Below, one piece after another: positions 1-64,000 of a DNA stretch of 64,000 nt. The notes beneath the pieces were generated by a model. The model did not search any database. It was not told where the DNA came from and saw only the letters and a program-made list of their open reading frames with translations. Made by a program: the position numbers and the translations under genes. How positions within the stretch are numbered: the first letter of the stretch is position 1; the number at the start of each line of letters is the position of its first letter. Source of the DNA: an uncultured Clostridium sp. (GTDB taxonomy: Bacteria; Bacillota; Clostridia; UBA1212; UBA1255); NCBI GenBank assembly GCA_900543695.1, contig UQSG01000001.1:10136-74135 (forward strand), read 5' to 3'.

Positions 1-33
1 AAATGGTTATTTCTTAATACAGACAATACGTCA

Positions 34-66
34 AAAACGGAATCAGAAATCTGATTCCGTTTTGAC
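34..66. terminator. Bidirectional rho-independent terminator downstream of the araD-ulaE unit
   Basis: Perfect 13-bp inverted repeat AAAACGGAATCAG-AAAT-CTGATTCCGTTTT. It is flanked by A-run and T-run, so it ends in U-tracts on either strand, and lies 27 nt after the araD stop. Confidence 0.7.
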
Positions 67-92
67 ATGAAGCCAATTTTTTTGCGGCGGGG

Positions 93-782
93 CTACTGCC
101 CATAGTAAGCCTTCGGCCCATGTTTTCTCTGATAATGCTTATCCAGGACGTACTGCGCCATGCTGCTTTCCGGATTTAAGAGAAGCGTTTTCAGATCCAT
201 CTCAGCCACGCGCTCCAATACAACGGCGTGGTATACGGAATCCGCGGCATCCTTCCCCCAGGTGAACGGTCCGTGGTTGCGGACGACAATTCCCGGGATG
301 CTCATTGCATCATAGCCGCCGGACAGGATCGTTTCCACAATCACCTTTCCCGTGTTTGCCTCATAGGCCTCCGCCACTTCCTCGCGCTTCAGTTCCCGCG
401 TACACGGAATATCTCCATAAAATGCATCGGCGTGCGTCGTTCCCAGGGCAGCGATCGGGATCCCCGCCTGCGCGAAAGCCACCGCATTTGTAGAATGCGT
501 ATGGGTAACGCCGCCGATTTCCGGAAACGCCCTGTACAGCTCCAGATGTGTCGGCGTATCGGAAGAAGGCTTCCATTTTCCTTCCACCAGATTGCCCTCC
601 AGATCGATCACAGACATATCCTCTGGCGACATCGCTGCATAATCGACGCCGGACGGCTTAATGACGACAAGACCGCGCTCCCGGTCGATTTCGCTTACAT
701 TTCCCCACGTATAAATCACAACGCCTTTTGCAACTAAATCAAGATTCGCAGCCAAGACGCGCTCTTTTAATTCTTCTAACAA
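93..782 (-). CDS. araD: L-ribulose-5-phosphate 4-epimerase (class II aldolase/adducin family; AraD/SgbE/UlaF)
   Basis: 229 aa, near end-to-end similarity to E. coli AraD from memory: [51 protein letters not shown]. The His/Asp metal-site motifs are conserved. Confidence 0.9.
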
Positions 783-797
783 AATTCCTGCCCCCTT

Positions 798-1640
798 TTA
801 AGCGTGTGTTTCCGCAGACCGCTGCAGAATACCGGATAAAAACGCATAAGCCGCTCGAAGCTCACGCTCCGCATCCCGATCTGGCAGACACCAGAATTCC
901 GCCGTAAACCGCAGAACACCCAGATCAAATAAAGTATCCGCAATCACCGGAAAATCAACTTTTCCTTCTCCAAAAAACAAGTTGCGGTAGATTCCCGGCT
1001 TCGTTTCTTTCAAATGTGCAGAAAAAAGATGTCCGGCGCCGCGGCGCAGATCCCCGGGAACGTCTTCCACCGCGTTGCTGATGTTTCCGGTATCGGGATA
1101 GACGCCCAAATAAGGCGAATCAATTTCCGATACATATTCCATGGCCTTTTCAACGGTATTCATAAAATCATTTTCCATTGTTTCCAGGCCCAGAATGACG
1201 CCGCAGGAGGCGGCCATTCTGGCAGAGCGAAAAAGATTTTCCGTAAAATATTTTTTTGTTTCCGAATCGGAGGTCTCGTTGTAATAAACGTCATATCCCG
1301 CCAGCTGAATGATCCGGATGCCAAGATCATAGGCAAGCGCAATCGCGTTCTCCATAATCTGCATCCCCTTCTCGCGGATTTCCGGGAAATGGCTGCCGAT
1401 CGGATATTTTCTGTGCGCGCTCAGGCAAATGGAGCTGACGCACAGCTCCTGCCTGCTCCATGCCGCGAATTCTCTTCGCTGGGCCTTGCTCCATTCCAGG
1501 CGCAGCTGACGCTCCTGTGTTTCATCGATACTCATTTCGATAAAATCAAAGCCGAGCTGTCCGGCCGCACTCATTTTATGCGGCCAGCTCCAGGCCTCCG
1601 GCATTGCCTTTTCATAAAGTCCAAGCTGATATGGCTTCAT
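798..1640 (-). CDS. ulaE: L-ribulose-5-phosphate 3-epimerase (UlaE/SgbU, xylose-isomerase-like TIM barrel)
   Basis: 280 aa. Start LGLYEKAMP..GFDFIEMSIDETQER and IIQLAGYDVYY..PGIYRNLFFGEGKVDF closely parallel E. coli UlaE. It lies immediately upstream of araD and is co-oriented. Confidence 0.85.
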   Translation of the reverse strand: MKPYQLGLYEKAMPEAWSWPHKMSAAGQLGFDFIEMSIDETQERQLRLEWSKAQRREFAAWSRQELCVSSICLSAHRKYPIGSHFPEIREKGMQIMENAIALAYDLGIRIIQLAGYDVYYNETSDSETKKYFTENLFRSARMAASCGVILGLETMENDFMNTVEKAMEYVSEIDSPYLGVYPDTGNISNAVEDVPGDLRRGAGHLFSAHLKETKPGIYRNLFFGEGKVDFPVIADTLFDLGVLRFTAEFWCLPDRDAERELRAAYAFLSGILQRSAETHA

Positions 1641-3910
1641 ATCTGGCTCCCCTTAACATATACGAAATAACGATCCTGTATTTTGCGGACAGATCCCTTC
1701 GCGCCGCCGGCAATCTGAATTTCCGGCCTGTTGAAGGGCCCCATACGGATCCAATCTACAGCGGCGTCACCGTTCCAGTCCGCGGTATAGCTGCATTCGC
1801 CGTCAGAAGCGGTAATTTTGCCGGCTCCTGTGCCGCGCCGGTAAGAGAACGAGAACGGAACCACCGTACGGTCCGCTTTTGTAACGGTATATGCCTCCGT
1901 TTCCAGAGAGGTCCAGCCGTCCGGAAGACGCGGCACAAGACGGAGGCCCCGTTCCGGTGCAATATCGTCGATTCCCAGCAAAAGCCGCGCACATTTTACG
2001 ATTTCCGCCTGCTGAACTGCATTTCCAAGATCGCTGTTGCGATACCAGAACCGTTTCGACCCGTGGACGATCACGCCCTCCGGCACGATGTAGCTGTGAT
2101 CGGTATGATGATAGCAGAACATCGCCGCCGTTTCAATGCATTCCGTCATTTCCTCGTAGCGGTCCAGCATAATCGCCGACTGCGTCAGATAGCCCTGTCC
2201 GTAGCCCATCTGCCGTCCGGATTCCGGTGCATAAAATACTTCCTTCTGCGCCAGGAACGTACGGTTCAGCAAATCAAACCATTCCGGATGCTCATACGAC
2301 ATATCGTATCCAAACATATCGCTGTAAATCAGGAGGTCCACCATCCGCTTATATTCATACGTCCAGCAATCGTCCGTCGTATCTGTATATACCTTTCCGT
2401 AGCGCGGATGCTCCATCAGGAAATGTCTGCCGGCCGCCTCGCGGAGCGCTCCTGCAAAATCCGCAAGCTCAGAAGCATAATCCGCTTCACCAATTTCACG
2501 GAACAGCTCAGCGTATCCTAAAAGCGCAAAAGAAGAAATCAGATTGGAGAAAAGATCATAGCCGCCCGTAATCTGCGTGCTGGTCTCCGATTCTGAAAAT
2601 AAAATATCGGTAAAATTCGACTCCTTCGGATGCGCCTTCTGCCACAGGTAATAATCCGCGGCATCCTTCAGCTCCTTCCGGTGCTCCTGCAGCCACTGGC
2701 GATCCACGACGCCCTTCCGGAACAGAGTAAAGATAAACAGCATGACAGCCGCGTGTCCGTCGTTTTCCTTGCCTTCGTTAAATAAATCGTTTTCGTCCTT
2801 TGCAACCAGATTGGCCACGCGCTTCCAGTGCGGAATCGGGAAACGGACGGAAGGATAATACAGCAGCTTATGGAGGTAATCAGCCGCAGGCACCACGCGC
2901 TTAAAATAACCGAAATTGGTCAGCTCCATCAGCGTCCTTCCGATGTCGCGCGTCCAGACGTGGCCGCCGTAGCTGTCACTGTTTTCCTTAAAGGTTCCGA
3001 AGCCCAGATAGCAGCCAAAGTTGCACGTATACGGCGTGGAAGTATGCGAACGGCCATCGTCCTCAATTTTGCCGTGCGCCATATCCATAATGTTTGCACG
3101 GTAAACGTTCGTATAAACCTCCGCCATCGGCGCGCCGGAAAAAGTGACATCCGGTGCGTCGAAGCCTTCGATTTCTTTCTTTGCATCCGAAGCCGGCAGC
3201 TCGTCCCGGAACTGGTACAATCTGCGCGCCAAACGGTCAATATCCGCATAATAAGCTCTGCTTAAGAAAAAGTCCTGATCCACAAGCGTCCATTCCGGGC
3301 GCAGCTCACCGCCGGCCAGGAGGCCGGTTACGGCAGATACGGCTACGTTTGCACGCTTCGAGTCCTCCCGAAAAAGCATGATTTCCTTAATTTTCTTATC
3401 CGAACGGAGCCGGTATCCAAAAACCCATTTGGTGCATTTTTCCGCCGATTCCGAAGTATTTTCCATCAGCTTCATGGCAGCGTCCTTCAGCGCCTTCGCA
3501 TTCGGATCGGAGACGAAGGGCTCCTGATACGGGGCGTCAAATGCCATCAGCTGCTCTTCCTCTTTCGGACGATAGTACAAATTATAGTTCCACGCATTTA
3601 CGCCGAAGATCACGGAAATCAGATCCTCTGTACGGTCTTCAAATATCACGCGGATCCGCATGAGACGATCCCCCAGGAAAAGACGAATGGAATGATCATA
3701 CATTGCTTCGTTCTGCGCCCACCATTCCGAACAATAATCGGAATCGGTAGCCATTCCCAGGAAAAACAGGGCTTCACACGCTGCCGGGAACGCAAGCGTT
3801 TCGCGATCAATTTTGCGGACTACGCCGCGTTCGTTTCTCGAAACAGAAAACGGGATCCCACATACTTCCAGCGTTTCCGGTTTTTCAGTCTGCTGATATT
3901 GATAAAACAT
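1637..3910 (-). CDS. Large cytoplasmic glycoside-hydrolase-like protein, (alpha/alpha)6-barrel-like, family unassigned
   Basis: 757 aa with no signal peptide. Strong RBS AAGGAGGAAA-N5-ATG. ATGA overlap with the ulaE start indicates translational coupling. Motifs GHVWTRDIGRT, ENDGHAAVML and GQGYLTQSAIMLDRY are typical of six-hairpin glycosidases. Family not determinable by eye. Confidence 0.4.
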   Translation of the reverse strand: MFYQYQQTEKPETLEVCGIPFSVSRNERGVVRKIDRETLAFPAACEALFFLGMATDSDYCSEWWAQNEAMYDHSIRLFLGDRLMRIRVIFEDRTEDLISVIFGVNAWNYNLYYRPKEEEQLMAFDAPYQEPFVSDPNAKALKDAAMKLMENTSESAEKCTKWVFGYRLRSDKKIKEIMLFREDSKRANVAVSAVTGLLAGGELRPEWTLVDQDFFLSRAYYADIDRLARRLYQFRDELPASDAKKEIEGFDAPDVTFSGAPMAEVYTNVYRANIMDMAHGKIEDDGRSHTSTPYTCNFGCYLGFGTFKENSDSYGGHVWTRDIGRTLMELTNFGYFKRVVPAADYLHKLLYYPSVRFPIPHWKRVANLVAKDENDLFNEGKENDGHAAVMLFIFTLFRKGVVDRQWLQEHRKELKDAADYYLWQKAHPKESNFTDILFSESETSTQITGGYDLFSNLISSFALLGYAELFREIGEADYASELADFAGALREAAGRHFLMEHPRYGKVYTDTTDDCWTYEYKRMVDLLIYSDMFGYDMSYEHPEWFDLLNRTFLAQKEVFYAPESGRQMGYGQGYLTQSAIMLDRYEEMTECIETAAMFCYHHTDHSYIVPEGVIVHGSKRFWYRNSDLGNAVQQAEIVKCARLLLGIDDIAPERGLRLVPRLPDGWTSLETEAYTVTKADRTVVPFSFSYRRGTGAGKITASDGECSYTADWNGDAAVDWIRMGPFNRPEIQIAGGAKGSVRKIQDRYFVYVKGSQI

Positions 3911-3939
3911 AAGCTTTCCTCCTTATTCATTTTTATCGT

Positions 3940-6900
3940 TTATACATGTGCCGCCAGTGCAAAGATTCCGCCGGCTGCATCCGCCTCACTGGCGATGATT
4001 CGCAGCTCTTTCATTTCTTTAAATTCACCGAAGTCCAATTCCAGCAGGTTGAACACCGTGCTGCAGCACTCAATCGCGCGGTTTTTGCACCAGAGGCTCC
4101 GCTGCGGATAGGCCGGAGGCTGAGCCTGCCGGTAATCCGTTTCTCCCGGCGCGACGGGCATCGCAGGAATCTCGCTTCGGTCCGTATCCGGCACATATGT
4201 TGCAAACCCCGCAATCACCTCATTTCCGAAGCCCATATCGGCAGTGCCGGGATAATAAACATCATAGAGATATATGGGACGAAAATACGAGTCTTTTTTC
4301 ACGGCCTCCGCCTCTGCGCGGAAAATTCTGCTGAATACGTCATGGTTGTCGATAAAAGCGCTGAAAAGCACGTAAAGCTTTTTCATTTTCCGGCCTTCAA
4401 GCGAAATCGTGACAACTGGATGCTTCTCTTTGCTGAATGGAAGGAACCCGTTCGGATTCAGAGAAAGCGGGACGGAGGGCAAAATGGGAATGGCTCCGTA
4501 CTGCTCCCAAAGTCCTTTCATAAAGGAGTCCGGGCCCTGCATCATATGGCCATGCGAAGGATGCAGACCGATTTCCCTCCAGTACGCGCTCGGCTTGCAC
4601 GCCTCGTCCGGGATCGGGATCGGGACGACCTGCGCATGCGCCGGCGCGGCTTCGATCTCCAGCGGATAATGGATCGGGCCCTGCAAAGTGGCTTTGTTCT
4701 TACCGGGAGAAAAAAGAATCTCACCCGAGCGGATTGGGAAAACGATCGTTCCGTTTTGCTTCGGCAGAACGGTTCCCTCCGCAGTCAGAAGCTGTCTGCC
4801 AATCAGGAGCTTCCATCCGCCTGTAAGCGCCTTTTCAGACTGATTCCAGACTTCCACTAAAACGGAATTTTGCCCTGCCGCAGCGGCAGCGCGGCAATAT
4901 ACCGCGGGTAAAGAAACCAGCGCGCAGGGATGCAGGAATTCCCTGCCTCCAGCCCGCAGGCGCAGAAAGAGCATTCTTCTGGCAAAATTGAGAATTCCGA
5001 ACCATCCGTAGCATTCGTATTTTTCCAGCAAATCGCGGCGAACAGTTCCCGTGAGTTTATTATTCTGCCATTCCAGCGAGGAGAAAACACCGCAGCGGTC
5101 TTCCACGCCGATCAGCTCCGCATCGCCTTCTATCCGCAGAGAAAAAGAATCTCCGCAGGCCGCCGTCATCTCATAGGTGCAGCGGATCTGAATGGGTTCC
5201 CAAGAGCAGGATACCGTAAGATTTCTTCCGGAGCCTGCTTCAAATTCTACGCTGCTCCAGCCGCAGTGCAGCTCCGGCTCAAGCGTCCATTTTTTCCCTT
5301 CCGCTTCGGCCGTAACGCGGAAAGACGGCGGGCAAAGAACGCGTATAATCTTACGCGTGTCATCCTCTATTTGCAGCTGCATCGAAAAGCCGTTCGTTTT
5401 GGACGTGTAGCTGATTTTGACGCCAGGCAGCTGCAGAGAAGCCTCCGGCCAGTCCTCCGGAATACACGGCGCAATTACCGTTTTATTCTCCGGCATATCG
5501 CGCTTCAGGCCGAAAATCGACTCGATAACAGCCTGAGAAAATACCGCTGCCGAAGGAGAAAAATAAGCAAATCTTTTTTCGTTCGCCGTTTCCGGCCAGG
5601 ATCCGCGCTGATAGCTGCCGCACACTCTGCGCGCAATAAAGGACAGCGGACGCACGGCTTCTTTTTTCATGCCGACAGAGGCGTACGCAGCAGAAGCAAA
5701 CGGCTGCATGTCCGAGCCGCACTGCATTCCCCACGTGGGGACGCCCCAATACGCATGATCGCCAAAGTGATTGGACTGATAAATTTCGCCCTCCGGACCA
5801 GTCATTCGATGCAGCAGGTGATCCAGCGCAGAAACTTTATCAGGATCGTCAATTTCATCGTATAGGATGGGATAAGTAATGCCGTGATACGTTGTTTCCA
5901 GACGAAGCTCTCCGGAAATATCTTCGTACCATGCCGGTCTGCCGAGATCCTTCAGCCATAGGGTTCGATACCATTCCGCCCTGCATCTGCCCGCTTCGGC
6001 GGAATAAAACTCTGCCTCCTCCGGCTTTCCCAGGATCGATTTGATGTAGGACATGATTTCCATCATTCTCACGCCTTCGATTCCGGTTGCCGCACCCTTT
6101 CCCGGGGTGCTTTCGAAATCCTCCTGATTTCCGATCTGCGTTCCCCAGCCGATTACGCCGCTGCCAACGGGATCGTATTCCGCAAAGCTCTGCCATAAAG
6201 CTTTTTCCAGAAAAGGCTCCGCTTCCTCGGCAAAGGCGAGGTCTCCTGTCATTTTAATATAATGCTCTACTTCCCGGAAAAAAAACTGATTATTTCCGCC
6301 CCAGTCACGGCGCGCCGAACCATCGGGGCACAGATCAGGGATCGCGCCGCTTTCAAATACGCGCTGCATCTGGCTGCGGAGACATTCCCGCACTCTGTCG
6401 AATCGGCCATTCCATTCTTCTGCCGCAGTATGCTCCATATGCCACATCGTAGGCCAGTGCTGAATGCTTTCAATCCAGCCGTAAGGACGAAGCCATGCAT
6501 ATTCCACATTCAGCAGCGCATGTCCGAATGCTTCGTTCAGCGCAGCATCCGGAGTATGAATCCGCCACTGTGCCAGAAGATCATCATAATAGCGGATGAC
6601 GCGTTCTTCCTCTTTTACCGGATCGCATCCGGCCAGCTCGACAGCACGCTCTTCCTGTTCTGAAAATCCAACGACGGCAAACAAATCCGTTCCCGTTCCG
6701 TTTGCCACTGCATACGTGCCGTACCTTCCGAAATCGCCCTCTAAAGACATAATCTTGAGATCGGAAAAGTTCCCCTTTACCGCCGTGACGAGCGGACGCT
6801 CTTCGCGCCGGATCAGGACCGTATTGCCGGACAGCTCAGCCGAGCCATGCTCGCAGTCGATTTTTTCTCCGGCCATGCTCTGATTGGGAGAGAAATGCAT

Positions 6901-7326
6901 AAAAGCTATATTTCCCGCGCCGAATTTCAGCCAGAATTTTCTCGGAGCATCACTGTGGATATGAAGCAGCGCCGCGCCCTCCCAGAGCATGTTTTCTCTT
7001 CCAAAATGGAGAGGATACCAAGACGCCTGAAAAGAAGTTCCGTCCGGAAGCTTCACTTCGCTTCTCAATCCGCCCGGGATATTGTCTGCGGTCGTTTCCT
7101 CGCTGCATTCCTGATAAGTAAGCCAGCGCGGCTCGCTTTCACCGACACCAATTACAAATTTTGCCAACAATACGTGTTCCGCACCGCGCGCCTGTGTATG
7201 ATCATATGTCATTACGGCGCCGTTCGGATACGCTTGCCTGAGAAAGACCAGACACTGCTGATAGGCGCATGCCCGCTCGTCCAGCAGCTCCAGTGTGGGG
7301 GAAATGTCGCTTTCGTTTTGTCTCAT
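3940..7326 (-). CDS. Very large (1128 aa) cytoplasmic glycoside-hydrolase/phosphorylase-like protein, family unassigned
   Basis: RBS AAAGGAGAA-N6-ATG. Central (alpha/alpha)6-like segment WLRPYGWIESIQHWPTMWHMEHTAAEEWNG with beta-sandwich flanking regions. No signal peptide. Divergent from the AraC regulator gene. Confidence 0.35.
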   Translation of the reverse strand: MRQNESDISPTLELLDERACAYQQCLVFLRQAYPNGAVMTYDHTQARGAEHVLLAKFVIGVGESEPRWLTYQECSEETTADNIPGGLRSEVKLPDGTSFQASWYPLHFGRENMLWEGAALLHIHSDAPRKFWLKFGAGNIAFMHFSPNQSMAGEKIDCEHGSAELSGNTVLIRREERPLVTAVKGNFSDLKIMSLEGDFGRYGTYAVANGTGTDLFAVVGFSEQEERAVELAGCDPVKEEERVIRYYDDLLAQWRIHTPDAALNEAFGHALLNVEYAWLRPYGWIESIQHWPTMWHMEHTAAEEWNGRFDRVRECLRSQMQRVFESGAIPDLCPDGSARRDWGGNNQFFFREVEHYIKMTGDLAFAEEAEPFLEKALWQSFAEYDPVGSGVIGWGTQIGNQEDFESTPGKGAATGIEGVRMMEIMSYIKSILGKPEEAEFYSAEAGRCRAEWYRTLWLKDLGRPAWYEDISGELRLETTYHGITYPILYDEIDDPDKVSALDHLLHRMTGPEGEIYQSNHFGDHAYWGVPTWGMQCGSDMQPFASAAYASVGMKKEAVRPLSFIARRVCGSYQRGSWPETANEKRFAYFSPSAAVFSQAVIESIFGLKRDMPENKTVIAPCIPEDWPEASLQLPGVKISYTSKTNGFSMQLQIEDDTRKIIRVLCPPSFRVTAEAEGKKWTLEPELHCGWSSVEFEAGSGRNLTVSCSWEPIQIRCTYEMTAACGDSFSLRIEGDAELIGVEDRCGVFSSLEWQNNKLTGTVRRDLLEKYECYGWFGILNFARRMLFLRLRAGGREFLHPCALVSLPAVYCRAAAAAGQNSVLVEVWNQSEKALTGGWKLLIGRQLLTAEGTVLPKQNGTIVFPIRSGEILFSPGKNKATLQGPIHYPLEIEAAPAHAQVVPIPIPDEACKPSAYWREIGLHPSHGHMMQGPDSFMKGLWEQYGAIPILPSVPLSLNPNGFLPFSKEKHPVVTISLEGRKMKKLYVLFSAFIDNHDVFSRIFRAEAEAVKKDSYFRPIYLYDVYYPGTADMGFGNEVIAGFATYVPDTDRSEIPAMPVAPGETDYRQAQPPAYPQRSLWCKNRAIECCSTVFNLLELDFGEFKEMKELRIIASEADAAGGIFALAAHV

Positions 7327-7492
7327 CGTTCATTCTCCTTTGCATTCTACTTTCCGCAGGATTCATTTGCCCTCATTATATCGGGCGCCTGCTGAAGGTA
7401 AAATTGCACAAAACATATTATTGATGGACAAAAGCGCAAAACTGTGCTAAAATCTGAAAAAGAAAGAACAAGAAAAAGGATGAGTTTATTTT

Positions 7493-8305
7493 ATGCCGAA
7501 AATAAAATATGTTGGCCGGTTATATGAAAATACGTACCGCATCAATCTTCACACGCATGATTTCTGGGAAATTGTACGCTATACCAAAGGAAGCGGTCTG
7601 GTAGAAATTGACGGAGAAATCATTCCTTTTCAGGAAAACGATATTTTTGCGATCCCGCCGAATGTCCCGCATACGGACTATTCCGATACGGGCTTTCAGA
7701 ATTATCATTACACCTTCAATGATGACGACTTCAACAGACTCTCTTATATGAAGTTTCCGGATACGGAGAACAACGATTTTCTGACGATCATGAAGCAGCT
7801 CTATCACGAATATCATTTGAAGCGCAAAAATTATCAAAACATTATAGACAGCCTCTATACGGTTTTGTTTCACTATATTCTGGCATTGTCCGAAGAAGCG
7901 GAAAGCAATCAATATGTAGCGCTTGTCATCAATGAAATCATCAGCAATATTTCTAATCCGGAATATGAAATTCAGCAGACACTGCAAAAAATTCCGTTAA
8001 CGGAAGACTATTTTAGAAAATTATTTTTCCAGGAGACCGGAAAGACGCCGCTCCAGTATCTCACGCAGAAGCGAATCTCTTTTGCAAAGCAGCTGCTCTG
8101 TCTTCAGGCCCATTCCGGGATTTCCATTCAGGAAATTGCCTGGCGGTCCGGATTTGCAGACAATTATTATTTTTCCCGTGTTTTTAAAAAGGTTACGGGC
8201 GTCAGCCCCAAATATTGGGCGGAGTACGACAAACAAAAAGCAGAGGAAGATAATGAGCTTCCCAAGCGCAATTATCTTCCTCCTGAGACAAAGGATTATG
8301 AATAA
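7493..8305 (+). CDS. AraC/XylS-family transcriptional regulator (N-terminal cupin sensor, C-terminal HTH)
   Basis: 270 aa. C-terminal AraC signature ..QEIAWRSGFADNYYFSRVFKKVTGVSPKYW. N-terminal beta-rich cupin region. Sits in the sugar locus divergent to the 1128-aa GH. Confidence 0.85.
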   Translation: MPKIKYVGRLYENTYRINLHTHDFWEIVRYTKGSGLVEIDGEIIPFQENDIFAIPPNVPHTDYSDTGFQNYHYTFNDDDFNRLSYMKFPDTENNDFLTIMKQLYHEYHLKRKNYQNIIDSLYTVLFHYILALSEEAESNQYVALVINEIISNISNPEYEIQQTLQKIPLTEDYFRKLFFQETGKTPLQYLTQKRISFAKQLLCLQAHSGISIQEIAWRSGFADNYYFSRVFKKVTGVSPKYWAEYDKQKAEEDNELPKRNYLPPETKDYE

Positions 8306-8340
8306 AGCGGTCTTAATGGATCGCTTTATTTCTTTTTCTT
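8304..8340 (+). terminator. Intrinsic terminator after the AraC-family gene
   Basis: Hairpin AAAGCGGTC-ttaatg-GATCGCTTT followed by ATTTCTTTTTCTT, 1 nt after the stop codon. Confidence 0.55.
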
Positions 8341-9489
8341 GCTTCGTACGATCACAACGACGAAGATGATTACAACAACTGCAATCGCGCCGATCAGCAC
8401 ATAAACCAGCCAGCCGTTTCCGCTGTCCGCATCCTCTGTGCTGCCATTCGTCGTCGGTACGGGCGTCTTTTCCGCAGCAGGCGTTCCGTCTGTTCCTGCA
8501 GTCGGCTCCGTCTCCGACGTAGGCTGTTCGGGAGCCGGCGTGCTTTCTTCCGCCTTCTCATAGACAGCCAGGTTATCAAGGCCAAAATTATTAGCGCGGT
8601 TGATAAAAGCAAACAGGCCTGTTACCGGTACCACGGCTTCATCGACGGTAGCCACAACCGCACCCTCAGCGTCTTTGATTTCCACCTTGCGATAGGAATC
8701 GCCGGAGAAGAGCTCCATTCCTGCCAGAGAAGTATCCCAGTAATTTTCATTCCAATGCGTCGTCACCTCGTCCGGTTCGGACATCGTAATCGTGCAGACG
8801 AGATTATCTTCTACGTATACGGCAATCTCGCCGTTCTCCTCCTGCACGCAGACAGACGTAAATTCCGTGAAATTAACGCCCTCGGGCATCTGGAACTGGT
8901 AGGAAACGGTGTATGCGCCGAGCATCCTGTCCGCCGCGTTTTCTACGACGCCGGTCGTCGCCTCGCCGTTAATCGGTCCCGCCGTGCCGCCATTTTTGTT
9001 TGTGTGTACGCCTACCTCCAGGATATTATCAAAAAAGTAAATAAACACGCCGGCAGCGCCCAGGAAGGACGTCAGATCCTTATCCTCATTGTCCGGCTCG
9101 ATCACCATGCCAACGGAATCGGCGGGAACGTGCAGCGCCAACGCGGATTTATAGGCATTTTCCGCCAAATTTCCGGGGATTGCCGTTTTAATGTCGAACT
9201 GCACACGGTAGTCAATCACCTCGTACATGGAATACACATAAGCCCCAGAAGGGAACATGCCGTTGTAATACGTGTTGTCGCCTTCTGTTACGACATTTTC
9301 CGCCTTTACATCGTAAGTGTTAAAATACGTGTAGAAATCGTCGGGAAGCACGCCGTCATAGCCCTCAAAATCGGTTACATATGCTTCGTTAAAGCTTTCC
9401 GGGAGCTCCGGAACAGCTGCTAGGGCCGGCAAAACGCCTGCAAAAGCCATGACTGCCGCCAAAAGACTTGCTATTATTTTTCGTTTCAT
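8326..9489 (-). CDS. Secreted cell-surface protein: signal peptide, beta-rich domain, Pro/Thr/Glu linker, C-terminal transmembrane anchor with KKKK tail
   Basis: 387 aa. N-terminal MKRKIIASLLAAVMAFAGVLPALAA signal peptide. Linker ..STPAPEQPTSETEPTAGTDGTPAAEKTPVPTT. C-terminal WLVYVLIGAIAVVVIIFVVVIVRSKKKK. RBS GAGAGGAG. Confidence 0.6.
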   Translation of the reverse strand: MKRKIIASLLAAVMAFAGVLPALAAVPELPESFNEAYVTDFEGYDGVLPDDFYTYFNTYDVKAENVVTEGDNTYYNGMFPSGAYVYSMYEVIDYRVQFDIKTAIPGNLAENAYKSALALHVPADSVGMVIEPDNEDKDLTSFLGAAGVFIYFFDNILEVGVHTNKNGGTAGPINGEATTGVVENAADRMLGAYTVSYQFQMPEGVNFTEFTSVCVQEENGEIAVYVEDNLVCTITMSEPDEVTTHWNENYWDTSLAGMELFSGDSYRKVEIKDAEGAVVATVDEAVVPVTGLFAFINRANNFGLDNLAVYEKAEESTPAPEQPTSETEPTAGTDGTPAAEKTPVPTTNGSTEDADSGNGWLVYVLIGAIAVVVIIFVVVIVRSKKKK

Positions 9490-9508
9490 AAAATGACTCC
9501 TCTCTTTG

Positions 9509-11029
9509 TTACGATTCCGACGGAATCGTATATTCTGTTACGGTACTTTCTCCGAATGTGTTGCGCGTCTGAATATAGCAGACATTTCCGTCTCTTTCTT
9601 CGGGGAGCTCGACACCGTCATTAATATTGTAATAGACCCATTCCCCCTGCGTCTCCGCATCAAAGGAAATCCGGTATTCGGTTGGATAGCCATCCAGGGA
9701 AAGGAAAAGCGCATCGTCGTCTGAAGAAAGGACCTCAGGGGCAGGCGGCGCCTCCTGCTTCCAGTAATTCAGCTTATACAGATTTGTTTTGACATTGTCA
9801 AACACAAGAAAACCGAAATCCACATTTGGTTCAATATGGGTGCTGCCATACAGCGACACTCCCTCCTGCGGCTGCTCCTTCCAGGCCATCGCATAATTAA
9901 AGCGGTTGATCAGAAGCGCTTTGGGAGACAGCTCCGCCACACCGCGGAGCGTACGTTCAAACGTCGTCTGACCGTTTACAATGTGATTCAGCTCATCCCA
10001 GTTCTCGCCGCCTTTATGGAGCGAGGCCCAGGCGATCATTTGCTCCACGCTTCCATCCGCAGCGTCTTTGTGGAAAATACGGTACATGCCTTCCCCGGCG
10101 TCAGGATCCTCTTCAGATTCTACAAAGAACCAAAGCGGCACATCGCCGGAAATGGACTTGCTTCCATCCTTCTGCTCTTCCGTATATGGAGACAAATAGC
10201 CGTTGCTGAAGCGAATATTGAAGCGCTCATCATCAAATATTTCAGTCCCCTCCGCTACTTTTTTCTGAAGCTCTGAATCAATAAAAATGATGAGAAACGG
10301 CTTGGAAGCGCGATCGGTCCCGTCCTGCAGACGATACCAGGCATCAGGATACTGTTCGTACAGCGTATAAACATCCGTCAGCACTTCATTCAGCGCATCG
10401 TAATTTTCCCCACTGAGCCGCACTGTAATGTAAATCTTGGGCGATTCGAAGCCAAGCGACGCCGATGCCTCCTTTAGAAGCACCTCCGTGTTTGCATAGA
10501 CTCCGTACGTATATTTATACCAGTCCTGTCCCGGCGTTTCCAGCCGGTAAGAAGTATAGTTGGTCCAGTCTACCGCCACGCCGTTGCAGCCGAGCGCTGA
10601 CATCCAATACAAATGCTGTCTGGCCGTTTCCGGATCTCTTTGATCATATAGGCCCATCAGCGGCGTTGTCGTCCGGTAATTGCCGCTCACCTGGACTGTG
10701 TCGGGATGCTGCGGGTTCAGCGGCCACCACCCTCTTTGCGGACGGCCGTTCGTCGTCGGTCCCGTGTCGATATCATACCACATAATCATATCCATGGTTC
10801 TTCTGCCCTCTTCTCTTGCGCTGAGCGTCTGCGGCTTTTCCACCGGTTTCGGTTCAGCAGCTCCTCTGCCGACATAGAAATAGATTCCAACCGCACACAG
10901 CACGGCCGCGCAAACAACCGCTGTTAAAGTGCAGCCCTTTGCCGAAAGCCTTTTCTTTGCATACAGTACAAACAGAAGAAGCGCGGCGATAACCGCCAGG
11001 AAAACAAGAAGCAATATTTTTACAAGCAT
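9509..11029 (-). CDS. N-terminally membrane-anchored extracytoplasmic protein, possible glycan-active enzyme
   Basis: 506 aa. Two N-terminal hydrophobic helices (LLLVFLAVIAALLLFVLYA; LTAVVCAAVLCAVGIYFYV) followed by a large soluble domain with an aromatic-rich segment HLYWMSALGCNGVAVDWTNYTSY. Function is inferred only from context. Confidence 0.35.
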   Translation of the reverse strand: MLVKILLLVFLAVIAALLLFVLYAKKRLSAKGCTLTAVVCAAVLCAVGIYFYVGRGAAEPKPVEKPQTLSAREEGRRTMDMIMWYDIDTGPTTNGRPQRGWWPLNPQHPDTVQVSGNYRTTTPLMGLYDQRDPETARQHLYWMSALGCNGVAVDWTNYTSYRLETPGQDWYKYTYGVYANTEVLLKEASASLGFESPKIYITVRLSGENYDALNEVLTDVYTLYEQYPDAWYRLQDGTDRASKPFLIIFIDSELQKKVAEGTEIFDDERFNIRFSNGYLSPYTEEQKDGSKSISGDVPLWFFVESEEDPDAGEGMYRIFHKDAADGSVEQMIAWASLHKGGENWDELNHIVNGQTTFERTLRGVAELSPKALLINRFNYAMAWKEQPQEGVSLYGSTHIEPNVDFGFLVFDNVKTNLYKLNYWKQEAPPAPEVLSSDDDALFLSLDGYPTEYRISFDAETQGEWVYYNINDGVELPEERDGNVCYIQTRNTFGESTVTEYTIPSES

Positions 11030-11052
11030 ACTATGCCACGCCTCCTATTTTT

Positions 11053-12174
11053 TCATGCATTGTTTTTTCTGCGCCGGATCACAATCCCAGCCGTCGCGCC
11101 AATGAGAAACGCCGCTGAAATGCCGAGCAGAAGTCCGGAATCACCGGTTGACGGGTTCGGCTTCTCCGGATCGGGATTCTGGTCCGGGTTCTGATCATCC
11201 GGATCGACAGGAATCTCAGGATCAACCGGATCCTCCGCCTCCGCCGTCTTACTGAGCTTCAGCGCATCCAGACGCGCACAGAATCTTCCGGAGCCATTGT
11301 CAACGCTAGAAATCGTGATTTTATGAATTCCTGCGGCCAGCTCTATCTCGCCCAGCTCCTGCTCTTCAAGCGTCCAGCCGCCGTCATGGTACAGATTGAC
11401 CGGCTCGCCAATCTCCTGACCATCGATCGCAATCTGAACGGAGCAGCTGTCATTGTTTAAGATGTAGGCAAGAGAAACGTTGTATTTTCCGGACTGCGGA
11501 ACAACGAGAGACACCGTTTCCAGAGAACGTCCAGCTTCATAGAAGTCCACGTTGACTATGGCGTCAACCGGCAGCGCTTCATGCGTGTAATTGCTTTCCA
11601 GATGGAATTCATCAGATTTGGTATATGCGTTTCCTTCAAATTCAAAGACAATTTCATCCGAGGGCGTCAGCTCCTCCAGGGTAAGATAATCCAGCAGCGC
11701 GCAGTAATACGCCGACTCCTGACTTGTAAAGGTCAGCGTATGCGTGCCTGCGGACAAAGTCATCAGGCCGACCGTTTTTTTACCAGCCTCCCAGCCGGCG
11801 CCGTTGTTCAGATTGATCTGACTGTCAATTACAGTGCCGTCAATTTTCATTTCTAAAATTCCGCCGTCCTGGTTCAATACGTATCCTAAAGTAATGAGAT
11901 AAATAGCTTCCTTTTCTACAGTGAACGTAGTTTCCAGAGCGTTTCCTGCCTCATAAAAGTTTACGTTCGCCGCACTTTCTACCGGGAGCGCCTCATGCAC
12001 AAAAGGCACCTCGAGAAAAAATTCTCCAGTTTGTGTCCATTCCTGATCTTCCAGCTCGAAGGTGATCTGCTCCTCGGCCGCACCTGCCGGAAGCAGGCTG
12101 CAAGCAAAAAGCGCCGCAACCACAAAGAAAATTAGGAAGCTAGCTTTACTTTTTCTTAATCCATGTTTTACCAT
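11053..12174 (-). CDS. Secreted surface protein with two tandem ~125-aa carbohydrate-binding-like beta-sandwich repeats, Pro/Asp linker and C-terminal transmembrane anchor
   Basis: Start reassigned to the internal Met (MVKHGLRKSKASFLIFFVVAALFAC), which follows RBS AAGGAGGA-N9-ATG. Repeat 1 ITFELEDQEW..LDYLTLEEL and repeat 2 IVFEFEGNAY..LDALKLSK are clearly homologous. Linker DPVDPEIPVDPDDQNPDQNPDPEKPNP. C-terminal LLLGISAAFLIGATAGIVIRRRKNNA. Confidence 0.55.
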   Translation of the reverse strand: MVKHGLRKSKASFLIFFVVAALFACSLLPAGAAEEQITFELEDQEWTQTGEFFLEVPFVHEALPVESAANVNFYEAGNALETTFTVEKEAIYLITLGYVLNQDGGILEMKIDGTVIDSQINLNNGAGWEAGKKTVGLMTLSAGTHTLTFTSQESAYYCALLDYLTLEELTPSDEIVFEFEGNAYTKSDEFHLESNYTHEALPVDAIVNVDFYEAGRSLETVSLVVPQSGKYNVSLAYILNNDSCSVQIAIDGQEIGEPVNLYHDGGWTLEEQELGEIELAAGIHKITISSVDNGSGRFCARLDALKLSKTAEAEDPVDPEIPVDPDDQNPDQNPDPEKPNPSTGDSGLLLGISAAFLIGATAGIVIRRRKNNA

Positions 12175-12338
12175 TTTAAAAATCCTCCTTTTCTTTTGAC
12201 AACTGTTCTGCCTAAAAAGATACCCCAAACATACATTCTTTTAAATAGACATTATCGTTTTTTTGTTGGACAATTCATAACACATTTTTTTGTAAAAAAT
12301 GTTTGGCGATAAGAAAATCTGGATATTTTTGTAAAAAA

Positions 12339-12373
12339 GAAGATAATTTCAATTTTAATTTGAAATTATCTTC
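12339..12373. repeat. Perfect 14-bp AT-rich inverted repeat (GAAGATAATTTCAA-N7-TTGAAATTATCTTC) between the kinase and surface-protein genes
   Basis: Read directly. On the minus strand it is followed by a U-run, so it could be a weak terminator after the kinase gene, or an operator. Flanked by two TTTTTGTAAAAAA direct repeats in an AT-rich ~190-bp spacer. Confidence 0.5.
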
Positions 12374-12421
12374 GAAAAACCAAATAATACAGCTTTCTTA
12401 TATTTTGTACAAAACCGAGCT

Positions 12422-13885
12422 TCAGCGTTCCAGCATTTCCTGATACAGAGCATATTTTTCTCTGTAGACAGGAACCTTATGCGCGTCCGGAGAAAAGGTC
12501 TTCCGAATATGAACCATTTCTCTGGCAGCCGTATGATAATCCGGATATGCGCCGCAGCAAATGGAAGCAGCGATCGCAGCGCCCATTGCGCCGAGCTCTT
12601 TTCCGTCTACGACCTGCAGGGGCGTCTCAAGAACGTCGGCAAACAGCTGCATCCACACATCTGAATTTGCCGCGCCGCCCGCAATTCGAATATAAGGCGG
12701 CGTCTTTCTGTACTTCAGCAGTCTTTCAACATGCTGCTTGTGGGAAAATGCGACGCCCTCATATACCGCCCGCAGAAGATGCTCCGTACCATGACCGCTG
12801 TGCAGTCCTACCCACGCAGCATGCTTCCGGTTCCGTGCGTTGCTGCCGTATAAAAACGGGAAAAACAGAAGCGAAGAGGATTCCGGCGCTACAGAGGCCA
12901 CCATATTGTCGATTTCCCCGTAAGAGGGCTTATCCTTCCCAAACAATATGCCGCGTACCCAGTCCAGATTCCCTGCGGAAGTCGGACTGCTTTCTTCGAT
13001 AAGGTAATATCCCGGCATACAGAAAAGCGAATGATTCACGCCCTCCTCCGGCGCAACCGGTTCCTGCGATATATATTCGTTGATGCTCCACGTTCCGGTA
13101 ATAACGCAGATTGGAACGGAATCAGAGACGTCCATGGCGATCGCGCAGGCATCGATATCGAACATGCCTCCGCACACCGGAATTCCCTCGGGAAGCCCCG
13201 TACAGGCCGCTGCTTCTTTCGTTACGCAGCCACAGTGCGCTGAGGAATCCGCTAACGGCGGCAGACATTCCGCAATCTCCGGGATTCCGTAAAGTCTCAG
13301 CAATTCCGGATCATACGCTTTCTTCCGGAGGTTCAGAAGTCCCGTTCCGGAGGAATCCGTATATTCAGCGAAAGGACGGCCTGTCAGCATAAAGCGGATA
13401 TAATCCTTTGCTTCAAACACCCATTGAATGTTCTGATATACCTCCGGCTGATTCCGCTTCAGCCAGGCAAGGAGCGCAGTCGGCTGACATGCCAGAGTGG
13501 ATTGAAGATTCAGCAGCCCCGCCTGCGCCGTCGTTCCGTTCTGCTCCCATTCCCGAACGAGCTCGGCCGCCCGCTGGTCTGTCGAAGCAATTGCCGGCGC
13601 GCACGGTTTGCCGTCCTTTCCCCAGAGATACAGTCCTTTCCCATGACCGGTACATCCCACTGCGGCAATTTTCTCCGGAGCAATGCCGGAAGCAGATATC
13701 GCCTTTTGTATGGCAGCCGTCGTCTTCTCCCACAGAAAAATCATATCCCGTTCGTGATAGCCTTCCCGCACCACTGTAACGGGAGTTTGTTCAGAGGCAG
13801 CGCTCATCTGCTGCCCGCTGGAGGAAAATACGGCGGCCTTGATATTGGTTCCGCCATTGTCAATCCCTACAAAATATCGTTCCAT
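12422..13885 (-). CDS. FGGY-family carbohydrate kinase (pentulose kinase; L-xylulokinase/ribulokinase-like)
   Basis: 487 aa. N-terminal GIDNGGTNIKAAVF actin-fold ATPase motif. C-terminal FGGY motif IRIAGGAANSDVWMQLFADVLETP. RBS GAGGAG-N8-ATG. Sits between the isomerase-like gene and the surface-protein genes. Confidence 0.75.
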   Translation of the reverse strand: MERYFVGIDNGGTNIKAAVFSSSGQQMSAASEQTPVTVVREGYHERDMIFLWEKTTAAIQKAISASGIAPEKIAAVGCTGHGKGLYLWGKDGKPCAPAIASTDQRAAELVREWEQNGTTAQAGLLNLQSTLACQPTALLAWLKRNQPEVYQNIQWVFEAKDYIRFMLTGRPFAEYTDSSGTGLLNLRKKAYDPELLRLYGIPEIAECLPPLADSSAHCGCVTKEAAACTGLPEGIPVCGGMFDIDACAIAMDVSDSVPICVITGTWSINEYISQEPVAPEEGVNHSLFCMPGYYLIEESSPTSAGNLDWVRGILFGKDKPSYGEIDNMVASVAPESSSLLFFPFLYGSNARNRKHAAWVGLHSGHGTEHLLRAVYEGVAFSHKQHVERLLKYRKTPPYIRIAGGAANSDVWMQLFADVLETPLQVVDGKELGAMGAAIAASICCGAYPDYHTAAREMVHIRKTFSPDAHKVPVYREKYALYQEMLER

Positions 13886-13906
13886 ATCCCGTTTCTCCTC
13901 TGTCCG

Positions 13907-15100
13907 TTATGCCTGCGCCTCGGCAGCAGGATAATGCTTCAGCATAACAAGCGGTTCATATGCGCTGGCATTTTCGACGAGCACGCCGTTCGAAGCGGCA
14001 GGATAAGAAACAAAAAATTCATCTTCGCTTTTCTGTCCAAAGCGCAGCATGGTCGCCGCAGCACAGCGCTGCCCGGCCAGCTTGCCGTAGCCCTGCACAA
14101 CGATGCAGCCGTATGCGGTGTCATCCGTGATCCGTGCAGAGCAGCCTGGATATACAGTCAGCTCTTTTGCCGCAATGTACTCGTTTCCGTATACAATCTG
14201 CTTTACCATATAGCTTTCCGTTTGTTCCAAAATAATGGGCGGACGGAAATAGTGTTCTTTATATTGCGGATCGATGTTCTTTTCCCAGTCCATCATTTCA
14301 ATAACATAGTCCGGATCTCCCCAATGCTCCGGCGGACAGTTTTCATAGAGGAAGCTGTCGTCATAGATTTCGCTGTCAGTAATATTTTCGAAGACCGCAT
14401 TTACGTCCGAATTCCACTGCGGTTCATAAGTAAGATAGGAGCCGGGAGCATGCAGCACTCCGGGCGGCGTATACCAGCCGGTTCCCAATTCGATCCGATA
14501 CGCTCTGGAAAGCTCTGTGATCCGCAGATCCCGCTTTTGATAGTCCCTCAGACGTTCCCGCAGATCATCCTTGGTGGTATCCGCAGTAAATCCAAAATAA
14601 GTGTGCGGAAATTTTCCGGGATAGTTATTATATTGCGGCGGATAATAATACGCCTCCGGTTTTCCCAGCTTTCCGACGCGCGCTGCAGCTTCAAAGCCCA
14701 GATGCATATGATGGAACAGAGGTCCCTCGTAATCAAAAAATTTGGAGTACATCGGCCACGTCTGGTGCCGTCTGTAACAGTTCTCTCCGATCATTTCTTC
14801 CCGAAGCGTATCGACAAATGCCTTCAGCGTGATTCTTTCCCCGCTGCAGCCATCCAGGTTTACATAGCTCATACCTTCGTCCGGCGCGGCGTCGGGGCCG
14901 TTCATTGCTGTAATTACAGAAGAAAACCAGCGTTCCTTAATGGAACCGCGTTTTGTGCCAAGCGCATAATAATCATCGGGATGCAGCCGCAGACGTCTGC
15001 CCGCCGTTCCGAAGCGGCGCGGTACGAATGTCGGGATAAGCGGAAGAACACCGCCGCGATCCTGAAAAAATGAATTTATAATTTCTTTTTCTGAACTCAT
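13907..15100 (-). CDS. Type-I phosphomannose-isomerase-like cupin protein (putative sugar aldose-ketose isomerase)
   Basis: 397 aa. Segments KFFDYEGPLFHHMHLGFE, EAYYYP and GTGWYTPPGVLHAPGS..EPQWNSDVNAVF parallel the Zn-binding and cupin motifs of class I PMI (KLLD..SIQVHPDD; ECWYII; FYYVPSGTLHA..ETQQNSDATYRV) as recalled. RBS AAAGGAAGAG. Confidence 0.45.
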   Translation of the reverse strand: MSSEKEIINSFFQDRGGVLPLIPTFVPRRFGTAGRRLRLHPDDYYALGTKRGSIKERWFSSVITAMNGPDAAPDEGMSYVNLDGCSGERITLKAFVDTLREEMIGENCYRRHQTWPMYSKFFDYEGPLFHHMHLGFEAAARVGKLGKPEAYYYPPQYNNYPGKFPHTYFGFTADTTKDDLRERLRDYQKRDLRITELSRAYRIELGTGWYTPPGVLHAPGSYLTYEPQWNSDVNAVFENITDSEIYDDSFLYENCPPEHWGDPDYVIEMMDWEKNIDPQYKEHYFRPPIILEQTESYMVKQIVYGNEYIAAKELTVYPGCSARITDDTAYGCIVVQGYGKLAGQRCAAATMLRFGQKSEDEFFVSYPAASNGVLVENASAYEPLVMLKHYPAAEAQA

Positions 15101-15447
15101 TTCATCTCTTCCTTTCTATATATTCTGTATATCAGTGTATAAATAAAAAGAGATTCTCTCAATGTACAATTTCTTGTTATCCATGGACAAATGCGTAAAA
15201 CCGGCTGCGGAAACGGAAGACGGCAAAATGTAAACCCAATGAGAAATGGATCACGGCAGATCTGACAATGGGCGCCGTCGAATCGAAATTTGCAGATATT
15301 ATCTGGCAAAATGAAGCAATTTCATCCGCCGGGCCTGCAAGCAAAGCCAACAATTGCTGGGCTGGAAGAAGAGCACATCTTTTACTGTGCTGAGGAGGAG
15401 CTCGAATATCTGCGCCGCCTGGTTGCAGAATACGAGGAGGAATAGAC

Positions 15448-15757
15448 ATGCAGGACTTCTTTCTTGATCGTCTTAATAAGAGTATTGCTGCAGGCTGGCT
15501 GGTTCTGGCCGTTATTGTGCTGCAGCCTGCTCTTTTAAGAATGCGTCTCGCCGGTTCTGCTTCTTGAAGGCGAGCCCCGGGAATTCATGATTTCCGGCAA
15601 GGATGAAACAGTTCTGGTTTACGTCTATGAAAGCCCGGCAGCCGCAGCGAAGCAGCAAGGGCTTGTTTCCAGCGACGGTTTTAGAATAATAATAAAGCAA
15701 AACGAAAACGAGTCATCCGAGATCATCTACGAATGGATTTCAGCGCCGCATTGGTAG
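15448..15757 (+). pseudogene. Apparent frameshifted remnant of a small membrane-anchored protein gene
   Basis: ATG at 15448 encodes MQDFFLDRLNKSIAAGWLVLAVIVLQPALLRMRLAGSAS then stops. The +1 frame from ~15539 continues ..VSPVLLLEGEPREFMISGKDETVLVYVYESPAAAAKQQGLVSSDGFRIIIKQNENESSEIIYEWISAPHW and stops at 15757. A one-base indel near 15530-15545 would join the two. Lies in a ~740-bp region that is otherwise non-coding. Confidence 0.3.
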
Positions 15758-15840
15758 CTCCGCGGCAACACGATCGCATTCTATGTCGGTACGGATGCGG
15801 CGGGCGCTTCCCCTTTCCGTTCTTCTTCGAGCCCTGTTTA

Positions 15841-16566
15841 TTATAAAACCTTAGAAAGAAAGTCCTTCGTCCGTGCGTGCTGCGGATTTCCAAACAGCTC
15901 CTCCGGCGTGTTTTGTTCGATGATCACGCCTTCATCCATAAACAGGACGCGGTTTGCCACCTCTTTTGCAAATCCCATCTCGTGTGTTACCACAATCATC
16001 GTCATGCCTTCATCCGCCAGCTCGTGCATCAGAGACAGCACCTCGCCTACCATTTCCGGATCCAGCGCGCTCGTCGGTTCGTCAAACAGCATAACCTCCG
16101 GATTCATGGCAAGCGCCCGCACGATCGCAACACGCTGCTTCTGCCCTCCGGAAATCATGGAGGGATACGCGTTGACCTTGTCCGCAAGCCCGATCCGTTT
16201 CAGCAGCCGGTTCGCATTTTCCGCCGCCTCTTCCTTTGTTTGCAGCTTCAGCTTTACCGGAGCAAAAGAAATATTTTCCAGAATTGTAAAATGAGGAAAT
16301 AAATTAAAATGCTGAAAAACCATCCCCATGCTGCAGCGGATTTTATTAATATCCACATTTGGTGCCGTAATATCCACGCCTTTAAAAAGCACCTTTCCGC
16401 TCGTGGGCGTTTCCAGCAGGTTCAGGCAGCGCAGGAACGTGCTCTTTCCCGAGCCGGAAGGGCCTATCACGACAACCTTTTCATTTTTTTGAATTTTCTC
16501 GCTGATACCGTTTAATACGATTTTTTTGCCGTCAAACGTCTTTACGAGATTTTCAGTTTCGATCAC
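15841..16566 (-). CDS. Polar amino acid-type ABC transporter ATP-binding protein (GlnQ/HisP-like)
   Basis: 241 aa. Walker [10 protein letters not shown]. Signature [15 protein letters not shown]. Walker [13 protein letters not shown]-loop VVTHEM. Start overlaps the permease stop by 14 nt. Confidence 0.9.
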
Positions 16567-18622
16567 TTCTGTTCAATCTCCTTTCAAACCGCTTAAATAC
16601 GGCAGACAATCCAAATACCAGAATCAGATAAATCAGCGCCACGAATAAAAGCGTAAAGAACGCATCCGCCGTCCGGCTCCGAACCAATTCTCCGGCCCGT
16701 GTGAGATCGATCACTCCAAGATATCCGATTACAGAAGTTTCCTTCAGTACCGCGATAAATTCATTGCCAAGAGCCGGCAGGATATTTTTGAATGCCTGCG
16801 GCAGCACGATGCTCTTCATCGTCGTGACCTGTGACAGCCCGAGCGACCGTCCCGCCTCGGTCTGCCCCTTATCTACGGAATTGATCCCCGCGCGTATAAT
16901 CTCAGAAACGTAAGCGCCAGAATTGATGCTGAAAGCAAAAATACCAATTAATACCGCTCTGTCCGAGAAAACGAATATGACGTTGTAAGTAATCAGAAGC
17001 TGCACCACGACCGGCGTGCCGCGGATTACCGTCGTATAAAATTCCGCAATAAAATTCAGAAACCGCAGCACAGGATTCCTCTTTTTTGCAAGGATCGTCT
17101 GATGGTTCCACACCTTAACGATCGCGATCAGCATTCCGATTATGACGCCGAAGCCCGTCGAGGCCACCGCCACGAGCAGCGTATTCCCCAGACCCTCCAG
17201 AAACAGCTTGTACCGATTGTCCCGGATAAAGGTTTTATCGATCATCTCTTTAAAATATGAGACAATTCCCTGAAAAAAGCGAACGAAGGCGTTTCCCTCC
17301 TCCTGAGGAGCTTCCCCGGCAGGCGCAGAAGCACCGGAGGCCGTGAAAATATTTTTCAAACGCATTTTTCCGACGCCGGAAAATGCCGGGGCGTCGCTGT
17401 ACAGGCCCTCCGCCGCGTCATATAAAACGGGCACGATTACGCCGTCGTCCTCATTCTGCCTGAGTTCCTCACATTTCGCAGCCAGGTCTGTTTCCTGTGT
17501 CCAAAGCGCGTCCTGCGCCTTTGCCCATTCCTCATTCCCATTCTGATCGACCAGCAGGATTCCCTGATCCAGCGCCGTTTCCTGCCAAAGCTCCGGCAGC
17601 GCGCCGCTGCGGTACGTTATTACGTTCCAGCCGATTTCTTTCAGCAATTCAAAAAAAGAATTGATCCATTCCCGGTTCCAGGTGTATCCCGAATTCTTTG
17701 GGTTTGCAAAAAAATCGGATACGATCAGGTCCATTCCGTAACGGTATCCCTCCGTACCGAACAGCTGCCCGCTGCGCAGGGCAAACGGCACCGTAATACG
17801 ATCTCCCGAGGTAATAATCTCCGCAGTATAAACGTATGGCTTCTCTGCCGTCCAGACGTTTTTTTCGGTAAAATCCTCGATTTCAATCCCGGAAACGTTC
17901 GCGCTGGCATTCCCTCCCGACAGAATATCAATTCCTTCCAGAAGAAACGAGCCCTTTTCCGCACCGTCCGGATCGTAAACAGCAATCGAAACGTCCGTTT
18001 TCACGTCTTCCTCCCGCGGATTAAACAGGTTGAGCGCAAAGGAAACCGTACCGGCCTCCGGATCCGTCTCAACATCCACCGAAACAATCGCCGGAGCGCT
18101 GCTGAATATCAGCTCAATCCGATCTGCAAGGCAGGCGCCGGATACAGACGCATCCGAAGCGCGTTCAAGCAGTACAATCGTATTTTCCCCCGTATGCAGC
18201 AGCGGCGCGATATTTTCTCCGGCCAGAGCGCCGTTTACATAGACCGCGGCAGCTCCCTGGGATGAGCCGAAATCAAGCAGGACGACTTCCGCAGGAGGAT
18301 TTGCCAGAGAAATCGTTTTCCGGTACCACACGCGCGTTTTCCCCTCCGGAAGCGCCGAATAAGAAGGAAGGAGAACCGTGCCGCCGGAAGCAAGAGATTC
18401 CGGAACCGACTGAGGAATTTCTTCGTCAGACGCGTCATCCGTAAATAACTCCCATTCTCCTGCCAGTGAAACGGTCTCTCTGGTATTTCCCACAATCACG
18501 GAGGACTGGCCTCCGTCTTCTGCAGCGGAAAAGGAGCCGCAGCAAAGGGCGGCAAGACAGAGCGTTAAAATTAAAATTCTGCCCGGTAAGCGGAGCGTAT
18601 TATTTCTTATGTGTTTCATCAA
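16553..18622 (-). CDS. Fusion protein: signal peptide, catalytically truncated GH2-glycosidase-like extracytoplasmic region (~460 aa), then a polar-amino-acid-type ABC permease domain (~220 aa)
   Basis: 689 aa in one open frame. N-terminal [32 protein letters not shown]2 sugar-binding jelly-roll pattern [52 protein letters not shown]2 sandwich-domain motif [14 protein letters not shown]. Start of the GH2 TIM barrel [56 protein letters not shown], but no catalytic acid/base or nucleophile segments follow. Then HisM/GlnP-like permease ..[72 protein letters not shown]. Start overlaps the stop of the upstream GH2 gene (ATGA). Confidence 0.6.
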
Positions 18623-20958
18623 AAGCCCTCGAATTCGTCAAAGCCGCATTTCTCCAGCGCTTTCAGGTAAGCGTCGTAGTCGATATCTATAATGTTCGTA
18701 AAATAATGGTTGCGATGCGTGCCGCCATCCTTCTGCCATTCGATCAGGTAAAAGTTCTTCTCCCCGTCTTTCAGCTTCAGCTCTCCGATCCGCGTAGACG
18801 CGTCAGCCGGAAGCAGCGCTTCCCCTTCCAGCACAAGCCTTCCGTCCTCCGTAATGTTTTTCACGGTAAAAGAAACCTCGGCGTCCGCTGTCGTATCGTT
18901 CACGCCGTACAGCGGCAGGAAGCCGTTCTCCGGCTCCCGGAACATCAGGCATACGGGATTCTGAGACCGTTTAATAAAATGGTACGCAAGCTTCTTTGTG
19001 AAATAATAGTCTACAATCGCATCCGAAATCTGCGGCCAGCCGTCCAAAAGGTTCCACCAGATAATGCCGGTCCGCCTCCATTTGGACGCCCGGAAGCGTT
19101 CAATGAAGAATTTCTTTGCCTCCGCCTGCGAAATCTGACTTTGTTTTGCAAAGTTTTCCAGATCCTGCGCCTCCGTTTTGCCGAACAGCGTCTTCACCTG
19201 ATTTGCCATCAGCCGGATCCTGTAAGAATATGCCACGTCCGGAAGCAGCTCCATGCAGGCCGCATGCACCTGCCATTCGTCCCTGGAAAGGCCGTTTTCT
19301 TTAAAGCAAGGCCAAAGCTCTTCCTTGGAAAGGAATTTTTTCAGAGATTCCGGAGACGGACAGCCATGATACCCCGTTTCACTTGCAAAATGGCAGACCG
19401 TCGTATTATAGTAAGGCCCCTTGAAATAATCGCGCGGGCCCCACAGATGATCCTCGGACGTCGGTTTTCCGCCGACATAAGATTCTTCGGTAATATAGGG
19501 AGAGCTCGGGAGGTATGGGCGGGTAAAGTCATACGCCTCGCAGGCTCTTGCCAGCACTTCGCGCGTTACGATATTTTTATCGGGATTTCTGCGGATGCCG
19601 CCCCAGTCCTGATACGCGTAGTCGCCCTCGTTGTCTCCGGCCCACAGCACAAGGGACGCATGGTTGCGCAAGCGCTTGATAATATGCTTCGCTTCGGTCT
19701 CCAGCATTTCGAAAAACCTGCGTTCCTGCGGATATACGGCGCAGCCCATGGCAAAATCCTGCCACACCATGATCCCGTGCCGGTCACAGAAATCAAAGAA
19801 GAAATCATCCTCATAAACATTGCCGCCCCAGCAGCGCGTGATATTGCAGCCCAGGTCGTCCAGCAGCTCAAGCGCTTTCGGAAGCCTGTTAATATCATTG
19901 GAATGAAACGCGTCTACCGGAACCCAGTTCGATCCCATGGCAAATACTTTCTTGCCGTTGATCTTAAAGCAGAACTCGCCGTGCCCTTCCTCGTCCGTGA
20001 CGTTTGTCCGATCGAGCTCTACGGTCCGTACGCCGAAATTCACCGTATAGGTATCGCACAGCTCGTCTTTATAATATAAGTTCACTTTCGTCTCATAAAG
20101 ATTTGGTTCTCCTGCGTTTTTCGGCCACCAATATTTGCAGTTCTGGATCCAGAAGCGGAAATGGCCCTCTGTGTGCCAAAGCCTCTTTTTGAAGTAAAAC
20201 CGGCTGTCTCCGCAGATTCCCTCCACTTCCAGGGAATACTCTTTCAAGAGGTCTCTTGAGACGTCCACGTGGAAAAAAATGGATGCGGCGGCAGAACGTC
20301 CCGCAGGATCGATACCGGTCGTGTACAGAAACGCATCGTCGATGCGGTCGGCCTTCCTGCGCAGAATGGAAACAGGCTTCCAGATCCCGCATGATACGAT
20401 CCGGGGCATGATATCCCATCCGAACATATGCGGCGCCTTGCGGAGATAAAGCGAATCATACGCATACTCCTGCGCATTGCTCGACGGCGGCAGGCGGAAC
20501 TCCCGTGCCGCAATGGAAGCCGGCCAGATATGGACCACCAGCTCGTTTCTGCCGTTCTTCAAATCGGGAAGCCCGATTTCGTAAGAAAGATACATGTTGT
20601 CGGTGTGGCGCACCAAAGCGCCGTTCACGTAGATGTCCGCAATGGTGTCGATTCCTTCAAATTTTATGTACTCCGTGCCGTCCGGATCACTGAGCTCAAA
20701 TTCGTTGTAATACCATACATGCCGATTTTCAAGGTCCTGCATCGCCAGGGGATTAAGGCCGAAAAACGGATCCCCGATGACATTGGCATGATAAAGGTCA
20801 AGCTCAAAATTTCCGGGAACGCTCGCAGGAATCTCAGGCAGCTTTTTTTCTTTCAGCGAAGCAATGTCCCGAATCTGATCCGCATATTCCCGGCAGATAT
20901 AATTTTCCTCGTAAGCGATCCGCCAGCCGCTTCCGAGCTTCAAAATGGTTTTGTCCAT
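18619..20958 (-). CDS. GH2 beta-mannosidase (cytoplasmic)
   Basis: 779 aa with no signal peptide. GH2 sugar-binding domain (..IKFEGIDTIADIYVNGALVRHTDN..). TIM barrel with acid/base segment LVLWAGDNEGD and nucleophile region FASETGYHG. Beta-mannosidase-type C-terminus. RBS AAGGAG-N8-ATG. Confidence 0.8.
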   Translation of the reverse strand: MDKTILKLGSGWRIAYEENYICREYADQIRDIASLKEKKLPEIPASVPGNFELDLYHANVIGDPFFGLNPLAMQDLENRHVWYYNEFELSDPDGTEYIKFEGIDTIADIYVNGALVRHTDNMYLSYEIGLPDLKNGRNELVVHIWPASIAAREFRLPPSSNAQEYAYDSLYLRKAPHMFGWDIMPRIVSCGIWKPVSILRRKADRIDDAFLYTTGIDPAGRSAAASIFFHVDVSRDLLKEYSLEVEGICGDSRFYFKKRLWHTEGHFRFWIQNCKYWWPKNAGEPNLYETKVNLYYKDELCDTYTVNFGVRTVELDRTNVTDEEGHGEFCFKINGKKVFAMGSNWVPVDAFHSNDINRLPKALELLDDLGCNITRCWGGNVYEDDFFFDFCDRHGIMVWQDFAMGCAVYPQERRFFEMLETEAKHIIKRLRNHASLVLWAGDNEGDYAYQDWGGIRRNPDKNIVTREVLARACEAYDFTRPYLPSSPYITEESYVGGKPTSEDHLWGPRDYFKGPYYNTTVCHFASETGYHGCPSPESLKKFLSKEELWPCFKENGLSRDEWQVHAACMELLPDVAYSYRIRLMANQVKTLFGKTEAQDLENFAKQSQISQAEAKKFFIERFRASKWRRTGIIWWNLLDGWPQISDAIVDYYFTKKLAYHFIKRSQNPVCLMFREPENGFLPLYGVNDTTADAEVSFTVKNITEDGRLVLEGEALLPADASTRIGELKLKDGEKNFYLIEWQKDGGTHRNHYFTNIIDIDYDAYLKALEKCGFDEFEGF

Positions 20959-21016
20959 AAATACACTCCTTAATTTTCATCATAATTCAAATACATACTG
21001 TGAAATTATATATGAA

Positions 21017-21718
21017 TCACTTTTTAAATACAATATCCTTTTCCGGTATAAAAAGCGGGATTCCCAGATTATCCAAAAAATCGCACATTTGCTTTACGCG
21101 CTCCTTCCGGTATTCGCCGCGTCTGTGGCTGTCAAATCCTACGCTGAGGCAAACGCCTGCGTTTTTCACAAGCTTCTGCTGCTCCCTGCTGTTCAGAAAG
21201 GTCTGAACGTACGGATGCTCCCTGTAGCCGTGAACAGAATCGTAGTTGACGTTCATCTCCCAGAAAATTCCGTTTTCCGCCAGCCCGGCAAAATATGCTT
21301 CCGGATCTGATCCCTTGCGTTCCAGATAAGAAAACAGATCCGTATGTGCGATCCCCGTAGGACAGCCGCAGCGCTTGGAAAACGATATAATATTTTCCCC
21401 GCCGACACAGCTGTCCGGCCGGTCGATATGTTCTACAAGGCAATAGTCGAAATAGGAAATATCCTCTTCCGGCGCAAGGCAAAGACCGTTTACCGTGGCG
21501 ATTTCAATTCCTCTGAAAAGGCGGATTTTTCCGCTGTATTTCTGCTGAAGCTCTGTCAGGAGGCTGAAGTAGCGGCGTTTTTTATCGCCGATTCCATAAT
21601 TGTGATCCGATATGCCGAACACGTCGATTCCGGATTCAATGGCTTTCAAAATCAAAAGCTCCGGATCATCTGCGCCGCAGGCAGAAAAATACGTATGTGA
21701 ATGCAGATCCTGTGTCAT
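21017..21718 (-). CDS. PHP-family metal-dependent phosphoesterase (histidinol-phosphatase-like)
   Basis: 233 aa. N-terminal DLHSHTYFSACG motif and GISDHN, typical of PHP domain. RBS GGGAGAAAG. Lies between ftsY and the beta-mannosidase gene in the same orientation. Confidence 0.7.
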   Translation of the reverse strand: MTQDLHSHTYFSACGADDPELLILKAIESGIDVFGISDHNYGIGDKKRRYFSLLTELQQKYSGKIRLFRGIEIATVNGLCLAPEEDISYFDYCLVEHIDRPDSCVGGENIISFSKRCGCPTGIAHTDLFSYLERKGSDPEAYFAGLAENGIFWEMNVNYDSVHGYREHPYVQTFLNSREQQKLVKNAGVCLSVGFDSHRRGEYRKERVKQMCDFLDNLGIPLFIPEKDIVFKK

Positions 21719-21732
21719 AGGCTTTCTCCCGC

Positions 21733-22641
21733 TTATTCAAACAGCGCTCTTACATAGTCCTCCGGCGAAAAGGGCTGCATATCCCCGATGCCTTCTCCTA
21801 CGCCGACCAGGCGGACCGGAATGCTCAGCTCGTTGCAAATGGAGACGATAATGCCGCCTTTAGAGGAACCGTCCAGCTTTGTAAGAACGATTCCGGTCAG
21901 CTCCGCCACCTCGGAAAATGCCTTAGCCTGATTTACCGCGTTCTGTCCCGTCGTGGCGTCCAGCACGAGAAATGTTTCACGCCGAACGTCCGGCAGCTCT
22001 CTGGCCACGACACGCGCCATCTTCGCAAGCTCATCCATAAGATTTTTCTTGTTATGGAGCCGTCCCGCCGTATCGCAGATCAAAACGTCGGCTTCTCTGG
22101 CCTTCGCGGCTCTGCAGGCGTCAAACAGCACTGCCGCGGGATCCGCGCCCTCTGCCTGCCGGATCAGCTCCGCCCCGGAGCGTTCTGCCCAGACGGCAAG
22201 CTGATCGCCCGCCGCCGCACGAAACGTATCGCCGGCCGCAAGAAGCACCTTTTTCCCCGCGTTCCTGTACAGATGGGCAATTTTACCGATGGACGTCGTT
22301 TTCCCGACGCCATTTACGCCGATCACCGTAATAACTGCAGGCACGTCGTCCAAATCAAGGCCGCGCGCTCCGATATCGAGCAGCCCTGCAATAATCTCCT
22401 GCAGCTCGGAACGGATCTGCGAGGCCTCCGTCAGCTTCTTCGTCTTTACGGATTCCCGCAGCTTTTTCAGGATTTCCTCCGTCGTCTGCACGCCGAAGTC
22501 GGACGAGATCAGCACATCCTCCAATTCCTCAAAAAGCGCTTCATCAATTTTGCCAAACCCCGCGAGAATCGTATCAACCGTTCCCAGAAAGCTCTCCTTT
22601 GTTTTCTTCAGCCCGCTTTTCAGCTTATCGAAAAATCCCAT
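21733..22641 (-). CDS. ftsY: Signal recognition particle receptor FtsY (short NG-domain form)
   Basis: N domain plus SRP GTPase G domain: GVNGVGKTTSIGKIA, DTAGR, TKLDG..KGG. Start set at MGFFDKL (RBS AAAGGAG-N9-ATG). The ORF could begin 9 nt earlier, at 22650. Follows smc as in many Firmicutes. Confidence 0.85.
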   Translation of the reverse strand: MGFFDKLKSGLKKTKESFLGTVDTILAGFGKIDEALFEELEDVLISSDFGVQTTEEILKKLRESVKTKKLTEASQIRSELQEIIAGLLDIGARGLDLDDVPAVITVIGVNGVGKTTSIGKIAHLYRNAGKKVLLAAGDTFRAAAGDQLAVWAERSGAELIRQAEGADPAAVLFDACRAAKAREADVLICDTAGRLHNKKNLMDELAKMARVVARELPDVRRETFLVLDATTGQNAVNQAKAFSEVAELTGIVLTKLDGSSKGGIIVSICNELSIPVRLVGVGEGIGDMQPFSPEDYVRALFE

Positions 22642-22668
22642 GGCCGGCATCTCCTTTCCCTGTTCTCC

Positions 22669-25600
22669 TTATGAATCCATTTTCAGCGATATTACTTTCG
22701 AAATTCCCTTTTCCTCCATCGTTACGCCGTAAAGGGAGCCGGCGTTTTCCATCGTGCCTTTCCGATGGGTAATCAGAATAAACTGCGTGCCTCCGTCGAT
22801 TTGACGCAAATAATCCGAAAGCCTGTATACGTTGGCATCATCTAACGCCGCTTCGATTTCGTCCAAAAGGCAGAACGGAGAGGGATGCATTTTCAAAATT
22901 CCAAACAGCAGTGCGATTGCGGTCAGCGCGCGCTCTCCGCCGGAAAGCAGCAGCATATTCTGGAGCTTTTTCCCGGGAGGCTGCGCCTGGATTTCGATGC
23001 CGCATTCCAGGATATCCTGCGTTTCATCCAGAACAATATCTGCCTTCCCGCCGCCGAACAGCTGCCGAAAAACCTCCTTGAAATTATCACGGATCAGGCG
23101 GAATTGCTCCGAGAACTGGCGGCGCATCACAGCGTTCAGATCTGATATCACTTTTTGGAGCTTTGCTTTTGCTTCGCTGAGGTCTCCCATCTGGGCGGAA
23201 AGAAACGTATGGCGCTCTTTTGTGCTTTCGTATTCCTCCACGGCATTGACGTTTACCGCGCCGAGCGCCTTTATGCTGGCTTTCAGCTCTTTAATGCGGC
23301 GGGAGGCTTCCGTATAATTTTCCGTACGTTTTCCTCCCGTCAGCTCCTTTGCCGAGGAATACGCCAGCTCGTATTCTTCCCACAATCTGTTTTTATTTGC
23401 GTTGATCTCGCTTTCTTCCCGTACCTTTTTGATTTCCGCCTGATTCAGACGCTCCGTGCAGCGCGCAATCTGCTCGCTGGTTTCCGTAATTCTGCCGAGC
23501 ATTCCGCCAAGCTCCGCGTCAATTTCCCGTTTCATTTCTTCGTAATTTCTCTGCGTTTCGGCTTCCGCCTGCCGTTCATCGGAAATGCCGGCGATGGAAA
23601 TTTCATTCTCTGTATTGCTGTTTTCAAGCTGGCGGACCGCTGCTTCGCAGTCCCGGATCTGTAGGCTGCAATATTCGATTTGTTCCTTCCCCTCAGAGAG
23701 GGAACGCTCGTATCGTTTTCGATCCTCCTCTGCCTTTTGGAGTCGGGCGCGGAGATCGGCTTCCTTGACTCTCCGCTCCATCAAATTCTGGTTTTTTGCT
23801 TCCAGGAGCCGTTCTGCTTCTTCTCTGCGAAGGTCCGCCAGACGCAGCCGTTCCTCCGCCCTGGACTGCTCCCCCGCGAGCCGCTCCTGTGCTTCTTCCG
23901 CCGATTCAATTGCGCGCCGCGCATCCAGCATATTGCTGATCTGGAGCTTCAGCTCCGCTACAAGCCGTTGCCGGCGCGCCGTTTCGCCGGCCTGTCGGTC
24001 CCGCATTGCCGTGCATTTTGCCGTCCACTGAGAAAGCGAAACCTCCAGGGCACGCATTTCCTTCATGAGCGCATCGCGTTCTTTTTCGATTCCCTGCGCA
24101 GACGTCTGATAGGAATCGAGCGTTTTGCGGATTTGTATGAGCAAAGCGCTATTATCCGCCACGGCTTTCTCCAGCTCGGGTATTTCTCTCGTTCTGGAAA
24201 GCGTTCCGGCGGAGGCGCGTCCTTTTTCTGTGCTGCCGCCTGTAATCGCTCCCGAGGTCCGCAGGATATCTCCGTCCAGCGTAACGCACATGACGGCGTA
24301 GCGTGTTCTGCCCGCAAAGAGCAGCGCATGATCCAGCCGGTCGAATACGGCGGTGCGTCCAAGCAGGCTTTCGACCGCTTTTTTATATTTTCCCTCAAAT
24401 TGCACAAGCCCGGAGGCCGTGCCCAGGAAGCCTTCCGCCCGTTCCAGCATACGAACCGTTTCCGGATCGAGCGGCCGGCCGTTTACCGCAGTCAGCGGCA
24501 GAAACGTCGCTCTGCCGTATCTCCCCTTTTTCAGATATTCGATCGCCTTTTTGGCGTCCTCCTCCGTCTCGGTTACAATATTTTGGTATGCCTGACCAAG
24601 CGCCGTTTCAATTGCGGTTTCATATTCTGCCGGGACGCGCAGAATCTGCGCTACGGCGCCGCAAATGCCCCGTCCAAAGTCCGGATTCGATTTGCACAGT
24701 GACAAAACCTTCTTAACGCTGTAGGCGTATCCCTCGTAATCTGCCTCCATTTCCCGGATCGCTTTAAGGCGCGCCGTATCTCCCTGAAGACGCGCCGACA
24801 GGACAGCGGCACGCTCCGATTCTTTTTTTTCTCCGCTTTTTGCCGTCTCCAGCGCTTCTGTTTTATTTTTATAAAGCTGTTTGGCGTCCTCAAGGGACTC
24901 CTCTGTTTTCTGCCGGTTTTCCTCCGCCGCTTCGATTTCCTCCGCCGCAATGGCAGTGCTGGAATCCAGAACGGCCAATTCTTCATCAATGGCGTTTTTT
25001 CTGTCGGTAATCATTTCGATTTGCTTCTGATACGATTCGGCGGCGCTGCGCGCGTTTCCCTGCTGCAGCTTGATTTCCAGAATCGCCTCTGATGCAGCGG
25101 AAACCTCTTTTCGGATTTCTTCGGAGGCCTTGAAATCGGCGCGATATTCCTCCTGCAGCGCTTCCGTCTCTGCAAGCTCTGCCTCCAGCGTTTTCTGCGC
25201 CTCCGAACGTTCCCGCTCCGTTTCCTCGATGCGAAGCTCATACGCTCCGTTCTTCTGCTTCTGCTGCTCCTGCTCTGCGGCCAGTCTGTTTTTATTCTCC
25301 TCGGCGCTTTTAATCTTTTCCCGATTGATTTCGATTTCGCTTTTCAGACGCTCGATCTTTTTTTCCAGCGCATACGATTTTTCTTTGCTGGCGTTGATCA
25401 GGCCGGAAAGCAGTCCTGCTTTTTCCGTTTTTTCCGAATTTTCGCGCCGGATGCGTTCCAATGATTTTTCGGCTTCGGTTCTGTCCTGCGTTAAAATTTC
25501 AATGTCATTGATGATTTTTTTCAGGCGCTCTTCCGCAAAATCAATTCCGTCCACGAGCACGCCGACCTCAATGCCGCGCAGCTCATATTTATAATCCAGA

Positions 25601-26244
25601 TATTTTTTCGCCGTTTCAGCCTGCTTTTCCAAGGGCTTCAGCTGCTGCGCAAGCTCGGAAACGATATCTCCTACGCGCAGGAGATTCTGCTCCGTCAGGT
25701 TCAGCTTTCGTTCACTTTCCTGCTTTCGCATTCTGTACTTCATAATGCCGGAGGCATCTTCAAAAATATTTCTCCGGTCCTCCGATTTACTGTTCAGGAT
25801 TTCGTCTACCCTGCCCTGACCAATTAAAGAATAGCCGTCCTTTCCAATTCCCGTGTCGGCAAATAAGAGATGAATGTCCTTCATCCTGCACTGCGCATTG
25901 TTGATCAGATATTCGCTGTCGCCGGAACGATAAAGCCGGCGTGTAATTTTGACCTCGCTGAAATCGATATTCAGAAAACGGTCTTCGTTATCCATGACCA
26001 GAGAGACTTCCGCCATCCCCACGGGCCTCCTGTTTTCCGTACCGGAAAAGATCACATCCTCCATGCGGCTGCCTCTGAGCGTCTTAGGGCTTTGTTCTCC
26101 GAGCACCCATTTCACAGCGTCAGAAATGTTGCTCTTACCGCTTCCGTTCGGGCCGACGACTGCCGTGATTCCCTTATTGAAATCCAGTACGGTTTTATCC
26201 ACAAAGGACTTAAAGCCCTGCATCTCTAATCTTTTTAAATACAA
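22669..26244 (-). CDS. smc: Chromosome segregation protein SMC
   Basis: N-terminal Walker A GPNGSGKSNI after LYLKRLEMQGFKSF. Long coiled coils. Hinge. C-terminal signature LSGGERALTAIALLF and Walker B LDEIEAALD. Likely TTG start (MYLKRLE) 8 nt after RBS GGAGAGA, so the longer ORF to 26277 is probably 5-prime over-extension. Confidence 0.9.
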   Translation of the reverse strand: MYLKRLEMQGFKSFVDKTVLDFNKGITAVVGPNGSGKSNISDAVKWVLGEQSPKTLRGSRMEDVIFSGTENRRPVGMAEVSLVMDNEDRFLNIDFSEVKITRRLYRSGDSEYLINNAQCRMKDIHLLFADTGIGKDGYSLIGQGRVDEILNSKSEDRRNIFEDASGIMKYRMRKQESERKLNLTEQNLLRVGDIVSELAQQLKPLEKQAETAKKYLDYKYELRGIEVGVLVDGIDFAEERLKKIINDIEILTQDRTEAEKSLERIRRENSEKTEKAGLLSGLINASKEKSYALEKKIERLKSEIEINREKIKSAEENKNRLAAEQEQQKQKNGAYELRIEETERERSEAQKTLEAELAETEALQEEYRADFKASEEIRKEVSAASEAILEIKLQQGNARSAAESYQKQIEMITDRKNAIDEELAVLDSSTAIAAEEIEAAEENRQKTEESLEDAKQLYKNKTEALETAKSGEKKESERAAVLSARLQGDTARLKAIREMEADYEGYAYSVKKVLSLCKSNPDFGRGICGAVAQILRVPAEYETAIETALGQAYQNIVTETEEDAKKAIEYLKKGRYGRATFLPLTAVNGRPLDPETVRMLERAEGFLGTASGLVQFEGKYKKAVESLLGRTAVFDRLDHALLFAGRTRYAVMCVTLDGDILRTSGAITGGSTEKGRASAGTLSRTREIPELEKAVADNSALLIQIRKTLDSYQTSAQGIEKERDALMKEMRALEVSLSQWTAKCTAMRDRQAGETARRQRLVAELKLQISNMLDARRAIESAEEAQERLAGEQSRAEERLRLADLRREEAERLLEAKNQNLMERRVKEADLRARLQKAEEDRKRYERSLSEGKEQIEYCSLQIRDCEAAVRQLENSNTENEISIAGISDERQAEAETQRNYEEMKREIDAELGGMLGRITETSEQIARCTERLNQAEIKKVREESEINANKNRLWEEYELAYSSAKELTGGKRTENYTEASRRIKELKASIKALGAVNVNAVEEYESTKERHTFLSAQMGDLSEAKAKLQKVISDLNAVMRRQFSEQFRLIRDNFKEVFRQLFGGGKADIVLDETQDILECGIEIQAQPPGKKLQNMLLLSGGERALTAIALLFGILKMHPSPFCLLDEIEAALDDANVYRLSDYLRQIDGGTQFILITHRKGTMENAGSLYGVTMEEKGISKVISLKMDS

Positions 26245-26381
26245 ATTTCTCTCCTCGGCTCCCGGAAAATATTTCAATCAAAGCGGATTTTACAATATTT
26301 TTAAAGAGCTTGTCAACCTTGCGCATCATTATTTATTCCGGTAAAATAGGAAGGAAGCTTGAGAGATTCGGAGGATTCGAT

Positions 26382-27764
26382 ATGGAAATCAGAGATTTTA
26401 TTGATCGGGAGTTTGGCGGTATGCTGGAATGTCTGGACCGGCTGATCCGGATTCCCAGCGTAAGAAGCAGCGCGGAGGCGGACGCGCCCTTTGGAAAAGA
26501 AACGCGGCGCGTGCTGGAGGAGGTTCTGAAAGCGGCTTCCGAAATGGGCTTTGCCATTCGCAATTACGAAAATCAGATGGGAATCGTCGATTTATGCGGC
26601 GGCCTTGAGCCGGCGATCGGTATTTTGTGCCACGCCGATGTGGTTCCTGCCGGAGCCGGCTGGATCCACTCCCCTTACCGCGCCACGCTTGACGGAGACA
26701 AAATATACGGACGCGGTGCGATCGACGACAAAGGGCCGCTTGTTTCCGTATTATACGCAATGAAATATTTGAAAAATTTCTGTCCGCCGCTCAGGCATGG
26801 CGTCCGGCTGCTCATTGGCACCGATGAGGAATGCGGTTCTCAGGATCTTTCCTCCTACAGGCAGCAGGAACCGCTTCCCCCGATCGTCTTTACGCCGGAC
26901 GCAGGCTATCCTGTGATCAATACGGAAAAAGGCAGAGCAGTCGCTTCCTTTCTGAAAACGCTTCGTCCCTCCGCTCCTGGAAAAATGGTAGAGCTCGCCT
27001 CCGGAGGCGGTGCGGTAAACGCCGTTCCCGATCGGGCGGAAGCGCTTGTCTCCGGCTTTTCTACGGAAGAGCTGTATGCCGCTGCCGCCCGTTCCCCCTC
27101 CGGGATCCGGTATGACTTTACCCCGGAAAGCGGCGGAAGATACAGAATTCTGGCAGCCGGGAAAAGCGCCCACGCCTCTGCTCCCGGCACAGGAGAGAAT
27201 GCTGTTACGGGCCTGATTGCCCTTCTGTCGCTTATCGAGCCGGATTGGAAAGAAATTGCCGCCTTGTTTCCCCACGGAGAAACGGACGGAACGTCGCTTG
27301 GCATTTCCTGTTCCGATTCCGTTTCCGGAGCTCTTACGGCTTCCTTCGACGTGCTTTCCTACCGCGCTCCGGATTTCGCAGGAACGTTTGATATCCGGTT
27401 CCCGCTTGGTCAAACCGGCGCCGCGCTTCTGCAGCTTCTGCGCAAGACGCTTGACGCCGGCGGCTTTGCGCTGGAGGGATACCACGCGTCCGAGCCGCAC
27501 CATACCCCGCCCGATTCCCTGCTGGTCCGCACGCTGCTCTCCGTTTATGAGGAAGCCTCCGGCAAGCCGGCAAAAGCCCTTGCAACCGGCGGAGGCACCT
27601 ATGCGCACGGGATCCTGGGAGCCGTCGCCTTCGGCCCGGAGGTGCCCGGAGACGACAATCATATGCATGCTGCGGATGAATTTATCCGCGTTTCCGATTT
27701 TAAATTAAATACCGAGCTGATGATCCGCGCCGTTTCCAGGCTCGACGAGGCGCTGACGTTCTGA
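26382..27764 (+). CDS. M20-family metallopeptidase (dipeptidase PepV/Sapep-like)
   Basis: M20 motifs CHADVVPAG..GW and GRGAIDDKGP. Dimerisation/lid domain and C-terminal HxxDE-like segment AADEFIRV. Start chosen at MEIRDF after GGAGGATTCGAT-ATG. Confidence 0.75.
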   Translation: MEIRDFIDREFGGMLECLDRLIRIPSVRSSAEADAPFGKETRRVLEEVLKAASEMGFAIRNYENQMGIVDLCGGLEPAIGILCHADVVPAGAGWIHSPYRATLDGDKIYGRGAIDDKGPLVSVLYAMKYLKNFCPPLRHGVRLLIGTDEECGSQDLSSYRQQEPLPPIVFTPDAGYPVINTEKGRAVASFLKTLRPSAPGKMVELASGGGAVNAVPDRAEALVSGFSTEELYAAAARSPSGIRYDFTPESGGRYRILAAGKSAHASAPGTGENAVTGLIALLSLIEPDWKEIAALFPHGETDGTSLGISCSDSVSGALTASFDVLSYRAPDFAGTFDIRFPLGQTGAALLQLLRKTLDAGGFALEGYHASEPHHTPPDSLLVRTLLSVYEEASGKPAKALATGGGTYAHGILGAVAFGPEVPGDDNHMHAADEFIRVSDFKLNTELMIRAVSRLDEALTF

Positions 27765-27817
27765 TTTAGCGTTTTGTTTTGGAGAAAACTTCTTTCCTGA
27801 AAGTTCATATTTTCCGG

Positions 27818-27846
27818 TTGACGATCCGGTCTGTCGGTGTTACAAT
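27818..27846 (+). promoter_or_regulatory. Sigma-A-type promoter of the 2-oxoacid dehydrogenase operon
   Basis: TTGACG -35 (27818-27823), 17-nt spacer, TACAAT -10 (27841-27846), ~65 nt upstream of the E2 start. Confidence 0.55.
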
Positions 27847-27856
27847 TTAACAGACT

Positions 27857-27875
27857 TGTGTTAGATTATAACATG
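27857..27875 (+). promoter_or_regulatory. Candidate operator (imperfect inverted repeat TGTTAGA-T-TATAACA) just downstream of the -10
   Basis: TGTGTTAGATTATAACATG matches 6 of 7 positions per arm. Resembles TGTTA..TAACA-type sites such as Rex boxes. A further ATAACAG half-site-like element follows at ~27888. Confidence 0.3.
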
Positions 27876-27912
27876 TAGTTGTAAATATATAACAGACCAA
27901 GGAGGTTTTTGA

Positions 27913-28530
27913 ATGGCGACACCGGTTATCATGCCCCGTCAGGGGCAGTCAGTTGAAAGCTGTATCATTTCTAATTGGGCCAAGAACGTTGGAGACAAGG
28001 TCGTCCCGGGAGACACGTTATTTACTTATGAAACCGACAAGGCTACATTCGACGAGGAAGCAAAAGTTGAAGGTACCATGTTGGTTCATTTTTTTGAGGA
28101 AGGCGACGACGTTCCCTGTCTTACAAACGTCTGCGTCATCGGAAACGAGGGAGAGGATTTCTCCGTATTTTCTCCGAACGGGGCGAAAGCGGAAGTTGCG
28201 CCCGCTCAGCCGCAGGCTCCGGCTGCTCCCGCTTCCCCGGCTGCACCCGCTCCGGCTCCCGCGGCGTCCAAGTCTAACGCGAATCCCGTGATTATGCCGC
28301 GGCAGGGGCAATCCGTAGAAAGCTGCATCATTTCAAAGTGGAACGTGAAAGTCGGCGATAAAGTAAAAGTCGGCGACAACCTTTTTACATACGAAACCGA
28401 CAAGGCGACATTTGACGAAGAATCCAAATTCGAAGGTACCGTGCTCGCGATCTTTTTCGGCGAGGGCGACGACGTGCCGTGTCTTACAAACGTCTGCGTC
28501 ATCGGTGCGCCCGGCGACAGCTATGCGGAA
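27913..28530 (+). repeat. Tandem duplication of the lipoyl-domain coding segment inside the E2 gene (27913-28150 and 28284-28520)
   Basis: Copies are ~75-80% identical at DNA level, including an identical 26-nt run tgtcttacaaacgtctgcgtcatcgg. Protein repeats IMPRQGQSVESCIIS..LFTYETDKATFDEE..GDDVPCLTNVCVIG. Confidence 0.8.
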
Positions 28531-29637
28531 TTTGATCCCAGCGCTTCCGCCGCCGCAGAGGCTCCCGCGCCGCAGCCCCAGGAAGCTGCCGCACCTTCGC
28601 AGCCTATTTCCTCCGCGCCGGTGCAGGCTACGGCCGCAGCTGCGGATGGAAAGCGCTTTATTTCTCCGAGAGCCCGGGCGCTTGCGGAGCGCACCGGCGT
28701 AAATCCTGCTTTTCTTGCGGGCTCCGGTCCCTACGGAAGAATCGTGGAACAGGATGTCCGGGCGTTTATCGCAGCCGGCGGCAATACGACGTATGCCGCA
28801 GAAGCCTTTGCCAAAGACGGCATGAGCGGCAGCGGTTTTGCCGGCAAGATTTCCGTATCCGATCTGAACGCGCCGCAGGCTCCTGCAAAAGAAGCCGCTC
28901 CGGCGTCTGTCCCCGCCGCTCCGGCAGCAGCCGACGCCGATTTCGAGGATGTAAAAATCCCGAATATCCGCAAGGTTATTTCCAGATCCATGCATACCTC
29001 CCTTTCCACAATGGCGCAGCTTACGCTCAACGCGTCCTTCGACGCCACAAATATTCTGGAATTCAGAAAGCAGATCAAGGAAAACAAGGAAAAGCTCGGT
29101 CTGAACAATATCACCATCAACGATATCATTATATTCGCCGTATCCAGAACGATTCTTGCGCACAAGGACCTGAACGCAAATTTCATAAACGACGGCACCA
29201 CAATGCGGTATTTTAAAAACGCGCATATCGGCGTCGCCGTGGATACGCCCAGAGGCCTGATGGTTCCGACGCTCCGGGATGCCAATCTGAAGTCGCTGAA
29301 CGAAATTTCCATCGAGGCGAAGAAACTCGCAACAGACGCGCAGGCAGGTACGATCAACCCCGACCTTTTGAAGGGCGGTACCTTTACGATTACGAATCTC
29401 GGCACAATGGGCATCGAATCCTTCACGCCCGTGATCAATCCGCCCCAGACGGGAATTCTCGGCGTCAATACGCTGGAGACGCGCGTAAAGAACGTGGGCG
29501 GCGAGCCGAAGATGTATCAGGCAATGACGCTTTCCCTGACCTTTGACCACAGAGCGCTCGACGGCGCTCCCGCCGCCAGATTCCTGCAGGAGCTCTGCAA
29601 GAATCTCGAGAATTTTACAATGCTGCTGATTAAATAA
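27913..29637 (+). CDS. Dihydrolipoamide acyltransferase (E2) of a 2-oxoacid dehydrogenase complex, with two N-terminal lipoyl domains
   Basis: Two lipoyl domains (..LFTYETDKATFDEE..). Ala/Pro-rich linkers. Peripheral-subunit-binding domain (ISPRARALAERTGVNPAFLAGSGPYGRIV). Catalytic domain with DHRALDGAPAARFL. RBS AAGGAGG. Confidence 0.85.
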   Translation: MATPVIMPRQGQSVESCIISNWAKNVGDKVVPGDTLFTYETDKATFDEEAKVEGTMLVHFFEEGDDVPCLTNVCVIGNEGEDFSVFSPNGAKAEVAPAQPQAPAAPASPAAPAPAPAASKSNANPVIMPRQGQSVESCIISKWNVKVGDKVKVGDNLFTYETDKATFDEESKFEGTVLAIFFGEGDDVPCLTNVCVIGAPGDSYAEFDPSASAAAEAPAPQPQEAAAPSQPISSAPVQATAAAADGKRFISPRARALAERTGVNPAFLAGSGPYGRIVEQDVRAFIAAGGNTTYAAEAFAKDGMSGSGFAGKISVSDLNAPQAPAKEAAPASVPAAPAAADADFEDVKIPNIRKVISRSMHTSLSTMAQLTLNASFDATNILEFRKQIKENKEKLGLNNITINDIIIFAVSRTILAHKDLNANFINDGTTMRYFKNAHIGVAVDTPRGLMVPTLRDANLKSLNEISIEAKKLATDAQAGTINPDLLKGGTFTITNLGTMGIESFTPVINPPQTGILGVNTLETRVKNVGGEPKMYQAMTLSLTFDHRALDGAPAARFLQELCKNLENFTMLLIK

Positions 29638-29654
29638 GAAAGAGGTGTGTTTCC

Positions 29655-31022
29655 ATGGGATATGATTTAATTGTCATCGGCGGCGGCCCCGCCGGATATC
29701 TGGCTGCAGAGCGCGCCGGCCACGCCGGGCTGAACACGCTGCTGATCGAAAAGCGGTTTATCGGCGGAGTGTGCCTGAACGAGGGCTGCATTCCTTCCAA
29801 GGCCCTGCTTTATTCCGCAAAAATTTACGACGGCGCCGCGCACGGCGAAAAATACGGCGTTTCTGCCAAAGAGCTTCATCTCGATCATTCCTTCGTCATA
29901 GAACGCAAAAACAAGGTGGTCAATACGCTCGTCAGCGGAATCAAGTCCAAGCTGAAGAAGAATAAAGTCACCGTAGTAATGGCAGAGGCCAAAATCACCG
30001 GCAGAACGGCCGAGGGCTTCACCGTTTCGGCGGCAGACCAGACGTATACAGGCGCAAAGCTGCTGATCGCAACGGGTTCCGTTCCGGTCACGCCTCCGAT
30101 TCCCGGCGTCAAAGAAGGACTGGAATCCGGCTTTGTTCTGACAAACCGCGAAATTCTCGATCTGAAGGCGGTTCCTGAAAAGCTCACGATTATCGGCGGC
30201 GGCGTTATCGGTCTGGAAATGGCCTCCTATTTCAATACGGCGGGCTCCAAAGTCACCGTCGTAGAAATGATGGATAAGATCGCCGGTCCTACAGACCGCG
30301 AGATTTCCGAAATCTTGCTGAAAAATTATCAGAAAAAAGGCGTCGTATTCAATCTCGGCTGCAAGGTAACCGGCGTCCAGCCCGGCAAAGTGATTTACGA
30401 GTCCGAAGGCAAAACGTTCGAGGTTCCCTCGGATAAGGTGCTGCTCAGCATCGGCAGACGCGCATTTACCGAAGGGCTCGGCCTGGAAACGATCGGCGTG
30501 GAAACGGAGCGCGGCAAAATCAAAACGGACAATAAAGGCCGCACCAATATTGCCGGCGTATATGCCGCAGGAGACGTCAACGGCTATTCGATGCTCGCTC
30601 ACACGGCCTACCGCGAAACGGAGGTGGCGATCAACGATATTCTCGGGATTCGGGACGCCATGCGCTACAACGCGATTCCTTCCGTCATTTACACCAATCC
30701 GGAGGTTGCCGGCGTAGGTGAGACAGAAGAAACGGCCAAGGCAAAGGGAATCGATTACGAAGTCGCAAAGCTTTCCATGCTGTACTCCGGAAGATATGTT
30801 GCGGAAAATGAGGGCGGCGACGGCATCATCAAAATCCTGATCGATAAGAAGTACAGAAACGTCATCGGCGTACATATGATCGGCAATTATTCCTCCGAAA
30901 TCATTTACGGCGCCGGAATTCTGATCGAAACGGAAATGCCCGTAAAGGACGTGAAAAAGCTTGTCTTCCCGCATCCCTCCGTATGCGAGGCGATCCGCGA
31001 GGGAATCTTCGAATTTGAATAA
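29655..31022 (+). CDS. lpdA: Dihydrolipoyl dehydrogenase (E3)
   Basis: FAD motif GGGPAGY. Redox-active disulfide GGVCLNEGCIPSKAL. NAD motif GGGVIGLE. C-terminal dimerisation domain with HPS motif (..VFPHPSVCEAI..). Confidence 0.9.
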   Translation: MGYDLIVIGGGPAGYLAAERAGHAGLNTLLIEKRFIGGVCLNEGCIPSKALLYSAKIYDGAAHGEKYGVSAKELHLDHSFVIERKNKVVNTLVSGIKSKLKKNKVTVVMAEAKITGRTAEGFTVSAADQTYTGAKLLIATGSVPVTPPIPGVKEGLESGFVLTNREILDLKAVPEKLTIIGGGVIGLEMASYFNTAGSKVTVVEMMDKIAGPTDREISEILLKNYQKKGVVFNLGCKVTGVQPGKVIYESEGKTFEVPSDKVLLSIGRRAFTEGLGLETIGVETERGKIKTDNKGRTNIAGVYAAGDVNGYSMLAHTAYRETEVAINDILGIRDAMRYNAIPSVIYTNPEVAGVGETEETAKAKGIDYEVAKLSMLYSGRYVAENEGGDGIIKILIDKKYRNVIGVHMIGNYSSEIIYGAGILIETEMPVKDVKKLVFPHPSVCEAIREGIFEFE

Positions 31023-31053
31023 TAATAGATTATAAAGGAAAGAGGTAACGCAT

Positions 31054-33525
31054 ATGCCAAAATCACAATTTATTGATGAAAAGACAGTAAGAAAAAGCGG
31101 CTGGATCAAATATCAGGATACCCCTGTGAACCAGTATAAGAAAACGATCGAGGAAGAAAAGGAAAACTTTACCACAGAGGATTTCCTGCGGATTTACAGA
31201 GATATGTTTATCATCCGCGAATTCGAAATGATGATCAACAGCATCAAGACGACGAGCGAATATAACGGAATTAAATACAGTCATCCTGGACCGGCACATC
31301 TTTCGATCGGTCAGGAGGCGTCCGCAGTTGGTCAGGCTTATCTGCTCGACACCAACGACTGGATCTTCGGCTCGCACAGAAGCCACGGCGAAATCCTTGC
31401 CAAAGGGCTTTCCGCAATCCAGAAGCTCAGCGACAAAGAACTCATGGAAATCATGGAAAATTATTTTGACGGCGCCGTTCTCAAAGTCGTGCAAAAAGAT
31501 CAGACGACCGTAAAAGAGCTGGCAATTGACTTCCTGATCTATGGTACGCTCGCTGAAATCTTTGCCAGAGAAACAGGCTTCCATAAAGGGCTGGGCGGTT
31601 CGATGCACGCCTTCTTCTGCCCCTTCGGCATCTATCCGAACAACGCCATCGTAGGCGGCAGCGCTACGATCGCAACCGGAAGCGCGCTGTTTAAAAAGGT
31701 CAACAGAAAGCCGGGCATCGTCATTGCCAACATCGGCGACGGCTCTCTTGGCCGCGGTCCGGTCTGGGAAGCGATCTGCTTTGCGACAATGGACCAGTAC
31801 AAAAAGCTCTGGGAAGGCGACATGAACGGCGGTCTTCCGCTGATCTTCAACTTCTACAATAACCAGTACGCGATGGGCGGACAGACAAACGGCGAAACGA
31901 TGGGCTTTGAAATCCTTGCCAGATTCGGCGCCGGCGTCAATCCGGAGCAGATGCATTCCGAGCGCGTCGACGGCTACAATCCGCTGGCCGTAATCGACGC
32001 CATCCGCAGAAAGAAAGAAATTCTGGCGCAGAAGAAGGGGCCGGTGCTGCTGGATACGCTGACCTACAGAACGACGGGACACTCCCCCTCCGACGCCTCC
32101 AGCTACCGGACGAAGGAAGAAATCGACATGTGGTTCGAAGGAAATTCCGTCAACGAATTCAAGAACAAGCTGATCAAGGCCAAGGTCGCCACGAAGAAAG
32201 AATTCGATGAAATTGACAAGAAATGCGTCGAGCTGATTACGAAGATCTGCGCAATGGCAGTCGACACGGAAATTTCGCCTCGTATGGACTTTCTGAAAAA
32301 TCCTCATCAGATTGAAGATCTGATGTTCTCGAACCAGAAAATTGCCAAGATGGAGGATCGCAAGCCTGACGTTCTGATCTCCAAGGAAGAGAATCCGCGC
32401 GTCCAGCAGATCGCCAAGAAAGAGCGCTTCGCCTTCGACAAAGACGGCAAGCCGTTCTCCAAGCTGAAAACATTTAACTACAGAGACGCTATTTTTGAGC
32501 CGATCCTTGATAAATTCTATGAGGATCCGACGCTGGTCGCATATGGAGAAGAAAACAGAGACTGGGGCGGCGCCTTCGCCGTTTACAGAGGTCTTACGGA
32601 AGCGCTTCCTTATCACAGACTGTTTAACTCCCCGATTTCCGAAGCGGCGATCGTCGGCACAGGCGTCGGCTATGCAATGAGCGGCGGACGTGCGATCGTA
32701 GAACTGATGTATTGCGATTTCCTGGGCTGCGCTGGCGACGAAATCTTCAATCAGATGGCAAAATGGCAGTCCATGAGTGCCGGCGTTCTGAAAATGCCGC
32801 TCGTTCTGCGTGTTTCCGTAGGCTCAAAATACGGCGCGCAGCATTCCCAGGACTGGAGCTCGCTTTGCGCTCACATCCCCGGTCTGAAGGTCTGCTTCCC
32901 GGCTACGCCTTACGATGCGAAGGGCCTCATGACCTCCGCTCTGAACGGAACGGATCCCGTAATCTTCTTTGAAAGCCAGAGAATTTATGACAAGGGCGAA
33001 GAATTCCATCAGGGCGGCGTTCCGAAGGAAAGCTATGAAATCGAGATTGGAGAGCCCGATATCAAAAAGGAAGGAAAAGATATCACCATCCTTACCATTG
33101 GCGTAACGCTGTATAAAGCGCTCGAGGCTGCAAAAATCCTCGAGGAAAAATATGGTATTTCCGCGGAAATTATCGATGCGCGTTCTCTTGTGCCGTTCAA
33201 CTACGAAAAAGTAATTGAATCCGTTAAGAAAACAGGAAAAATCCTGCTCGCCAGCGACGCCTGCCAGCGCGGTTCCTTCCTGAACGATCTCGCAGAGAAC
33301 ATCACAGAAATGGCATTTGATTACCTCGACGCGCCTCCGGTCATCGTCGGCGCCAAGAACTGGATCACACCCGCTTATGAATTCGATCATGAGTTCTTCC
33401 CGCAGGCTTCCTGGTTCCTCGATGCTATCAATGAGAAGATTATGCCATTAAAGGGCCACGTCAATACGCCGAACGTCAATTATACGACGAACGAGCGTCT
33501 GCGGATTTCCAAGAAAGGTGTATAA
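31054..33525 (+). CDS. 2-oxoacid dehydrogenase E1 component, fused alpha (TPP-binding) and beta (transketolase-like) subunits
   Basis: 823 aa. N-terminal half has the E1-alpha TPP motif (..[30 protein letters not shown]). C-terminal half is E1-beta-like (..[25 protein letters not shown].., transketolase C-terminal domain). Follows E2 and E3 in a non-canonical order. Confidence 0.8.
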
Positions 33526-33528
33526 CGG

Positions 33529-34305
33529 ATGCTGGACGAGAGAAGAAAATCTATATTATCTGTCATTGATGAATATGGAGAAATTTCTCTTGCGGAGTTA
33601 AGCTCTTTATTTCCCGACGTATCGTCTATGACGATCCGTCGGGATCTTTCCGAATTGGAAAGCCGCGGCAGCATCATCCGTACCAAAGGCGGTGCATTGA
33701 GCGTCCGCAAATTCAGTTCCTCCCGCTCCGCAAAAGGAGAAGAAAACGAGTACTCCCTGCGGGCAAGAGAAAATATTTTACAGAAAAAGGCAATCGCAGC
33801 AAAAGCGCTCCCCTATGTACAGAAAGGGCGTTCCATTTATTTCGATGCCGGCTCTACTATTATGGCTCTTGCCGAGCTTGTTCCCAACGAGAACATGACG
33901 ATTATCACAAACGGAATCAACGTCGCACAGGCGCTGGTGTCTAATTCCAATATCAACGTCATGGTTCCAGCCGGAAGCGTCAATCGCAACACGCTTTCCG
34001 TATCCGGTTCCGATTCTCTGAGTTTTATTGATAAAATCAATATTGAGCTCGCTTTTATGTCTGCTTCTGCATTCTCGCCCGAATCGGGTTTTACCGTTTC
34101 CAATGTCAGCGAGGCGGAGCTGAAGCGAAAGGTGATCTCCCGGGCAAAAAAAACAATTATGCTTCTGGATCAAAGTAAAATCGGCAAAGATTTGCTGTTC
34201 ACCCTTGCCGACATTAGCGAGATTCATGTTCTGATTACCGACGGACCGCTTTCCGCCGAACTTCAGCAATTAGCCGATCAAAGCGGAATCACCGTCATTT
34301 CATAA
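33529..34305 (+). CDS. DeoR/GlpR-family transcriptional regulator
   Basis: N-terminal HTH (RRKSILSVIDEYGEISLAELSSLFPDVSSMTIRRDLSELE). C-terminal sugar-phosphate-binding DeoR-C domain. Starts 4 nt after the E1 stop. Confidence 0.85.
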   Translation: MLDERRKSILSVIDEYGEISLAELSSLFPDVSSMTIRRDLSELESRGSIIRTKGGALSVRKFSSSRSAKGEENEYSLRARENILQKKAIAAKALPYVQKGRSIYFDAGSTIMALAELVPNENMTIITNGINVAQALVSNSNINVMVPAGSVNRNTLSVSGSDSLSFIDKINIELAFMSASAFSPESGFTVSNVSEAELKRKVISRAKKTIMLLDQSKIGKDLLFTLADISEIHVLITDGPLSAELQQLADQSGITVIS

Positions 34306-35062
34306 AGAGCTGTACGATAATTTTACCATAAATCGGACTCGTATAGACTCCAATTCCCGTTTTTGTAAAATCGCCGTTCGTGATATTTGCCTTATGACTG
34401 TCCGAATTCATCCACGCATAGAATGCGCCGTCAATGGTCTGATTCCCGGCAATATTTTCGGCCGCTGCGGTAAAAGCAAGTCCATATGCCTTCATCATCT
34501 CAAAGGGCGTTCCGTAGCTCGGTGACTGATGTGAGAAATAGTTGTTTGTTACCATGTCTCTTGCCTTATCGTAAGCCACCTTGCTGAGCTCCTCGCTGTA
34601 TTCCAGCTTCGCAGAGCCTGCCTCCTGCCTTACGTTGTTGACCAGGCTCAGCAGACGCTGCGCATCGTCGCTCACGTTTTCCAAATTGGAGACATCCTCC
34701 GATATGCTGGGAGCTTCTTCATCCGGAACCTTCGGATCGTTTTTGGAATCCTCAGAAACGGCCGTGATATAATTCCCATTTACAAAACCAACTTGTTTCG
34801 AATTGTAATCATATACCGCATACCACTCGCCCAGCTGGCCAAGAATCTTCACTGCCTGTGATTTTCCGATCGAAGCAAGCGCCGCAAAATCCGTTCCCGG
34901 ACCGGATCGAAGATTCAAGCCGGACACGTTTACCGTAGCGTTGCCTGTTTTATAAGCAAACGTTTCCTGTCCGTCGTCCGACGCTCCCGCAGGAGCAGTA
35001 ATCATTGCCACAATCATTGCAAATACGATCATGAGCGCACAGCATTTTGCTTTTTTATTCAT
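34295..35062 (-). CDS. Secreted SH3b plus CAP (SCP/PR-1, YkwD-like) domain protein
   Basis: Signal peptide MNKKAKCCALMIVFAMIVAMITAPAGA. SH3-like segment (..GTDFAALASIGKSQAVKILGQLGEWYAV..). C-terminal CAP domain (..NYFSHQSP..AENIAGNQT..HKANITNGDFTKTGIGV). Confidence 0.65.
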   Translation of the reverse strand: MNKKAKCCALMIVFAMIVAMITAPAGASDDGQETFAYKTGNATVNVSGLNLRSGPGTDFAALASIGKSQAVKILGQLGEWYAVYDYNSKQVGFVNGNYITAVSEDSKNDPKVPDEEAPSISEDVSNLENVSDDAQRLLSLVNNVRQEAGSAKLEYSEELSKVAYDKARDMVTNNYFSHQSPSYGTPFEMMKAYGLAFTAAAENIAGNQTIDGAFYAWMNSDSHKANITNGDFTKTGIGVYTSPIYGKIIVQLFMK

Positions 35063-35120
35063 AACCGATAACCTCCATTCATTTTTATGGCAATGGATAT
35101 TATTACCGATTCAAGAAATT

Positions 35121-35984
35121 TTATTCGTACGCCGGTACTGTCGTTACTGCCCGATCAGGAAAAATGCGGGCAAGCTGCGCATCCATCTGCCGCGGGATAA
35201 GCGCGCATGCCCATAGCGCCTGATAGCGATAGCCATATTTACTGTTGACCGCATTGCTGCCATATTTCCCATCTCCCAGGATGGGAAAGCCCAAAAAGGC
35301 CAGATGCGCGCGAATCTGATGCGTTCTGCCCGTAATAAGACTGATTTCGAGCGCAGAAGTATTGCTCTGGGAATCATATTTCACCGATTTGATTTCAGTA
35401 AGAATCTCTTTTGCATATTTTCGCGGCGCTGCGTAGATGTACACACGGTTTTTCGCCCGATCTTTAAAATGCCAGGCCTTTTGGATTCCAAGAAGGCTCG
35501 CGGCGTCTCCGAAAACGAGGCAGTGATAAATTTTCTCGCAGCGTCGCGTATTTAAAGCGTTTTTAATCGTATCCGCATACTCCTTCTTTTTGGAAAGCAC
35601 TACGATTCCGCCGGTGTTGCGGTCGATCCGGTGGCAAAGCATAAATTCCCCGCTCAAATCGCGGTTCAGTCTTTCAAGCAAAGAAAATTCATGATTTCTG
35701 TCCTCTGTCACGGGGATCCCCTGCTTTTTGTCCACAATCAGAAGATATTCGTTTTGATATAAAATTTTGTATCCTTTTTCATCCTCCTGTTTAAAAGGAA
35801 GATAAGCCTCTATGATGTCCCCCTCCCGAACAACGGCATTTTCTGAAATCCGCTTTCCGTTGATTTTAACATCACGTTTTCGAAGCGCTTTGTAGAAGCT
35901 GTTTCTTTCTATTTTATAACGAGAGAGCAGCAGGCGCTCTACAGGTTTTCCGTCGTCGTTTTTTTGTGCAATATATCTGATCAT
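35121..35984 (-). CDS. RluA-family pseudouridine synthase (S4 domain plus catalytic domain)
   Basis: S4-like N-terminus (..VERLLLSRYKIERNSFYKALRKRDVKINGKRI). Catalytic motif HRIDRNTGGIVVLSKK. GRTHQIRAHLA. Start placed at internal MIRYIAQ. The ORF extends to 36083 but that N-terminal extension is low-complexity and overlaps the upstream gene. Start uncertain. Confidence 0.7.
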   Translation of the reverse strand: MIRYIAQKNDDGKPVERLLLSRYKIERNSFYKALRKRDVKINGKRISENAVVREGDIIEAYLPFKQEDEKGYKILYQNEYLLIVDKKQGIPVTEDRNHEFSLLERLNRDLSGEFMLCHRIDRNTGGIVVLSKKKEYADTIKNALNTRRCEKIYHCLVFGDAASLLGIQKAWHFKDRAKNRVYIYAAPRKYAKEILTEIKSVKYDSQSNTSALEISLITGRTHQIRAHLAFLGFPILGDGKYGSNAVNSKYGYRYQALWACALIPRQMDAQLARIFPDRAVTTVPAYE

Positions 35985-36060
35985 AAAAAACAGAAACGGC
36001 AGCCTTTCCTTCAGACCGCCGTTTTGCAGGTTCCTCCCGTTTGTTCCCGCAGAAGAGCTC

Positions 36061-36783
36061 TTATTTTTCCGTTTCCCAGCCAAGCATCCGGAAGTCGTTC
36101 AGCATGCTTTCCATGGTAGAATAATAAGTATCCCAGGAACCGCTTTCCGCCTCCAGCGTGATGACGTAGAAGCCCTCTTTGCCGATTGTTACAAGCAGCA
36201 TTCCCTTCCAGTCAACGCCGTCGACCGTAAAGGTATAGCCAAGCTTCTGGAACACGATTTTGTTATAAGAAGCATTCGTCGATTCAATACTTTCCTGCGT
36301 ATCCTCTATATCCTCTTCCCAGACAAACGCGTCTCTCGGAGTATGCTCTTCGCTGTCCAAAAACAAATTATTAAAGGAGAAGTTATATTCGTTCTTTCCC
36401 AAAAGACCGATCAAAATATCGCCCTGCGTAGCGCGCATGAACGTACCCTTCAGACTGTAAACGCTGTATTTCACTTTATCCGCATCACTCGAGGGCGAAA
36501 ACTGCGCAACAAGGCCGCAGTCGTTGAACTGCGTAATGGGCGTCCCATCGGCATACTCCTCAATCGTTTTTAAATAATAGCTCTGCTCCAGATCTGCAGA
36601 CACCGTCCAATCGTCAGGATAGCCCTGCTGGCAATAATAGCGCCCGTTCACATATTGATTGGTATAATAAGGTTCCTCCCCATAGATGACCGTTTCCTCT
36701 TCCTTACATCCGGTAAAAGACAAAACCGAGAGAACCGCCAGACCGCCCAGCAAGCATCTTGTCATAAAATTTTTAGAACGCAT
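36061..36783 (-). CDS. Lipoprotein of unknown function
   Basis: Signal peptide plus lipobox LSFTGC, followed by a Tyr/Trp-rich soluble domain. RBS ACGGAGGG-N4-ATG. Confidence 0.5.
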   Translation of the reverse strand: MRSKNFMTRCLLGGLAVLSVLSFTGCKEEETVIYGEEPYYTNQYVNGRYYCQQGYPDDWTVSADLEQSYYLKTIEEYADGTPITQFNDCGLVAQFSPSSDADKVKYSVYSLKGTFMRATQGDILIGLLGKNEYNFSFNNLFLDSEEHTPRDAFVWEEDIEDTQESIESTNASYNKIVFQKLGYTFTVDGVDWKGMLLVTIGKEGFYVITLEAESGSWDTYYSTMESMLNDFRMLGWETEK

Positions 36784-36907
36784 AAAACCCCTCCGTTAAT
36801 AGAATAATTATATATGTAGCTTTACAAGCAGTATAACAGAACGTGTTCATAAATACAACGAATCCTTCAGTAAAATAATTATGAAAGAATTGTAAATACT
36901 GGATTTT

Positions 36908-38563
36908 CTATGTTTTTTTCTTTTCAATAATATTGGTTATTAGCGGAATCACGTCTTTTTTCCGCGACATGATGCTGCCGTATGTGAAATCCCTGTTTTG
37001 CCCTGTTCCGTCAAGCTCTGCGCCGGCCTCCTCCGCAAGACCGCCGGAAAAATGCAGCGTTGTGCTTCCCGCGAGAAGATCAATAAACATGACCGCCAGC
37101 AGGTCATAGCCCTCCGTGTCCGCCAGCCGCTCCATATAGGCATATATGCTTTCTTTCAGGCAGGATATGCCGGCCATTCCCATTACCGTGATCTGGCTGA
37201 TTCCGATTGTATATCCCTGAACGGAAATCATTTTAAAATCCTGTAGAAACGCCTCCTCTGCCGATTTGCCGAGAAGCGACGTGCCGGCTTTAAACATCAT
37301 TTCCGAAAATTCATCGATATCGATCCCCGCTATATCTGCAAGACGCTCCGCCGTGCTTCGGTCATAATCGGTTGCCGTTGGCGACTGAAACTTAAGCGTA
37401 TCCGAAAGAATTGCCGCACACAGAATACCTGCCACAGCAGGCGTAGGCCGTCTGCCCTTCTCGGTATACAGATTTGCTATAATCGTCGCCGTGCTGCCGA
37501 CCGGTTCATTTTTAAACAGAATCGGACTTGCCGTCGTCAAATCTCCGACCTTATGATGGTCAATTATTTCAAGGATCTCGGCCTCTTCAATTCCTTTTAC
37601 TGTCTGCCCCTTTTCATTGTGGTCCAGCAGGATGACCTTTTTTTTCCTGTGTGAAATTAAATGGTAACGGGAAATAAATCCCAAAACCACGCCCGTCTTG
37701 TCAAGGACCGGGTAGCTCCGGTACCGGTTTTTCGTCATACTGTCGCGGATATCCTCAATGTAGTCGTCAATGCGGAATTTTACGATATTATTGTTTTTAT
37801 CCGCCGTCATGATGGAACTGACCGGAATGCTTTGATTGATCAGCCTCACTGTAGTATATGTATCATACGGCGTGCTTATGATCAGCGCGCCTAAATTTTC
37901 CGCTTTCTCTCGAATTTCCGCCTGCGGCTTAAAGCCGCAGGTGATAATGATTACGTTTGCTCCGAGCTCCAGCGCTTTTTCCTGCGAATCATCGCGGTTT
38001 CCGACGATCACGATGTCGCCGGGCTCAATATAATCGCCGTAGCCGTCAGGCATGCATGCGGCAACAACGATTTTTCCCACGGAATTGTAATGATGCCGGC
38101 TTCCTGCCGTAAGCTCTCCATTGATTGTTTCCAGGATATTATCGAGCTTCGTTCCGCATGCAGAAATGCTGGCGTAATCAAACGCATCCATATATTTATC
38201 CGTAATATTCGTAAGCGATACGAGCCCGAGAAGCTTCTGCGCGTCGTCTACGATCGGTAGCGTGCGGATATTGGACTTTTCCATAATATGCCAGGCAATC
38301 TTAATCGAAACATCCGGTGAAAGCTTATCCACGATATCCAGATCGAGGTCGCTGACCTGTCTGCGAACATTTGAAATCTTCTGCGGCACAGGAACCTTGA
38401 AGTAGTCCAGTACAAACCGCGTTTCATCATTAAGCTCCCCCAGACGGCAGGCCTCTGCCTGATATCCGAGTTTTTTCTTCAGCTCCGCATATCCGATCGC
38501 AGAACAGATGGAATCCGTATCCGGATTTTTATGACCAAAAATATAAATCGTATCGCGGTCCAT
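36908..38563 (-). CDS. ppaC: CBS-domain-containing family II (DHH/DHHA2) manganese-dependent inorganic pyrophosphatase
   Basis: N-terminal IYIFGHKNPDTDSICSAIGYAELKKKLG is the family II PPase DHH motif. CBS pair plus DRTGG-like insert. C-terminal DHHA2 (..GGGH.. region). RBS GGGGAGGAAA. Confidence 0.75.
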   Translation of the reverse strand: MDRDTIYIFGHKNPDTDSICSAIGYAELKKKLGYQAEACRLGELNDETRFVLDYFKVPVPQKISNVRRQVSDLDLDIVDKLSPDVSIKIAWHIMEKSNIRTLPIVDDAQKLLGLVSLTNITDKYMDAFDYASISACGTKLDNILETINGELTAGSRHHYNSVGKIVVAACMPDGYGDYIEPGDIVIVGNRDDSQEKALELGANVIIITCGFKPQAEIREKAENLGALIISTPYDTYTTVRLINQSIPVSSIMTADKNNNIVKFRIDDYIEDIRDSMTKNRYRSYPVLDKTGVVLGFISRYHLISHRKKKVILLDHNEKGQTVKGIEEAEILEIIDHHKVGDLTTASPILFKNEPVGSTATIIANLYTEKGRRPTPAVAGILCAAILSDTLKFQSPTATDYDRSTAERLADIAGIDIDEFSEMMFKAGTSLLGKSAEEAFLQDFKMISVQGYTIGISQITVMGMAGISCLKESIYAYMERLADTEGYDLLAVMFIDLLAGSTTLHFSGGLAEEAGAELDGTGQNRDFTYGSIMSRKKDVIPLITNIIEKKKT

Positions 38564-38581
38564 CGGTATTTCCTCCCCTGC

Positions 38582-39436
38582 TTATTTTAGAATATCCCGG
38601 TGTTCTGTAAATACGGAATACCCCAGCGTCTGAACAGCCGACGCAAGCGCATTTGTAATCGCGACGCTTCTGTGCTTTCCCCCTGTGCAGCCGATTCCAA
38701 TTTCTAAAATTTCTTTTCCCTCCGAACGGTAAAGAGGAAGCAAAAAGGCGAGCAAATCTTCCAGCTTCTGCAAAAACTCCGGGCAGTTTTCTGAATGAAG
38801 CACATAGCTTCGGACAGCTTCGTCGTTACCGGTCAAATTTTTCAGTTCCGCTACATAATACGGGTTGTCCAGGAAACGCACGTCGAAAATCAGATCGCAC
38901 GTTTGCGGCAGACCGTGCTTGTAGCCGAAGGAAAGAATGTTGACTTTGATTGCGTGTTCGGCCTCCGCTGTACCGAATAACTTAACAATATTCTTTTTGA
39001 GTTCCCACACGGAATATGCGCTCGTATCGATAATGACGTCAGAGAGCTCCTTCAAATGCGCAAGCTTTCTCCGTTCCTCTTCGATCGCATTCAAATTATT
39101 CCCGTCCTCCGCAAGCGGATGAAGGCGCTTGTTTTCTTTATAACGGTTCAGAATTACGGAATCGCTGCAGTCTATAAAAACGATCCGGATCTGCTCTCCG
39201 ATCGCTTTCATATCGTCGATAAAATTATAAAGATCGGAAAAATCGTTTCCGCTCCGCACATCTGTAACAAGCGCCGTCTTTTTGCTTGTAAATTCGCTGC
39301 GCCGGTACATTTCTCCGAATTTCGGGAAAAGCTTCAGAGGCATGTTATCAATGCAGAAATAACCGATATCCTCCAAAAATTTCGTCGCCTGTGTTTTTCC
39401 GGCTCCCGACATCCCGGTCAGTATCAAAAAACCCAT
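38582..39436 (-). CDS. rapZ: RNase adapter / nucleotide-binding protein RapZ (YvcJ)
   Basis: 284 aa. Start MGFLILTGMSGAGKTQATKFLEDIGYFCIDNMP is the RapZ Walker A N-terminus. C-terminal GCTGGKHRSV motif. Confidence 0.85.
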   Translation of the reverse strand: MGFLILTGMSGAGKTQATKFLEDIGYFCIDNMPLKLFPKFGEMYRRSEFTSKKTALVTDVRSGNDFSDLYNFIDDMKAIGEQIRIVFIDCSDSVILNRYKENKRLHPLAEDGNNLNAIEEERRKLAHLKELSDVIIDTSAYSVWELKKNIVKLFGTAEAEHAIKVNILSFGYKHGLPQTCDLIFDVRFLDNPYYVAELKNLTGNDEAVRSYVLHSENCPEFLQKLEDLLAFLLPLYRSEGKEILEIGIGCTGGKHRSVAITNALASAVQTLGYSVFTEHRDILK

Positions 39437-39441
39437 GCAGT

Positions 39442-40383
39442 TTATCCCTCGATAATTTTGATCTCCGGCTCCAGCATTACTCCCTTTTGCTCAAAAACCG
39501 TTTTCCGAATATATTCTATCACATGAAGCACATCCTCACAAGTCGCGCCGCCGGTATTGACAATAAAGCCGCAGTGCTTTTCAGAGACGCGGGCGCCGCC
39601 GCAGGCGTATCCTCTAAGGCCGCATTCTTCGATCAGCTTTCCCGCATAAAACCCCTGCGGTCTCTTGAAGACGCTGCCGGCGCTTGGATATTCGAGCGGC
39701 TGCTTTGCCAGTCGCCGTGCGTTTAATTCTTTCATTTTCATTAAAATTTCCGCTTTGTCGCGCCGCCGGAGACGGAAATCGGCGCTCAGTATTACGCCGT
39801 GATCCTCCTGATAAGAAGAGCTTCGGTAAGCAAATGCATGAGCCGCTCCGGTTTTCACTGCGACAGAAAGACGCTGCGCATCGATATAGGTGCTTTTAAA
39901 AACAAGCTGCGATATTTCACCGTCATATGCGCCCGCATTCATCAAAACTGCGCCGCCGACGCTTCCGGGGATTCCTGCGGCGAATTCCAGTCCGCCGAGG
40001 CCAGCCTCGCAAGCCGTATTGGCCAAACGACGCAGCAGCGTTCCGGCTCTTGCGTGTAATGTCACGGTTTCGTCCGCTTCCTCATGAAGCGTGATGCCGG
40101 AAAATTCAGCGCCGAGCTTGATGACAATCCCCCGGAAGCCTCGGTCCGGAAACAAAATGTTGCTTCCATTTCCGATGATAACCGATCGCAATCCGGCGCT
40201 TCGGATATAAGCCAGGAGCGCCAGGAGCTGCGTATCCTCGCGGGGAGCAGCCAGAACGTCCGCAGGTCCGCCGATGCGAAAGGTGGTATGCTTCTGCAAA
40301 GGCTCATCAAAGGAAAACGAATCCCGAGGGAGGATTTTTTCAAGCTCCGCATACATAAGACCGAACCGTCCTTCCGCTGTCAA
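39442..40383 (-). CDS. murB: UDP-N-acetylenolpyruvoylglucosamine reductase MurB
   Basis: FAD-binding FRIGGPADVLAAP..VIIGNGSNILF. C-terminal MurB domain (..GSVFKRP..GGARVSEKHCGFIVN). Confidence 0.85.
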   Translation of the reverse strand: MTAEGRFGLMYAELEKILPRDSFSFDEPLQKHTTFRIGGPADVLAAPREDTQLLALLAYIRSAGLRSVIIGNGSNILFPDRGFRGIVIKLGAEFSGITLHEEADETVTLHARAGTLLRRLANTACEAGLGGLEFAAGIPGSVGGAVLMNAGAYDGEISQLVFKSTYIDAQRLSVAVKTGAAHAFAYRSSSYQEDHGVILSADFRLRRRDKAEILMKMKELNARRLAKQPLEYPSAGSVFKRPQGFYAGKLIEECGLRGYACGGARVSEKHCGFIVNTGGATCEDVLHVIEYIRKTVFEQKGVMLEPEIKIIEG

Positions 40384-41345
40384 TAAAACAGATCGCCATT
40401 AAAGCTCCCGCCCCGCGGGACGCCCTTATTTTCAAAAACGCGCCTGTTTAATTCTTTTGCCGCGTTGTATCCCATCATTTTCTGACGATTGTTCATCGCA
40501 GCTACTTCAATGATAATCGCCAGATTTCGTCCCGGCATTACCGGAATCTTGACGGAGGGAATTCGGATTCCGAGAATTTCGGTATAATGATCCTCGATCC
40601 CCACCCGATCATACTCTTTTCCGTCTACCCAGCGCTCGAGATCTACCACCAGCTGAATATTTTCTGTCATTTTCACGGCGCCTACACCGTAAAGCCGCTT
40701 CACGTCCAGGAACCCGATTCCCCGAATTTCCAGCATGTGACGAATAATCTCCGGCGCCGAGCCAACCAGCGTTTTATTGGAAACGCGGCGAATTTCAACA
40801 ATATCGTCCGCTACAAGACGGTGTCCCCGTTTGACAAGCTCCAGAGCAGTCTCGCTTTTTCCGACGCCGCTGTTGCCCGTGATCAAAACACCTTCGCCGT
40901 AAACCTCAATAAAGCAGGCGTGTTTTGTTGTCCGCGGCGCCAGCTGTACGCAAAGATAGCGGTTCAGCTCGCTGTGAAAGGCTGTCGTCGTTTCCTCCGT
41001 ACGCAGGATGGGGATGTTATATTTAACGGCAAGCTCCAGCATGTTTTCGCAGGGAGCAAGCTTTCTGGCTATAATCATGCAGGGAAACCCAATCTGAAAC
41101 AGAAGCTCCATCCTGCGAATCCGTTCTTCTGCGGAAAGCGCATACAGGTACTGCATCTCGACGTTTCCGAGAAGCTGGATGCGGTCGTTTGCAAAATTAT
41201 CGGCATAACCGGCCAGCTCCAGGCCGGGCCGGTTGATATCCGGACCGTCCAGAAAAATATGATCGATCTGATCCTCGCAGCAAAGGACTTCAAGCCCCTC
41301 ATCCTTTACGATTTTTGAAAGACAAACATTGTATTTTTCCTCCAT
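40380..41345 (-). CDS. hprK: HPr kinase/phosphorylase
   Basis: Walker A GNSGVGKSETALELVKRGHRLVADD. HprK capping motif IRGIG. Stop overlaps the murB start. Confidence 0.9.
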   Translation of the reverse strand: MEEKYNVCLSKIVKDEGLEVLCCEDQIDHIFLDGPDINRPGLELAGYADNFANDRIQLLGNVEMQYLYALSAEERIRRMELLFQIGFPCMIIARKLAPCENMLELAVKYNIPILRTEETTTAFHSELNRYLCVQLAPRTTKHACFIEVYGEGVLITGNSGVGKSETALELVKRGHRLVADDIVEIRRVSNKTLVGSAPEIIRHMLEIRGIGFLDVKRLYGVGAVKMTENIQLVVDLERWVDGKEYDRVGIEDHYTEILGIRIPSVKIPVMPGRNLAIIIEVAAMNNRQKMMGYNAAKELNRRVFENKGVPRGGSFNGDLFY

Positions 41346-41368
41346 ACGGATCGCCTCCGGTTTAAAAT

Positions 41369-42097
41369 TTATAATTGCTTAAAGCGGTAGCCCGCGCCCC
41401 ACACCGTCTCAATATACTGCGGTTTCGACATGTCTTTTTCGATTTTTTCCCGCAGTTTATTAATATGTACCGTTACCGTAGAAGTTTCGCCGAACGAATC
41501 TACGCCCCAGATCCGGTCGAACAGCTGGTCTCTGCTGAAAACCACATTCGGATTGGAGGCCAGGAACACCAGAAGATCAAACTCTTTATTCGAAAGCATA
41601 ATCTCCTTCCCATCCACATATACGCGCCGGGCCGGTTTTTCGATTCTGAGACCGCCCGTTTCTATAATATCGTTTTTGTCTGCCGTTCCCTCGCCGCTCT
41701 TCGAAACAAGCCGTTCATAGCGGTTAATATGCGCCGTTACCCGGGCCACCAGCTCGCTCGGGCTGAACGGTTTCACGATATAGTCGTCCGCTCCCAGACC
41801 AAGACCGCGTATTTTGTCGATTTCCTCTTTCTTGGCTGTAGCGATGATCAGCGGCACGTCCTTTTCCTTCCGGATCCTTCTGCAGATTTCAAAGCCGTCC
41901 ATGCCGGGCAGCATGATATCCACGATAACGCAGGCAAAGTTTTCTTCCAGCGCAGACTTCAGCCCGTCAGGCCCGTTCAGCTCCGTCCTTGTCTCATAGC
42001 CGTTTGCCTCTAAGTAATCGCGTTCCAGGGCTGAAATATTTTCATCATCCTCTATGATCAGAATCTTCTTTTTCTCCATTTTCGTCTTTCCTTTCAT
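41369..42097 (-). CDS. OmpR-family response regulator
   Basis: Receiver domain (ILIIEDDENI..VIVDIMLPGMDG). Winged-helix (..VHINKLREK..GAGYRF). True start may be the MEKKKILII Met at 42079. Confidence 0.85.
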   Translation of the reverse strand: MKGKTKMEKKKILIIEDDENISALERDYLEANGYETRTELNGPDGLKSALEENFACVIVDIMLPGMDGFEICRRIRKEKDVPLIIATAKKEEIDKIRGLGLGADDYIVKPFSPSELVARVTAHINRYERLVSKSGEGTADKNDIIETGGLRIEKPARRVYVDGKEIMLSNKEFDLLVFLASNPNVVFSRDQLFDRIWGVDSFGETSTVTVHINKLREKIEKDMSKPQYIETVWGAGYRFKQL

Positions 42098-43616
42098 CTA
42101 TGATTTGTTCCTCCACGGGAAGAGCGATGTATATTGTCAGTCCCTCTCCGATATTGCTCTCTGCCCAGATTCGCCCCCCATGGCTCGTCACAATCTGTTT
42201 TGCGATCGAAAGCCCCAGCCCGCTTCCTTTTACAGGGTTCGTGCGGGCGGGATCATTTCGATAGAAGGAATCGAATATTTTTCCCGTCAGGCTGGAATCG
42301 ATCCCCTCTCCGTCATCCTTCAGCGCGATCAGCACTTCCCCATTGTCTTCCGTAATGGCAACGTAAAAGCTGCCAATTTCGTTTTTCTTGTATTTTGCAC
42401 TGTTATCCGCAATATTGATCAATACACGCGCGAACTGCCCGCGATCCAGCATCACATACACAGGATTTGGGCAGAGATTTGCATAGGCAAGACACATTTT
42501 TTTCTTTTCCAAAGAAAATTTAAGCTCCTCACAACATTGCGAGATATAATTTCCAATTTCTACATGTTCGAAATTGAACGGAACTTTATCAAGGTCCAGC
42601 TTGGAAAACAGGAACAGATCGTCCACCAGACGGTCCATTTCTTCCGCCGTATTATAGATCGTCGTCAGATATTTCTGCCGTTTTTCCGGAGAATCTGCGA
42701 TTCCATCGATCAATCCTGAAACGTAGCCCTTAATGGAGGTCAGCGGCGTGCGCAGATCGTGTGAGATCCCCGCGATCATTTCCTTTCGGTCCTCCTCATA
42801 GGCTTTCTGTTTTTCATTCGATTCTACGAGCTTTTCCCGCATCTGCTCGAATTTCTGCAATACGTCCGTAATTTCGTCATCGCCCGTATAGCTGATTTCA
42901 AAATCAAGATTTCCTTCGCTGATTTTCTGAGCCGCTTCTTTTAATTTATTCAGGGGGCTCATAATGCTGTTCGAAAGCGCGACAATCAAAACAAAATTAA
43001 TAATAATAATGACAATAGAGCCCAGAATGGTAATTGAGCGGACCGCATCATTGATATTTTGCGCGGCATCGCGCCAGTAGCGGCTGTTCTCATTGCGGAA
43101 TTCCATCGTCCCCATATGATCGTTGTACAGAAGCACCTCCGCTTCCCCGTCCGTATCATTCAAATTCATGTTTGCGTAATACAGAAAGCTGTCGGAGTCT
43201 GAGTACAGAATTGTTTTTTTATTCTGAGCCAGCGTGTCGTTGAGTAAGATCGCACCTGCATAAATTTCATTTGCAGTCTCTCCGCCGTTCAGATAAACCG
43301 GCGCTCCGCTGACCAGAATATACGCTTTGGAAGCTGTTTTCGTAATATACTCGTCAATTCTGGCATAATCCTCATGCTCCTGGATCTGATACGGGGCCTC
43401 CGCCGCCATGTCAATCATCCCGTCAAATAAAATCTGCAGCTCATATACCGAAATCGAATCCTCATGATAATCGGGAATTTCCAGGCTGCTAACATCATTT
43501 CTGATATACGTCATCAGAAAAATCCGCATGATGTAAAAAGACAGCACCATAACAAGCGCAAGCAAAAAAAGCAGCATGATCACATTTGAGAATAGAATTC
43601 TTTTTTTTACGCTCAT
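42045..43616 (-). CDS. Sensor histidine kinase (two TM helices, extracytoplasmic sensor, HisKA plus HATPase_c)
   Basis: H-box ISHDLRTPLTSI. G-boxes DDGEGI and GSGLGLSIAK. Overlaps the RR gene by ~35-50 nt. Confidence 0.85.
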   Translation of the reverse strand: MSVKKRILFSNVIMLLFLLALVMVLSFYIMRIFLMTYIRNDVSSLEIPDYHEDSISVYELQILFDGMIDMAAEAPYQIQEHEDYARIDEYITKTASKAYILVSGAPVYLNGGETANEIYAGAILLNDTLAQNKKTILYSDSDSFLYYANMNLNDTDGEAEVLLYNDHMGTMEFRNENSRYWRDAAQNINDAVRSITILGSIVIIIINFVLIVALSNSIMSPLNKLKEAAQKISEGNLDFEISYTGDDEITDVLQKFEQMREKLVESNEKQKAYEEDRKEMIAGISHDLRTPLTSIKGYVSGLIDGIADSPEKRQKYLTTIYNTAEEMDRLVDDLFLFSKLDLDKVPFNFEHVEIGNYISQCCEELKFSLEKKKMCLAYANLCPNPVYVMLDRGQFARVLINIADNSAKYKKNEIGSFYVAITEDNGEVLIALKDDGEGIDSSLTGKIFDSFYRNDPARTNPVKGSGLGLSIAKQIVTSHGGRIWAESNIGEGLTIYIALPVEEQIIDERKDENGEKEDSDHRG

Positions 43617-43637
43617 ATCAGAATTTTCCTTTTCTGC

Positions 43638-44285
43638 TCACAGGAAGATAAATACGAGCAGGAGAACTCCATCAAAGATCAGAATTCCGATTCCCGTCCT
43701 TTTGATTCCGTTCATATCCTCCCAGACAGGATTCTCCTCCTCCGGCTTTTTATATAAGATATGCCAAAGCTCTTCCGCTTTTCCGATGATCACGCCGCCC
43801 GTCACGGCAATGATCGCCACCGCAATCGCCTGCCAGATCGTAATAATGGAATCCGTTCCGTAAATCATGGAAATAAAGACGCGCTCTGTAAATCGTTCGT
43901 ACGGCTCTCCCGTTTTCTGAGCTTCCTCTGCATCCTCTTCGTAATGCCATTCTACAGCGGCATTGCTTTTCTGCGATCCGCTGACTGTATAATAATATGC
44001 ATATGGCTGCGTCAAATAGTCCTGCAGCGTTTCATCGTACGCTTCTCTGACGTAAAGGTGCAGCGTATATGAGCCGTCCGCGTTTTCCAGCGTGCCGGTC
44101 ATTACCATGTCGTCCGTAAAATAAAACTCGTAATTTTTCACATTGTTTACGGAGCTTTTTAAAATATAGCGCACATTGTCCACCACGCCAGAGCGATTTT
44201 CCAGCTTGGTGCGAGTCAGGAAGGTGAGCAGACCTAAAAGAAGCAAACAGGACATCAGTATGAAAAAGTTCCGGCCTTTATTCAT
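43638..44285 (-). CDS. Membrane protein of unknown function (N-terminal TM, extracytoplasmic domain, two C-terminal TM helices)
   Basis: Start assigned to MNKGRNFFILMSCLLLLGLLTF, 8-nt overlap with the upstream stop. Immediately upstream of the histidine kinase. No recognisable motif. Confidence 0.45.
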   Translation of the reverse strand: MNKGRNFFILMSCLLLLGLLTFLTRTKLENRSGVVDNVRYILKSSVNNVKNYEFYFTDDMVMTGTLENADGSYTLHLYVREAYDETLQDYLTQPYAYYYTVSGSQKSNAAVEWHYEEDAEEAQKTGEPYERFTERVFISMIYGTDSIITIWQAIAVAIIAVTGGVIIGKAEELWHILYKKPEEENPVWEDMNGIKRTGIGILIFDGVLLLVFIFL

Positions 44286-45528
44286 AGCGCGCTCCGTTTC
44301 CCGCCGCCTCTGCATATAATTTCTGCGCGGTTTCCGGGCTGTCCTCGCCCGTTCTGTTTTTAATCGGCGCAAATTCGCGTTCCCGCTCTACGCGCAGAAT
44401 TCCCATTTTCTGATAAAAAGAGAAGGCATCGAAGAGAAAGGCTTCAAATTTATATGCGTTTGGCTGATCCGGCTCGATTCGGCGACCCTCAGCATCGATG
44501 AAGGAGGCTTTTTTGCAGGCGGCATGATACGGAAGGCCCTCCTCTCCCATTTTGTCGAAAACGTCAGTTCGAAACAAATTACACAAAATATGCGCATCTC
44601 CGTATACAAAAGCGCCGGCGTCGTCTCTCTGCTCTGCCAGCTCCGCAGGAATTTCCGTATATTCTATTACAAACGGACGTCCGTTTTTTCTGCAGAAAAC
44701 GCCGGCCTTTTCATAGGCGTCTCTTTTAATAATGGATTTTCCCCCCAGCTCATAATGATTCTCCGCAAGATAGCCGATCAGAAGGGGATCTGCCGGGCGC
44801 GCCAGCACGTTGTCGATGCCTCCGGTATAAACCCATTCGATTCCGCGCCGTTTCAGATCCTCCGTTATTCCGCGCTTCCGCATTGCGCGGAATATGCCTC
44901 CGTGTCCGTCCGCGCCTTCCCTGATTTTGTATTTCTCTTCCAGGAGGAGCTTCCCGTTCTGATCCAGCATCGGAAGCATGAATTGACGAAAAAACACGAT
45001 GTCCTCCTCGGGATATCCGAAGAAACCATTTTCCCGGAAAAAGCGCTTTGTTTCCGCATCATTCTCCTCGCTTGTCATAATATACCACGGAATGGTTTTC
45101 CCGCATTCCTCTGAGCGCACCTTCAATCGGCGGCATTGAATTTCAAACAGCGAAATTTCCTCCGGCACGTAAATTCGAAACGTTCCCTTGGGCCCGGGAT
45201 GACCGAGCCGCGTCCCTTGACCGCCTGCCATCGTGACCGCCGCATATTTGCCGTCCCTTAAGATGTCCATGCCGCGAAAATAGTATTTTTGCTTTTCCTG
45301 CGTCGTCCACGCCGCTTCCACAGCGCAGGGAATCGGCTCGATTCCGGCGGGCGGTTCCGCTTTTTGCTCCTGTATCTGACGAAAAAGCCGTTCCATAAGG
45401 GCAAAATCGATCGTTTCCAGCTGGCTTTCAAGCAGGCCTTTCTCTGCGGCACTCAATTCCCCGTAAAATCTGATCAGGTGTGCCTGTCCATAGCGATTCA
45501 GCTTTTCGCGCATTTCTTCCGATATCAT
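44278..45528 (-). CDS. UDPGP-family UDP-sugar / UDP-N-acetylhexosamine pyrophosphorylase (UAP/AGX-like)
   Basis: 416 aa. Nucleotide-binding loop MAGGQGTRLG..PKG and ..EGADGHGGIF..GIEWVYTGGIDN typical of eukaryote-like UDPGP family. RBS AAGGAG-N6-ATG. Confidence 0.7.
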   Translation of the reverse strand: MISEEMREKLNRYGQAHLIRFYGELSAAEKGLLESQLETIDFALMERLFRQIQEQKAEPPAGIEPIPCAVEAAWTTQEKQKYYFRGMDILRDGKYAAVTMAGGQGTRLGHPGPKGTFRIYVPEEISLFEIQCRRLKVRSEECGKTIPWYIMTSEENDAETKRFFRENGFFGYPEEDIVFFRQFMLPMLDQNGKLLLEEKYKIREGADGHGGIFRAMRKRGITEDLKRRGIEWVYTGGIDNVLARPADPLLIGYLAENHYELGGKSIIKRDAYEKAGVFCRKNGRPFVIEYTEIPAELAEQRDDAGAFVYGDAHILCNLFRTDVFDKMGEEGLPYHAACKKASFIDAEGRRIEPDQPNAYKFEAFLFDAFSFYQKMGILRVEREREFAPIKNRTGEDSPETAQKLYAEAAGNGARYE

Positions 45529-45593
45529 TGCGTGCTCCTTGCATAAAATAGGATGTCATTATTTTACTCTAAATTAAAAGCATTGGCAATATC

Positions 45594-46517
45594 CTACGGG
45601 TTTTTAAGGATTTTGCTGAAATATCCGCCGAGCTCCTCTTCCGGACAGTTCAGCTCAATACAGCGATCTTTCCCCATTCCTGTGCAGAAAACCGTTTCAT
45701 TTGTCACGGGCCGGCAAGTCATACGTCCGGGTTCAGAAAGCTTATAATAGCGGCCTTCCCCTTCAAAGGCAAAATGCACGGCCGTCAGATCATAGGATGC
45801 GTTCATGCAGGTTTTCTCCGTGCGCATCGCGGCAAGGTACTGCCGATAGGAAAGATCAATCGGATGATCCTCAGAGGCCGACGTTTCTTCCGAATCAAAG
45901 CCGGACAGCACACACGCTCCCGTTTCAACCGGACTGTAGAAAATGGGGACACGGATTTTTTCAGAGAATTTCCGAAAGGCATCGGCATCGCATTCAACAT
46001 TGAATTCCTTTTGGGCCTTCCGTTCGCAGCCTGCCATTGTTATGAACGCGTACACTTTTTGTTCCAAAAGCTCCTGCGCCGCGTCCATCAGCTCCGCAAC
46101 GTTGTTCAGCATCCCAATCGTAATAAAGACGACACTTTTGTCCTCCGCGGCTTTCAGTACTTTCTGATAAAGCTTTGCCGCGGATTCCGGCTCGTGCGTC
46201 CCAACCGGACGGTACCTCGTGCGAAAGCGCTCCGAAAGCAGCCGGTTGTAATGCTGCGTATCCGGTCCATCCCAAAATCCCTTTCGGTCGGTCATTCCGA
46301 TCGGGATGTCGTCAGCGCCGCAGTATCGCCCAATCACATCGATTGCTCCGCAGCCATACAAATTTGACGTACAATTACAGATTCCTGAAATCCTGATTCC
46401 GTATTTTTTTGAGAAATGATGAAGCAGGGCCAGCGCGCCTGCATCGTCACAGTCCGGTCCGATATCCGTATCCAGTAAAATTTCGCGTTTAACGCGTTTC
46501 AGCGGCTCGTATTCCAT
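45594..46517 (-). CDS. Inosine-uridine-preferring nucleoside hydrolase family protein
   Basis: N-terminal DTDIGPDCDDAGALAL aspartate cluster (DxDxxxDD). Start placed at MEYEPLK after RBS AAAGGAG. Confidence 0.7.
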   Translation of the reverse strand: MEYEPLKRVKREILLDTDIGPDCDDAGALALLHHFSKKYGIRISGICNCTSNLYGCGAIDVIGRYCGADDIPIGMTDRKGFWDGPDTQHYNRLLSERFRTRYRPVGTHEPESAAKLYQKVLKAAEDKSVVFITIGMLNNVAELMDAAQELLEQKVYAFITMAGCERKAQKEFNVECDADAFRKFSEKIRVPIFYSPVETGACVLSGFDSEETSASEDHPIDLSYRQYLAAMRTEKTCMNASYDLTAVHFAFEGEGRYYKLSEPGRMTCRPVTNETVFCTGMGKDRCIELNCPEEELGGYFSKILKNP

Positions 46518-47364
46518 TGACATTCTCCTTTCCTCCGTCTATTTTTCTCTTGATTTCTTTTCCTTCCGCAAACAGAGCCCGCAGCGCGCCTGTATCTTCG
46601 TTTTCCAGAGCTTCTTTATATTTTCCGAGAGCTTCAAGAAGCGTATTCAGTTCGAAAATAACGTTTTCTCTATTTTCCATGCAGAGCTCTGCCCACATAG
46701 CCTCGTTGAGCCACGCGACACGCGTAAGATCCTTGTAGCTTCCGGCAGAAAAGCCCTTATGATTCTGGGCGGTGGGACTCTTTACATATGCATTGGACAC
46801 GATGTGCGCAAGCTGGGAAGTAAACGCGATGAGCCGATCGTGTTTTTCTGCGCTTGTTATGGAGAAATGGCCGAACCCCGCAGGAGCCAGAAGCGTTTTG
46901 ATCCGGTCAAAAAGGCTCATATCGTCATATACCGGCGGCACGAGAATCATATAGGCGCCTTTAAAAAGCCCTGCTCTGCTGTATTTAAAGCCGGAATATT
47001 GCGTGCCGGCCATAGGGTGGCCGCCTACAAACGTAAAACCGTATTTCTCCGCAATGGCGAAGCAGGCCTCGCATACGCTGCGCTTCGTTCCGCAGCAGTC
47101 AATGACGACCGTTTTCTGTGAAAGATGCGGCGCGGCATTTTTCAAATATGCAATCGCTGCCTCCGGATATACGCAGAGCAGCAGTAAATCGCACGCCCGC
47201 AGATTCTGAGCATCAAGCTTCTGGTCTATGGCTCCGTCCAGCAGTGCGAACTCAAGAATCCTGCCGTCGGTATCACACCCGTATACTGCATGGCTTCCCG
47301 CGCTTTTATAAGCCTTTGCAAAGGATCCGCCAATCAGTCCCAGTCCCACAATGCCGATTTTCAT
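46489..47364 (-). CDS. tyrA: Prephenate dehydrogenase
   Basis: Rossmann motif MKIGIVGLGLIGGSFAKA. Conserved GGHPMAG. Downstream of and overlapping the DAHP synthase gene. Confidence 0.85.
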   Translation of the reverse strand: MKIGIVGLGLIGGSFAKAYKSAGSHAVYGCDTDGRILEFALLDGAIDQKLDAQNLRACDLLLLCVYPEAAIAYLKNAAPHLSQKTVVIDCCGTKRSVCEACFAIAEKYGFTFVGGHPMAGTQYSGFKYSRAGLFKGAYMILVPPVYDDMSLFDRIKTLLAPAGFGHFSITSAEKHDRLIAFTSQLAHIVSNAYVKSPTAQNHKGFSAGSYKDLTRVAWLNEAMWAELCMENRENVIFELNTLLEALGKYKEALENEDTGALRALFAEGKEIKRKIDGGKENVNGIRAAETR

Positions 47365-48365
47365 TCCGCAGTCACCTCGCGGATTTTTCTGATTTTGTCA
47401 GCAGTATCGGCGAACTGCTCAGGCGTCAGGGACTGCGCGCCGTCGCAAAGCGCGTGTACGGGATCATTATGCACCTCGATCATAACGCCGTCCGCGCCCG
47501 CTGCCGCTGCGGCCATTGCAAGCGGCTTTACCAGGCGGGCGATCCCCGATGCATGGCTGGGATCCACAACGACCGGAAGATGCGTCAGCTCCCGCAGCAT
47601 CGGCACCGCAGAGATATCAAGCGTGTTTCTCGTATAGGTCTCAAAGGTTCTGATCCCGCGCTCGCAGAGGATAACGTTTTCATTGCCGCCTGCCATAATG
47701 TATTCTGCGCTCATCAGGAGCTCCTTCAAATTGTTTGCAAGCCCGCGTTTCAGAAGAATCGGCTTGCGGGTATGTCCAAGCTCCTTTAACAAATCGAAAT
47801 TCTGCATATTCCGTGCTCCGACCTGTATAATATCCACCTGTTCAAAAAGAGGCAGATGATTTGCATTCATGATCTCAGTAATAATCGGCATGCCCGTAAT
47901 TTTTTTCGCTTCCAGAAGATATTCGATTCCGTCCGCCTTCAGCCCCTGGAAATCATAGGGAGACGTCCTCGGCTTGAAGGCGCCTCCTCTTAAAATCGAA
48001 GCGCCGGCCTCTTTCACTTTTCTCGCCACTTCGATAATCTGCTCCGGAGATTCAACGGAGCAGGGGCCGGCAATGATTGCGAAATTTCCCCCGCCGATCC
48101 GAACGTCGCCGATCTCTACGATCGTATCATCCGGATGGAATTTCCGATTGGCATTTTTAAACGGTTCGCTGATTCGCTTGACTGCCTCTACAATATCCAG
48201 GCTTTCCAGAAGCTCCGTGTCGATCTGCTTGGTGTCCCCGATCAGTCCGATGATCGTCTGATATTTTCCCTTTGAAACATGAACGTCCAGACCTCTTGAG
48301 CGGAACCATCTGCAAAGATTTTCAATCTGTTCTTCTGTTACGCCTGGTTTTAATACTGTTACCAT
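47361..48365 (-). CDS. aroF: 3-deoxy-7-phosphoheptulonate (DAHP) synthase, class I-beta with N-terminal regulatory domain
   Basis: Catalytic core AIIAGPCSVESPEQIIEVARKVKEAGASILRGGAFKPRTSPYDFQGL and ..VDPSHASG. ~70-aa N-terminal ferredoxin-like extension. RBS AAAGGAGGAA-N5-ATG. Confidence 0.85.
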   Translation of the reverse strand: MVTVLKPGVTEEQIENLCRWFRSRGLDVHVSKGKYQTIIGLIGDTKQIDTELLESLDIVEAVKRISEPFKNANRKFHPDDTIVEIGDVRIGGGNFAIIAGPCSVESPEQIIEVARKVKEAGASILRGGAFKPRTSPYDFQGLKADGIEYLLEAKKITGMPIITEIMNANHLPLFEQVDIIQVGARNMQNFDLLKELGHTRKPILLKRGLANNLKELLMSAEYIMAGGNENVILCERGIRTFETYTRNTLDISAVPMLRELTHLPVVVDPSHASGIARLVKPLAMAAAAAGADGVMIEVHNDPVHALCDGAQSLTPEQFADTADKIRKIREVTAE

Positions 48366-48382
48366 CAAAATTCCTCCTTTTG

Positions 48383-48420
48383 AAAAAAAATACCGTACAG
48401 GCGTTTCTGCCGTACGGTAT
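48383..48420 (-). terminator. Intrinsic terminator / attenuator hairpin in the 5-prime leader of the DAHP synthase-tyrA operon
   Basis: Minus-strand transcript reads GAUACCGUACGG-CAGAAACGCC-UGUACGGUAU followed by UUUUUUUU, then AAAAGGAGGAAUUUUG-AUG. There is no room for a promoter between the U-tract and the RBS. Confidence 0.6.
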
Positions 48421-48612
48421 CGTGTTCGTTCAGATTTGAAAGCGGCTTGAAAACCGGTGATTCTACGTAGCAGAAACTTCTCTTACTTTATCAGATAAAC
48501 AATAAAAGTAAAAGTAAAAAAAGTAATATGCCTTTGTAAAAAGCTTCCGTTTCAATGCGCAGCCTCCATGCTTTGGTTACAAACGGTATTGTAATACGGA
48601 ATAGATTCTCTG

Positions 48613-49830
48613 TCAACTCAAAAAGCGGTCGATCAGCTGAAATCCCTTTTCAATGTAAATCCCCGTCTCGGCCGCGTCTCGTTCATTGTATTCCGCCGAA
48701 GCGCTGCGGATTCCAGCGCGGTCTCCTTCATAGATCATGTAGGGCACCGGGGCATGCGTGTGTGTCCGGAGCGCCAGCGGTGTCGGATGATCCGGCAGTA
48801 CCAGAATCCGGTACGGCTCGCCGGTGTTTTCCAGATAGTCCCAGACCTTTTTGAGGATCCTTTGATCCAGATATTCGATCGCGCGTACCTTATTTTGAAT
48901 TTCCTGCCTGTGTCCGCATTCATCCGGCGCTTCCACATGAAGGTATACAAAATCCCCGCCGCTGCGGAAAAAGGCGATGGCGGCGTCCGCTTTTCCCTCG
49001 TAGTTGGTATCGATGTTTCCAGTTGCTCCAGGCACGTCCGGGACCTCCATGCCCGCACAAATTCCCAGGCCCTTCACAAGATCCACAGCGGAAATTACGG
49101 CGCCTTTTACGTGATGCCTCTCGTAAAAGCTGTCAAAAGACGGCTTTCTCCCTTGGCCCCAGAGCCATACGGAGGATGCAGGCCGCAGTCCATTCTGCAT
49201 CCGGCGGAGATTTACGGGATGATCCTTTAAAAGCACGCGGCTTTTCTTCATAAGGTCATAAAGCATCGCGGCGGTTTCTCCCTTTGGAAGAAAGGAAGCG
49301 ATTTTTTTGCCGGATATATCGTGCGGCGGAGTAAAATGCAGATCCACCGACTTTTGATGCTTCAAAACGACACAGTGGCGATAGCTGACGCCCGGATAGA
49401 AATGGACCTGATCGGTTCCGAGCTTTTGATCAAGAAAGCGAATCAGCTCTCCGGCCTCTGCCGTCGTAATTTCGTCCGAGCTGTAATCCACCATCGTCGT
49501 ATCCTCGTAGCGCGACTCATCGGACAGAGTAACAAGATTGCAGCGGATCGCAATATCGTCTTCTGCCAGATCGATTCCCATGCTGACCGCCTCGAGCGGC
49601 GATCTTCCGGTATAATACCGGTCCGGATCATAGCCGAGCACGGACATGTTCGCAATGTCGCTTCCGGGCGGATTCAGATGATCGGGCACTGTCTTTACGA
49701 GACCGAGCTCCGCGTATTTGGCCATATGATCCATGACCGGTTTGTTTGCCTTCTGGAGAGGCGTCTGATTTCCAAGCTCCTTTACCGGATCGTCTGCCAT
49801 TCCGTCTCCCAACAGTACAAAAAATTTCAT
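48613..49830 (-). CDS. apgM: Cofactor-independent phosphoglycerate mutase, archaeal-type (ApgM family)
   Basis: 405 aa. Alkaline-phosphatase-superfamily metal ligands (LLGDGMAD; ..HVEAPDECGH..; PDHPTP). Overall length and layout as ApgM. Confidence 0.7.
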   Translation of the reverse strand: MKFFVLLGDGMADDPVKELGNQTPLQKANKPVMDHMAKYAELGLVKTVPDHLNPPGSDIANMSVLGYDPDRYYTGRSPLEAVSMGIDLAEDDIAIRCNLVTLSDESRYEDTTMVDYSSDEITTAEAGELIRFLDQKLGTDQVHFYPGVSYRHCVVLKHQKSVDLHFTPPHDISGKKIASFLPKGETAAMLYDLMKKSRVLLKDHPVNLRRMQNGLRPASSVWLWGQGRKPSFDSFYERHHVKGAVISAVDLVKGLGICAGMEVPDVPGATGNIDTNYEGKADAAIAFFRSGGDFVYLHVEAPDECGHRQEIQNKVRAIEYLDQRILKKVWDYLENTGEPYRILVLPDHPTPLALRTHTHAPVPYMIYEGDRAGIRSASAEYNERDAAETGIYIEKGFQLIDRFLS

Positions 49831-49872
49831 CGTCTGCCGTCCTTTCTGTTTTCACATCGGCTCATTCTTATT

Positions 49873-51771
49873 TTATTCCGTTATCCTGTCCAGAAGTTTC
49901 GCAGAACGCTCAATAAAGCGTGTCATTGCATCCGCCTCCATCGGCTGATGGGCGAGCTTTGCCAGATCATAGATCTGACCGCAGATCAGCTCCGTGTCTT
50001 GGGAGGCATCGCCGCTTTCCTTTATCTGCCGCAGCTTCTGCACCGTTTTATTAGAGGCATTCAGGACGAGCGTAACGTCGTTTTCCATCGGAAATCCGAG
50101 AGAGCCGTACATTTTGGCCATCTCCTGCATTCTTCTGGCTTCTTCTGACAGAAGCAGGATCGCCGGCATCGGCGATTTAATGGCTTCAGCCCTGACGGTA
50201 AGCTTTTCATTTCCAGAAACTTTCACAAAGTCTTCTTTGCACAGCTCCGCCAGCTGCTCGAGCTCTTCTTTGGAATAGGCGCCGGACGGATCCTTCATAT
50301 TCTCCGTCACATCGGCGTCCACCCGTACGAACTTGACCTTTCCCGGATTTTTGTATTCCAGAAAGCTGATAAAGTGATTGTCCAGCGGTCCGTCCAGCAC
50401 GGCGATTTTTACGCCGCTGTCTTTATACATATTAACATATTGCGCCTGCTGAAGCGCATCGTCGATATAATGGATCGCATTCTGATCTCCCATTTCTTCC
50501 AGTGTGAGATATTCCCCGTCCGTTGTTTTGAAAACGATCGCCTCTTTCACCTTATCAAAAAACTTTTCGTCCTTCAGGCAGCCAAATTTCACAAAGGGAT
50601 TGATATCATCCCAATATTTGCAGTAGGTTTCCTTTTCCGTATTGAACATGCCGGTCAGCTTGTCCGCTACTTTTTTCGTGATATGCGCCGATATTTTATT
50701 CACGTACCCGTCGTTCTGCAAAAAGCTCCGCGATACGTTCAGCGGAAGATCCGGGCAATCGATCGCGCCCTTGAGAAGCATGAGAAACTCCGGCAGGATC
50801 TCTTTCACATTATCGGCTACAAACACCTGATTATAATAGACCTTTATTACTCCCTCGAGCGTGTCGTACTGACTCTTGAGCTTTGGGAAATACAGAATTC
50901 CTTTCAGGTTGAAAGGATAGTCAATATTCAGATGAATCCAGAAGAGCGGCTCGTTATAATCATGGAACAGCGTCCTGTAGAATTCCTTATATTCTTCGTC
51001 CGTGCAGTCCTTCACCGGTTTCACCCATAGCGGCGTCGTGTTGATCGGCTTCGGCGCTTCCGGCTCTTTGGGCGCTTCGTTTTCCGAAGCATCCTGCTTT
51101 TGCCCGGCTTTTTCCGCCTCCGCCGCTTTTTTCTGCTCTTCCTCTACATCGATAAAATACAGATTGATGGGAAGGAAGGAAAAGTATTTCCGCAGCGTTT
51201 CTCTGAGCTTGAAGGCGTCCAGATATTCTTTGCTGTCCTCCGCGATATGCAGCGTAATATAAGTACCGCGCTCTTCCGTTTCCGAAGGCGTTATGGCATA
51301 ATCCATGCCGCTTACGCTTTCCCAGTGAACGGCCTCCGCGCCCTCCTGATAGGACTTCGTATCGATTTCCACCTTATCGGACACCATAAACACCGAATAG
51401 AAGCCCAGACCAAAATGGCCGATAATCTGCGCGTCATCCGTTTTTCCCTGGTATTTTTCCAGGAAATCCTTCGCGCCGGAGAACGCAATCTGATTAATAT
51501 ATTTGACGACCTCTTCCTGCGTCATACCGATCCCGTTATCAAAAATCGTAATGGTTCCGGCTTCCTTGTCAAGAGAAACTTCAATTTTCCATTCTGTCTC
51601 TTCAACGCTCGCCTCACCTACTGAAATCAATTTTTTCAGCTTACTGATCGCGTCGCTTGCGTTCGATACGACCTCCCGCAAAAAGATATCCTTCTCTGAA
51701 TAGAGCCATTTTTTTATAATAGGAAATATATTCTCCGTACTGATTGATACGGAGCCCTGCATGTTTTCCAT
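49873..51771 (-). CDS. htpG: Molecular chaperone HtpG (Hsp90)
   Basis: N-terminal GHKL ATPase (..REVVSNASDA..GQFGVGFYS-like GHFGLGFYSVF). Middle and C-terminal dimerisation domains. RBS AGGAGG. Confidence 0.9.
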   Translation of the reverse strand: MENMQGSVSISTENIFPIIKKWLYSEKDIFLREVVSNASDAISKLKKLISVGEASVEETEWKIEVSLDKEAGTITIFDNGIGMTQEEVVKYINQIAFSGAKDFLEKYQGKTDDAQIIGHFGLGFYSVFMVSDKVEIDTKSYQEGAEAVHWESVSGMDYAITPSETEERGTYITLHIAEDSKEYLDAFKLRETLRKYFSFLPINLYFIDVEEEQKKAAEAEKAGQKQDASENEAPKEPEAPKPINTTPLWVKPVKDCTDEEYKEFYRTLFHDYNEPLFWIHLNIDYPFNLKGILYFPKLKSQYDTLEGVIKVYYNQVFVADNVKEILPEFLMLLKGAIDCPDLPLNVSRSFLQNDGYVNKISAHITKKVADKLTGMFNTEKETYCKYWDDINPFVKFGCLKDEKFFDKVKEAIVFKTTDGEYLTLEEMGDQNAIHYIDDALQQAQYVNMYKDSGVKIAVLDGPLDNHFISFLEYKNPGKVKFVRVDADVTENMKDPSGAYSKEELEQLAELCKEDFVKVSGNEKLTVRAEAIKSPMPAILLLSEEARRMQEMAKMYGSLGFPMENDVTLVLNASNKTVQKLRQIKESGDASQDTELICGQIYDLAKLAHQPMEADAMTRFIERSAKLLDRITE

Positions 51772-51819
51772 ACCAAAACCTCCTGTGAATAAATGTAATA
51801 TAAACTAAGAACAGCTGTA

Positions 51820-51847
51820 ATTTTAATCTGTTTTCCGCGATTGTCAA
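51820..51847 (-). promoter_or_regulatory. Sigma-A-type promoter for htpG
   Basis: On the minus strand TTGACA (51847-51842), 16-nt spacer, TAAAAT (51825-51820), ~45 nt upstream of the htpG start. Confidence 0.5.
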
Positions 51848-51877
51848 GCAGAAACGAAGGGTGCTGAGAAGCGTTTT

Positions 51878-53029
51878 TTACCCTCCCAGCATGGCGATCA
51901 GTATCCCGGAAGCGACAGCCGAGCCGATTACACCGGCCACATTGGGGCCCATCGCATGCATGAGCAGATAATTGTCCGGATCTTCCTCTCTTCCAACCTT
52001 CTGCGCAATTCTGGCAGCCATCGGAACTGCCGATACGCCAGCCGCTCCAATCAGCGGGTTGACCTTTCCCTTTGTTACAAAGCACATGATTTTACCGAAC
52101 AAGACGCCGAAGGCAGTTCCCATTGCAAATGCGAACATCCCAAGCGCCAGAATGAGGAGCGTTTTGGTGTTCAGAAAGTTCTCGGCGCTTGCCGTCGAAC
52201 CAACCGAAATTCCGAGCAGGATCGTTACGATATTCATCAATTCATTTTCCGCCGTTTTGGCCAGACGCTCGGTAACGCCGCATTCGCGGAGCAGGTTTCC
52301 GAGCATAAGCATTCCCACCAGCGTCGCAGCCGAAGGCAAAAGCAGAGAAACAACAAGCGTCACAAGAATGGGAAATATAATCTTTTCCCTTTTGCTGACC
52401 TCCCGCAGCTGTGTCATTCTGACAGCGCGCTCCTTTTTTGTCGTCAGAAGGCGCATGATCGGCGGCTGAATTACGGGAACAAGCGCCATGTACGAATATG
52501 CCGCAATCGCAATGGACGGCGTCAGATGCTGCGCCAGCGCCTGAGCCGTGAAAATCGCTGTCGGTCCATCCGCACCGCCGATGATCGCCACGGCGCCGGC
52601 TTCCGCCAGCGTAAAGCCTAAAAGCGACGCGCCGATGAACGTGACAAAAATCCCGATCTGCGCGGCAGCGCCCAGCAGCAGGCTGCTGGGATTGGCGATC
52701 AGCGGCCCGAAATCCGTCATGACACCGATTCCCAGAAAGATCAGAGGCGGATAGATTTTTAAAGCCACGCCCTGATATAAATAATATAGCAGGCCGCCCT
52801 CGTCCGCAGAAGACAGACCGGCAAGCGGAAGGTTTGCAAGCAGCATTCCGAACGCGATCGGCAGCAGCAAAAGCGGTTCAAATTTTTTTACGATGGCAAG
52901 ATAAATCAAGACCAGGGAGAGCAGCAGCATCACCAGCGTCTGCCAGCCGCCGTCCTTGAAATATGAAATAATATAATAAAAGCCGGATTCCCTTAACAGG
53001 TCACCCACTGTTTCGAAAAAAGCATTCAT
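51878..53029 (-). CDS. oadB: Na+-translocating decarboxylase beta subunit (OadB/GcdB/MmdB family)
   Basis: 383 aa polytopic membrane protein. Conserved segments ..[24 protein letters not shown] and ..[12 protein letters not shown] characteristic of the beta subunit. Confidence 0.8.
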
Positions 53030-53044
53030 AGCCGAGCTCTCCCT

Positions 53045-53362
53045 TTACCGTATTCTGCGGGGAGTTTTGCGGAACGCTACGACACGGAAGCGTCCGGGAT
53101 CAGCGTTTTCCCCCATTTCACTCCGGTAGGCGGCCACCGCCGCAGTCAGTACGCAAATCAGAGACAGCGCATCCTCTTCGCTGGCCTGCCCCGTGGAAGC
53201 AGGCGCCTTTTCTGGAACCGTGCGGAGCGTTTGCGGCTGTTTTTCATTTCTTTCTTCCGATTTTCCGCCGGCAGCTTTCCGAAAAAGCGTCAGCAGCAGC
53301 GTCAGAATCACAAGGATCGCAAACACCAGTACAATACCTATGACGACGACTTTTACAACCAT
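53045..53362 (-). CDS. oadG: Na+-decarboxylase gamma subunit (OadG-like)
   Basis: 105 aa. Single N-terminal TM helix then charged/Ala-rich tail. Positioned directly upstream of oadB as in oadGAB/gcd operons. Confidence 0.6.
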   Translation of the reverse strand: MVVKVVVIGIVLVFAILVILTLLLTLFRKAAGGKSEERNEKQPQTLRTVPEKAPASTGQASEEDALSLICVLTAAVAAYRSEMGENADPGRFRVVAFRKTPRRIR

Positions 53363-53482
53363 ACGTTCACCCTCTCTCTTAAGCGGATTCGCTTCCCGAG
53401 CGCCCGCGGCGTGTTAAGATATACTTTTTAAGATTAGCACGTTTTTCAGAAAAGGTCAATCTGTCCCGGCGAATTTCACGAT

Positions 53483-53510
53483 TGCTTTGCAGGTCTGGAA
53501 ATGATATAAT
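53483..53510 (+). promoter_or_regulatory. Sigma-A-type promoter for the DUF1846 gene
   Basis: TTGCTT-N16-TATAAT with a ~75-nt AT-rich leader before RBS AAGGAG. Confidence 0.45.
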
Positions 53511-53588
53511 GAGACACGTTGTTTTTTTTATAAAAATAACATACCCCGCTATGTTGCGCTTTATTATACATAATAAGGAGTCCTTTTC

Positions 53589-55073
53589 ATGCAGCCTGCC
53601 TTTAACAACGAGCTTTACATCGAAAAACAAACAAAGCATATCAGAGAACGAATCGGTCTGTTCGGCGATAAGCTGTATCTGGAATTTGGGGGTAAAATTT
53701 TTGATGATTATCACGCCGCGCGCGTTCTGCCCGGCTTCGCTCCCGACAATAAAATCAAACTGCTTTTGGAATTTAAGGAAATCTGCGAAATCCTGTTCTG
53801 CATCAACGCCGCCGATATCGAAAAGAATAAAATTCGGGCGGATCTGGGCATCACCTACGATTTGGAAGTTCTACGCCTGATCGATTCCATAAGGGGACTG
53901 GGGCTGCTGGTAAACAATGTCGTAATTACGCAATACAGCGGGCAGCAGGCGGCCGACATGTTCCGCAGCAGGCTGGAAAAGCGCGGCATTCATACCTATC
54001 TGCACTATCCGATCCCGGGCTATCCCGGAAACGTGGATCTGGTTGTCAGCGATGAGGGATACGGCAAAAATGAATTTGTCGAAACGACGCGCCAGCTTGT
54101 CGTCGTAACCGCTCCCGGTCCGTGCAGCGGAAAAATGGCAACCTGTCTTTCTCAGCTTTATCATGAGCATCAAAGGGGCGTTCAGGCCGGCTACGCAAAA
54201 TTTGAAACGTTCCCGATCTGGAACCTGCCGCTCAAGCATCCTGTCAATCTCGCTTACGAGGCGGCGACCGCCGATCTCAAGGACGTCAATATGATCGATC
54301 CTTATCACCTGGAGGCGTACAATATCCGCACGGTAAATTACAACAGGGATATTGAGGTCTTCCCGGTTGTCAAAACGATCCTCAAGCGGATTCTCGGGAA
54401 AAATGTTTATCTTTCTCCGACAGATATGGGCGTCAATATGGCTGGCTATGCAATCGAAGACGACCAGCAGGTCCGCGCTGCCGCAAACGAGGAAATTATC
54501 CGCAGATACTTTAAAATCCGCTGCGATTTTATCCAGGGGCTGGTCGATGCGGAAACAGTGGAAAAAATCGAGCTGATTATGAACGAGGCCGACCTGAAGC
54601 CTTCAGACCGCAGGGTCGTGCAGCCCGCACTGGAAAAGGCGCGCTTAAAAAATGCGCCGGCGATGGCCATGCACCTTCGCACGGGAGAGATCGTGACCGG
54701 ACGCAATACAAATCTTATGACCGCCGCCGCAAGCTGTACGCTGAACGCTTTAAAAGTCCTGTCCGGTCTGGATGACGCCATGCTTTTGATTGCGCCTGTA
54801 GTGCTTGAACCAATTTTACGCCTGAAGAAAGATATTTACGGCTCGGACAAGCCGCTGCTCAGCCTGGAGGAGGTTCTGATTTCCCTCAGCATTTCCGCCG
54901 TTACAAACACGATGGCGGATATCGCATTAAAAAATTTAGACCGGCTTTCCGGCTGTGAAGCGCATTCCACCGTAATATTATCGCCGGGCGACGATATTGT
55001 TTGTAAAAAATTGGGGTATAATTTAACGTGCGAGCCTGCCTTTGCCAGCAACGATCTTTATGATGGAAAATAA
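53589..55073 (+). CDS. UPF0371/DUF1846-family protein (function unknown)
   Basis: 494 aa. N-terminus ..YIEKQTKHIRERIGLFGDKLYLEFGGKIFDDYHAARVLPGF matches my recollection of the conserved start of UPF0371 proteins of Firmicutes. Confidence 0.5.
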   Translation: MQPAFNNELYIEKQTKHIRERIGLFGDKLYLEFGGKIFDDYHAARVLPGFAPDNKIKLLLEFKEICEILFCINAADIEKNKIRADLGITYDLEVLRLIDSIRGLGLLVNNVVITQYSGQQAADMFRSRLEKRGIHTYLHYPIPGYPGNVDLVVSDEGYGKNEFVETTRQLVVVTAPGPCSGKMATCLSQLYHEHQRGVQAGYAKFETFPIWNLPLKHPVNLAYEAATADLKDVNMIDPYHLEAYNIRTVNYNRDIEVFPVVKTILKRILGKNVYLSPTDMGVNMAGYAIEDDQQVRAAANEEIIRRYFKIRCDFIQGLVDAETVEKIELIMNEADLKPSDRRVVQPALEKARLKNAPAMAMHLRTGEIVTGRNTNLMTAAASCTLNALKVLSGLDDAMLLIAPVVLEPILRLKKDIYGSDKPLLSLEEVLISLSISAVTNTMADIALKNLDRLSGCEAHSTVILSPGDDIVCKKLGYNLTCEPAFASNDLYDGK

Positions 55074-55097
55074 ATAAATAAGTTGGGAGCTGTTTTT

Positions 55098-56078
55098 ATG
55101 AATTCTACTCCGGCGGTGCTGTATATCGTAGTGCCATGCTATAACGAATGCGAGGTTTTTCCGACGACAGCTGCGGAGCTTACGAAGCTTGTCGCCTCTC
55201 TTTCGGAGGAGGGAAAAATTTCCGAGAAAAGCCGAATTCTCTTCATTGACGACGGAAGCAAGGATAACACCTGGGAGTTGATCGATGCGGAATACAGGAA
55301 AAACAAATATATCTGCGGGCTTAAGCTGGCCGGGAACGTTGGTCATCAAAACGCGCTGTTTGCCGGTCTGATGGCGGCAAAGGACCTATGCGATATTTCC
55401 ATTTCCATCGACGCCGATTTGCAGGACGATACGCAGGCGATTCCCCAAATGATAGACAAGTACTATGAAGGCTGCGATATCGTTTACGGAGTGCGCAGCG
55501 GCCGGAAGAGCGATTCCTTTTTCAAACGCACAACCGCGCAGGGCTTTTATAAATTCATGAAGGGCATGGGCGTAAAAACAGTATATAATCATGCGGATTT
55601 TCGTCTGATGAGCGCACGCGCGATGGCGCAGCTTGGAAATTACGAAGAGCGCAATATGTTTCTAAGAGGGATCGTTCCGCTGATCGGCTACAAAACGGAC
55701 TGCGTATATTATGAAAGAAAAGAACGCCTGGCCGGCGAGTCGAAATATCCTCTTAAGAAAATGCTCAGCTTTGCCTTTGACGGAATCACGTCCTTCAGCA
55801 TCAAGCCCATTACGCTGATTTCAGCCGTTGGAATCCTTATTATCGTCGTATCAATCATTGCGGCGATCTATTCGCTGATCTCCTATTTCTGTGGAAACGC
55901 TACGCCGGGCTGGACTTCCCTGATCCTTTCCATCTGGTTTCTGGGTGGCGTGCAGCTCGTTTCTATTGGTCTGATCGGTCAGTACATCGGCAAAATCTAT
56001 GTGGAATCCAAGCATCGGCCGCGTTATAATCCTGAAATATTTTTATCTGACGAAACAAGAGCCGAGGAAACGAAATAA
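55098..56078 (+). CDS. GT2 polyprenyl-phosphate glycosyltransferase (GtrB/CsbB/DPM1-like) with two C-terminal TM helices
   Basis: Start MNSTPAVLYIVVPCYNE. DxD region FIDDGSKDNT and ..SIDADLQDD. C-terminal helices ..ITLISAVGILIIVVSIIAAIY.. and LILSIWFLGGVQLVSIGLIGQYIGKIY. Confidence 0.8.
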   Translation: MNSTPAVLYIVVPCYNECEVFPTTAAELTKLVASLSEEGKISEKSRILFIDDGSKDNTWELIDAEYRKNKYICGLKLAGNVGHQNALFAGLMAAKDLCDISISIDADLQDDTQAIPQMIDKYYEGCDIVYGVRSGRKSDSFFKRTTAQGFYKFMKGMGVKTVYNHADFRLMSARAMAQLGNYEERNMFLRGIVPLIGYKTDCVYYERKERLAGESKYPLKKMLSFAFDGITSFSIKPITLISAVGILIIVVSIIAAIYSLISYFCGNATPGWTSLILSIWFLGGVQLVSIGLIGQYIGKIYVESKHRPRYNPEIFLSDETRAEETK

Positions 56079-56884
56079 TTTTTAATACCCTCCGCAATCC
56101 GTTCCTGATAGGCTTCGGTATTCAGCAGACGGTCTTCCCTTTCGTTGGAAAGAAAACCGCATTCTACAATAATGCAGGTGTTTTGGCACCAGTTGATCCC
56201 TGTATAGGCGTCTGAACGGAAAACGCCGCGGGAAACGGCTCCCGTTTCGGCGCAAAGAAATTGGATCAGCGATTCCGCTTTCTGAAAATCGTCCTCCGAT
56301 CGTTTGCGGTATTCCGCCGTTCCGTCTCCAGCGCCTCTGACATAAAGCTCGATGCCCTCAACCGTCTCTGTTTCCGCAGAATTGCAGTGGATCCGAAGAG
56401 TGATATCCGCACCGAAGCGATTCGCGGCTTCCGCTCTTTCCCGATTAGACAGATTGACGGCGTGGATTTCCCGCGTCATATAAACCTCCGCACCAAGCGA
56501 GGAAAGCTTTTCCTTTATTTTCTGCGCAATTGATAAATTTAAGACGTATTCATCGGTGCCGGTAAAATTTCCACGGGCTCCGGAAGTACATTTCGCCTTT
56601 CGTTCCTCATTCCATGGCGCGCAGAATTCCATTTCCGCGTTTCCGGCGGCCTGATGCCCGGGATCGATGCAAATTCGCCAGCCTTTTAAAACGCATTCCT
56701 CCCGTATCGCTTCCCCGGCTTCCGGAGAAGGCTCGGAAGGGTGCGGAGTTTCTTCCCCCGGAGAGCGCGCCGGTCCGGAGACCGGCGCGGACGAACCGGA
56801 GGAATGCTCCTGCCGTACGGTTTCAGCGGTACAGGAGGAAAGGCAGAGGCAAAGAGCAAAAAAGTACAATGCGCTTTTCTTCAT
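56024..56884 (-). CDS. N-acetylmuramoyl-L-alanine amidase (Amidase_3, CwlD-like), lipoprotein
   Basis: Start placed at MKKSALYFFALCLCLSSC (lipobox). Pro/Ser linker. Amidase_3 core ICIDPGHQ..GADITLRIHCNS..TCIIVECGFLSN. 3-prime end overlaps the convergent GT2 gene by 55 nt. Confidence 0.75.
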   Translation of the reverse strand: MKKSALYFFALCLCLSSCTAETVRQEHSSGSSAPVSGPARSPGEETPHPSEPSPEAGEAIREECVLKGWRICIDPGHQAAGNAEMEFCAPWNEERKAKCTSGARGNFTGTDEYVLNLSIAQKIKEKLSSLGAEVYMTREIHAVNLSNRERAEAANRFGADITLRIHCNSAETETVEGIELYVRGAGDGTAEYRKRSEDDFQKAESLIQFLCAETGAVSRGVFRSDAYTGINWCQNTCIIVECGFLSNEREDRLLNTEAYQERIAEGIKNYFVSSALVSSDKNISGL

Positions 56885-56910
56885 GATGCAAATCCGCTCC
56901 ATTTTCGTTC

Positions 56911-59439
56911 CTATCGCAGCGCTTCGATCTGATGCTTTCCACAAGGCAGATGCAGAACCAGGCAATCTCCTTCCCTGGGAAAGCTGTCTGCTGCGTAAAC
57001 CTTGCCGTCTACGGTTACCGTTTCCGCATTCGGATCAAACACGGGCAGATACAGCGTTGCGTAGGATTCCTTCGGAACCGTAACAATATAGGTAAAAGTA
57101 TCCTCTTCCATGTACCATGCCGCCTCTATCGTTCCGGAAACGGATTCGTAGGAAGCGCGTACCCATTGGATTCGTTCCTGGCCGCAGGGCATTTCGGACT
57201 CTTGGCGTGTGTCCGGCTTTGGGCGGAAAAGAATATGCTTAAAGCCCGGCTTTTCCTCGTCGGTGTCGATTCCCGCCATATATTTATACATCCATTCTCC
57301 CACCGCGCCGTAGGCATAATGATTGAAGGAGTTCATCCCCACGTCTCCAAAGCCGCTTTCTCTGGTATAAGAATTCCAGCGCTCCCAGATTGTCGTCGCT
57401 CCCTGATATACGCTGTAAAGCCAAGAAGGATTTTCTTTCTGAAGCAGCAGAGAGTACGCAAGATTTCCTTCTCCGATTTCGCTCAGCGTCTGATTCAGGA
57501 TTGCGGATCCAACGAAGCCCGTGCTCAGCCGGTAACCGTTTTTTACAATTTTTTCGGCCAGAGCCTTTCTTGCTGCCTCCCGACAATCCTGTGGAAGCAA
57601 ATCAAATTTCAGCGCCAGAAGATATGCCGTCTGAGAGGTCTGCTTCAGGGTTCCGTCCGCATTCAGATAAACATTCTGAAAATGACGGCAGATCTTTGTA
57701 TACAAGTCGCGGTATTCCTCTGCCCTTTCCGCATATTCGTCATCCGGCTTTTTCGACAGAGCAGCCGAGGCCTTGCTGACAAGCAGCGCGTCATATGCGT
57801 AATAGGCGATGCTGATCAGCCGGCTTTCTGTGGGTTCATAAGCAAGCCAGTCGCCGTAGGTCTGATGAGGGCCCTCCAGATTCGTAACACTGAGATAATC
57901 CATATAGTCCAGCATGGAAGAATAGCATTCTTCCAAAATGCTGAGATCCCCATACATTTTATAAATAATATACGGTACGATAATTCCCGCGTCGCTCCAC
58001 GCCGCGCCGCCCTCGCCGACTACGCGCGAGCGCGGAATTACGTCAGGGAAAGCGCCGTACTCCCGCTGACTGTCTCTGGCATCCTGAAGCCATTTATGGA
58101 AAAATGAGCATACGTTTGCGTTGTAAGCCGCCGTGCAGGCAAAAACCTGCGTATCTCCCGTCCATCCCAGACGTTCATCTCGCTGCGGACAGTCCGTCGG
58201 AACGCTCAAATAGTTTCCGCGCTGTCCCCAAAGGATATTGCGGAACAAGCGGTTGACGTCGGGATCCGACGTTTCAATGTAACCCGTTTCCTGATTGTCA
58301 GAGCCGACTACGTCGCACCGGAAGGCCAGCAGCTCAATGTCATCATCTGCGGTCAGTTCAACGTAGCGAAATCCGTAAAAGGTAAAAGCCGGCCTGTATT
58401 CTTCTCCCGCTTCTTTTCCGCAGAGTGTGTATTTTCCTTTCGCTTTGGCACTTCTGTAGTTGGCGGTATACAGCGAGCCCTCCGGTCCGTCGTTGCCGCG
58501 GGACGCCTTTCCGCTATCATTCAGCATCTCCGCATGACGGATCACTATTGTCGTATTCTGCGCTCCCCGCACCGTAAAATGTTCCCAGCCAACCATATTC
58601 TGTCCCATATCGTATATAACCGTTTCGCCCTTTTTCAGAGAAAGCACGGCGTTTTCAGGAGGATTTTCGATCGTGCGGAGCACGCGGATCGCCCCGAAAT
58701 CCGTCCCATTTTGATCCACGCCGTCATATACAACTGCAGTCAGCGGCTTCATGTCCAAAAACTCGCGGATCCGTACGCTCGGCCCTACTTTCGGTGATAC
58801 GACGCCTTTAAAATTCTTAAATTCATACGGAACCTTCCATGTCTTGCTCCTGGGATACGACGGCATGGAAATCTCTTCGTAAGAGTCAAAATTCGCATTA
58901 TATACTTCTCCGTCCCAGATGTCGGCATACCGCACGGGCCCGGACGTCGTGCCGCGCCAGGTCAGATCAGAGCAGATCGTTTCTGTTTCTCCGCTTTCAT
59001 ATATCGTTTCGATGACGCAGAGAAAGGCCGTGTCGTTGTCTCCGTATGTATCAAGAGAAATCCTTCCCTGCCACCAGCCGGAAGAAACCGGTACGGCGAC
59101 TGCGTTGTCCTGCGCCGCCACGTCCGTTACATCGTACGTATAATACAAAACCCTTTTTTCATAATCCGTCCATCCCGGCATCAGTTCGTCCGTTCCGATT
59201 TTCCGGCCATTCATATACAGATTAAAACAGCCGAGCGCGGTAAGGTGGATCTTGCAGCTTTGAATGCCCTCTTTTAATTTAAATCGCTTGTGAAATACCG
59301 GCAGCCCGGAGCCTTTCTCAATGTCGGTCTTCCGGATTTCTGCGTCAATCACGTTCTCCCAGGGATTCACCTTGCTTTTCTTTCCTCGCGCATTCGATTT
59401 AAAGCTGATCCACATTGCATTTTGAAACAAATTTTCCAT
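56911..59439 (-). CDS. GH78 alpha-L-rhamnosidase (cytoplasmic)
   Basis: 842 aa. Hallmark GH78 segment DCPQRDERLGWTGDTQVFACTAAYN. N-terminal beta-sandwich domains and C-terminal (alpha/alpha)6 barrel. No signal peptide. Confidence 0.85.
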   Translation of the reverse strand: MENLFQNAMWISFKSNARGKKSKVNPWENVIDAEIRKTDIEKGSGLPVFHKRFKLKEGIQSCKIHLTALGCFNLYMNGRKIGTDELMPGWTDYEKRVLYYTYDVTDVAAQDNAVAVPVSSGWWQGRISLDTYGDNDTAFLCVIETIYESGETETICSDLTWRGTTSGPVRYADIWDGEVYNANFDSYEEISMPSYPRSKTWKVPYEFKNFKGVVSPKVGPSVRIREFLDMKPLTAVVYDGVDQNGTDFGAIRVLRTIENPPENAVLSLKKGETVIYDMGQNMVGWEHFTVRGAQNTTIVIRHAEMLNDSGKASRGNDGPEGSLYTANYRSAKAKGKYTLCGKEAGEEYRPAFTFYGFRYVELTADDDIELLAFRCDVVGSDNQETGYIETSDPDVNRLFRNILWGQRGNYLSVPTDCPQRDERLGWTGDTQVFACTAAYNANVCSFFHKWLQDARDSQREYGAFPDVIPRSRVVGEGGAAWSDAGIIVPYIIYKMYGDLSILEECYSSMLDYMDYLSVTNLEGPHQTYGDWLAYEPTESRLISIAYYAYDALLVSKASAALSKKPDDEYAERAEEYRDLYTKICRHFQNVYLNADGTLKQTSQTAYLLALKFDLLPQDCREAARKALAEKIVKNGYRLSTGFVGSAILNQTLSEIGEGNLAYSLLLQKENPSWLYSVYQGATTIWERWNSYTRESGFGDVGMNSFNHYAYGAVGEWMYKYMAGIDTDEEKPGFKHILFRPKPDTRQESEMPCGQERIQWVRASYESVSGTIEAAWYMEEDTFTYIVTVPKESYATLYLPVFDPNAETVTVDGKVYAADSFPREGDCLVLHLPCGKHQIEALR

Positions 59440-59440
59440 A

Positions 59441-60799
59441 CTAACACCCTCCTATCGTTTCCATTTCCTTTTTTAACAGATTCAGTGAATGTTCTGATAT
59501 ATATCTTTTTCTAAGACGCTTATCCCTGATGCGCCCAAAGCCATCTTCAGGGATGCCGCGCAGAAGTCCGAAATTAGCCCCCATCGGCTGAAAGTCTGTG
59601 CCGGAGTATTCCGAAACGTAGGAAGCAAGCGCCCCGATCTGCGTAGCGCAGGAAAAGACAATCGGTTCAAGCCCGCGCACCGTCCTGGCCGCATTGATGC
59701 CGGCGACAAGGCCTGAGGAGGTCGATTCCATATACCCTTCTACACCGGTAATCTGCCCTGCAAAGTAGACAGGAATTCCAGTTGTATTTTTATCGCTGTG
59801 CAGACAGTACGTCCGATCCAGCATTTCCGGGGACTGAATGTAAAGATTTTTATGCATTACCCCATATCTTGCATATTCCGCATGCGCAAGCCCTGGGATC
59901 ATTCCAAATACTCTTTTTTGTTCGCCAAATTTCAGACGCGTCTGGAAACCAACCATGTTGTACAGCGTTCCTTCTCGATTGTCCTGCCGCAGCTGTACGA
60001 CTGCATAATATTCTGCTTTCGTTTCGGGATGTCGAAGCCCGACGGGCTTCAGCGGTCCGAAGCGCAGGGTATCGATTCCCCGTTTCGCCATAGACTCAAC
60101 CGGCATGCAGCCCTCGTACAGATCGATGCTGTCAAAATCCTTTACGTCCGCACAGTCTGCATGGATCAACGCGTCGTAAAAAGCAAAATATTCTTCACGC
60201 GACATCGGGCAGTTGATATAGTCCGCGTCGCCTTTCCCATATCTCGCCGCTCGGAACACGAATTCGCTTTCGATGCTTTCTGCCAGGATTACCGGCGCAG
60301 CGGCGTCAAAAAAATGTAGCCGTTTCAGGCCGAACATTTCCGCAATCTCATCCGCGAGATCCTTCGCGGTAAGCGGCCCCGTCGCTATGATTACGCATTC
60401 GCAGTCCCGATTTTCGGCAATCAGGTTCCGCACAGAATGGATTTCCTGGCGAATCACTTCAATGTCGGGATGCATTTCCATTTTCTTTGTAATTTCTTCC
60501 GAGAAGCGGCTCCGATCTACCGCCAGCGCGCCGCCGGCAGGAACCGTATTGTGATCTGCGCAGGAAATGACAAGGCCCTGCAGTACGCGCATCTCTTCTT
60601 TCAGAAGTCCGGATGCGTTTTCCAGGTTTGCCGCTTTAAAAGAATTGCTGCATACAAGCTCTGCCAGCCCTTCAGAAGTATGCGCTTCGGAAAAGCGGTG
60701 TGGCTTCATCTCGTACAGTTTTACTTTTGCGCCATATTTTGCAGCCTGCCATGCCGCTTCACAGCCGGCAAGACCGCCTCCGACAATATAAACAGCCAT
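59441..60799 (-). CDS. trmFO: Methylenetetrahydrofolate--tRNA-(uracil54-C5)-methyltransferase TrmFO
   Basis: FAD motif VYIVGGGLAGCEAAWQ. Conserved ..ELVCSNSFK.. and ..FAGQITGVEGYMESTSSGL. 452 aa. Confidence 0.9.
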   Translation of the reverse strand: MAVYIVGGGLAGCEAAWQAAKYGAKVKLYEMKPHRFSEAHTSEGLAELVCSNSFKAANLENASGLLKEEMRVLQGLVISCADHNTVPAGGALAVDRSRFSEEITKKMEMHPDIEVIRQEIHSVRNLIAENRDCECVIIATGPLTAKDLADEIAEMFGLKRLHFFDAAAPVILAESIESEFVFRAARYGKGDADYINCPMSREEYFAFYDALIHADCADVKDFDSIDLYEGCMPVESMAKRGIDTLRFGPLKPVGLRHPETKAEYYAVVQLRQDNREGTLYNMVGFQTRLKFGEQKRVFGMIPGLAHAEYARYGVMHKNLYIQSPEMLDRTYCLHSDKNTTGIPVYFAGQITGVEGYMESTSSGLVAGINAARTVRGLEPIVFSCATQIGALASYVSEYSGTDFQPMGANFGLLRGIPEDGFGRIRDKRLRKRYISEHSLNLLKKEMETIGGC

Positions 60800-60811
60800 A
60801 AATGACGTCCT

Positions 60812-62926
60812 TTATTCTGACTTACTCTTTTTAAAAAAGGAAGTATAATCGCATTCCTTGTTGCTGCATTTCAAATATTTTCCCTTTTTCCCCTGAGCGA
60901 TTTCCAAATATTGTCCGCACTTGGGGCACGGATCTTTTGTCGGTATATTCCAGGAAGAAAACTTGCAGTCGGGATAATTGCTGCACGCGACATACTTCTT
61001 TCCGGTTTTTGTTTTGCGGTAAATCAGGGCATTGCCGCACAGGGGGCAATCTGCTCCAACTTCTTCGATAATCGGCTTTGTGTTTTTACACTCCGGATAT
61101 CCGGGACAAGCCAGGAACTTTCCGTATTTCCCCGTTTTGATGACCATCATTTTTCCGCATTTATCGCAGGGCACATCGCTGACAGGATCTTCCAGCTTCA
61201 CATGCTCCAGCTCCTGCGTTGCCTTTTCGACTTCTTTTTCAAAGTCTCCATAGAATTCCCGTACAACATCTACCCAGACTTTGTTCCCCTGTTCTATTTT
61301 ATCAAGGTTTTCCTCCATCTGCGCCGTAAACTCTACATTGACGATATCGGAGAAGCTCTTTTTCATGATCTCGTTCACGATTCTCCCCAGCTCCGTAGGA
61401 TACAGCGCTTTTTTCTCTTTTCCCACATAGCCTCTGGCCTGAATTACGGAAACCGTAGGAGCGTACGTGCTCGGACGGCCGATCCCGTTTTCTTCCAGTG
61501 CCTTTACCAGCGTAGCTTCCGTATATCTCGGCGGAGGCTGCGTAAAGTGCTGCTCCGGTTTGATCGCCTCTACGATGACACGCTCGCGCTGCTCCAAATA
61601 TGGCAGTTTGTCATCGGCGTCTTCTGCCTTTTCATCCATGGTTTCTTGATATAGCTTTGTATAGCCGGCAAATTTCACTGTCGTTCCCACCGCACGGAAG
61701 GTGTGTCCCGAGACGTCAAACTCCACCGTACAGACGCTGTAAATCGCATCCGCCATCTGGCTCGCAATAAAACGCTCATAAATCAGCTTATACAATTTGT
61801 ATTGATCGCTCGTAAGCTTCTCTTTGATGTCGGCCGGTTTGTATTCGATATGAGCAGGACGGATCGCTTCATGCGCGTCCTGCGCAGCATTTTTGTTCTG
61901 ATAGATTCTTCTGCGAGCAGGCAGATACGTTTCGCCGAACTCCCGCAGAATCTCCTCTTTCGCCGCAGCCGCCGCTTCGTCGGAAATCCGGGTGGAATCC
62001 GTTCTGATATATGTGACAAGGCCGGTTGGTCCTCCGGAGCCAACGCTGACACCCTCATAAAGAGACTGTACCACCGACATGGTTTTTGATGCGGTAAATC
62101 CAAGCTTCCGGGAGGCCTCCTGCTGCAAAGTGCTCGTAATGAAAGGCGGAGGAGGCGATTTTTTCTTTTCCGTTGTTTTCACGGAGGCAACAATAAAGTC
62201 CTTGCCGAGCACATCCTGATAGACCTGATCCGCTTCCTCCTTTGTTTTCAGCTGGTGCTTCTTTCCGTTTTCTCCGAAATATTTTGCAGTAAACCGATTT
62301 GATTTCAGCGCTTTGTTCGTATTGCTGTCCTTTAAAAGCTCCGCCGTAATGGTCCAGTATTCCTGAGGGACAAAATTTTCAATTTCATCCTCGCGGTCGC
62401 AGACCAGCCGCGTTGCCACGGACTGTACGCGCCCTGCACTCAGGCCTTTTTTCACTTTCTTCCACAGTACGGGACTGATGGAATATCCGACGAGCCGGTC
62501 CAGCACGCGTCTTGCCTGATATGCATCTACCAATTCCATATCAATCTTTCTCGGTTCCTTAAATGCCTCAGTAACCGCATTTTTCGTCACTTCGTTAAAG
62601 GTAACACGGCACACCGCGTTTTCGTCAATATCGAGTATTTTGGACAAATGCCAGGAAATTGCTTCGCCCTCCCGATCCGGGTCGGTTGCAAGAAAAACAC
62701 AGTCCGCTTCTTTCGCGTCCTTTTTGAGCGCCTTAATCAGGTCTCCCTTCCCTCGGATATTCATATACTGCGGTTTAAAATCGTGTTCTATATCGATTGC
62801 GAGCTTGCTCACCGGTAAATCTCTCAGATGCCCTACGGAGGCTTCAACTTTGTATTTTTTGCCTAAAATTCTTCCGATCGTTTTTGCCTTTGCAGGAGAT
62901 TCCACGATCACTAAATATCCGGACAT
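60812..62926 (-). CDS. topA: DNA topoisomerase I
   Basis: TOPRIM start LVIVESPAKAKTI. Active-site region GLVTYIRTDS. C-terminal repeated Cys4 zinc ribbons (CDKCG..C, CPLCG..C, CPKCG..C). Confidence 0.9.
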   Translation of the reverse strand: MSGYLVIVESPAKAKTIGRILGKKYKVEASVGHLRDLPVSKLAIDIEHDFKPQYMNIRGKGDLIKALKKDAKEADCVFLATDPDREGEAISWHLSKILDIDENAVCRVTFNEVTKNAVTEAFKEPRKIDMELVDAYQARRVLDRLVGYSISPVLWKKVKKGLSAGRVQSVATRLVCDREDEIENFVPQEYWTITAELLKDSNTNKALKSNRFTAKYFGENGKKHQLKTKEEADQVYQDVLGKDFIVASVKTTEKKKSPPPPFITSTLQQEASRKLGFTASKTMSVVQSLYEGVSVGSGGPTGLVTYIRTDSTRISDEAAAAAKEEILREFGETYLPARRRIYQNKNAAQDAHEAIRPAHIEYKPADIKEKLTSDQYKLYKLIYERFIASQMADAIYSVCTVEFDVSGHTFRAVGTTVKFAGYTKLYQETMDEKAEDADDKLPYLEQRERVIVEAIKPEQHFTQPPPRYTEATLVKALEENGIGRPSTYAPTVSVIQARGYVGKEKKALYPTELGRIVNEIMKKSFSDIVNVEFTAQMEENLDKIEQGNKVWVDVVREFYGDFEKEVEKATQELEHVKLEDPVSDVPCDKCGKMMVIKTGKYGKFLACPGYPECKNTKPIIEEVGADCPLCGNALIYRKTKTGKKYVACSNYPDCKFSSWNIPTKDPCPKCGQYLEIAQGKKGKYLKCSNKECDYTSFFKKSKSE

Positions 62927-62994
62927 AAATCACTCAGCCTTTCAAAATTCAAGTGCATAATATAATAATCACAAACCCTCGAAATGTAAAGTTA

Positions 62995-63909
62995 TTATTT
63001 TATCAGCCTGTACGTTCCATCCCGGCCTTTCGTAACAATACCTTTTATTTCAAGCATTGTCAAGGCACTCAAAATACTTGCCGTGCTTCTGTCCGCATCT
63101 CGTACAATTTCATCAATATGATAGCTTCCCCGTTTCAGCGCCGCCGCAGCGGCCGCTTCCGCCTCTGTAAGTCCCCCGATCCATCCGCACTTTTCTGAAA
63201 GGGGCGCGGGCTGCTTCAGACCGTAATCTTCCAGGATATCAAGATAGGAAGTAACGCAGACGCCCTGATTTTTCAGCAGCTCATTGCAGCCTTCGGACTG
63301 TTCGGAACCAATATTTCCCGGTATTGCATAGACCGTTCTGTTTTGTTCATAAGCACGATCCACGGTAATCATAGCACCGCTTCTTTTGGAAGCCTCCGCT
63401 ACGAGTGTGCCCAGGGTAAGTCCTGATATAATTCTATTTCTGGCCGGAAAGTGTGCTTTCAGCGGAGGCGTCCCGGGCGGATATTCGGAGAGAACGCACC
63501 CTTTTTCACAAATCTCCGCATAGAGCTTCTGATGCTCCCCGGGATAGACGACATCGGCGCCGCCTCCCAGAACGGCTATCGTATAGCCGGCTCCGGCCAA
63601 AGCCCCTTTATGCGCTTCCGCGTCGATCCCACGCGCCATTCCGCTGACAATTCCAATTCCCTGTTCCGCCAAATGCTTTGAAAACAGAAATGCATTCGTT
63701 CTTCCATACGGCGTACACCTTCTGGAGCCGACCACCGACAGCAGAAGCCGTTCTGCAACGCCGGCTGCATTCGGGAGCCTTCCCTTATAATACAATACAG
63801 TGGGGCGATTGGTCACCTGCCGGAGATAAAACGGATATTCCGGATCCTCCACCGCAGCGATCCGAATCTCCCGTTTGTCGCATTCGTTCAAAATCCGGCA
63901 AGCCTTCAT
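62995..63909 (-). CDS. dprA: DNA processing protein DprA (Smf)
   Basis: Rossmann-like DprA domain: ..VVGSRRCTPYG.., GIDAEAHKGAL..TIAVLGGGADVVYP, C-terminal winged helix. Downstream neighbour of topA as in many Firmicutes. Confidence 0.85.
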   Translation of the reverse strand: MKACRILNECDKREIRIAAVEDPEYPFYLRQVTNRPTVLYYKGRLPNAAGVAERLLLSVVGSRRCTPYGRTNAFLFSKHLAEQGIGIVSGMARGIDAEAHKGALAGAGYTIAVLGGGADVVYPGEHQKLYAEICEKGCVLSEYPPGTPPLKAHFPARNRIISGLTLGTLVAEASKRSGAMITVDRAYEQNRTVYAIPGNIGSEQSEGCNELLKNQGVCVTSYLDILEDYGLKQPAPLSEKCGWIGGLTEAEAAAAAALKRGSYHIDEIVRDADRSTASILSALTMLEIKGIVTKGRDGTYRLIK

Positions 63910-64000
63910 ACGAAGCGAGCTGTCACACAGCCTGCAAAATAATTTTTCTTTTTTTTGCAGGATTTCCGGTATTTGCTTCCGGTCGGCAGCCCTCCACGCC

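Follow-up and report, generated by a model that had tools for sequence, protein, structure and literature searches.

Gene Content of the Locus

Our analyses cover a window of 64,000 nt (the whole stretch of DNA that was analysed) from a Clostridiales bacterium of the human gut, which corresponds to positions 10,136 to 74,135 of the forward strand of contig UQSG01000001.1 (assembly GCA_900543695.1); all positions given below are those of this window. The region 93-15100 encodes an AraD, an UlaE/SgbU, an FGGY kinase, an AraC regulator, three surface proteins, two large proteins, and a 397 aa cupin protein referred to here as PMIL, all of which lie where the original prediction had placed them. 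The features identified are as follows:

93..782, minus strand: AraD/SgbE/UlaF-type L-ribulose-5-P 4-epimerase (NF006047)
798..1640, minus strand: UlaE/SgbU-type L-xylulose-5-P / L-ribulose-5-P 3-epimerase (NF009689, TIGR00542)
1637..3910, minus strand: candidate glycosidase of 757 aa from an unassigned family, cytoplasmic and partly (alpha/alpha)6-like (weak profile matches)
3940..7326, minus strand: candidate glycosidase of 1128 aa from an unassigned family, cytoplasmic and partly (alpha/alpha)6-like (weak profile matches)
7493..8305, plus strand: AraC-family regulator (AraC_binding and HTH_18 domains)
8326..9489, minus strand: 387 aa protein having a signal peptide and, at its C-terminus, a membrane anchor (from sequence)
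9509..11029, minus strand: 506 aa extracellular protein with an N-terminal membrane anchor, candidate secreted carbohydrate-active enzyme
11053..12228, minus strand: surface protein of 391 aa, which carries a C-terminal sortase anchor of the NPXTG type and two modules resembling CBM6/CBM35 (CBM_6, 2.8e-9)
12339..12373, minus strand: terminator-like hairpin (14-bp stem and T-run) closing the PMIL-kinase transcription unit
12422..13885, minus strand: probable LyxK-type (L-xylulokinase-type) FGGY kinase (FGGY_N and FGGY_C domains; E. coli LyxK best match)
13907..15100, minus strand: PMIL, a 397 aa PMI-like bicupin, predicted metal-dependent aldose-ketose isomerase for a free sugar (profile and fold)

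PMIL Is a Remote Relative of Class I Phosphomannose Isomerases

The 397 aa protein had been described as a PMI-like cupin, and this description is right by profile as well as by fold. A single-sequence search with PMIL against Pfam, NCBIfam, and the PDB gave no match, the PMI models of Pfam remaining unmatched even at an E value of 10; the profile of the PMIL family reaches PMI structures at 4e-8, and fold searches place PMIL in the three-domain bicupin fold of class I PMI, of which it is a remote relative (only 12-21% identity to ManA and PDB 1qwr, 1zx5, 2wfp, and 1pmi). The metal-ligand positions of this fold are occupied in PMIL by H131, H133, E149, and H217, and the catalytic Lys/Glu positions by K120, K147, and E226, all of which are conserved in 108-110 of 110 family members; expressed in the numbering of ManA, the equivalents of K86, Q97 (His in PMIL), H99, K132, E134, H255, and E264 are kept in the same proportion. 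There are also differences from class I PMI. The first metal ligand is His (H131) in PMIL, whereas it is Gln in PMI. In addition, the equivalent of ManA R274, which we take to be the arginine that binds the substrate phosphate, is position 236 of PMIL (in an alignment anchored by the H-x8-E-x3-NSD motif), where a hydrophobic residue (Val, Met, Ile, Phe, or Ala) is found in 107/110 members and Arg or Lys in 0/110. The genomic context differs as well, being that of pentulose catabolism for PMIL and of mannose metabolism for PMI.

On the basis of these sequence characteristics, PMIL is predicted to be an aldose-ketose isomerase of free sugars. A class I PMI has a measured side activity that converts L-lyxose to L-xylulose, and it also isomerises D-ribose and D-allose (PMC4718643). 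The PMIL family consists of >8000 sequence clusters and occurs in at least 593 species in many phyla, and its members are annotated as "hypothetical protein." Isomerisation of rare free pentoses by small metal-dependent cupins is exemplified by D-lyxose isomerase and L-ribose isomerase; however, these belong to other families and consist of a single cupin of about 180-250 aa, whereas PMIL is a bicupin, and no small cupin sugar isomerase structure ranked near PMIL in either of two fold searches.

The Kinase and the Two Epimerases

The presence of FGGY_N and FGGY_C domains agrees with the earlier assignment of the kinase to the FGGY family. Its top E. coli match is by far LyxK (36% identity; 325 bits, against 155 for LsrK, 122 for XylB, and 41 for AraB), as is also the case for 31 of 39 PMIL-co-located kinases in other genomes; on this comparison with E. 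coli paralogues the kinase is probably of the LyxK type. With the curated models of XylB, GlpK, AraB, FucK, and RhaB, the kinase scores under the cutoff in every case. Two identities that would have run counter to the original prediction, viz. xylulokinase (TIGR01312, 238 against a cutoff of 380) and glycerol kinase (TIGR01311, 150 against 590), were rejected on these scores.

Both epimerases proposed earlier are recognised by curated models. AraD scores 360 bits with NF006047 (cutoff 257) and shares 58% identity with E. coli AraD and UlaF, 55% with SgbE, and only 31% with FucA; its motifs HTHS, THAD, NHGPF, and C-terminal YYGQ align with those of SgbE. UlaE/SgbU clearly exceeds the cutoff of NF009689 (316 against 200) and barely that of TIGR00542 (275.1 against 272.15), with identities of 42% to E. 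coli SgbU and 40% to UlaE.

Conservation of the Gene Neighbourhood

The genomic context of PMIL in related sequences was compared in a synteny sample of 80 representative species-level loci. A LyxK-like kinase is present in 30 of these and UlaE in 25, always along with the kinase; of the 25 loci with both kinase and UlaE, 9 lack AraD, and PMIL, kinase, UlaE, and AraD are found together in 16/80. A free-ketose 3-epimerase-like TIM barrel adjoins PMIL in 14 other loci and never co-occurs with UlaE (0 cases), so that 39/80 loci pair PMIL with one or the other C3-epimerase-type enzyme, while 31/80 are without any partner within 10 kb. The combination of PMIL, kinase, and UlaE, with or without AraD, recurs with varying gene order in Bacillota, Bacteroidota, Spirochaetota, and Pseudomonadota. 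Dozens of species, belonging to several phyla, have the same partners beside their orthologues of the 397 aa protein; the clustering is thus beyond chance, and isomerase, kinase, UlaE, and AraD make up a conserved module. Carriers include Christensenella tenuis and Blautia sp. XA-2221.

Tblastn searches of the 64-kb window with E. coli AraA, AraB, XylA, FucI, RhaA, RhaD, SgbH, UlaD, UlaG, and UlaA found nothing, and the absence of AraA/AraB, of a RhaA-type isomerase, and of ula genes noted originally thus holds for the window. AraA, XylA, FucI, UlaD/SgbH, UlaG, UlaA, and RhaD are also absent from 80/80 PMIL loci, among which a YiaK-like reductase gave just two weak matches; the ula and yiaK-S genes looked for (UlaD/SgbH, UlaG, and UlaA) are found neither in the window nor in the 80 loci.

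These results bear upon the explanation that the locus holds no new pathway, AraD and UlaE serving canonical arabinose or ascorbate routes elsewhere, PMIL being an ordinary mannose-6-P isomerase, and their adjacency being incidental. PMIL does share the fold and catalytic residues of PMI, and the absence of araA/araB and ula genes pertains to the window and the 80 loci. However, PMIL matches no PMI model of Pfam and has a non-basic residue in place of the phosphate-binding Arg, the PMIL-kinase-UlaE set recurs in differing orders across the phyla named above, and ula or ara genes are near 0/80 loci. We consider this explanation extremely improbable.

A Predicted Pathway for a Rare L-Pentose

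We propose, at what we judge to be roughly even chances, that the four enzymes of the module form a pathway from a free aldose to D-xylulose-5-P. PMIL would isomerise the non-phosphorylated aldose to L-xylulose, the LyxK-type kinase would phosphorylate this to L-xylulose-5-P, UlaE/SgbU would invert C3 to give L-ribulose-5-P, and AraD would invert C4 to give D-xylulose-5-P, which would enter the pentose phosphate pathway. In this bacterium the module is split over two operons under the AraC regulator. The family and fold assignments, the residue conservation, the synteny, and the absences are observations; the isomerase activity, the free-sugar substrate, the sugar itself, the hydrolase roles, and the order of steps are deduced from them. 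The SgbU-then-SgbE route through L-xylulose-5-P, which formed part of the original prediction, is the most economical reading because the isomerase-kinase-UlaE-AraD set is conserved. As the starting aldose L-lyxose is the most probable, being favoured over L-xylose by indirect hints only; L-ribose, also listed as a candidate substrate, would make UlaE needless.

Known glycans very rarely contain L-lyxose or L-xylose, a scarcity that is hard to square with a family present in at least 593 species and counts against the pathway, as do the partnerless loci (31/80), the gaps in AraD (9/25), the 36% identity of the kinase to LyxK, and a FucU-scoring mutarotase described below.

PMIL is accompanied in other genomes by ribose-type CUT2 ABC transporters, which have RbsB as the closest match of their binding protein, and by RbsD/FucU or RhaM-like mutarotases, and a free reducing monosaccharide as substrate fits this company. 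D-ribose and L-lyxose are epimers at C4. Among the mutarotases, the most frequent partner is assigned to FucU by a score of 142 bits (cutoff 141), the known substrates of which are of the L-galacto and not the L-lyxo configuration.

Another reading is a D-sugar of the same C2/C3 configuration, with D-allose being isomerised to D-psicose or D-ribose to D-ribulose and AraD as a passenger; D-psicose would then undergo 3-epimerisation either in its free form or after phosphorylation, D-psicose-6-P in the latter case yielding D-fructose-6-P. The closest matches of the ABC binding proteins are those for ribose and allose, RbsD/FucU-family proteins are frequent partners of PMIL, D-psicose 3-epimerase is the top curated match of the TIM-barrel partner (though far below cutoff), a class I PMI acts on D-ribose and D-allose, and AraD is lacking from the nine loci noted above. 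However, the operon includes AraD in 16 loci, in this bacterium AraD and UlaE share a transcription unit, the top match of the kinase is LyxK, UlaE passes L-ribulose-5-P 3-epimerase models, and the usual bacterial enzymes for such sugars are ribokinase or AlsK/AlsE, and we regard a D-sugar as unlikely in comparison with the L-pentose.

No sugar transporter is present in 93-15100, the ABC system neighbouring it has an amino-acid-type permease, and the rest of the examined window consists of housekeeping genes; the original description of a complete capture-hydrolyse-import-catabolise locus was therefore overstated. That the locus has no importer though both candidate hydrolases (757 and 1128 aa) are without signal peptides is a further observation counting against the pathway.

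Relationship to Known Pathways

The cryptic L-lyxose/L-xylulose route of E. coli (RhaA, LyxK, SgbU, and SgbE; yiaK-S) has the same three downstream enzymes (identities of 36%, 42%, and 55%, respectively) and the same end product, D-xylulose-5-P, as that predicted here. It differs in its aldose-ketose step, which is carried out by the RhaA TIM barrel and is predicted here for a PMI-fold bicupin. The module would correspond to the L-xylulose arm of the yiaK-S (sgb) operon, with PMIL at the front instead of the ketogulonate reductase and decarboxylase; it has no SgbH, no TRAP transporter, and, apart from the two weak matches in the 80 loci, no YiaK.

This correspondence also admits the reading that PMIL is a non-homologous replacement of SgbH/UlaD, which would form L-xylulose-5-P from 3-keto-L-gulonate-6-P by way of a metal-stabilised enediolate in the breakdown of ketogulonate or ascorbate. 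LyxK phosphorylates 3-keto-L-gulonate too, E. coli lyxK-sgbH-sgbU-sgbE differs from PMIL-UlaE-kinase-AraD by the fourth gene only, and an UlaD/SgbH homologue occurs in 0/80 loci. Against this stand the hydrophobic residue at the phosphate-binding Arg position of PMIL, the PMIL-linked transporters, which are neutral-monosaccharide ABC systems with mutarotases and not TRAP or PTS systems, and the near absence of a YiaK-like reductase; to our knowledge there is also no PMI-fold decarboxylase. A decarboxylase role is in our estimate very unlikely, and isomerisation of a free sugar is the preferred reading of PMIL.

The final AraD reaction is shared with the L-arabinose pathway (AraA-AraB-AraD), but AraA and AraB are absent here and an extra C3 epimerase is needed, indicating that the intermediate would be L-xylulose and not L-ribulose. 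The module is widespread beyond the Gammaproteobacteria, unlike LyxK, which a 2011 survey found in that group only (PMC3245297). The predicted route for a rare L-pentose has not been described before.

More tentatively, and with the balance of probability against it, PMIL may represent a large family of isomerases for free sugars that has so far gone unrecognised and which, with new (alpha/alpha)6 glycosidase-like and secreted enzyme families, marks the use by bacteria, on a wide scale, of an L-lyxo- or L-xylo-pentose from a glycan or glycoside that glycobiology does not yet count among the common nutrients. If the predicted pathway is correct, a function would be provided for a conserved hypothetical family, including its members in abundant gut Clostridia, Blautia, and Christensenella, and the L-xylulose-5-P arm, familiar chiefly as a cryptic curiosity of E. 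coli, would be a mainstream pathway of anaerobes. Some dietary or microbial source of a rare L-pentose, yet to be identified, would be implied as well, along with several unassigned carbohydrate-active families that process this sugar, and the isomerase could be of use in rare-sugar production.

Large Proteins, Surface Proteins, and Regulator

The two cytoplasmic (alpha/alpha)6-like proteins are co-transcribed with the module and the three cell-surface proteins are encoded alongside; together these would presumably bind and cleave the glycan or glycoside from which the sugar is obtained. The two large proteins described originally as GH-like are present, and their GH nature is suggested by weak (alpha/alpha)6 similarity, neither having a match in Pfam or an assigned family. 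The profile of the 757 aa protein, whose stop codon overlaps the start of UlaE, gives weak partial matches to dextran dextrinase (9ju0, 4e-6), GH116 exo-beta-D-arabinofuranosidase (8ic6, 4.5e-3), GH125, and a rhamnosidase; its homologues, all annotated as "hypothetical," adjoin PMIL in 8/80 loci. The 1128 aa protein has a weak match to GDE_C and, by profile, to GH78 rhamnosidase B (2okx, E 0.015), and its homologues adjoin PMIL in loci L014 and L017.

For the AraC regulator and the three surface-anchored proteins, the expected domains, anchors, and signal sequences were found. The 387 aa protein matched no family, and the 506 aa protein has no match in Pfam or the PDB even with a profile; the latter belongs to a small family (61 clusters), some members of which carry dockerin or T9SS sorting domains. 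The 391 aa protein shows weak matches to LPXTG and NPXTG anchor models in addition to CBM_6; its start is probably an internal ATG giving 373 aa, the length at which the gene is called in L001, and a homologue adjoins PMIL and the kinase in L012. The AraC gene is divergent from that of the 1128 aa protein, and AraC homologues flank PMIL in 8/80 species-level loci and also in L005.

Gene Content and Organization of the Locus

Our analyses confirmed the genes listed in the original prediction at positions 93-15100, with the coordinates that it gave. All of them except the gene for the AraC regulator are located on the minus strand.

Genes of the locus (window positions, strand, product)
13907-15100, -, PMIL, the 397-aa phosphomannose isomerase (PMI)-like bicupin, no family match
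12422-13885, -, FGGY kinase (FGGY_N and FGGY_C)
11053-12228, -, surface protein with two CBM6/35-like modules and an NPXTG-type sortase signal
9509-11029, -, 506-aa protein with an N-terminal membrane anchor
8326-9489, -, 387-aa protein with a signal peptide and a C-terminal membrane anchor
7493-8305, +, AraC regulator (AraC_binding and HTH_18)
3940-7326, -, 1128-aa protein, no family match
1637-3910, -, 757-aa protein, no family match
798-1640, -, UlaE/SgbU (NF009689, 316 bits vs. 200; TIGR00542, 275 vs. 272)
93-782, -, AraD (NF006047, 360 bits vs. 257)

Judging from consensus scans and the spacing of the genes, the locus probably comprises four transcription units, viz. PMIL and the kinase, closed by a 14-bp hairpin (12373-12339); the three surface-protein genes; araC alone; and a unit divergent from araC that runs from the 1128-aa gene through the 757-aa gene and ulaE to araD, in which the stop codon of the 757-aa gene overlaps the ulaE start. 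The host is an uncultured member of the Clostridiales from the human gut. Database copies of the 397, 757, 1128, and 506-aa proteins in the host are named hypothetical only, and that of the kinase is annotated "carbohydrate kinase." Searches of the window by tblastn with E. coli AraA, AraB, XylA, FucI, RhaA, RhaD, SgbH, UlaD, UlaG, and UlaA gave no match, in agreement with the predicted lack of AraA, AraB, RhaA, and ula genes in these 64 kb; as the marker genes are absent, we rejected the canonical loci for the use of arabinose, rhamnose, fucose, xylose, or ascorbate.

The Kinase and the Two Epimerases

The kinase does not reach the curated cutoff of XylB, GlpK, AraB, FucK, RhaB, LsrK, or GntK, and its closest E. 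coli paralogue is the L-xylulokinase LyxK (325 bits, 36% identity over the full length), followed by LsrK (155 bits), XylB (122 bits), RhaB (47 bits), and AraB (41 bits). Hence, it is neither the xylulokinase of central metabolism (XylB) nor a glycerol kinase (GlpK), the two identities that would have refuted the original proposal, and both were rejected. UlaE is 42% identical to SgbU, and AraD is 55–58% identical to its E. coli counterparts; a FucA- or RhaD-type aldolase was rejected on the basis of 58% identity to AraD vs. 31% to FucA.

LyxK converts L-xylulose to L-xylulose-5-P, which UlaE/SgbU converts to L-ribulose-5-P, and to our knowledge the sole reaction of AraD is that of L-ribulose-5-P to D-xylulose-5-P. 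Compared with the E. coli operon lyxK-sgbH-sgbU-sgbE, the locus has the entire L-xylulose arm and lacks the decarboxylase, and its predicted downstream chemistry is identical to that of the cryptic L-lyxose/L-xylulose route of E. coli. A survey from 2011 found LyxK to be confined to a few Gammaproteobacteria (PMC3245297).

PMIL Represents a New Family with the PMI Fold

As a single sequence, PMIL has no match in Pfam or NCBIfam, even at an E value of 10, and none in the PDB. The family comprises at least 8000 clusters (at 64–98% identity), every one named "hypothetical protein" and lacking a Pfam domain, and clustering at 50% identity leaves 1237 representatives. A scan run with the closer rather than the diverse alignment located its genes in at least 593 species genomes, and they are found in the Bacillota, Bacteroidota, Verrucomicrobiota, Spirochaetota, Chloroflexota, Planctomycetota, and Pseudomonadota. 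A profile including distant members matches class I PMIs (1zx5, 4e-8; 1qwr, 3e-6; Salmonella PMI, 3e-4), and the structure model from the diverse alignment (pLDDT 93.9, pTM 0.92), which superseded a poor one from a shallow alignment (pLDDT 65), has the PMI fold. The original designation of a PMI-like cupin was thus correct, and PMIL falls outside the strict PMI family.

In the comparison with E. coli ManA, where hhalign covered the first motif only and the remainder was aligned by conserved motifs, the PMIL residues K120, H131, H133, K147, E149, H217, E226, and N230-S231-D232 correspond to ManA K86, Q97, H99, K132, E134, H255, E264, and N268-S269-D270, respectively, and V236 corresponds to R274. 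The metal and catalytic positions are kept in 108–110 of 110 family members, and position 236 is occupied by Val, Met, Ile, Phe, or Ala in 107 of 110 and by a basic residue in none. ManA R274 (R304 in Candida) presumably holds the phosphate of the substrate. PMIL therefore shares the fold and catalytic machinery of class I PMIs but not the phosphate-binding arginine, a pattern which suggests that it isomerises a free, non-phosphorylated sugar. This PMI-fold family of predicted isomerases is new, in that we found no curated model or structure for it and no paper on either the family or its module (viz. PMIL, the LyxK-like kinase, UlaE/SgbU, and AraD).

Besides L006 (8784-9983), about 20 PMIL loci carry two paralogues with 39–50% identity, both of which keep the metal ligands and lack a basic residue at the phosphate position. 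Such pairs suggest that the two paralogues isomerise in sequence or as alternatives, or that they form a heteromer.

Genomic Context of PMIL in Other Species

We examined 80 species-representative loci, each made up of the PMIL gene and its two flanks of at most 10 kb. Cultured carriers are Christensenella tenuis NSJ-35, Faecalicatena fissicatena KCTC 15010, Clostridium porci WCA-389, Cohnella thermotolerans DSM 17683, and Blautia sp. XA-2221. A LyxK-like kinase (at least 40% identity) is found in 30 of them, UlaE in 25 (the kinase always being present too), and AraD in 17, with all four genes together in 16. In 14 loci a free-ketose 3-epimerase-like TIM barrel directly follows PMIL; its top curated match is D-psicose 3-epimerase, far below the cutoff. 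UlaE and this TIM barrel share no locus (0/80), one or the other C3-epimerase-type enzyme is present in 39, and the TIM barrel looks like another solution to the C3 epimerase step, with the free ketose instead of the phosphate as its substrate. No partner was found within 10 kb in 31 loci, and AraA, XylA, FucI, UlaD/SgbH, UlaG, UlaA, and RhaD occur in none of the 80. The kinase-plus-UlaE form is seen in Bacillota, Bacteroidota, Spirochaetota, and one betaproteobacterium. Gene content is conserved while gene order varies between lineages, which indicates that the clustering is selected and not accidental; in a Mageeibacillus genome PMIL, the kinase, the CBM protein, and a 506-aa homologue are kept together. 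The conserved pairing of PMIL with the L-xylulose pathway in many anaerobes is new. That PMIL is an ordinary PMI whose adjacency to these genes is incidental, as its fold might imply, is hardly credible given the conserved synteny and a residue pattern unlike that of PMI.

Other recurrent neighbors are the second PMIL paralogue, ribose-type CUT2 ABC transporters (binding protein nearest RbsB; in clusters such as L006, L013, and L066), an RbsD/FucU-family (17 loci) or RhaM-like mutarotase, DUF4432 (10 loci), GFO/IDH/MocA oxidoreductases (10 loci), and homologues of the 757-aa (8 loci) and 1128-aa (2 loci) proteins. The transporters and the free-ketose epimerase would also fit a D-allose/D-psicose or D-ribose route, which we consider unlikely because the operon-embedded AraD and the LyxK affinity of the kinase are left unexplained. 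The attractive parallel with the E. coli operon could instead make PMIL an analogue of the SgbH/UlaD decarboxylase; this is quite improbable, since the phosphate-binding arginine is lost, the transporters are of neutral-sugar type, and a YiaK-type reductase is lacking.

URO-D/MtaA-like proteins adjoin PMIL genes in 10 of the 80 species loci (those named are L005, L008, L016, L017, L025, L033, L037, L046, L049, L050, and L055), and in Christensenella-type clusters (L006/L011/L013/L051) the PMIL pair is immediately preceded by a 449-aa protein that matches neither Pfam nor NCBIfam; demethylation and decarboxylation are possibilities for these proteins. DUF6259 proteins of about 700–790 aa stand beside the CUT2 transporter or PMIL in seven loci (L016, L017, L034, L035, L043, L049, and L059) from Bacteroidota, Chloroflexota, Spirochaetota, and Latescibacterota, and are a further family without an assigned function that is linked to the PMIL system. 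Three Clostridia (L074-L076) combine PMIL with a free-ketose epimerase-like protein, a XylB-like kinase, and a 494-aa protein bearing an L-fucose-isomerase C-terminal domain, and represent the same isomerase wired differently.

Proposed Pathway and Its Substrate

To connect the presumed hydrolases with the kinase, the window offers neither a redox enzyme nor a decarboxylase; hence, a single isomerisation must yield L-xylulose, and the aldose can only be L-lyxose or L-xylose. In the pathway that we propose, PMIL would isomerise L-lyxose or L-xylose to L-xylulose, the LyxK-like kinase would form L-xylulose-5-P, UlaE/SgbU would epimerise this to L-ribulose-5-P, and AraD would produce D-xylulose-5-P. 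The activities, the substrate, and the order of these steps are inferred from what we observed, viz. the identities, the fold, the residue pattern, the synteny, and the absent genes. L-ribose, among the substrates first suggested, does not fit, as UlaE would not be needed. Routes from D-arabinose, apiose, aceric acid, a uronate, or L-galactose were rejected on stereochemistry, since in no case would a C3 and a C4 epimerase both be required.

Indirect hints favor L-lyxose. It is the C4 epimer of D-ribose, and its C2/C3 configuration is also that of D-ribose and D-allose, a likeness that matches the ribose-type binding proteins and RbsD-family partners. L-lyxose is also the pentose analogue of L-rhamnose, and rhamnose-related hints include the RhaM-like mutarotase of some clusters, the weak GH78 rhamnosidase match of the 1128-aa protein, the GH106-family gene just past araD, and, in L008, a Bac_rhamnosid6H protein adjacent to the module. 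A last hint is that conversion of L-lyxose to L-xylulose has been measured for a class I PMI (PMC4718643). A Christensenella species whose API profile is weak on L-xylose, on a panel from which L-lyxose is absent, does not inform the choice between the two sugars. The main weakness of this explanation, and also the source of its interest, is the question of which natural compound would bring a rare L-pentose to such a number of bacteria.

Candidate Hydrolases, Surface Proteins, and Import

Single-sequence searches of Pfam, NCBIfam, and the PDB with the 757, 1128, 506, and 387-aa proteins returned nothing. Profiles of the 757-aa and 1128-aa proteins show weak, partial similarity to (alpha/alpha)6 glycosidases, the latter with a weak match to a GH78 rhamnosidase, so that their description as GH-like holds to that extent but without a family match. 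Both lack signal peptides here, whereas their Bacteroidales and Verrucomicrobia homologues have them; the homologues of the 757-aa protein are all unannotated. The family of the 506-aa protein is small (61 clusters), and the dockerin or T9SS tags of some of its members indicate that the protein is secreted; its family profile detected no relative of known structure in the PDB, and this membrane-anchored protein is a candidate new family of secreted carbohydrate-active enzymes. The association of PMIL with several presumed carbohydrate-active protein families that are as yet unassigned is likewise new.

Of the complete capture-hydrolyse-import-catabolise locus envisaged originally, capture and hydrolysis are plausible but unproven, and import is missing, as the locus contains no sugar importer. 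In the adjoining ABC system (15841-18622), the permease is of amino-acid type and carries a fused GH2-like ectodomain. This system is part of a three-gene operon (15841-20958, -), in which the genes for an ABC ATPase (15841-16566) and a 689-aa protein (16553-18622) are accompanied by that for a GH2 enzyme (18619-20958). A signal peptide, a GH2-like beta-sandwich ectodomain, and a polar-amino-acid-type ABC permease make up the 689-aa protein, the glycosidase-like domain occupying the usual place of the fused solute-binding domain in such permeases.

The window genes checked at 36.9–49.8 kb are housekeeping genes, and a 2-oxoacid dehydrogenase complex, followed by a DeoR regulator, is encoded at 27913-33525 (+); its E2 (574 aa) matches the lipoyl domain twice, its E3 has 455 aa, and its E1 alpha/beta is a single fused protein of 823 aa. 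Past the left edge of the window, in the locus that covers this DNA (L095, 10925-14712), a 714-aa gene of the GH106 (alpha-L-rhamnosidase) family directly follows araD in convergent orientation, next to a gene for a 497-aa protein without a Pfam match; the GH106-family gene indicates that the carbohydrate locus reaches beyond this edge.

Follow-up and report, generated by a model that had tools for sequence, protein, structure and literature searches.

Glycosidases held at the cell surface by a membrane helix are known from Gram-positives such as B. bifidum, in which SiaBb2 and SiaBb1 carry a Sec signal and a C-terminal transmembrane helix without LPXTG, and in which surface exposure has been demonstrated by flow cytometry (PMC5626965). 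Both enzymes combine a catalytic domain and carbohydrate-binding modules (CBMs) on one polypeptide. In the glycoside hydrolase families GH71 and GH99, the former is built as a barrel plus a conserved C-terminal beta-sandwich and the catalytic dyad of the latter is E-x-x-E (PMC12394665). The corresponding dyad of GH71 is D-x-x-E. The GH99 endo-alpha-1,2-mannosidases and mannanases and the GH71 alpha-1,3-glucanases lead to mannose or glucose, and modules of the CBM6, CBM35 and CBM84 type (e.g. MiXBM of Microbacterium sp. XT11) are usually appended to enzymes. The L-xylulose/L-lyxose route of E. coli proceeds through the kinase LyxK, the 3-epimerase SgbU and the 4-epimerase SgbE.

Here we describe three consecutive genes in a 64-kb window (the whole stretch of DNA that was analysed) from an uncultured gut Clostridium sp., which most likely encode a cell-surface glycan-cutting enzyme of an undescribed family, P2, and two sugar-binding helpers, P1 and P3. 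The anchoring of these proteins is ordinary; the enzyme family and the glycan target are the new part. P1 has the same Sec signal, ectodomain and C-terminal transmembrane helix as SiaBb2 and SiaBb1, a precedent that removes the novelty which an earlier, sequence-only reading of this DNA had seen in C-terminal membrane-helix display, whereas the modules that the bifidobacterial enzymes unite are here spread over three separately anchored polypeptides. P2 is alike in predicted fold to GH99 (human MANEA, 6zdc; OpGH99A, 5ngw) and GH71 (8yfh, 9fnf), and its predicted barrel-plus-sandwich layout resembles that of GH71, but it has no sequence similarity to either family by HMMER or profile, and its gene neighbourhood indicates a pentose route, not one for mannose or glucose. 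The modules of P3 form a stand-alone protein, predicted to be wall-anchored, at a locus without the GH5, GH9 and PL8 enzymes of the xanthan system. With the E. coli route the locus shares its three types of enzyme, namely an FGGY kinase and the 3- and 4-epimerases of L-ribulose-5-P; unlike that route, it has no decarboxylase and no ascorbate-type PTS, and its enzymes sit in a glycan-degradation locus together with orphan proteins.

Gene organisation and regulation

The open reading frames of P1 (8326-9489), P2 (9509-11029) and P3 (11053-12174) lie in a row, as had been claimed, on the minus strand; they are real and closely packed, with intergenic gaps of 19 and 23 bp and a good ribosome-binding site before each. 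Their flanks were also correctly described, with an AraC-family regulator gene (7493-8305, plus strand) on one side and an FGGY kinase gene (12422-13885, minus strand) on the other. Hairpins stand on both sides of the unit: one with a 14-bp stem between the convergent AraC and P1 ends (8300-8331), likely a bidirectional terminator, and a terminator-like hairpin with a T-run (12339-12373, minus strand) that separates the P3 promoter from the kinase gene. The upstream operon (12422-15100, minus strand) encodes a cytoplasmic orphan of 397 aa (13907-15100) together with the kinase, for which the best model is XylB at a score under cutoff. The downstream operon (93-7326, minus strand) encodes orphan cytoplasmic proteins of 1128 and 757 aa, the L-ribulose-5-P 3-epimerase (798-1640, minus strand) and the 4-epimerase (93-782, minus strand), both epimerase assignments being over their NCBIfam cutoffs (360 versus 257 bits; 316 versus 200 bits).

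A promoter-like element, TTGTCCA-N20-ATT, precedes each of the three window operons, ∼70-100 nt ahead of the start codon, at 12244-12273 for P3, 15161-15190 for the upstream operon and 7402-7431 for the downstream operon, in each case on the minus strand. Since the pattern was built from the same three window sequences on which it was counted, its count statistic in the window is inflated, and independent support for the motif comes only from its recurrence upstream of orthologous operons at seven other loci. The AraC protein encoded alongside is the probable regulator of all three operons.

Architecture of the three surface proteins

P2 (506 aa) is a probable endo-glycanase held in the membrane by N-terminal helices, as had been recognised: a two-helix hairpin (aa 5-23 and 33-53; 10871-11017, minus strand) with the basic connecting loop AKKRLSAKG, found also in at least 16 close homologues. 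From the positive-inside rule and by analogy with homologues, the predicted topology has the N-terminus out, the loop in and the catalytic domain out. An export signal, whether a two-helix hairpin, a lipoprotein signal peptide or a signal peptide, is present in every P2 homologue with a classifiable N-terminus (48/61), and the barrel is therefore extracytoplasmic. Within the family, one homologue bears a dockerin and some a T9SS tail.

The hairpin of P2 is followed by a (beta/alpha)8 barrel (about aa 75-425; 9755-10807, minus strand) and a C-terminal beta-sandwich (about aa 430-503; 9521-9742, minus strand). P2 has no Pfam or NCBIfam match, and a profile from 32 homologues retrieved no PDB sequence at E<=10; the barrel fold of its predicted model is close to solved GH99 structures, with 10-14% identity in structural alignments to GH99 and GH71. 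D154, D251, E329, D345, R376, Y379, E389, H398 and E400 are invariant in the family. Of the GH99/GH71 D/E-x-x-E dyad, which is not conserved, E389 alone is invariant; the candidate motif is W-x-E/x-E/Q-P-Q-E389-G, in which the first dyad position, 386, is Q in P2 and varies among family members between E, Q, Y, H and V, and its match to the GH99 dyad was judged from sequence only. Because the dyad is not conserved, the catalytic mechanism of P2, and even catalysis, stays a prediction. By its predicted model P2 is a GH99/GH71-like TIM barrel of an orphan family and a probable endo-glycanase; it was also considered as a binding protein, which we rejected given this fold.

P3 (373 aa) shows every element of the layout claimed for it, namely a signal peptide (Sec type, N-terminus MVKHGLRKSKASFLIFFVVAALFACSLLPAGA↓AEE), two repeats, an acidic Asp/Pro linker and a hydrophobic stretch that leads into a basic tail. 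The CBM6/35/84-like repeats 1 (aa 34-170; 11665-12075, minus strand) and 2 (aa 171-310; 11245-11664, minus strand) are 39% identical to each other (E 7e-35). P3 passed the cutoff of Pfam CBM_6 (38.0 bits in two stretches, cutoff 28.9) and remained under that of CBM_35 (24.1 bits, cutoff 28), and repeat 2 is the portion matching MiXBM, the xanthan-binding CBM84 module (PDB 7ehg, E 9e-8). By these matches P3 is a tandem CBM protein, a predicted binder. In common with NPXTG-type sortase substrates, its signal peptide is complemented by the sortase-type cleavage motif NPSTG (aa 340-344; 11143-11157, minus strand), located three residues ahead of the hydrophobic stretch (aa 348-366), which with the tail RRRKNNA forms the rest of a tripartite sorting signal (stretch and tail together at 11056-11133, minus strand). 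TIGR01167 LPXTG_anchor is passed at 20.0 bits (cutoff 15.9), and an identical protein is annotated at NCBI as 'LPXTG-motif cell wall anchor domain protein'.

P1 (387 aa) is a type-I membrane protein in which the claimed signal peptide (aa 1-24, ALA↓AV), beta-rich domain, Pro/Thr/Glu linker (aa 313-360), C-terminal transmembrane helix (aa 361-381; 8347-8409, minus strand) and basic tail, RSKKKK, were all found. The helix is very hydrophobic (mean Kyte-Doolittle 3.4). P1 has no xPxTG-type pentapeptide ahead of it and no anchor-HMM match, and no pentapeptide is conserved across ∼20 members of its family. A TETGD-like stretch is seen in the family members P0202 and P0211.

Export and anchor signals on all three proteins bear out their placement as extracytoplasmic and cell-anchored, and the three contain no S-layer-homology domain or dockerin, as had been stated, nor any other wall-binding Pfam domain, at E<=0.1. 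The assertion that none has a sortase motif holds for P1 and not for P3, and of three proteins said to rely on C-terminal helices only P1 does so, P2 having its N-terminal hairpin and P3 its NPXTG signal. Because P3 bears this sortase-type signal, anchoring "instead of LPXTG" fails as a description of it.

Fusions and synteny in related loci

The relatives of these proteins all come from uncultured metagenome-assembled genomes, and in some the modules are joined. L001_786 consists of a P2 domain (aa 83-517) followed by a P1 domain (aa 557-771), while the P2 domain precedes about four P3-like modules in L027_1155 and a single one in L030_652; all three fusion proteins are lipoproteins. Since the barrel is fused elsewhere to either partner domain, P1, P2 and P3 act as one unit.

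Across 37 P2-homologue loci, many of them on short contigs, P3 is nearby in 13 and P1 in 9, AraC in 15 and the FGGY kinase in 14, while the orphans of 397, 757 and 1128 aa accompany 13, 14 and 11, respectively. Synteny of the set extends over gut and rumen Clostridia and in part to Bacteroidota, with one Bacteroidota locus among the 37, and the conserved neighbours of the set are AraC, the FGGY kinase, the L-ribulose-5-P 3- and 4-epimerases and the three orphan cytoplasmic proteins. Of the parts expected in a Gram-positive polysaccharide-utilisation locus, the regulator, surface set and catabolic enzymes are conserved. No sugar transporter is conserved at the Clostridial loci; the window has an amino-acid-type ABC system, and an MFS transporter is present only at the Bacteroidota locus L003. 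The proposed tie to the neighbouring sugar genes is upheld by synteny in many genomes and by the promoter-like motif common to the three operons.

Proposed function and alternatives

We propose that P3-P2-P1 form one transcription unit for a "split" multimodular surface glycanase feeding the pentose-phosphate pathway, a reading to which we assign a probability of about 0.6 on the basis of architecture, predicted-model folds, domain fusions, synteny and the common promoter motif. P2 would be the catalytic part, held on the outside of the membrane by its N-terminal two-helix hairpin. P3 would be exported, then probably cut by sortase at NPST↓G and joined to peptidoglycan, while P1, a concanavalin-A-like and probably Ca-dependent lectin-type module, would be raised on its ∼48-residue Pro/Thr stalk above a permanent membrane helix. 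Together they would bind a glycan at the cell surface and cleave it internally, and the oligosaccharides would be imported and broken down by the conserved cytoplasmic orphans (1128, 757 and 397 aa). The sugar set free in this way, probably an L-pentose, would enter the pentose-phosphate pathway through the FGGY kinase and the L-ribulose-5-P 3- and 4-epimerases in an L-xylulose-type route.

The division of labour within this scheme could differ. P1 may be a second enzyme beside P2, a jelly-roll hydrolase of GH16-like or DUF1080-like (3-keto-disaccharide hydrolase/xanthanase) type, since the concanavalin-A-like jelly roll of its predicted model resembles GH16 enzymes as well as L-type lectins (Emp47p, ERGIC-53) and does not separate the two. 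The metal and sugar site of L-type lectins is built from Asp, Asn, Glu and His. P1 also has a conserved acidic loop, E131-x-D-N-x-D-x-D, with E158 and H162. The GH16 catalytic motif ExDxxE, more generally E-x-D-x(x)-E on a cleft strand, was not found in it; the nearest approach is E131-P-D133-N134-x-D136, which the model places in a loop, with Asp as the third acid and position 135 variable; the Pfam gathering score of DUF1080 (PF06439) was not reached, and P1 has no sequence-level membership in GH16, L-type lectins, DUF1080/PF06439 or CBM66. We regard a second enzyme as doubtful and think that P1 probably serves P2 as a lectin- or CBM-like partner. It is unlikely that the NPSTG of P3 is vestigial, with sortase function lost and all three proteins remaining in the membrane. 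The narrower model NF033846 Rumino_NPXTG scored under cutoff (19.6 versus 23.5 bits), no PF04203 sortase is among the open reading frames of the 64-kb window, and in more distant orthologues (L010, L011, L012 and L021) a plain membrane helix replaces the motif. However, NP[STG]TG[DN] is kept in five orthologues amid a fast-evolving, variable linker, the Gly/Ser/Thr-rich hydrophobic stretch of P3 is weaker than the true anchor of P1 (Kyte-Doolittle 2.35 versus 3.4), and the TIGR01167 cutoff is exceeded.

Two further readings would change the role of the whole set. The sequence-only reading saw a substrate-capture apparatus; in its pure form all three proteins would be non-catalytic, glycan-binding and held by membrane helices that bypass sortase. 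P1, with its plain C-terminal helix and lectin-like fold, and P3, as a CBM protein whose sortase motif is missing from some distant orthologues, fit this view, but P2 is a probable endo-glycanase and not a binder; the set is therefore a degradative unit, and pure capture is very unlikely. We consider it highly improbable that the set serves to remodel the envelope or exopolysaccharide of its own cell, in an autolysin-like or EPS-trimming role, rather than to acquire nutrients, given the tight cross-phylum synteny with the kinase, two epimerases, AraC and cytoplasmic enzymes, the absence of glycosyltransferase or export genes at the loci, and the dockerin and T9SS tails of relatives, which are typical of secreted degradative enzymes.

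On the preferred reading of a split surface glycanase, we tentatively suggest, as a possibility short of an even chance, that P2 founds a new glycoside hydrolase family with a GH99/GH71-like fold and a different catalytic apparatus, and that the locus of about ten genes is a complete undescribed glycan pathway. If so, at least four more orphan families (the 1128-, 757- and 397-aa proteins and the P1 jelly roll) would be the new enzymes and lectin of that pathway, and uncultured gut and rumen Clostridia, with some Bacteroidota, would degrade a glycan whose key sugar passes through L-xylulose-5-P and L-ribulose-5-P.

Architecture and anchoring of the surface proteins

The sequence-only reading had described three consecutive surface-protein genes, which are confirmed and lie on the minus strand: P1 (8326-9489, 387 aa), P2 (9509-11029, 506 aa) and P3 (11053-12174, 373 aa). 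In the order P3-P2-P1 they are spaced by 23 and 19 bp and each has a ribosome-binding site; for P3 the start is the ATG at 12174, which has an AAGGAGG ribosome-binding site, and an upstream TTG at 12228 has none. The description of P1 likewise held: a signal peptide (aa 1-24, cleaved between ALA and AV) precedes a beta-rich domain, which a linker rich in Pro/Thr/Glu (aa 313-360) connects to a very hydrophobic C-terminal helix (aa 361-381, mean Kyte-Doolittle score 3.4) and the tail RSKKKK. P2 is held by N-terminal helices at aa 5-23 and 33-53, also as described, with the basic loop AKKRLSAKG between them.

P3 begins with a signal peptide, followed by two repeats sharing 39% identity (E 7e-35); after these come an Asp/Pro linker, a hydrophobic stretch at aa 348-366 (Kyte-Doolittle 2.35) and, as the tail, RRRKNNA. 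The claim that none of the three proteins carries a sortase motif is wrong for P3, in which NPSTG occupies aa 340-344, 3 residues ahead of the hydrophobic stretch, and which scores 20.0 bits against TIGR01167 (LPXTG_anchor, cutoff 15.9) and 19.6 bits, under the cutoff of 23.5, against NF033846 ("Rumino_NPXTG"). A sequence identical to P3 bears the NCBI name "LPXTG-motif cell wall anchor domain protein". In orthologues at 60-91% identity the motif persists as NPTTGD, NPGTGD or NPGTGN in a linker that otherwise varies freely; in more distant orthologues it reads NPKTSD or PVATGD, or is gone, with a plain helix in its place. No conserved pentapeptide was found in about 20 diverged members of the P1 family, nearly all of which share the signal peptide, domain, Pro/Thr linker, strongly hydrophobic helix and Lys/Arg tail. 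Given the NPSTG of P3 and the lack of a pentapeptide in the P1 family, the idea of a membrane helix in place of LPXTG applies to P1 only. The reported absence of S-layer-homology (SLH) and dockerin domains was upheld, neither these nor other wall-binding domains being found in P1, P2 or P3 (E<=0.1), and no sortase gene was found among all sizeable ORFs of the 64-kb window.

Within the P2 family, the N-terminal two-helix hairpin occurs in at least 16 of 61 homologues and a lipoprotein signal peptide in at least 22 of 61, with a signal peptide and T9SS tail in Bacteroidota homologues and a dockerin in one member. Judged from these sequences, anchoring mode is interchangeable within the family, and the export signals place the P2 barrel outside the cell. 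They also agree with the positive-inside reading of the hairpin of P2, in which the loop would be in and the domain out. Sortase signals, lipoprotein anchors and C-terminal helices are each known modes, which the anchors predicted in orthologues show to be interchangeable. Gram-positive glycan loci routinely include stand-alone CBM proteins and multimodular surface glycanases, and NCBIfam has its own model for NPXTG signals. A Sec signal combined with a C-terminal membrane helix is already documented for the Bifidobacterium bifidum surface glycosidases SiaBb2 and SiaBb1 (PMC5626965). The display mode is thus not new, and the earlier finding as written is modest and in part wrong.

Predicted folds of the barrel and its putative binding modules

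Searches with P2, including a 32-sequence profile, gave no match in Pfam, NCBIfam or PDB sequences. The AlphaFold2 model from this alignment is confident (pLDDT 90.8, pTM 0.84) and places a beta-sandwich after a (beta/alpha)8 barrel, the same layout as in GH71, a family that has a D/E-x-x-E dyad in common with GH99 (PMC12394665). The fold is similar to that of GH99 and GH71, but there is no sequence relation and the conserved acids are different, the invariants of the P2 family including D154, D251, E329, D345, R376, Y379, E389, H398 and E400. The ExxE dyad of GH99 is not conserved in P2, whose sole dyad-like stretch, W-K-E-Q-P-Q-E389-G, has Q at the first position, which is variable across the family. 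Because there is no sequence match and this position varies, P2 is assigned, on sequence and dyad, outside both GH99 and GH71. The model suggests that P2 works like a TIM-barrel glycanase. In the Oscillospiraceae MAG SIG424 (rumen or gut) at least five P2 paralogues lie on different contigs (L008, L009, L014, L019 and L037), suggesting that the family has expanded in some lineages.

The proposed Pfam check of the soluble domains gave an assignment for P3 and no match for P1 and P2. Pfam CBM_6 matches P3 at 38 bits (vs 28.9), and both its repeats are beta-sandwiches of the CBM6/35 type; repeat 2 aligns to PDB 7ehg (MiXBM, E 9e-8), a xanthan-binding module of family CBM84 from Microbacterium sp. 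XT11 (PMC10881899). Xanthan as the substrate is nonetheless unsupported, as the match spans only a generic beta-sandwich and the locus has no GH5, GH9, PL8, GH88 or GH38 genes. P1 is likewise an orphan in Pfam, NCBIfam and PDB sequence searches, and an exhaustive HMMER scan of 1.84 billion representatives returned only 25 relatives. Its model is a concanavalin-A-like jelly roll (pLDDT 84.6 overall, most 10-residue domain blocks at 94 or above). The ExDxxE strand motif of GH16 was looked for and is absent; the conserved polar residues, in the loop E131-P-D-N-x-D-x-D together with E158 and H162, resemble a lectin metal/sugar site more closely than a GH16 cleft in the model, and P1 may function as a lectin.

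Domain fusions in related loci

In the related loci L001, L023 and L025 a 786-aa lipoprotein (L001 10001-12361) carries a P2 domain at aa 83-517 followed by a P1 domain at aa 557-771. Two further lipoproteins join the P2 domain to P3-like modules, about four of them in a protein of 1155 aa (L027 9728-13195) and one in a protein of 652 aa (L030 9968-11926). These fusions argue that the P1 and P3 domains are accessory modules of a putatively catalytic P2 module; in the lineage of the window the modules are split over three separately anchored polypeptides. The fusions are a rare, purely computational proof that the three surface proteins act as one enzyme-plus-CBM unit. A second, separate L001 protein (about 1135 aa) consists of P3-like CBM repeats.

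Conservation of the locus

The window derives from an uncultured Clostridium of the gut. MAGs labelled "Clostridiales bacterium" contain identical proteins, and among named species Candidatus Egerieisoma faecipullorum is the nearest (93% for P2). The genes lie, as previously placed, between an AraC regulator (7493-8305, plus strand, convergent with P1) and an FGGY sugar kinase (12422-13885, minus strand). The surrounding minus-strand genes encode three orphan proteins, of 397 aa (13907-15100), 1128 aa (3940-7326) and 757 aa (1637-3910), as well as an L-ribulose-5-P 3-epimerase (798-1640; 316 bits, cutoff 200) and an L-ribulose-5-P 4-epimerase (93-782; 360 bits, cutoff 257). No signal peptide and no Pfam, NCBIfam or PDB sequence match was found in the three orphans, apart from a weak six-hairpin hint in the 757-aa protein. 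Searches of PDB sequences with these three, P1 and P2, as single sequences and family profiles, gave nothing meaningful, and the sole significant match was that of P3 to 7ehg.

Of 37 loci with a P2 homologue, many of them on short contigs, 15 have AraC nearby, 14 the kinase, 14 the 757-aa protein, 13 the 397-aa protein, 13 P3-like CBMs, 11 the 1128-aa protein and nine P1. On a Bacteroidota sediment contig a T9SS-tailed P2 homologue stands beside the kinase, the 4-epimerase, homologues of the 757- and 397-aa proteins and an MFS sugar transporter. Between Clostridia and Bacteroidota the 397-aa protein shows 64-78% identity, a level typical of a core metabolic enzyme, and it is a candidate for the isomerase of the pathway.

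Conservation of the set does not extend to the GH2 and ABC genes at 15841-20958, except in L007 and for a weak GH2 match in L027, and these genes were therefore left out of the system. Among them is a 689-aa ORF (16553-18622, minus strand; 74% conserved in L007) in which a polar-amino-acid-type ABC permease (aa 472-689) is preceded by a signal peptide and a GH2-like N-terminal/Ig domain (Pfam Glyco_hydro_2, 23 bits); a GlnQ-like ATPase gene (15841-16566, minus strand) follows the ORF, and the GH2-like beta-sandwich seems to stand in for the usual solute-binding domain. In the 740-bp gap between the ATPase and 397-aa genes (15101-15840) the sole ORF, of 90 aa, matches no family, and neither the gap nor the rest of the window gave an Rfam hit. 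Far from the locus, among housekeeping genes, lies a GH78 alpha-L-rhamnosidase (56911-59439, minus strand; Bac_rhamnosid6H, 394 bits). A plus-strand block at 27913-33525, where AT skew is locally reversed, encodes E2, E3 and fused E1 of a 2-oxoacid dehydrogenase complex and then a DeoR regulator, in an otherwise anaerobe-type gut Clostridium genome.

A shared promoter-like element

A terminator-like hairpin (12373-12339) follows the kinase gene, and a hairpin with a 14-bp stem (8300-8331) lies between the convergent ends of P1 and AraC. The pattern TTGTCCA-N20-ATT, also written TTTGTCCAT-N18-TnnATT and often preceded by CGC[AT]T, occurs in each of the three minus-strand operons at about 70-100 nt ahead of the start codon (15190-15161, 12273-12244 and 7431-7402, minus strand). 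Its count in the window, four against 0.11 expected, is inflated because the pattern was derived from these same sequences. Independently, related loci totalling 554 kb contain it 14 times (about one expected), with 10 of the 14 directly upstream of orthologous operons (L002, L006, L007, L011, L012, L017 and L030). This distribution suggests that the three operons are under common control, probably exerted by the AraC protein, and the element is a possible AraC-dependent promoter.

Proposed function and significance

Taken as a whole, the locus is best read as a surface glycanase unit feeding an L-xylulose-type route, to which we assign a probability of about 0.6. P3 would be exported, cut at NPST/G and linked to peptidoglycan, P1 would stand on a stalk of about 48 residues over a permanent membrane helix, and P2 would be held to the membrane by its hairpin. 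Glycan bound by P3 and P1 would be cut internally by P2, and the products imported and dismantled by the cytoplasmic orphan proteins. The key sugar would then be isomerised, with the 397-aa protein as the candidate, and phosphorylated by the FGGY kinase, after which the 3- and 4-epimerases would convert it to D-xylulose-5-P. E. coli uses the same three types of enzyme, a kinase and two epimerases (LyxK, SgbU and SgbE), in its L-xylulose route. In this reading the protein architecture, predicted folds, fusions, synteny and promoter-like motif are what the analysis shows, and catalysis, the lectin function, sortase processing, the identity of the sugar and the regulation are inferred from them.

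Literature searches covering a new GH99/GH71-like family and glycan loci that feed L-xylulose-5-P or L-ribulose-5-P gave no account of this system. What is new is a putative catalytic family, P2, with a predicted GH99/GH71-like fold, no sequence relation to those families and different conserved acids; the predicted jelly-roll family of P1; and a conserved locus in which nearly every family is an orphan and whose host organisms are represented by MAGs alone. The locus is widely conserved in uncultured gut and rumen Clostridia, consists almost wholly of families that lack Pfam, NCBIfam and PDB sequence matches, and has at its centre a confidently modelled GH99/GH71-like barrel without the catalytic dyad of those families. 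Were the substrate identified, the gain would be a new CAZy family and probably a new family of CBMs or lectins, along with a glycan niche, dietary or microbial, whose end point is an L-pentulose-phosphate route; such a route is unusual for polysaccharide catabolism. The locus offers a well-defined target in the search for a new glycoside-hydrolase family and its glycan.

Follow-up and report, generated by a model that had tools for sequence, protein, structure and literature searches.

The window, a 64,000-nucleotide stretch of DNA from an uncultured Clostridium sp., carries a gene for a 397-residue bicupin protein together with genes for a sugar kinase, two pentulose-phosphate epimerases, a regulator and several proteins of families without names. 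The features of the locus, numbered from the first letter of the window, are as follows.

93 to 782, minus strand: L-ribulose-5-phosphate 4-epimerase, AraD/SgbE type, predicted last step to D-xylulose-5-P (NF006047, 360 bits; cut-off 257)
798 to 1640, minus strand: L-ribulose-5-P/L-xylulose-5-P 3-epimerase, UlaE/SgbU type (NF009689, 316 bits; cut-off 200)
1637 to 3910, minus strand: 757-aa cytoplasmic protein of a family without a name, found with the cupin gene in 21 of 70 loci, across phyla
3940 to 7326, minus strand: 1128-aa cytoplasmic protein of a family without a name, found with the cupin gene in 19 of 70 loci
7493 to 8305, plus strand: AraC-family regulator (Pfam AraC_binding and HTH_18), a neighbour of the cupin gene in 28 of 70 loci
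9509 to 11029, minus strand: 506-aa membrane-anchored protein of a family without a name, a neighbour of the cupin gene in 8 loci
12339 to 12373, minus strand: terminator-like hairpin past the kinase gene, with a 14-bp stem and a T-run
12422 to 13885, minus strand: FGGY kinase (Pfam FGGY_N/C), closest characterised relative the E. coli L-xylulose kinase LyxK
13907 to 15100, minus strand, ATG start: predicted free-sugar aldose-ketose isomerase, a bicupin of 397 aa with the phosphomannose isomerase (PMI) fold
15134 to 15162, minus strand: promoter-like site 5' of the cupin gene (TTGAGA-17-TACACT; a pattern match from a consensus scan)

The cupin reading frame is preceded by a GGAAGAG ribosome-binding site and is separated by a gap of 21 nt from the kinase gene, which has a ribosome-binding site of its own. 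From these signals the cupin and FGGY kinase genes constitute a predicted co-transcribed two-gene operon that the hairpin would close. The kinase shares 36% identity and 325 bits with LyxK, compared with 122 bits for XylB, 101 for FucK and 47 for RhaB. The 3-epimerase is 42% identical to E. coli SgbU and scored 275 with TIGR00542 (cut-off 272), and the 4-epimerase is 58% identical to AraD and 55% to SgbE. The initial annotation had placed the cupin in a pentose-phosphate-epimerase locus, a description that holds for most related loci, in which both epimerase genes directly adjoin the cupin gene, but must be relaxed for the window itself, where they lie ~12 kb away.

The large neighbours of the cupin have no PDB relatives by sequence, the indications of an (alpha/alpha)6 fold among them are all sub-threshold, and the substrate is not deducible from them. 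The 757-aa protein matched GtaA_6_Hairpin at E = 0.02, below the Pfam cut-off, and a PDB profile search returned GH125-type structures at E = 0.003; its N-terminus, judged by eye, has no signal peptide, its database relatives are all labelled 'hypothetical', and it is possibly an (alpha/alpha)6 glycosidase. For the 1128-aa protein there was no Pfam match (GDE_C, E = 0.12) and no PDB relative by sequence.

To place the gene in a wider context, we compared ~95 loci that encode members of the family. A LyxK-like kinase was present in 49 of these, an SgbU-like 3-epimerase in 43 and an AraD-like 4-epimerase in ~25, such that the LyxK-type kinase, the SgbU-type 3-epimerase and the SgbE/AraD-type 4-epimerase are encoded together with the cupin, and all 47 cassette kinases matched LyxK best (320-360 bits versus at most 144 for XylB). 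SgbH (searched by tblastn with the E. coli query), XylA, AraA, AraB and ManA were found in none of the ~95 loci, RhaA and FucI occurred in only three and at a distance, and blastp searches with SgbH, YiaK and YiaL detected no homolog among the open reading frames of 80 genome loci. Thus, the partners of a pentulose pathway recur with the cupin and no known isomerase does, which is a 'missing isomerase' pattern. The conserved cassette also argues for a substrate other than that of ManA, and in this respect the gene context supports the new substrate specificity that the initial annotation had proposed. A FucU aldose mutarotase is encoded in 10-11 loci and RhaM in some, and transporters of the CUT2 (monosaccharide ABC) and MFS (sugar) types are encoded with the cupin gene; the sugar-binding protein has only a generic resemblance to ribose-binding proteins. 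Further partners of the cupin are DUF6259 and URO-D-like proteins. A 449-aa protein beside a tandem paralog resembles the URO-D-like neighbour only faintly.

The cupin belongs to a family without any Pfam or NCBIfam model, and single-sequence searches of Pfam, NCBIfam and the PDB were uninformative, with only a profile built from diverse members reaching the PMIs. The target sequence matched no Pfam family at E <= 1, scored 11.1 bits against the TIGR00218 ManA equivalog (cut-off 116.2), and had no significant match when compared by BLASTP with E. coli ManA (best E = 0.02 over 32 aa). Hence no high-identity match to a characterised ManA emerged, nor was there a Pfam or NCBIfam match to the L-ribose or D-lyxose isomerase families. 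A first AlphaFold model, made from 58 close homologs, was discarded (pLDDT 66.7, catalytic core below 50); with it, Foldseek had matched the C-terminal domain to small cupins of a generic kind and had retrieved nothing else. The model that was retained, built from a more diverse alignment, predicts a catalytic cupin, a helical region and a second cupin, which is the class I PMI fold, and the structures nearest to the 397-aa bicupin model were PMIs. The family near the target comprises at least 8000 clusters at 90% identity and the superfamily 1237 clusters at 50% identity; close relatives are at least 61% identical across phyla, and the family is abundant in anaerobes of gut, rumen and wetland. 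Among the carriers, two are in culture: Christensenella tenuis NSJ-35 (L025) and Massiliimalia massiliensis (L019), the second with a variant locus. Literature searches, which covered the cassette, DUF6259/DUF5696 and cupin-type rhamnose or L-xylulose-forming isomerases, turned up no description of the family. It is a large family, as yet without a name, of predicted enzymes that share the fold of PMI and resemble it in the metal motif.

Four segments of the cupin gene, all on the minus strand, correspond to motifs of the PMI active site.

14690 to 14722: PLFHHMHLGFE, residues 127-137, with the H131-x-H133 metal motif at the position of Q97-x-H99 of E. coli/Salmonella PMI
14654 to 14662: K147-P148-E149, counterpart by motif of PMI (H/G)K(P/T)E, with the Lys and the metal-ligand Glu
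14438 to 14476: WYTPPGVLHAPGS, residues 209-221, cupin motif 2, aligned so that H217 is the predicted fourth metal ligand
14393 to 14425: E226-PQWNSDVNAV-236, with the conserved PMI Glu and the Arg-clamp position by motif

The reading frame, its PLFHHMHLGFE segment and the retained second cupin motif had been described correctly, and the motifs are no accident of the sequence, for their predicted ligand residues proved to be invariant in homologs. All 58 close homologs retain H131, H133, K147-P148-E149, H217 and E226, and in a 29-sequence superfamily alignment K120, H131, H133, K147, E149, H217 and E226 were invariant down to 28% identity. H130, on the other hand, is kept only in the close subfamily and is replaced by P, F, L or Y across the superfamily, so that the alignment narrows the proposed HHMH metal motif, which is too wide, to H-x-H as the conserved element.

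Alignment to ManA places K120, H131 and H133 on PMI K86, Q97 and H99. K147, E149, H217 and E226 fall on K132, E134, H255 and E264 by alignment with 1qwr and motif comparison, and we infer that K147 and E149 are the equivalents of K132 and E134 of Salmonella PMI. The GKPE of the target aligns with GKTE of the B. subtilis PMI 1qwr, the H217 region with VPSGTLHA of 1qwr and RPGIPHA of 1zx5, and the E226 region with ETQQNSDAT of 1qwr, E226 itself matching E264 of Salmonella PMI. When the family profile was compared with the single ManA sequence by hhalign, only the N-terminal half aligned, at 61% probability, for which reason the Glu and the second His were equated on the strength of the 1qwr and 1zx5 HMM alignments and of the fold match. 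The protein has the double-stranded beta-helix with the H-x-H...E and ...H metal motifs of the cupin superfamily, and relative to the Gln-x-His...Glu...His zinc site of PMI it keeps H133, E149 and H217, with His131 aligned in place of Gln as the first ligand. The comparison with SIQVHP on which the initial annotation relied is true of E. coli ManA (PLSIQVHP), but the first-ligand position varies among solved PMI-fold proteins, being SIKVHP in B. subtilis 1qwr and QVHVHP, likewise an H-x-H, in A. fulgidus 1zx5.

A second difference lies at the Arg of the SDNVLR motif (R274 in Salmonella, R304 in Candida), which established work on PMI and its mutant structures identify as the phosphate-binding Arg. 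The target has SDVNAV at this spot, with V236 in the Arg position in the sequence-based register of the 1qwr alignment, and no sequence of the superfamily alignment has Arg in that column. The motif alignment thus indicates that the phosphate-binding Arg is absent from its usual position, which fits a substrate without phosphate.

Judged by their neighbouring genes, other subfamilies stand where the isomerase would be expected in pathways for other L-sugars. In one locus (L096) an equivalog-level rhamnulose-1-P aldolase/dehydrogenase gene (1138 bits; cut-off 634) is immediately followed by a homolog with 44% identity, alongside which a kinase, DeoR regulator and ABC transporter are encoded, with neither RhaA nor RhaI present; in another (L095) a homolog occurs with a rhamnulokinase-like kinase and AraD. 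An archaeal relative adjoins a PGI/PMI-family gene in a housekeeping neighbourhood, and because of this some superfamily members might act on phosphosugars; another relative adjoins a ROK-family glucokinase-type kinase.

L-Lyxose is the pentose homomorph of L-rhamnose. On balance we lean towards the target being a divalent-metal-dependent, PMI-fold aldose-ketose isomerase that acts on a free L-sugar, here most likely converting L-lyxose to L-xylulose; the reaction type, the unphosphorylated state of the substrate and its identity are all read from the fold and the gene context. By analogy with PMI, H131, H133, E149 and H217 would hold a metal that binds O1 and O2 of the open-chain sugar, and K120, K147 and E226 would shift a proton between C2 and C1 via a cis-enediolate. 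The cupin would thereby make L-xylulose as the first pathway step, the LyxK-like kinase would form L-xylulose-5-P, the SgbU-like 3-epimerase would turn this into L-ribulose-5-P, and the AraD-like 4-epimerase would yield D-xylulose-5-P for the pentose phosphate pathway. E. coli uses L-lyxose in this manner, via L-xylulose, LyxK, SgbU and SgbE (PMC6958661). Furthermore, a Bacillus class I PMI has weak L-lyxose to L-xylulose activity, and each free aldose that it accepts carries cis C2/C3 hydroxyls, a feature of L-lyxose but not of L-xylose (PMC4718643). L-Lyxose is the most likely source of L-xylulose, with L-xylose the less likely one.

Several observations run against this assignment. Although L-lyxose and L-xylose occur only rarely in nature, members of the family abound and the cupin is co-located with large putative glycan-processing proteins, so that the true substrate may be a sugar we have not considered. 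In addition, FucU-type mutarotases suit an L-galacto/D-arabino configuration better than an L-lyxo one, and in some loci the cupin stands beside a different TIM-barrel enzyme with no kinase. The housekeeping setting of the archaeal relative noted above also weighs against the assignment.

It is possible, if on the whole doubtful, that the protein is a PMI-fold aldose-ketose isomerase or epimerase for some other free sugar, forming L-ribulose from L-ribose or L-arabinose, acting on L-xylose or on an unidentified sugar released by co-located enzymes, or even rearranging a branched pentose, for example apiose, to a pentulose by a retro-aldol/aldol reaction. The evidence from fold, active site and context applies equally to such an enzyme, L-lyxose is rare in nature (PMC6958661), the large Pfam-less, DUF6259 and URO-D-like neighbours imply an unknown feedstock, and FucU mutarotases are present in 10-11 loci. 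However, a LyxK-like kinase combined with an SgbU-like 3-epimerase is sensible only with L-xylulose-5-P as an intermediate, routes that form L-ribulose need no 3-epimerase, the cis C2/C3 preference of PMI-fold enzymes disfavours L-xylose and L-arabinose, and nothing supports rearrangement chemistry. Also rejected were readings based on hexoses (L-galactose/L-tagatose, D-sorbose/D-tagatose), routes through uronate isomerase or decarboxylation, and routes involving aceric acid or apiose, as they either do not fit the equivalog-level L-ribulose-5-P 3-/4-epimerases and the LyxK-like kinase or need redox enzymes absent from the loci; apiose rearrangement was retained only as a speculative part of the broader reading.

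PMI and the UlaD/SgbH decarboxylases both proceed via a metal-bound enediolate. Given this common intermediate, the cupin could replace SgbH/UlaD as a metal-dependent decarboxylase acting on 3-keto-L-gulonate(-6-phosphate), yielding L-xylulose(-5-P) through a metal-stabilised enediolate in a pathway of the ascorbate/2,3-diketogulonate type. The cassette is indeed E. coli lyxK-sgbH-sgbU-sgbE minus sgbH plus the cupin, and 3-keto-L-gulonate is also phosphorylated by LyxK (PMC6958661). This role is nevertheless unlikely, since none of the loci encodes a YiaK-type reductase, an UlaG lactonase or another source of 3-keto-L-gulonate, the gene is found with aldose mutarotases and monosaccharide transporters, the Arg is missing from the PMI phosphate-binding motif position, and in rhamnose-type loci, whose pathway involves no decarboxylation, homologs take the place of the isomerase.

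A genuine but divergent mannose-6-phosphate isomerase, serving housekeeping or GDP-mannose supply, would share the class I PMI fold and most of the catalytic residues, and would accord with the relatives that lie beside a PGI/PMI-family gene or a ROK-family kinase. We regard it as very unlikely: the score of 11 bits lies far below the ManA cut-off of 116, there is neither a Pfam PMI domain nor a significant BLASTP match to ManA, the phosphate-binding Arg position of the motif holds Val, the gene is predicted to be co-transcribed with a LyxK-like pentulose kinase and has pentulose-phosphate epimerase genes linked to it in dozens of genomes, and the AraC-type regulator and sugar transporters describe a catabolic, inducible setting. 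Here we concur with the earlier view that the gene is not a housekeeping manA. A non-catalytic cupin outside the pathway, such as a sugar sensor of the kind that cupin domains form in AraC-type regulators, is improbable in the extreme, because the full PMI catalytic constellation is invariant across the superfamily (1237 clusters at 50% identity), identities of at least 61% across phyla are typical of a constrained enzyme, the protein has no DNA-binding or signalling domain, and the pathway would otherwise be without an isomerase.

A broader proposal, which we offer tentatively, is that anaerobes of the gut Clostridia, Bacteroidales, Verrucomicrobia and spirochaetes share a widespread but entirely uncharacterised way of using sugars, of which the cupin is the hallmark enzyme. 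The 757-aa, 1128-aa, 506-aa membrane, DUF6259 and URO-D-like proteins would free or remodel a sugar that nobody has linked to these habitats, either one of the rare L-pentoses, L-lyxose for instance, or a precursor turned to L-xylulose by non-canonical enediolate chemistry, and the superfamily would form a third non-orthologous class of L-sugar isomerases beside RhaA and RhaI. The locus also draws attention to several conserved but unassigned proteins, putatively active in glycan processing, for which a substrate could be sought with the cupin operon as reporter. If the target is the free-sugar isomerase that we favour, a large family of 'hypothetical proteins' would gain a function, and the missing first step would be filled in the LyxK/SgbU/AraD-type pentose route, a route often met with in Clostridia of gut and rumen and in environmental Bacteroidales and Verrucomicrobia. 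The PMI scaffold would, moreover, have been retuned from a phosphosugar to a free sugar through Gln to His at the metal and the loss of Arg at the phosphate-clamp position, a change that matters in practice, since rare L-sugars are produced with PMI-fold enzymes.

Compared with class I PMIs (EC 5.3.1.8; 1qwr, Salmonella 2wfp/3h1m, Candida 1pmi and E. coli ManA), the target is only 12-21% identical and falls below every curated PMI model, has His where they have Gln as the first ligand, and has Val where they have the Arg represented by R274 and R304. Those enzymes serve mannose metabolism, whereas the target lies in an inducible catabolic operon beside a pentulose kinase and is thus predicted to use the sugar while it is still unphosphorylated. 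AF0035 of Archaeoglobus fulgidus (1zx5), a 300-aa structural-genomics target labelled 'putative mannosephosphate isomerase', is 14-19% identical and uncharacterised. D-Lyxose and L-ribose isomerases are single-cupin proteins of ~180-250 aa with Pfam families of their own, whereas the target is a 397-aa bicupin that does not match their models and has PMIs as its structural neighbours. The small cupin sugar isomerases combine a cupin metal site with free-sugar substrates, a cis-enediolate mechanism and a cis C2/C3 preference (PMC6746899); the target has the metal site in common with them, and the free-sugar substrate, the cis-enediolate and the cis C2/C3 preference are predicted for it.

The partners of the cupin are homologous to those of the E. 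coli yiaK-S/lyxK-sgbH-sgbU-sgbE system (36% for LyxK, 42% for SgbU, 55% for SgbE), with the same predicted end product, D-xylulose-5-P, but the SgbH decarboxylase, YiaK reductase, YiaL and TRAP transporter of that system are absent from all cupin loci. The L-lyxose route of E. coli operates in adapted mutants and borrows RhaA, a TIM barrel, to convert L-lyxose to L-xylulose, whereas here a dedicated PMI-fold protein is part of the cassette. RhaA and RhaI are metalloenzymes with a TIM barrel whose isomerase activity extends to L-lyxose and L-mannose, and the target is predicted to be (near-)isofunctional with them, isomerising free aldoses of L-manno configuration before an FGGY kinase acts. 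Its fold is unrelated to theirs, a cupin without a Pfam match as opposed to a TIM barrel, and its family is only positionally analogous to RhaI, with the 44%-identical homolog of L096 in the rhaI slot. The PMI-fold cupin would therefore be a third, structurally unrelated and non-orthologous solution to isomerisation of the L-rhamnose/L-lyxose type.

The cupin gene and the FGGY-kinase gene that follows it look like one two-gene operon, on account of the short gap between them, their ribosome-binding sites (RBSs), an upstream promoter-like site and a terminator-like hairpin after the kinase gene:

13907-15100, minus strand: cupin ORF, ATG start, 397 aa, preceded by the RBS GGAAGAG and a promoter-like site (the latter a pattern match)
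12422-13885, minus strand: FGGY-kinase gene, starting 21 nt past the cupin stop codon, with its own RBS
12373-12339: strong terminator-like hairpin (14-bp stem and T-run), 3' of the kinase gene

A 549-aa ORF antisense to the cupin gene (13424-15073, plus strand) was set aside as a shadow ORF without independent support.

Searched as a single sequence, the cupin had no Pfam match up to E = 1 and no relative among PDB sequences; its score against TIGR00218, the ManA equivalog, was 11 bits (cut-off 116), and a BLASTP comparison with E. coli ManA, in which high-identity matches to a characterised ManA were sought, was not significant. Clusters with a match to the cupin numbered at least 8000 when built at 90% identity; the best 120 were 64-98% identical to the cupin, carried no Pfam domain and were all named "hypothetical protein" at source. 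When 1.8 billion representatives were searched exhaustively, 1237 clusters built at 50% identity passed E ≤ 1e-3, and their full-length members extended to ~30% identity. Among 80 loci fetched from named genomes, a gene 98% identical to that of the cupin belonged to a Candidatus Egerieisoma faecipullorum MAG, and homologues of at least 61% identity were also present in Bacteroidales, Verrucomicrobiia, Treponemataceae, Selenomonadaceae and Thermoflexales. Our literature search found no paper on this family, nor on an isomerase of the cupin type in L-rhamnose or L-xylulose routes.

H131, H133, K147-P148-E149, H217 and E226 were invariant in 58 close homologues, and the invariant residues of a diverse set (29 sequences, 28-84% identity) included E56, W58, K120, H131, H133, K147, E149, Y151, H217 and E226. 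The HHMH metal motif proposed in the initial annotation (in PLFHHMHLGFE, residues 127-137) thus lies in a real ORF and keeps H131 and H133 down to 28% identity, but H130, its first His, is conserved in the close subfamily only and varies beyond it; the functional motif is therefore H-x-H. The second cupin motif, WYTPPGVLHAPGS (residues 209-221), is retained as had been stated, with H217 invariant in both the close and the diverse sequences.

A profile from the diverse cupin alignment found structures where the single-sequence search had matched none, namely the A. fulgidus "putative mannosephosphate isomerase" 1zx5 (E = 3.6e-8), the B. subtilis phosphomannose isomerase (PMI) 1qwr (E = 2.9e-6) and the Salmonella PMI (E ~1e-4). 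The alignments placed the cupin H-x-H on (Q/K/H)-x-H, GKPE on GKTE and GVLHAP on GTLHA; with E. coli ManA, of which the N-terminal half aligned, K120, H131 and H133 fell on K86, Q97 and H99, respectively. A first AlphaFold model, made from close homologues only, was poor and was discarded, while a second one from the diverse alignment reached a pLDDT of 95.4 and a pTM of 0.93. Foldseek with this second model gave class I PMIs as top matches (1qwr, E = 5e-19, target-normalised TM 0.79; 1zx5, TM 0.80), with Salmonella and Candida PMI next. Judged by the profile matches and this model-based ranking, the cupin is a genuine bicupin of the class I PMI fold with 12-21% identity to PMIs, in keeping with its first description as a divergent type-I PMI-like protein.

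We compared the Salmonella PMI residues probed by mutant structures among the Foldseek matches (K86, H99, K132, E134, H255, E264 and R274). In sequence-level alignments, the conserved cupin counterparts were K120, H133, K147, E149, H217 and E226, whereas His131 stands where PMI has Gln97, and the position of Arg274 in the SDNVLR motif, the established phosphate clamp of PMIs, reads SDVNAV, with V236. Arg is absent from this column throughout the superfamily alignment, and 1zx5 is like the cupin on both points (H-V-H and no Arg). By homology with PMI, a divalent metal would be held by H131, H133, E149 and H217, and an aldose would be converted to the 2-ketose via a cis-enediolate, with proton transfer by K120, K147 and E226.

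The co-transcribed kinase was closest to E. coli L-xylulose kinase LyxK (36% identity over its full length, 325 bits, versus 122 for XylB, 101 for FucK, 47 for RhaB and 41 for AraB), and LyxK was the best E. coli match for all 47 cassette kinases. Two epimerase genes also occur in the window:

798-1640: UlaE/SgbU-type L-ribulose-5-phosphate 3-epimerase (NF009689, 316 bits, cut-off 200; 42% identity to SgbU)
93-782: AraD-type L-ribulose-5-phosphate 4-epimerase (NF006047, 360 bits, cut-off 257; 55-58% identity to SgbE/AraD)

The pentose-phosphate-epimerase locus of the initial annotation therefore holds in that both genes are present, although here they lie 12 kb downstream of the cupin gene; in relatives they are contiguous with the cupin, as in locus L001 (AraC | cupin - SgbU-like - LyxK-like) and locus L006 (RhaM - ABC transporter - unknown - paralog - cupin - SgbU-like - LyxK-like - AraD-like). 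Within 10 kb of the cupin in 70 loci with a complete cupin gene, many on incomplete contigs, we counted a LyxK-like kinase in 42, an SgbU-like 3-epimerase in 30, an AraC regulator in 28, a monosaccharide-binding protein in 22, an AraD-like 4-epimerase and a URO-D-like protein in 16 each, and a FucU mutarotase in 10. In tblastn searches over ~95 loci, LyxK-like sequences were found in 49, SgbU-like in 43 and AraD/SgbE-like in 23-25, and no SgbH, XylA, AraA, AraB or ManA was detected; RhaA or FucI occurred in only 3, distant from the cupin. With a kinase, two epimerases and no known ketose-making enzyme in these loci, the cupin is the only candidate isomerase.

Some loci varied in composition. 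In L010, L019, L043, L063, L065, L079 and L082 the gene after the cupin encodes a distinct AP_endonuc_2 TIM-barrel protein of ~316 aa (e.g. L010, 11198-12148) with weak resemblance to D-psicose-3-epimerase/IolO, and the flanks fetched for these loci yielded no LyxK-like kinase. A tandem cupin paralog (399 aa, 44% identity, motif HHVHH) lies upstream of the cassette in L006 (5400-7983; also L014 and L025), preceded by a RhaM-like mutarotase, a CUT2 ABC transporter and a 449-aa protein without a family that has faint colinear similarity to the URO-D-like neighbour. The URO-D-like proteins themselves (16 loci) show weak MtaA/CmuA methyltransferase similarity. DUF6259/DUF5696 proteins of ~730 aa and a 489-aa family without annotation (8 loci) also recurred; examples of these three kinds of neighbour lie at L040 7794-8894, L048 16275-18464 and L054 15344-16813.

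The wider superfamily extends to other sugar loci. In L096 (CP157793.1, 4919-9240; 4.7-Mb genome), a 44%-identical homologue directly follows the gene for a bifunctional rhamnulose-1-phosphate aldolase/dehydrogenase (equivalog level, 1138 bits, cut-off 634); after it come genes for a DUF4432 protein and a CUT2 ABC transporter, with an FGGY kinase and a DeoR regulator divergently transcribed. The layout is that of the rhizobial rhamnose locus, rhaDI / rhaRSTPQUK (PMC3870299), with the homologue in the isomerase-gene position; the known rhamnose isomerases for that step are the TIM-barrel RhaA and RhaI only (PMC3870299). The L096 homologue may be a third, cupin-type isomerase of L-rhamnose or a related deoxy-sugar. 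Other members lie alongside an AraD-type epimerase and a rhamnulokinase-like kinase (L095, 49% identity), downstream of a sugar ABC transporter (L098) or next to a ROK kinase (L093), and these wider contexts support an isomerase role for the cupin. An archaeal member (L092, 7001-9457; 33% identity) adjoins a gene of the bifunctional PGI/PMI family (bact-PGI_C) in a housekeeping neighbourhood (Topo VI, eIF-1A, RIO1); some superfamily branches may therefore differ in function, and the archaeal protein could serve another purpose, perhaps with phosphosugars as substrates.

Among rival reactions, the chief one is a decarboxylation by the cupin like that of SgbH, since the cassette resembles lyxK-sgbH-sgbU-sgbE with the cupin replacing sgbH. 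We consider it less likely, as the genes nearby include none that would supply 3-keto-L-gulonate, and as the aldose mutarotases in these loci, the phosphate-clamp position without Arg and the rhamnose-type contexts of sister subfamilies all speak against it. The mutarotases and the clamp position without Arg, together with the monosaccharide transporters and the pre-kinase isomerase slot that homologues fill in rhamnose-type loci, argue that a free sugar would be isomerised before phosphorylation, and we lean slightly towards the cupin being a free-sugar isomerase that feeds a LyxK/SgbU/AraD route. Because a LyxK-like kinase and an SgbU-like 3-epimerase are sensible only with an L-xylulose-5-phosphate intermediate, the ketose should be L-xylulose, for which the corresponding aldose is either L-lyxose or L-xylose.

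Of these two aldoses we favour L-lyxose, but as the specific substrate it is a tentative and rather doubtful assignment. It is the pentose homomorph of L-rhamnose, which fits the rhamnose-type sister contexts and the RhaM mutarotase of some cassettes. E. coli mutants run exactly this route, from L-lyxose to L-xylulose and then through LyxK, SgbU and SgbE (PMC6958661), and a Bacillus class I PMI has measurable side activity from L-lyxose to L-xylulose, the free aldoses that it accepts all having cis C2/C3 hydroxyls (PMC4718643), a stereochemical preference shared by cupin D-lyxose isomerases (PMC6746899).

Two large proteins accompany the cupin across Clostridia, Bacteroidales and Verrucomicrobia:

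1637-3910, minus strand: 757-aa protein, present in 21 of the 70 loci
3940-7326, minus strand: 1128-aa protein, present in 19 of the 70 loci

Neither has a signal peptide as judged by eye. Searches gave no Pfam family and no PDB relative for either, and their relatives are all "hypothetical". The (alpha/alpha)6-glycosidase signals among these large cytoplasmic neighbours are faint (GtaA_6_Hairpin, E = 0.02; GDE_C, E = 0.12; profile matches to GH125 structures, E = 0.003); the two may be new glycoside hydrolase families. L-lyxose is rare, a weak point of the L-lyxose reading given so abundant a cupin family, as is the embedding of that family among large cytoplasmic Pfam-less proteins. Between the operon and the regulator lie three membrane- or cell-wall-anchored proteins (9509-11029, 8326-9489 and 11053-12228, all minus strand). 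The first, of 506 aa, belongs to an unknown family that 8 related loci share; the second, of 387 aa, has a Thr/Pro-rich linker followed by a TM segment at its C-terminus; the third, of 391 aa, carries CBM6/CBM35 repeats and an anchor of LPXTG-like type. The set suggests glycan capture at the cell surface. A 689-aa fusion of unusual make-up (16553-18622, minus strand) begins with a secreted region that contains a weak GH2-like domain (PF00703), and its residues 519-684 form an ABC permease domain (BPD_transp_1); it is flanked by genes for an ABC ATPase (15841-16566, minus strand) and a 779-aa GH2 protein (18619-20958, minus strand).

The partners of the cupin match the E. coli LyxK/SgbU/SgbE trio, but SgbH and YiaK are absent from the cassette. 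Unlike ManA, the cupin scores below all curated models and does not conserve the phosphate-binding Arg, and these differences, with the LyxK/SgbU/AraD cassette, support the earlier proposal of a new specificity rather than a housekeeping ManA. Its fold is unrelated to those of RhaA/RhaI, XylA, AraA and FucI, and it is predicted to work like a PMI-fold or cupin sugar isomerase. What would set this family of PMI-fold isomerases apart from these systems is its altered metal ligand, the lack of a phosphate clamp where PMIs have one, and a specificity predicted to be new.
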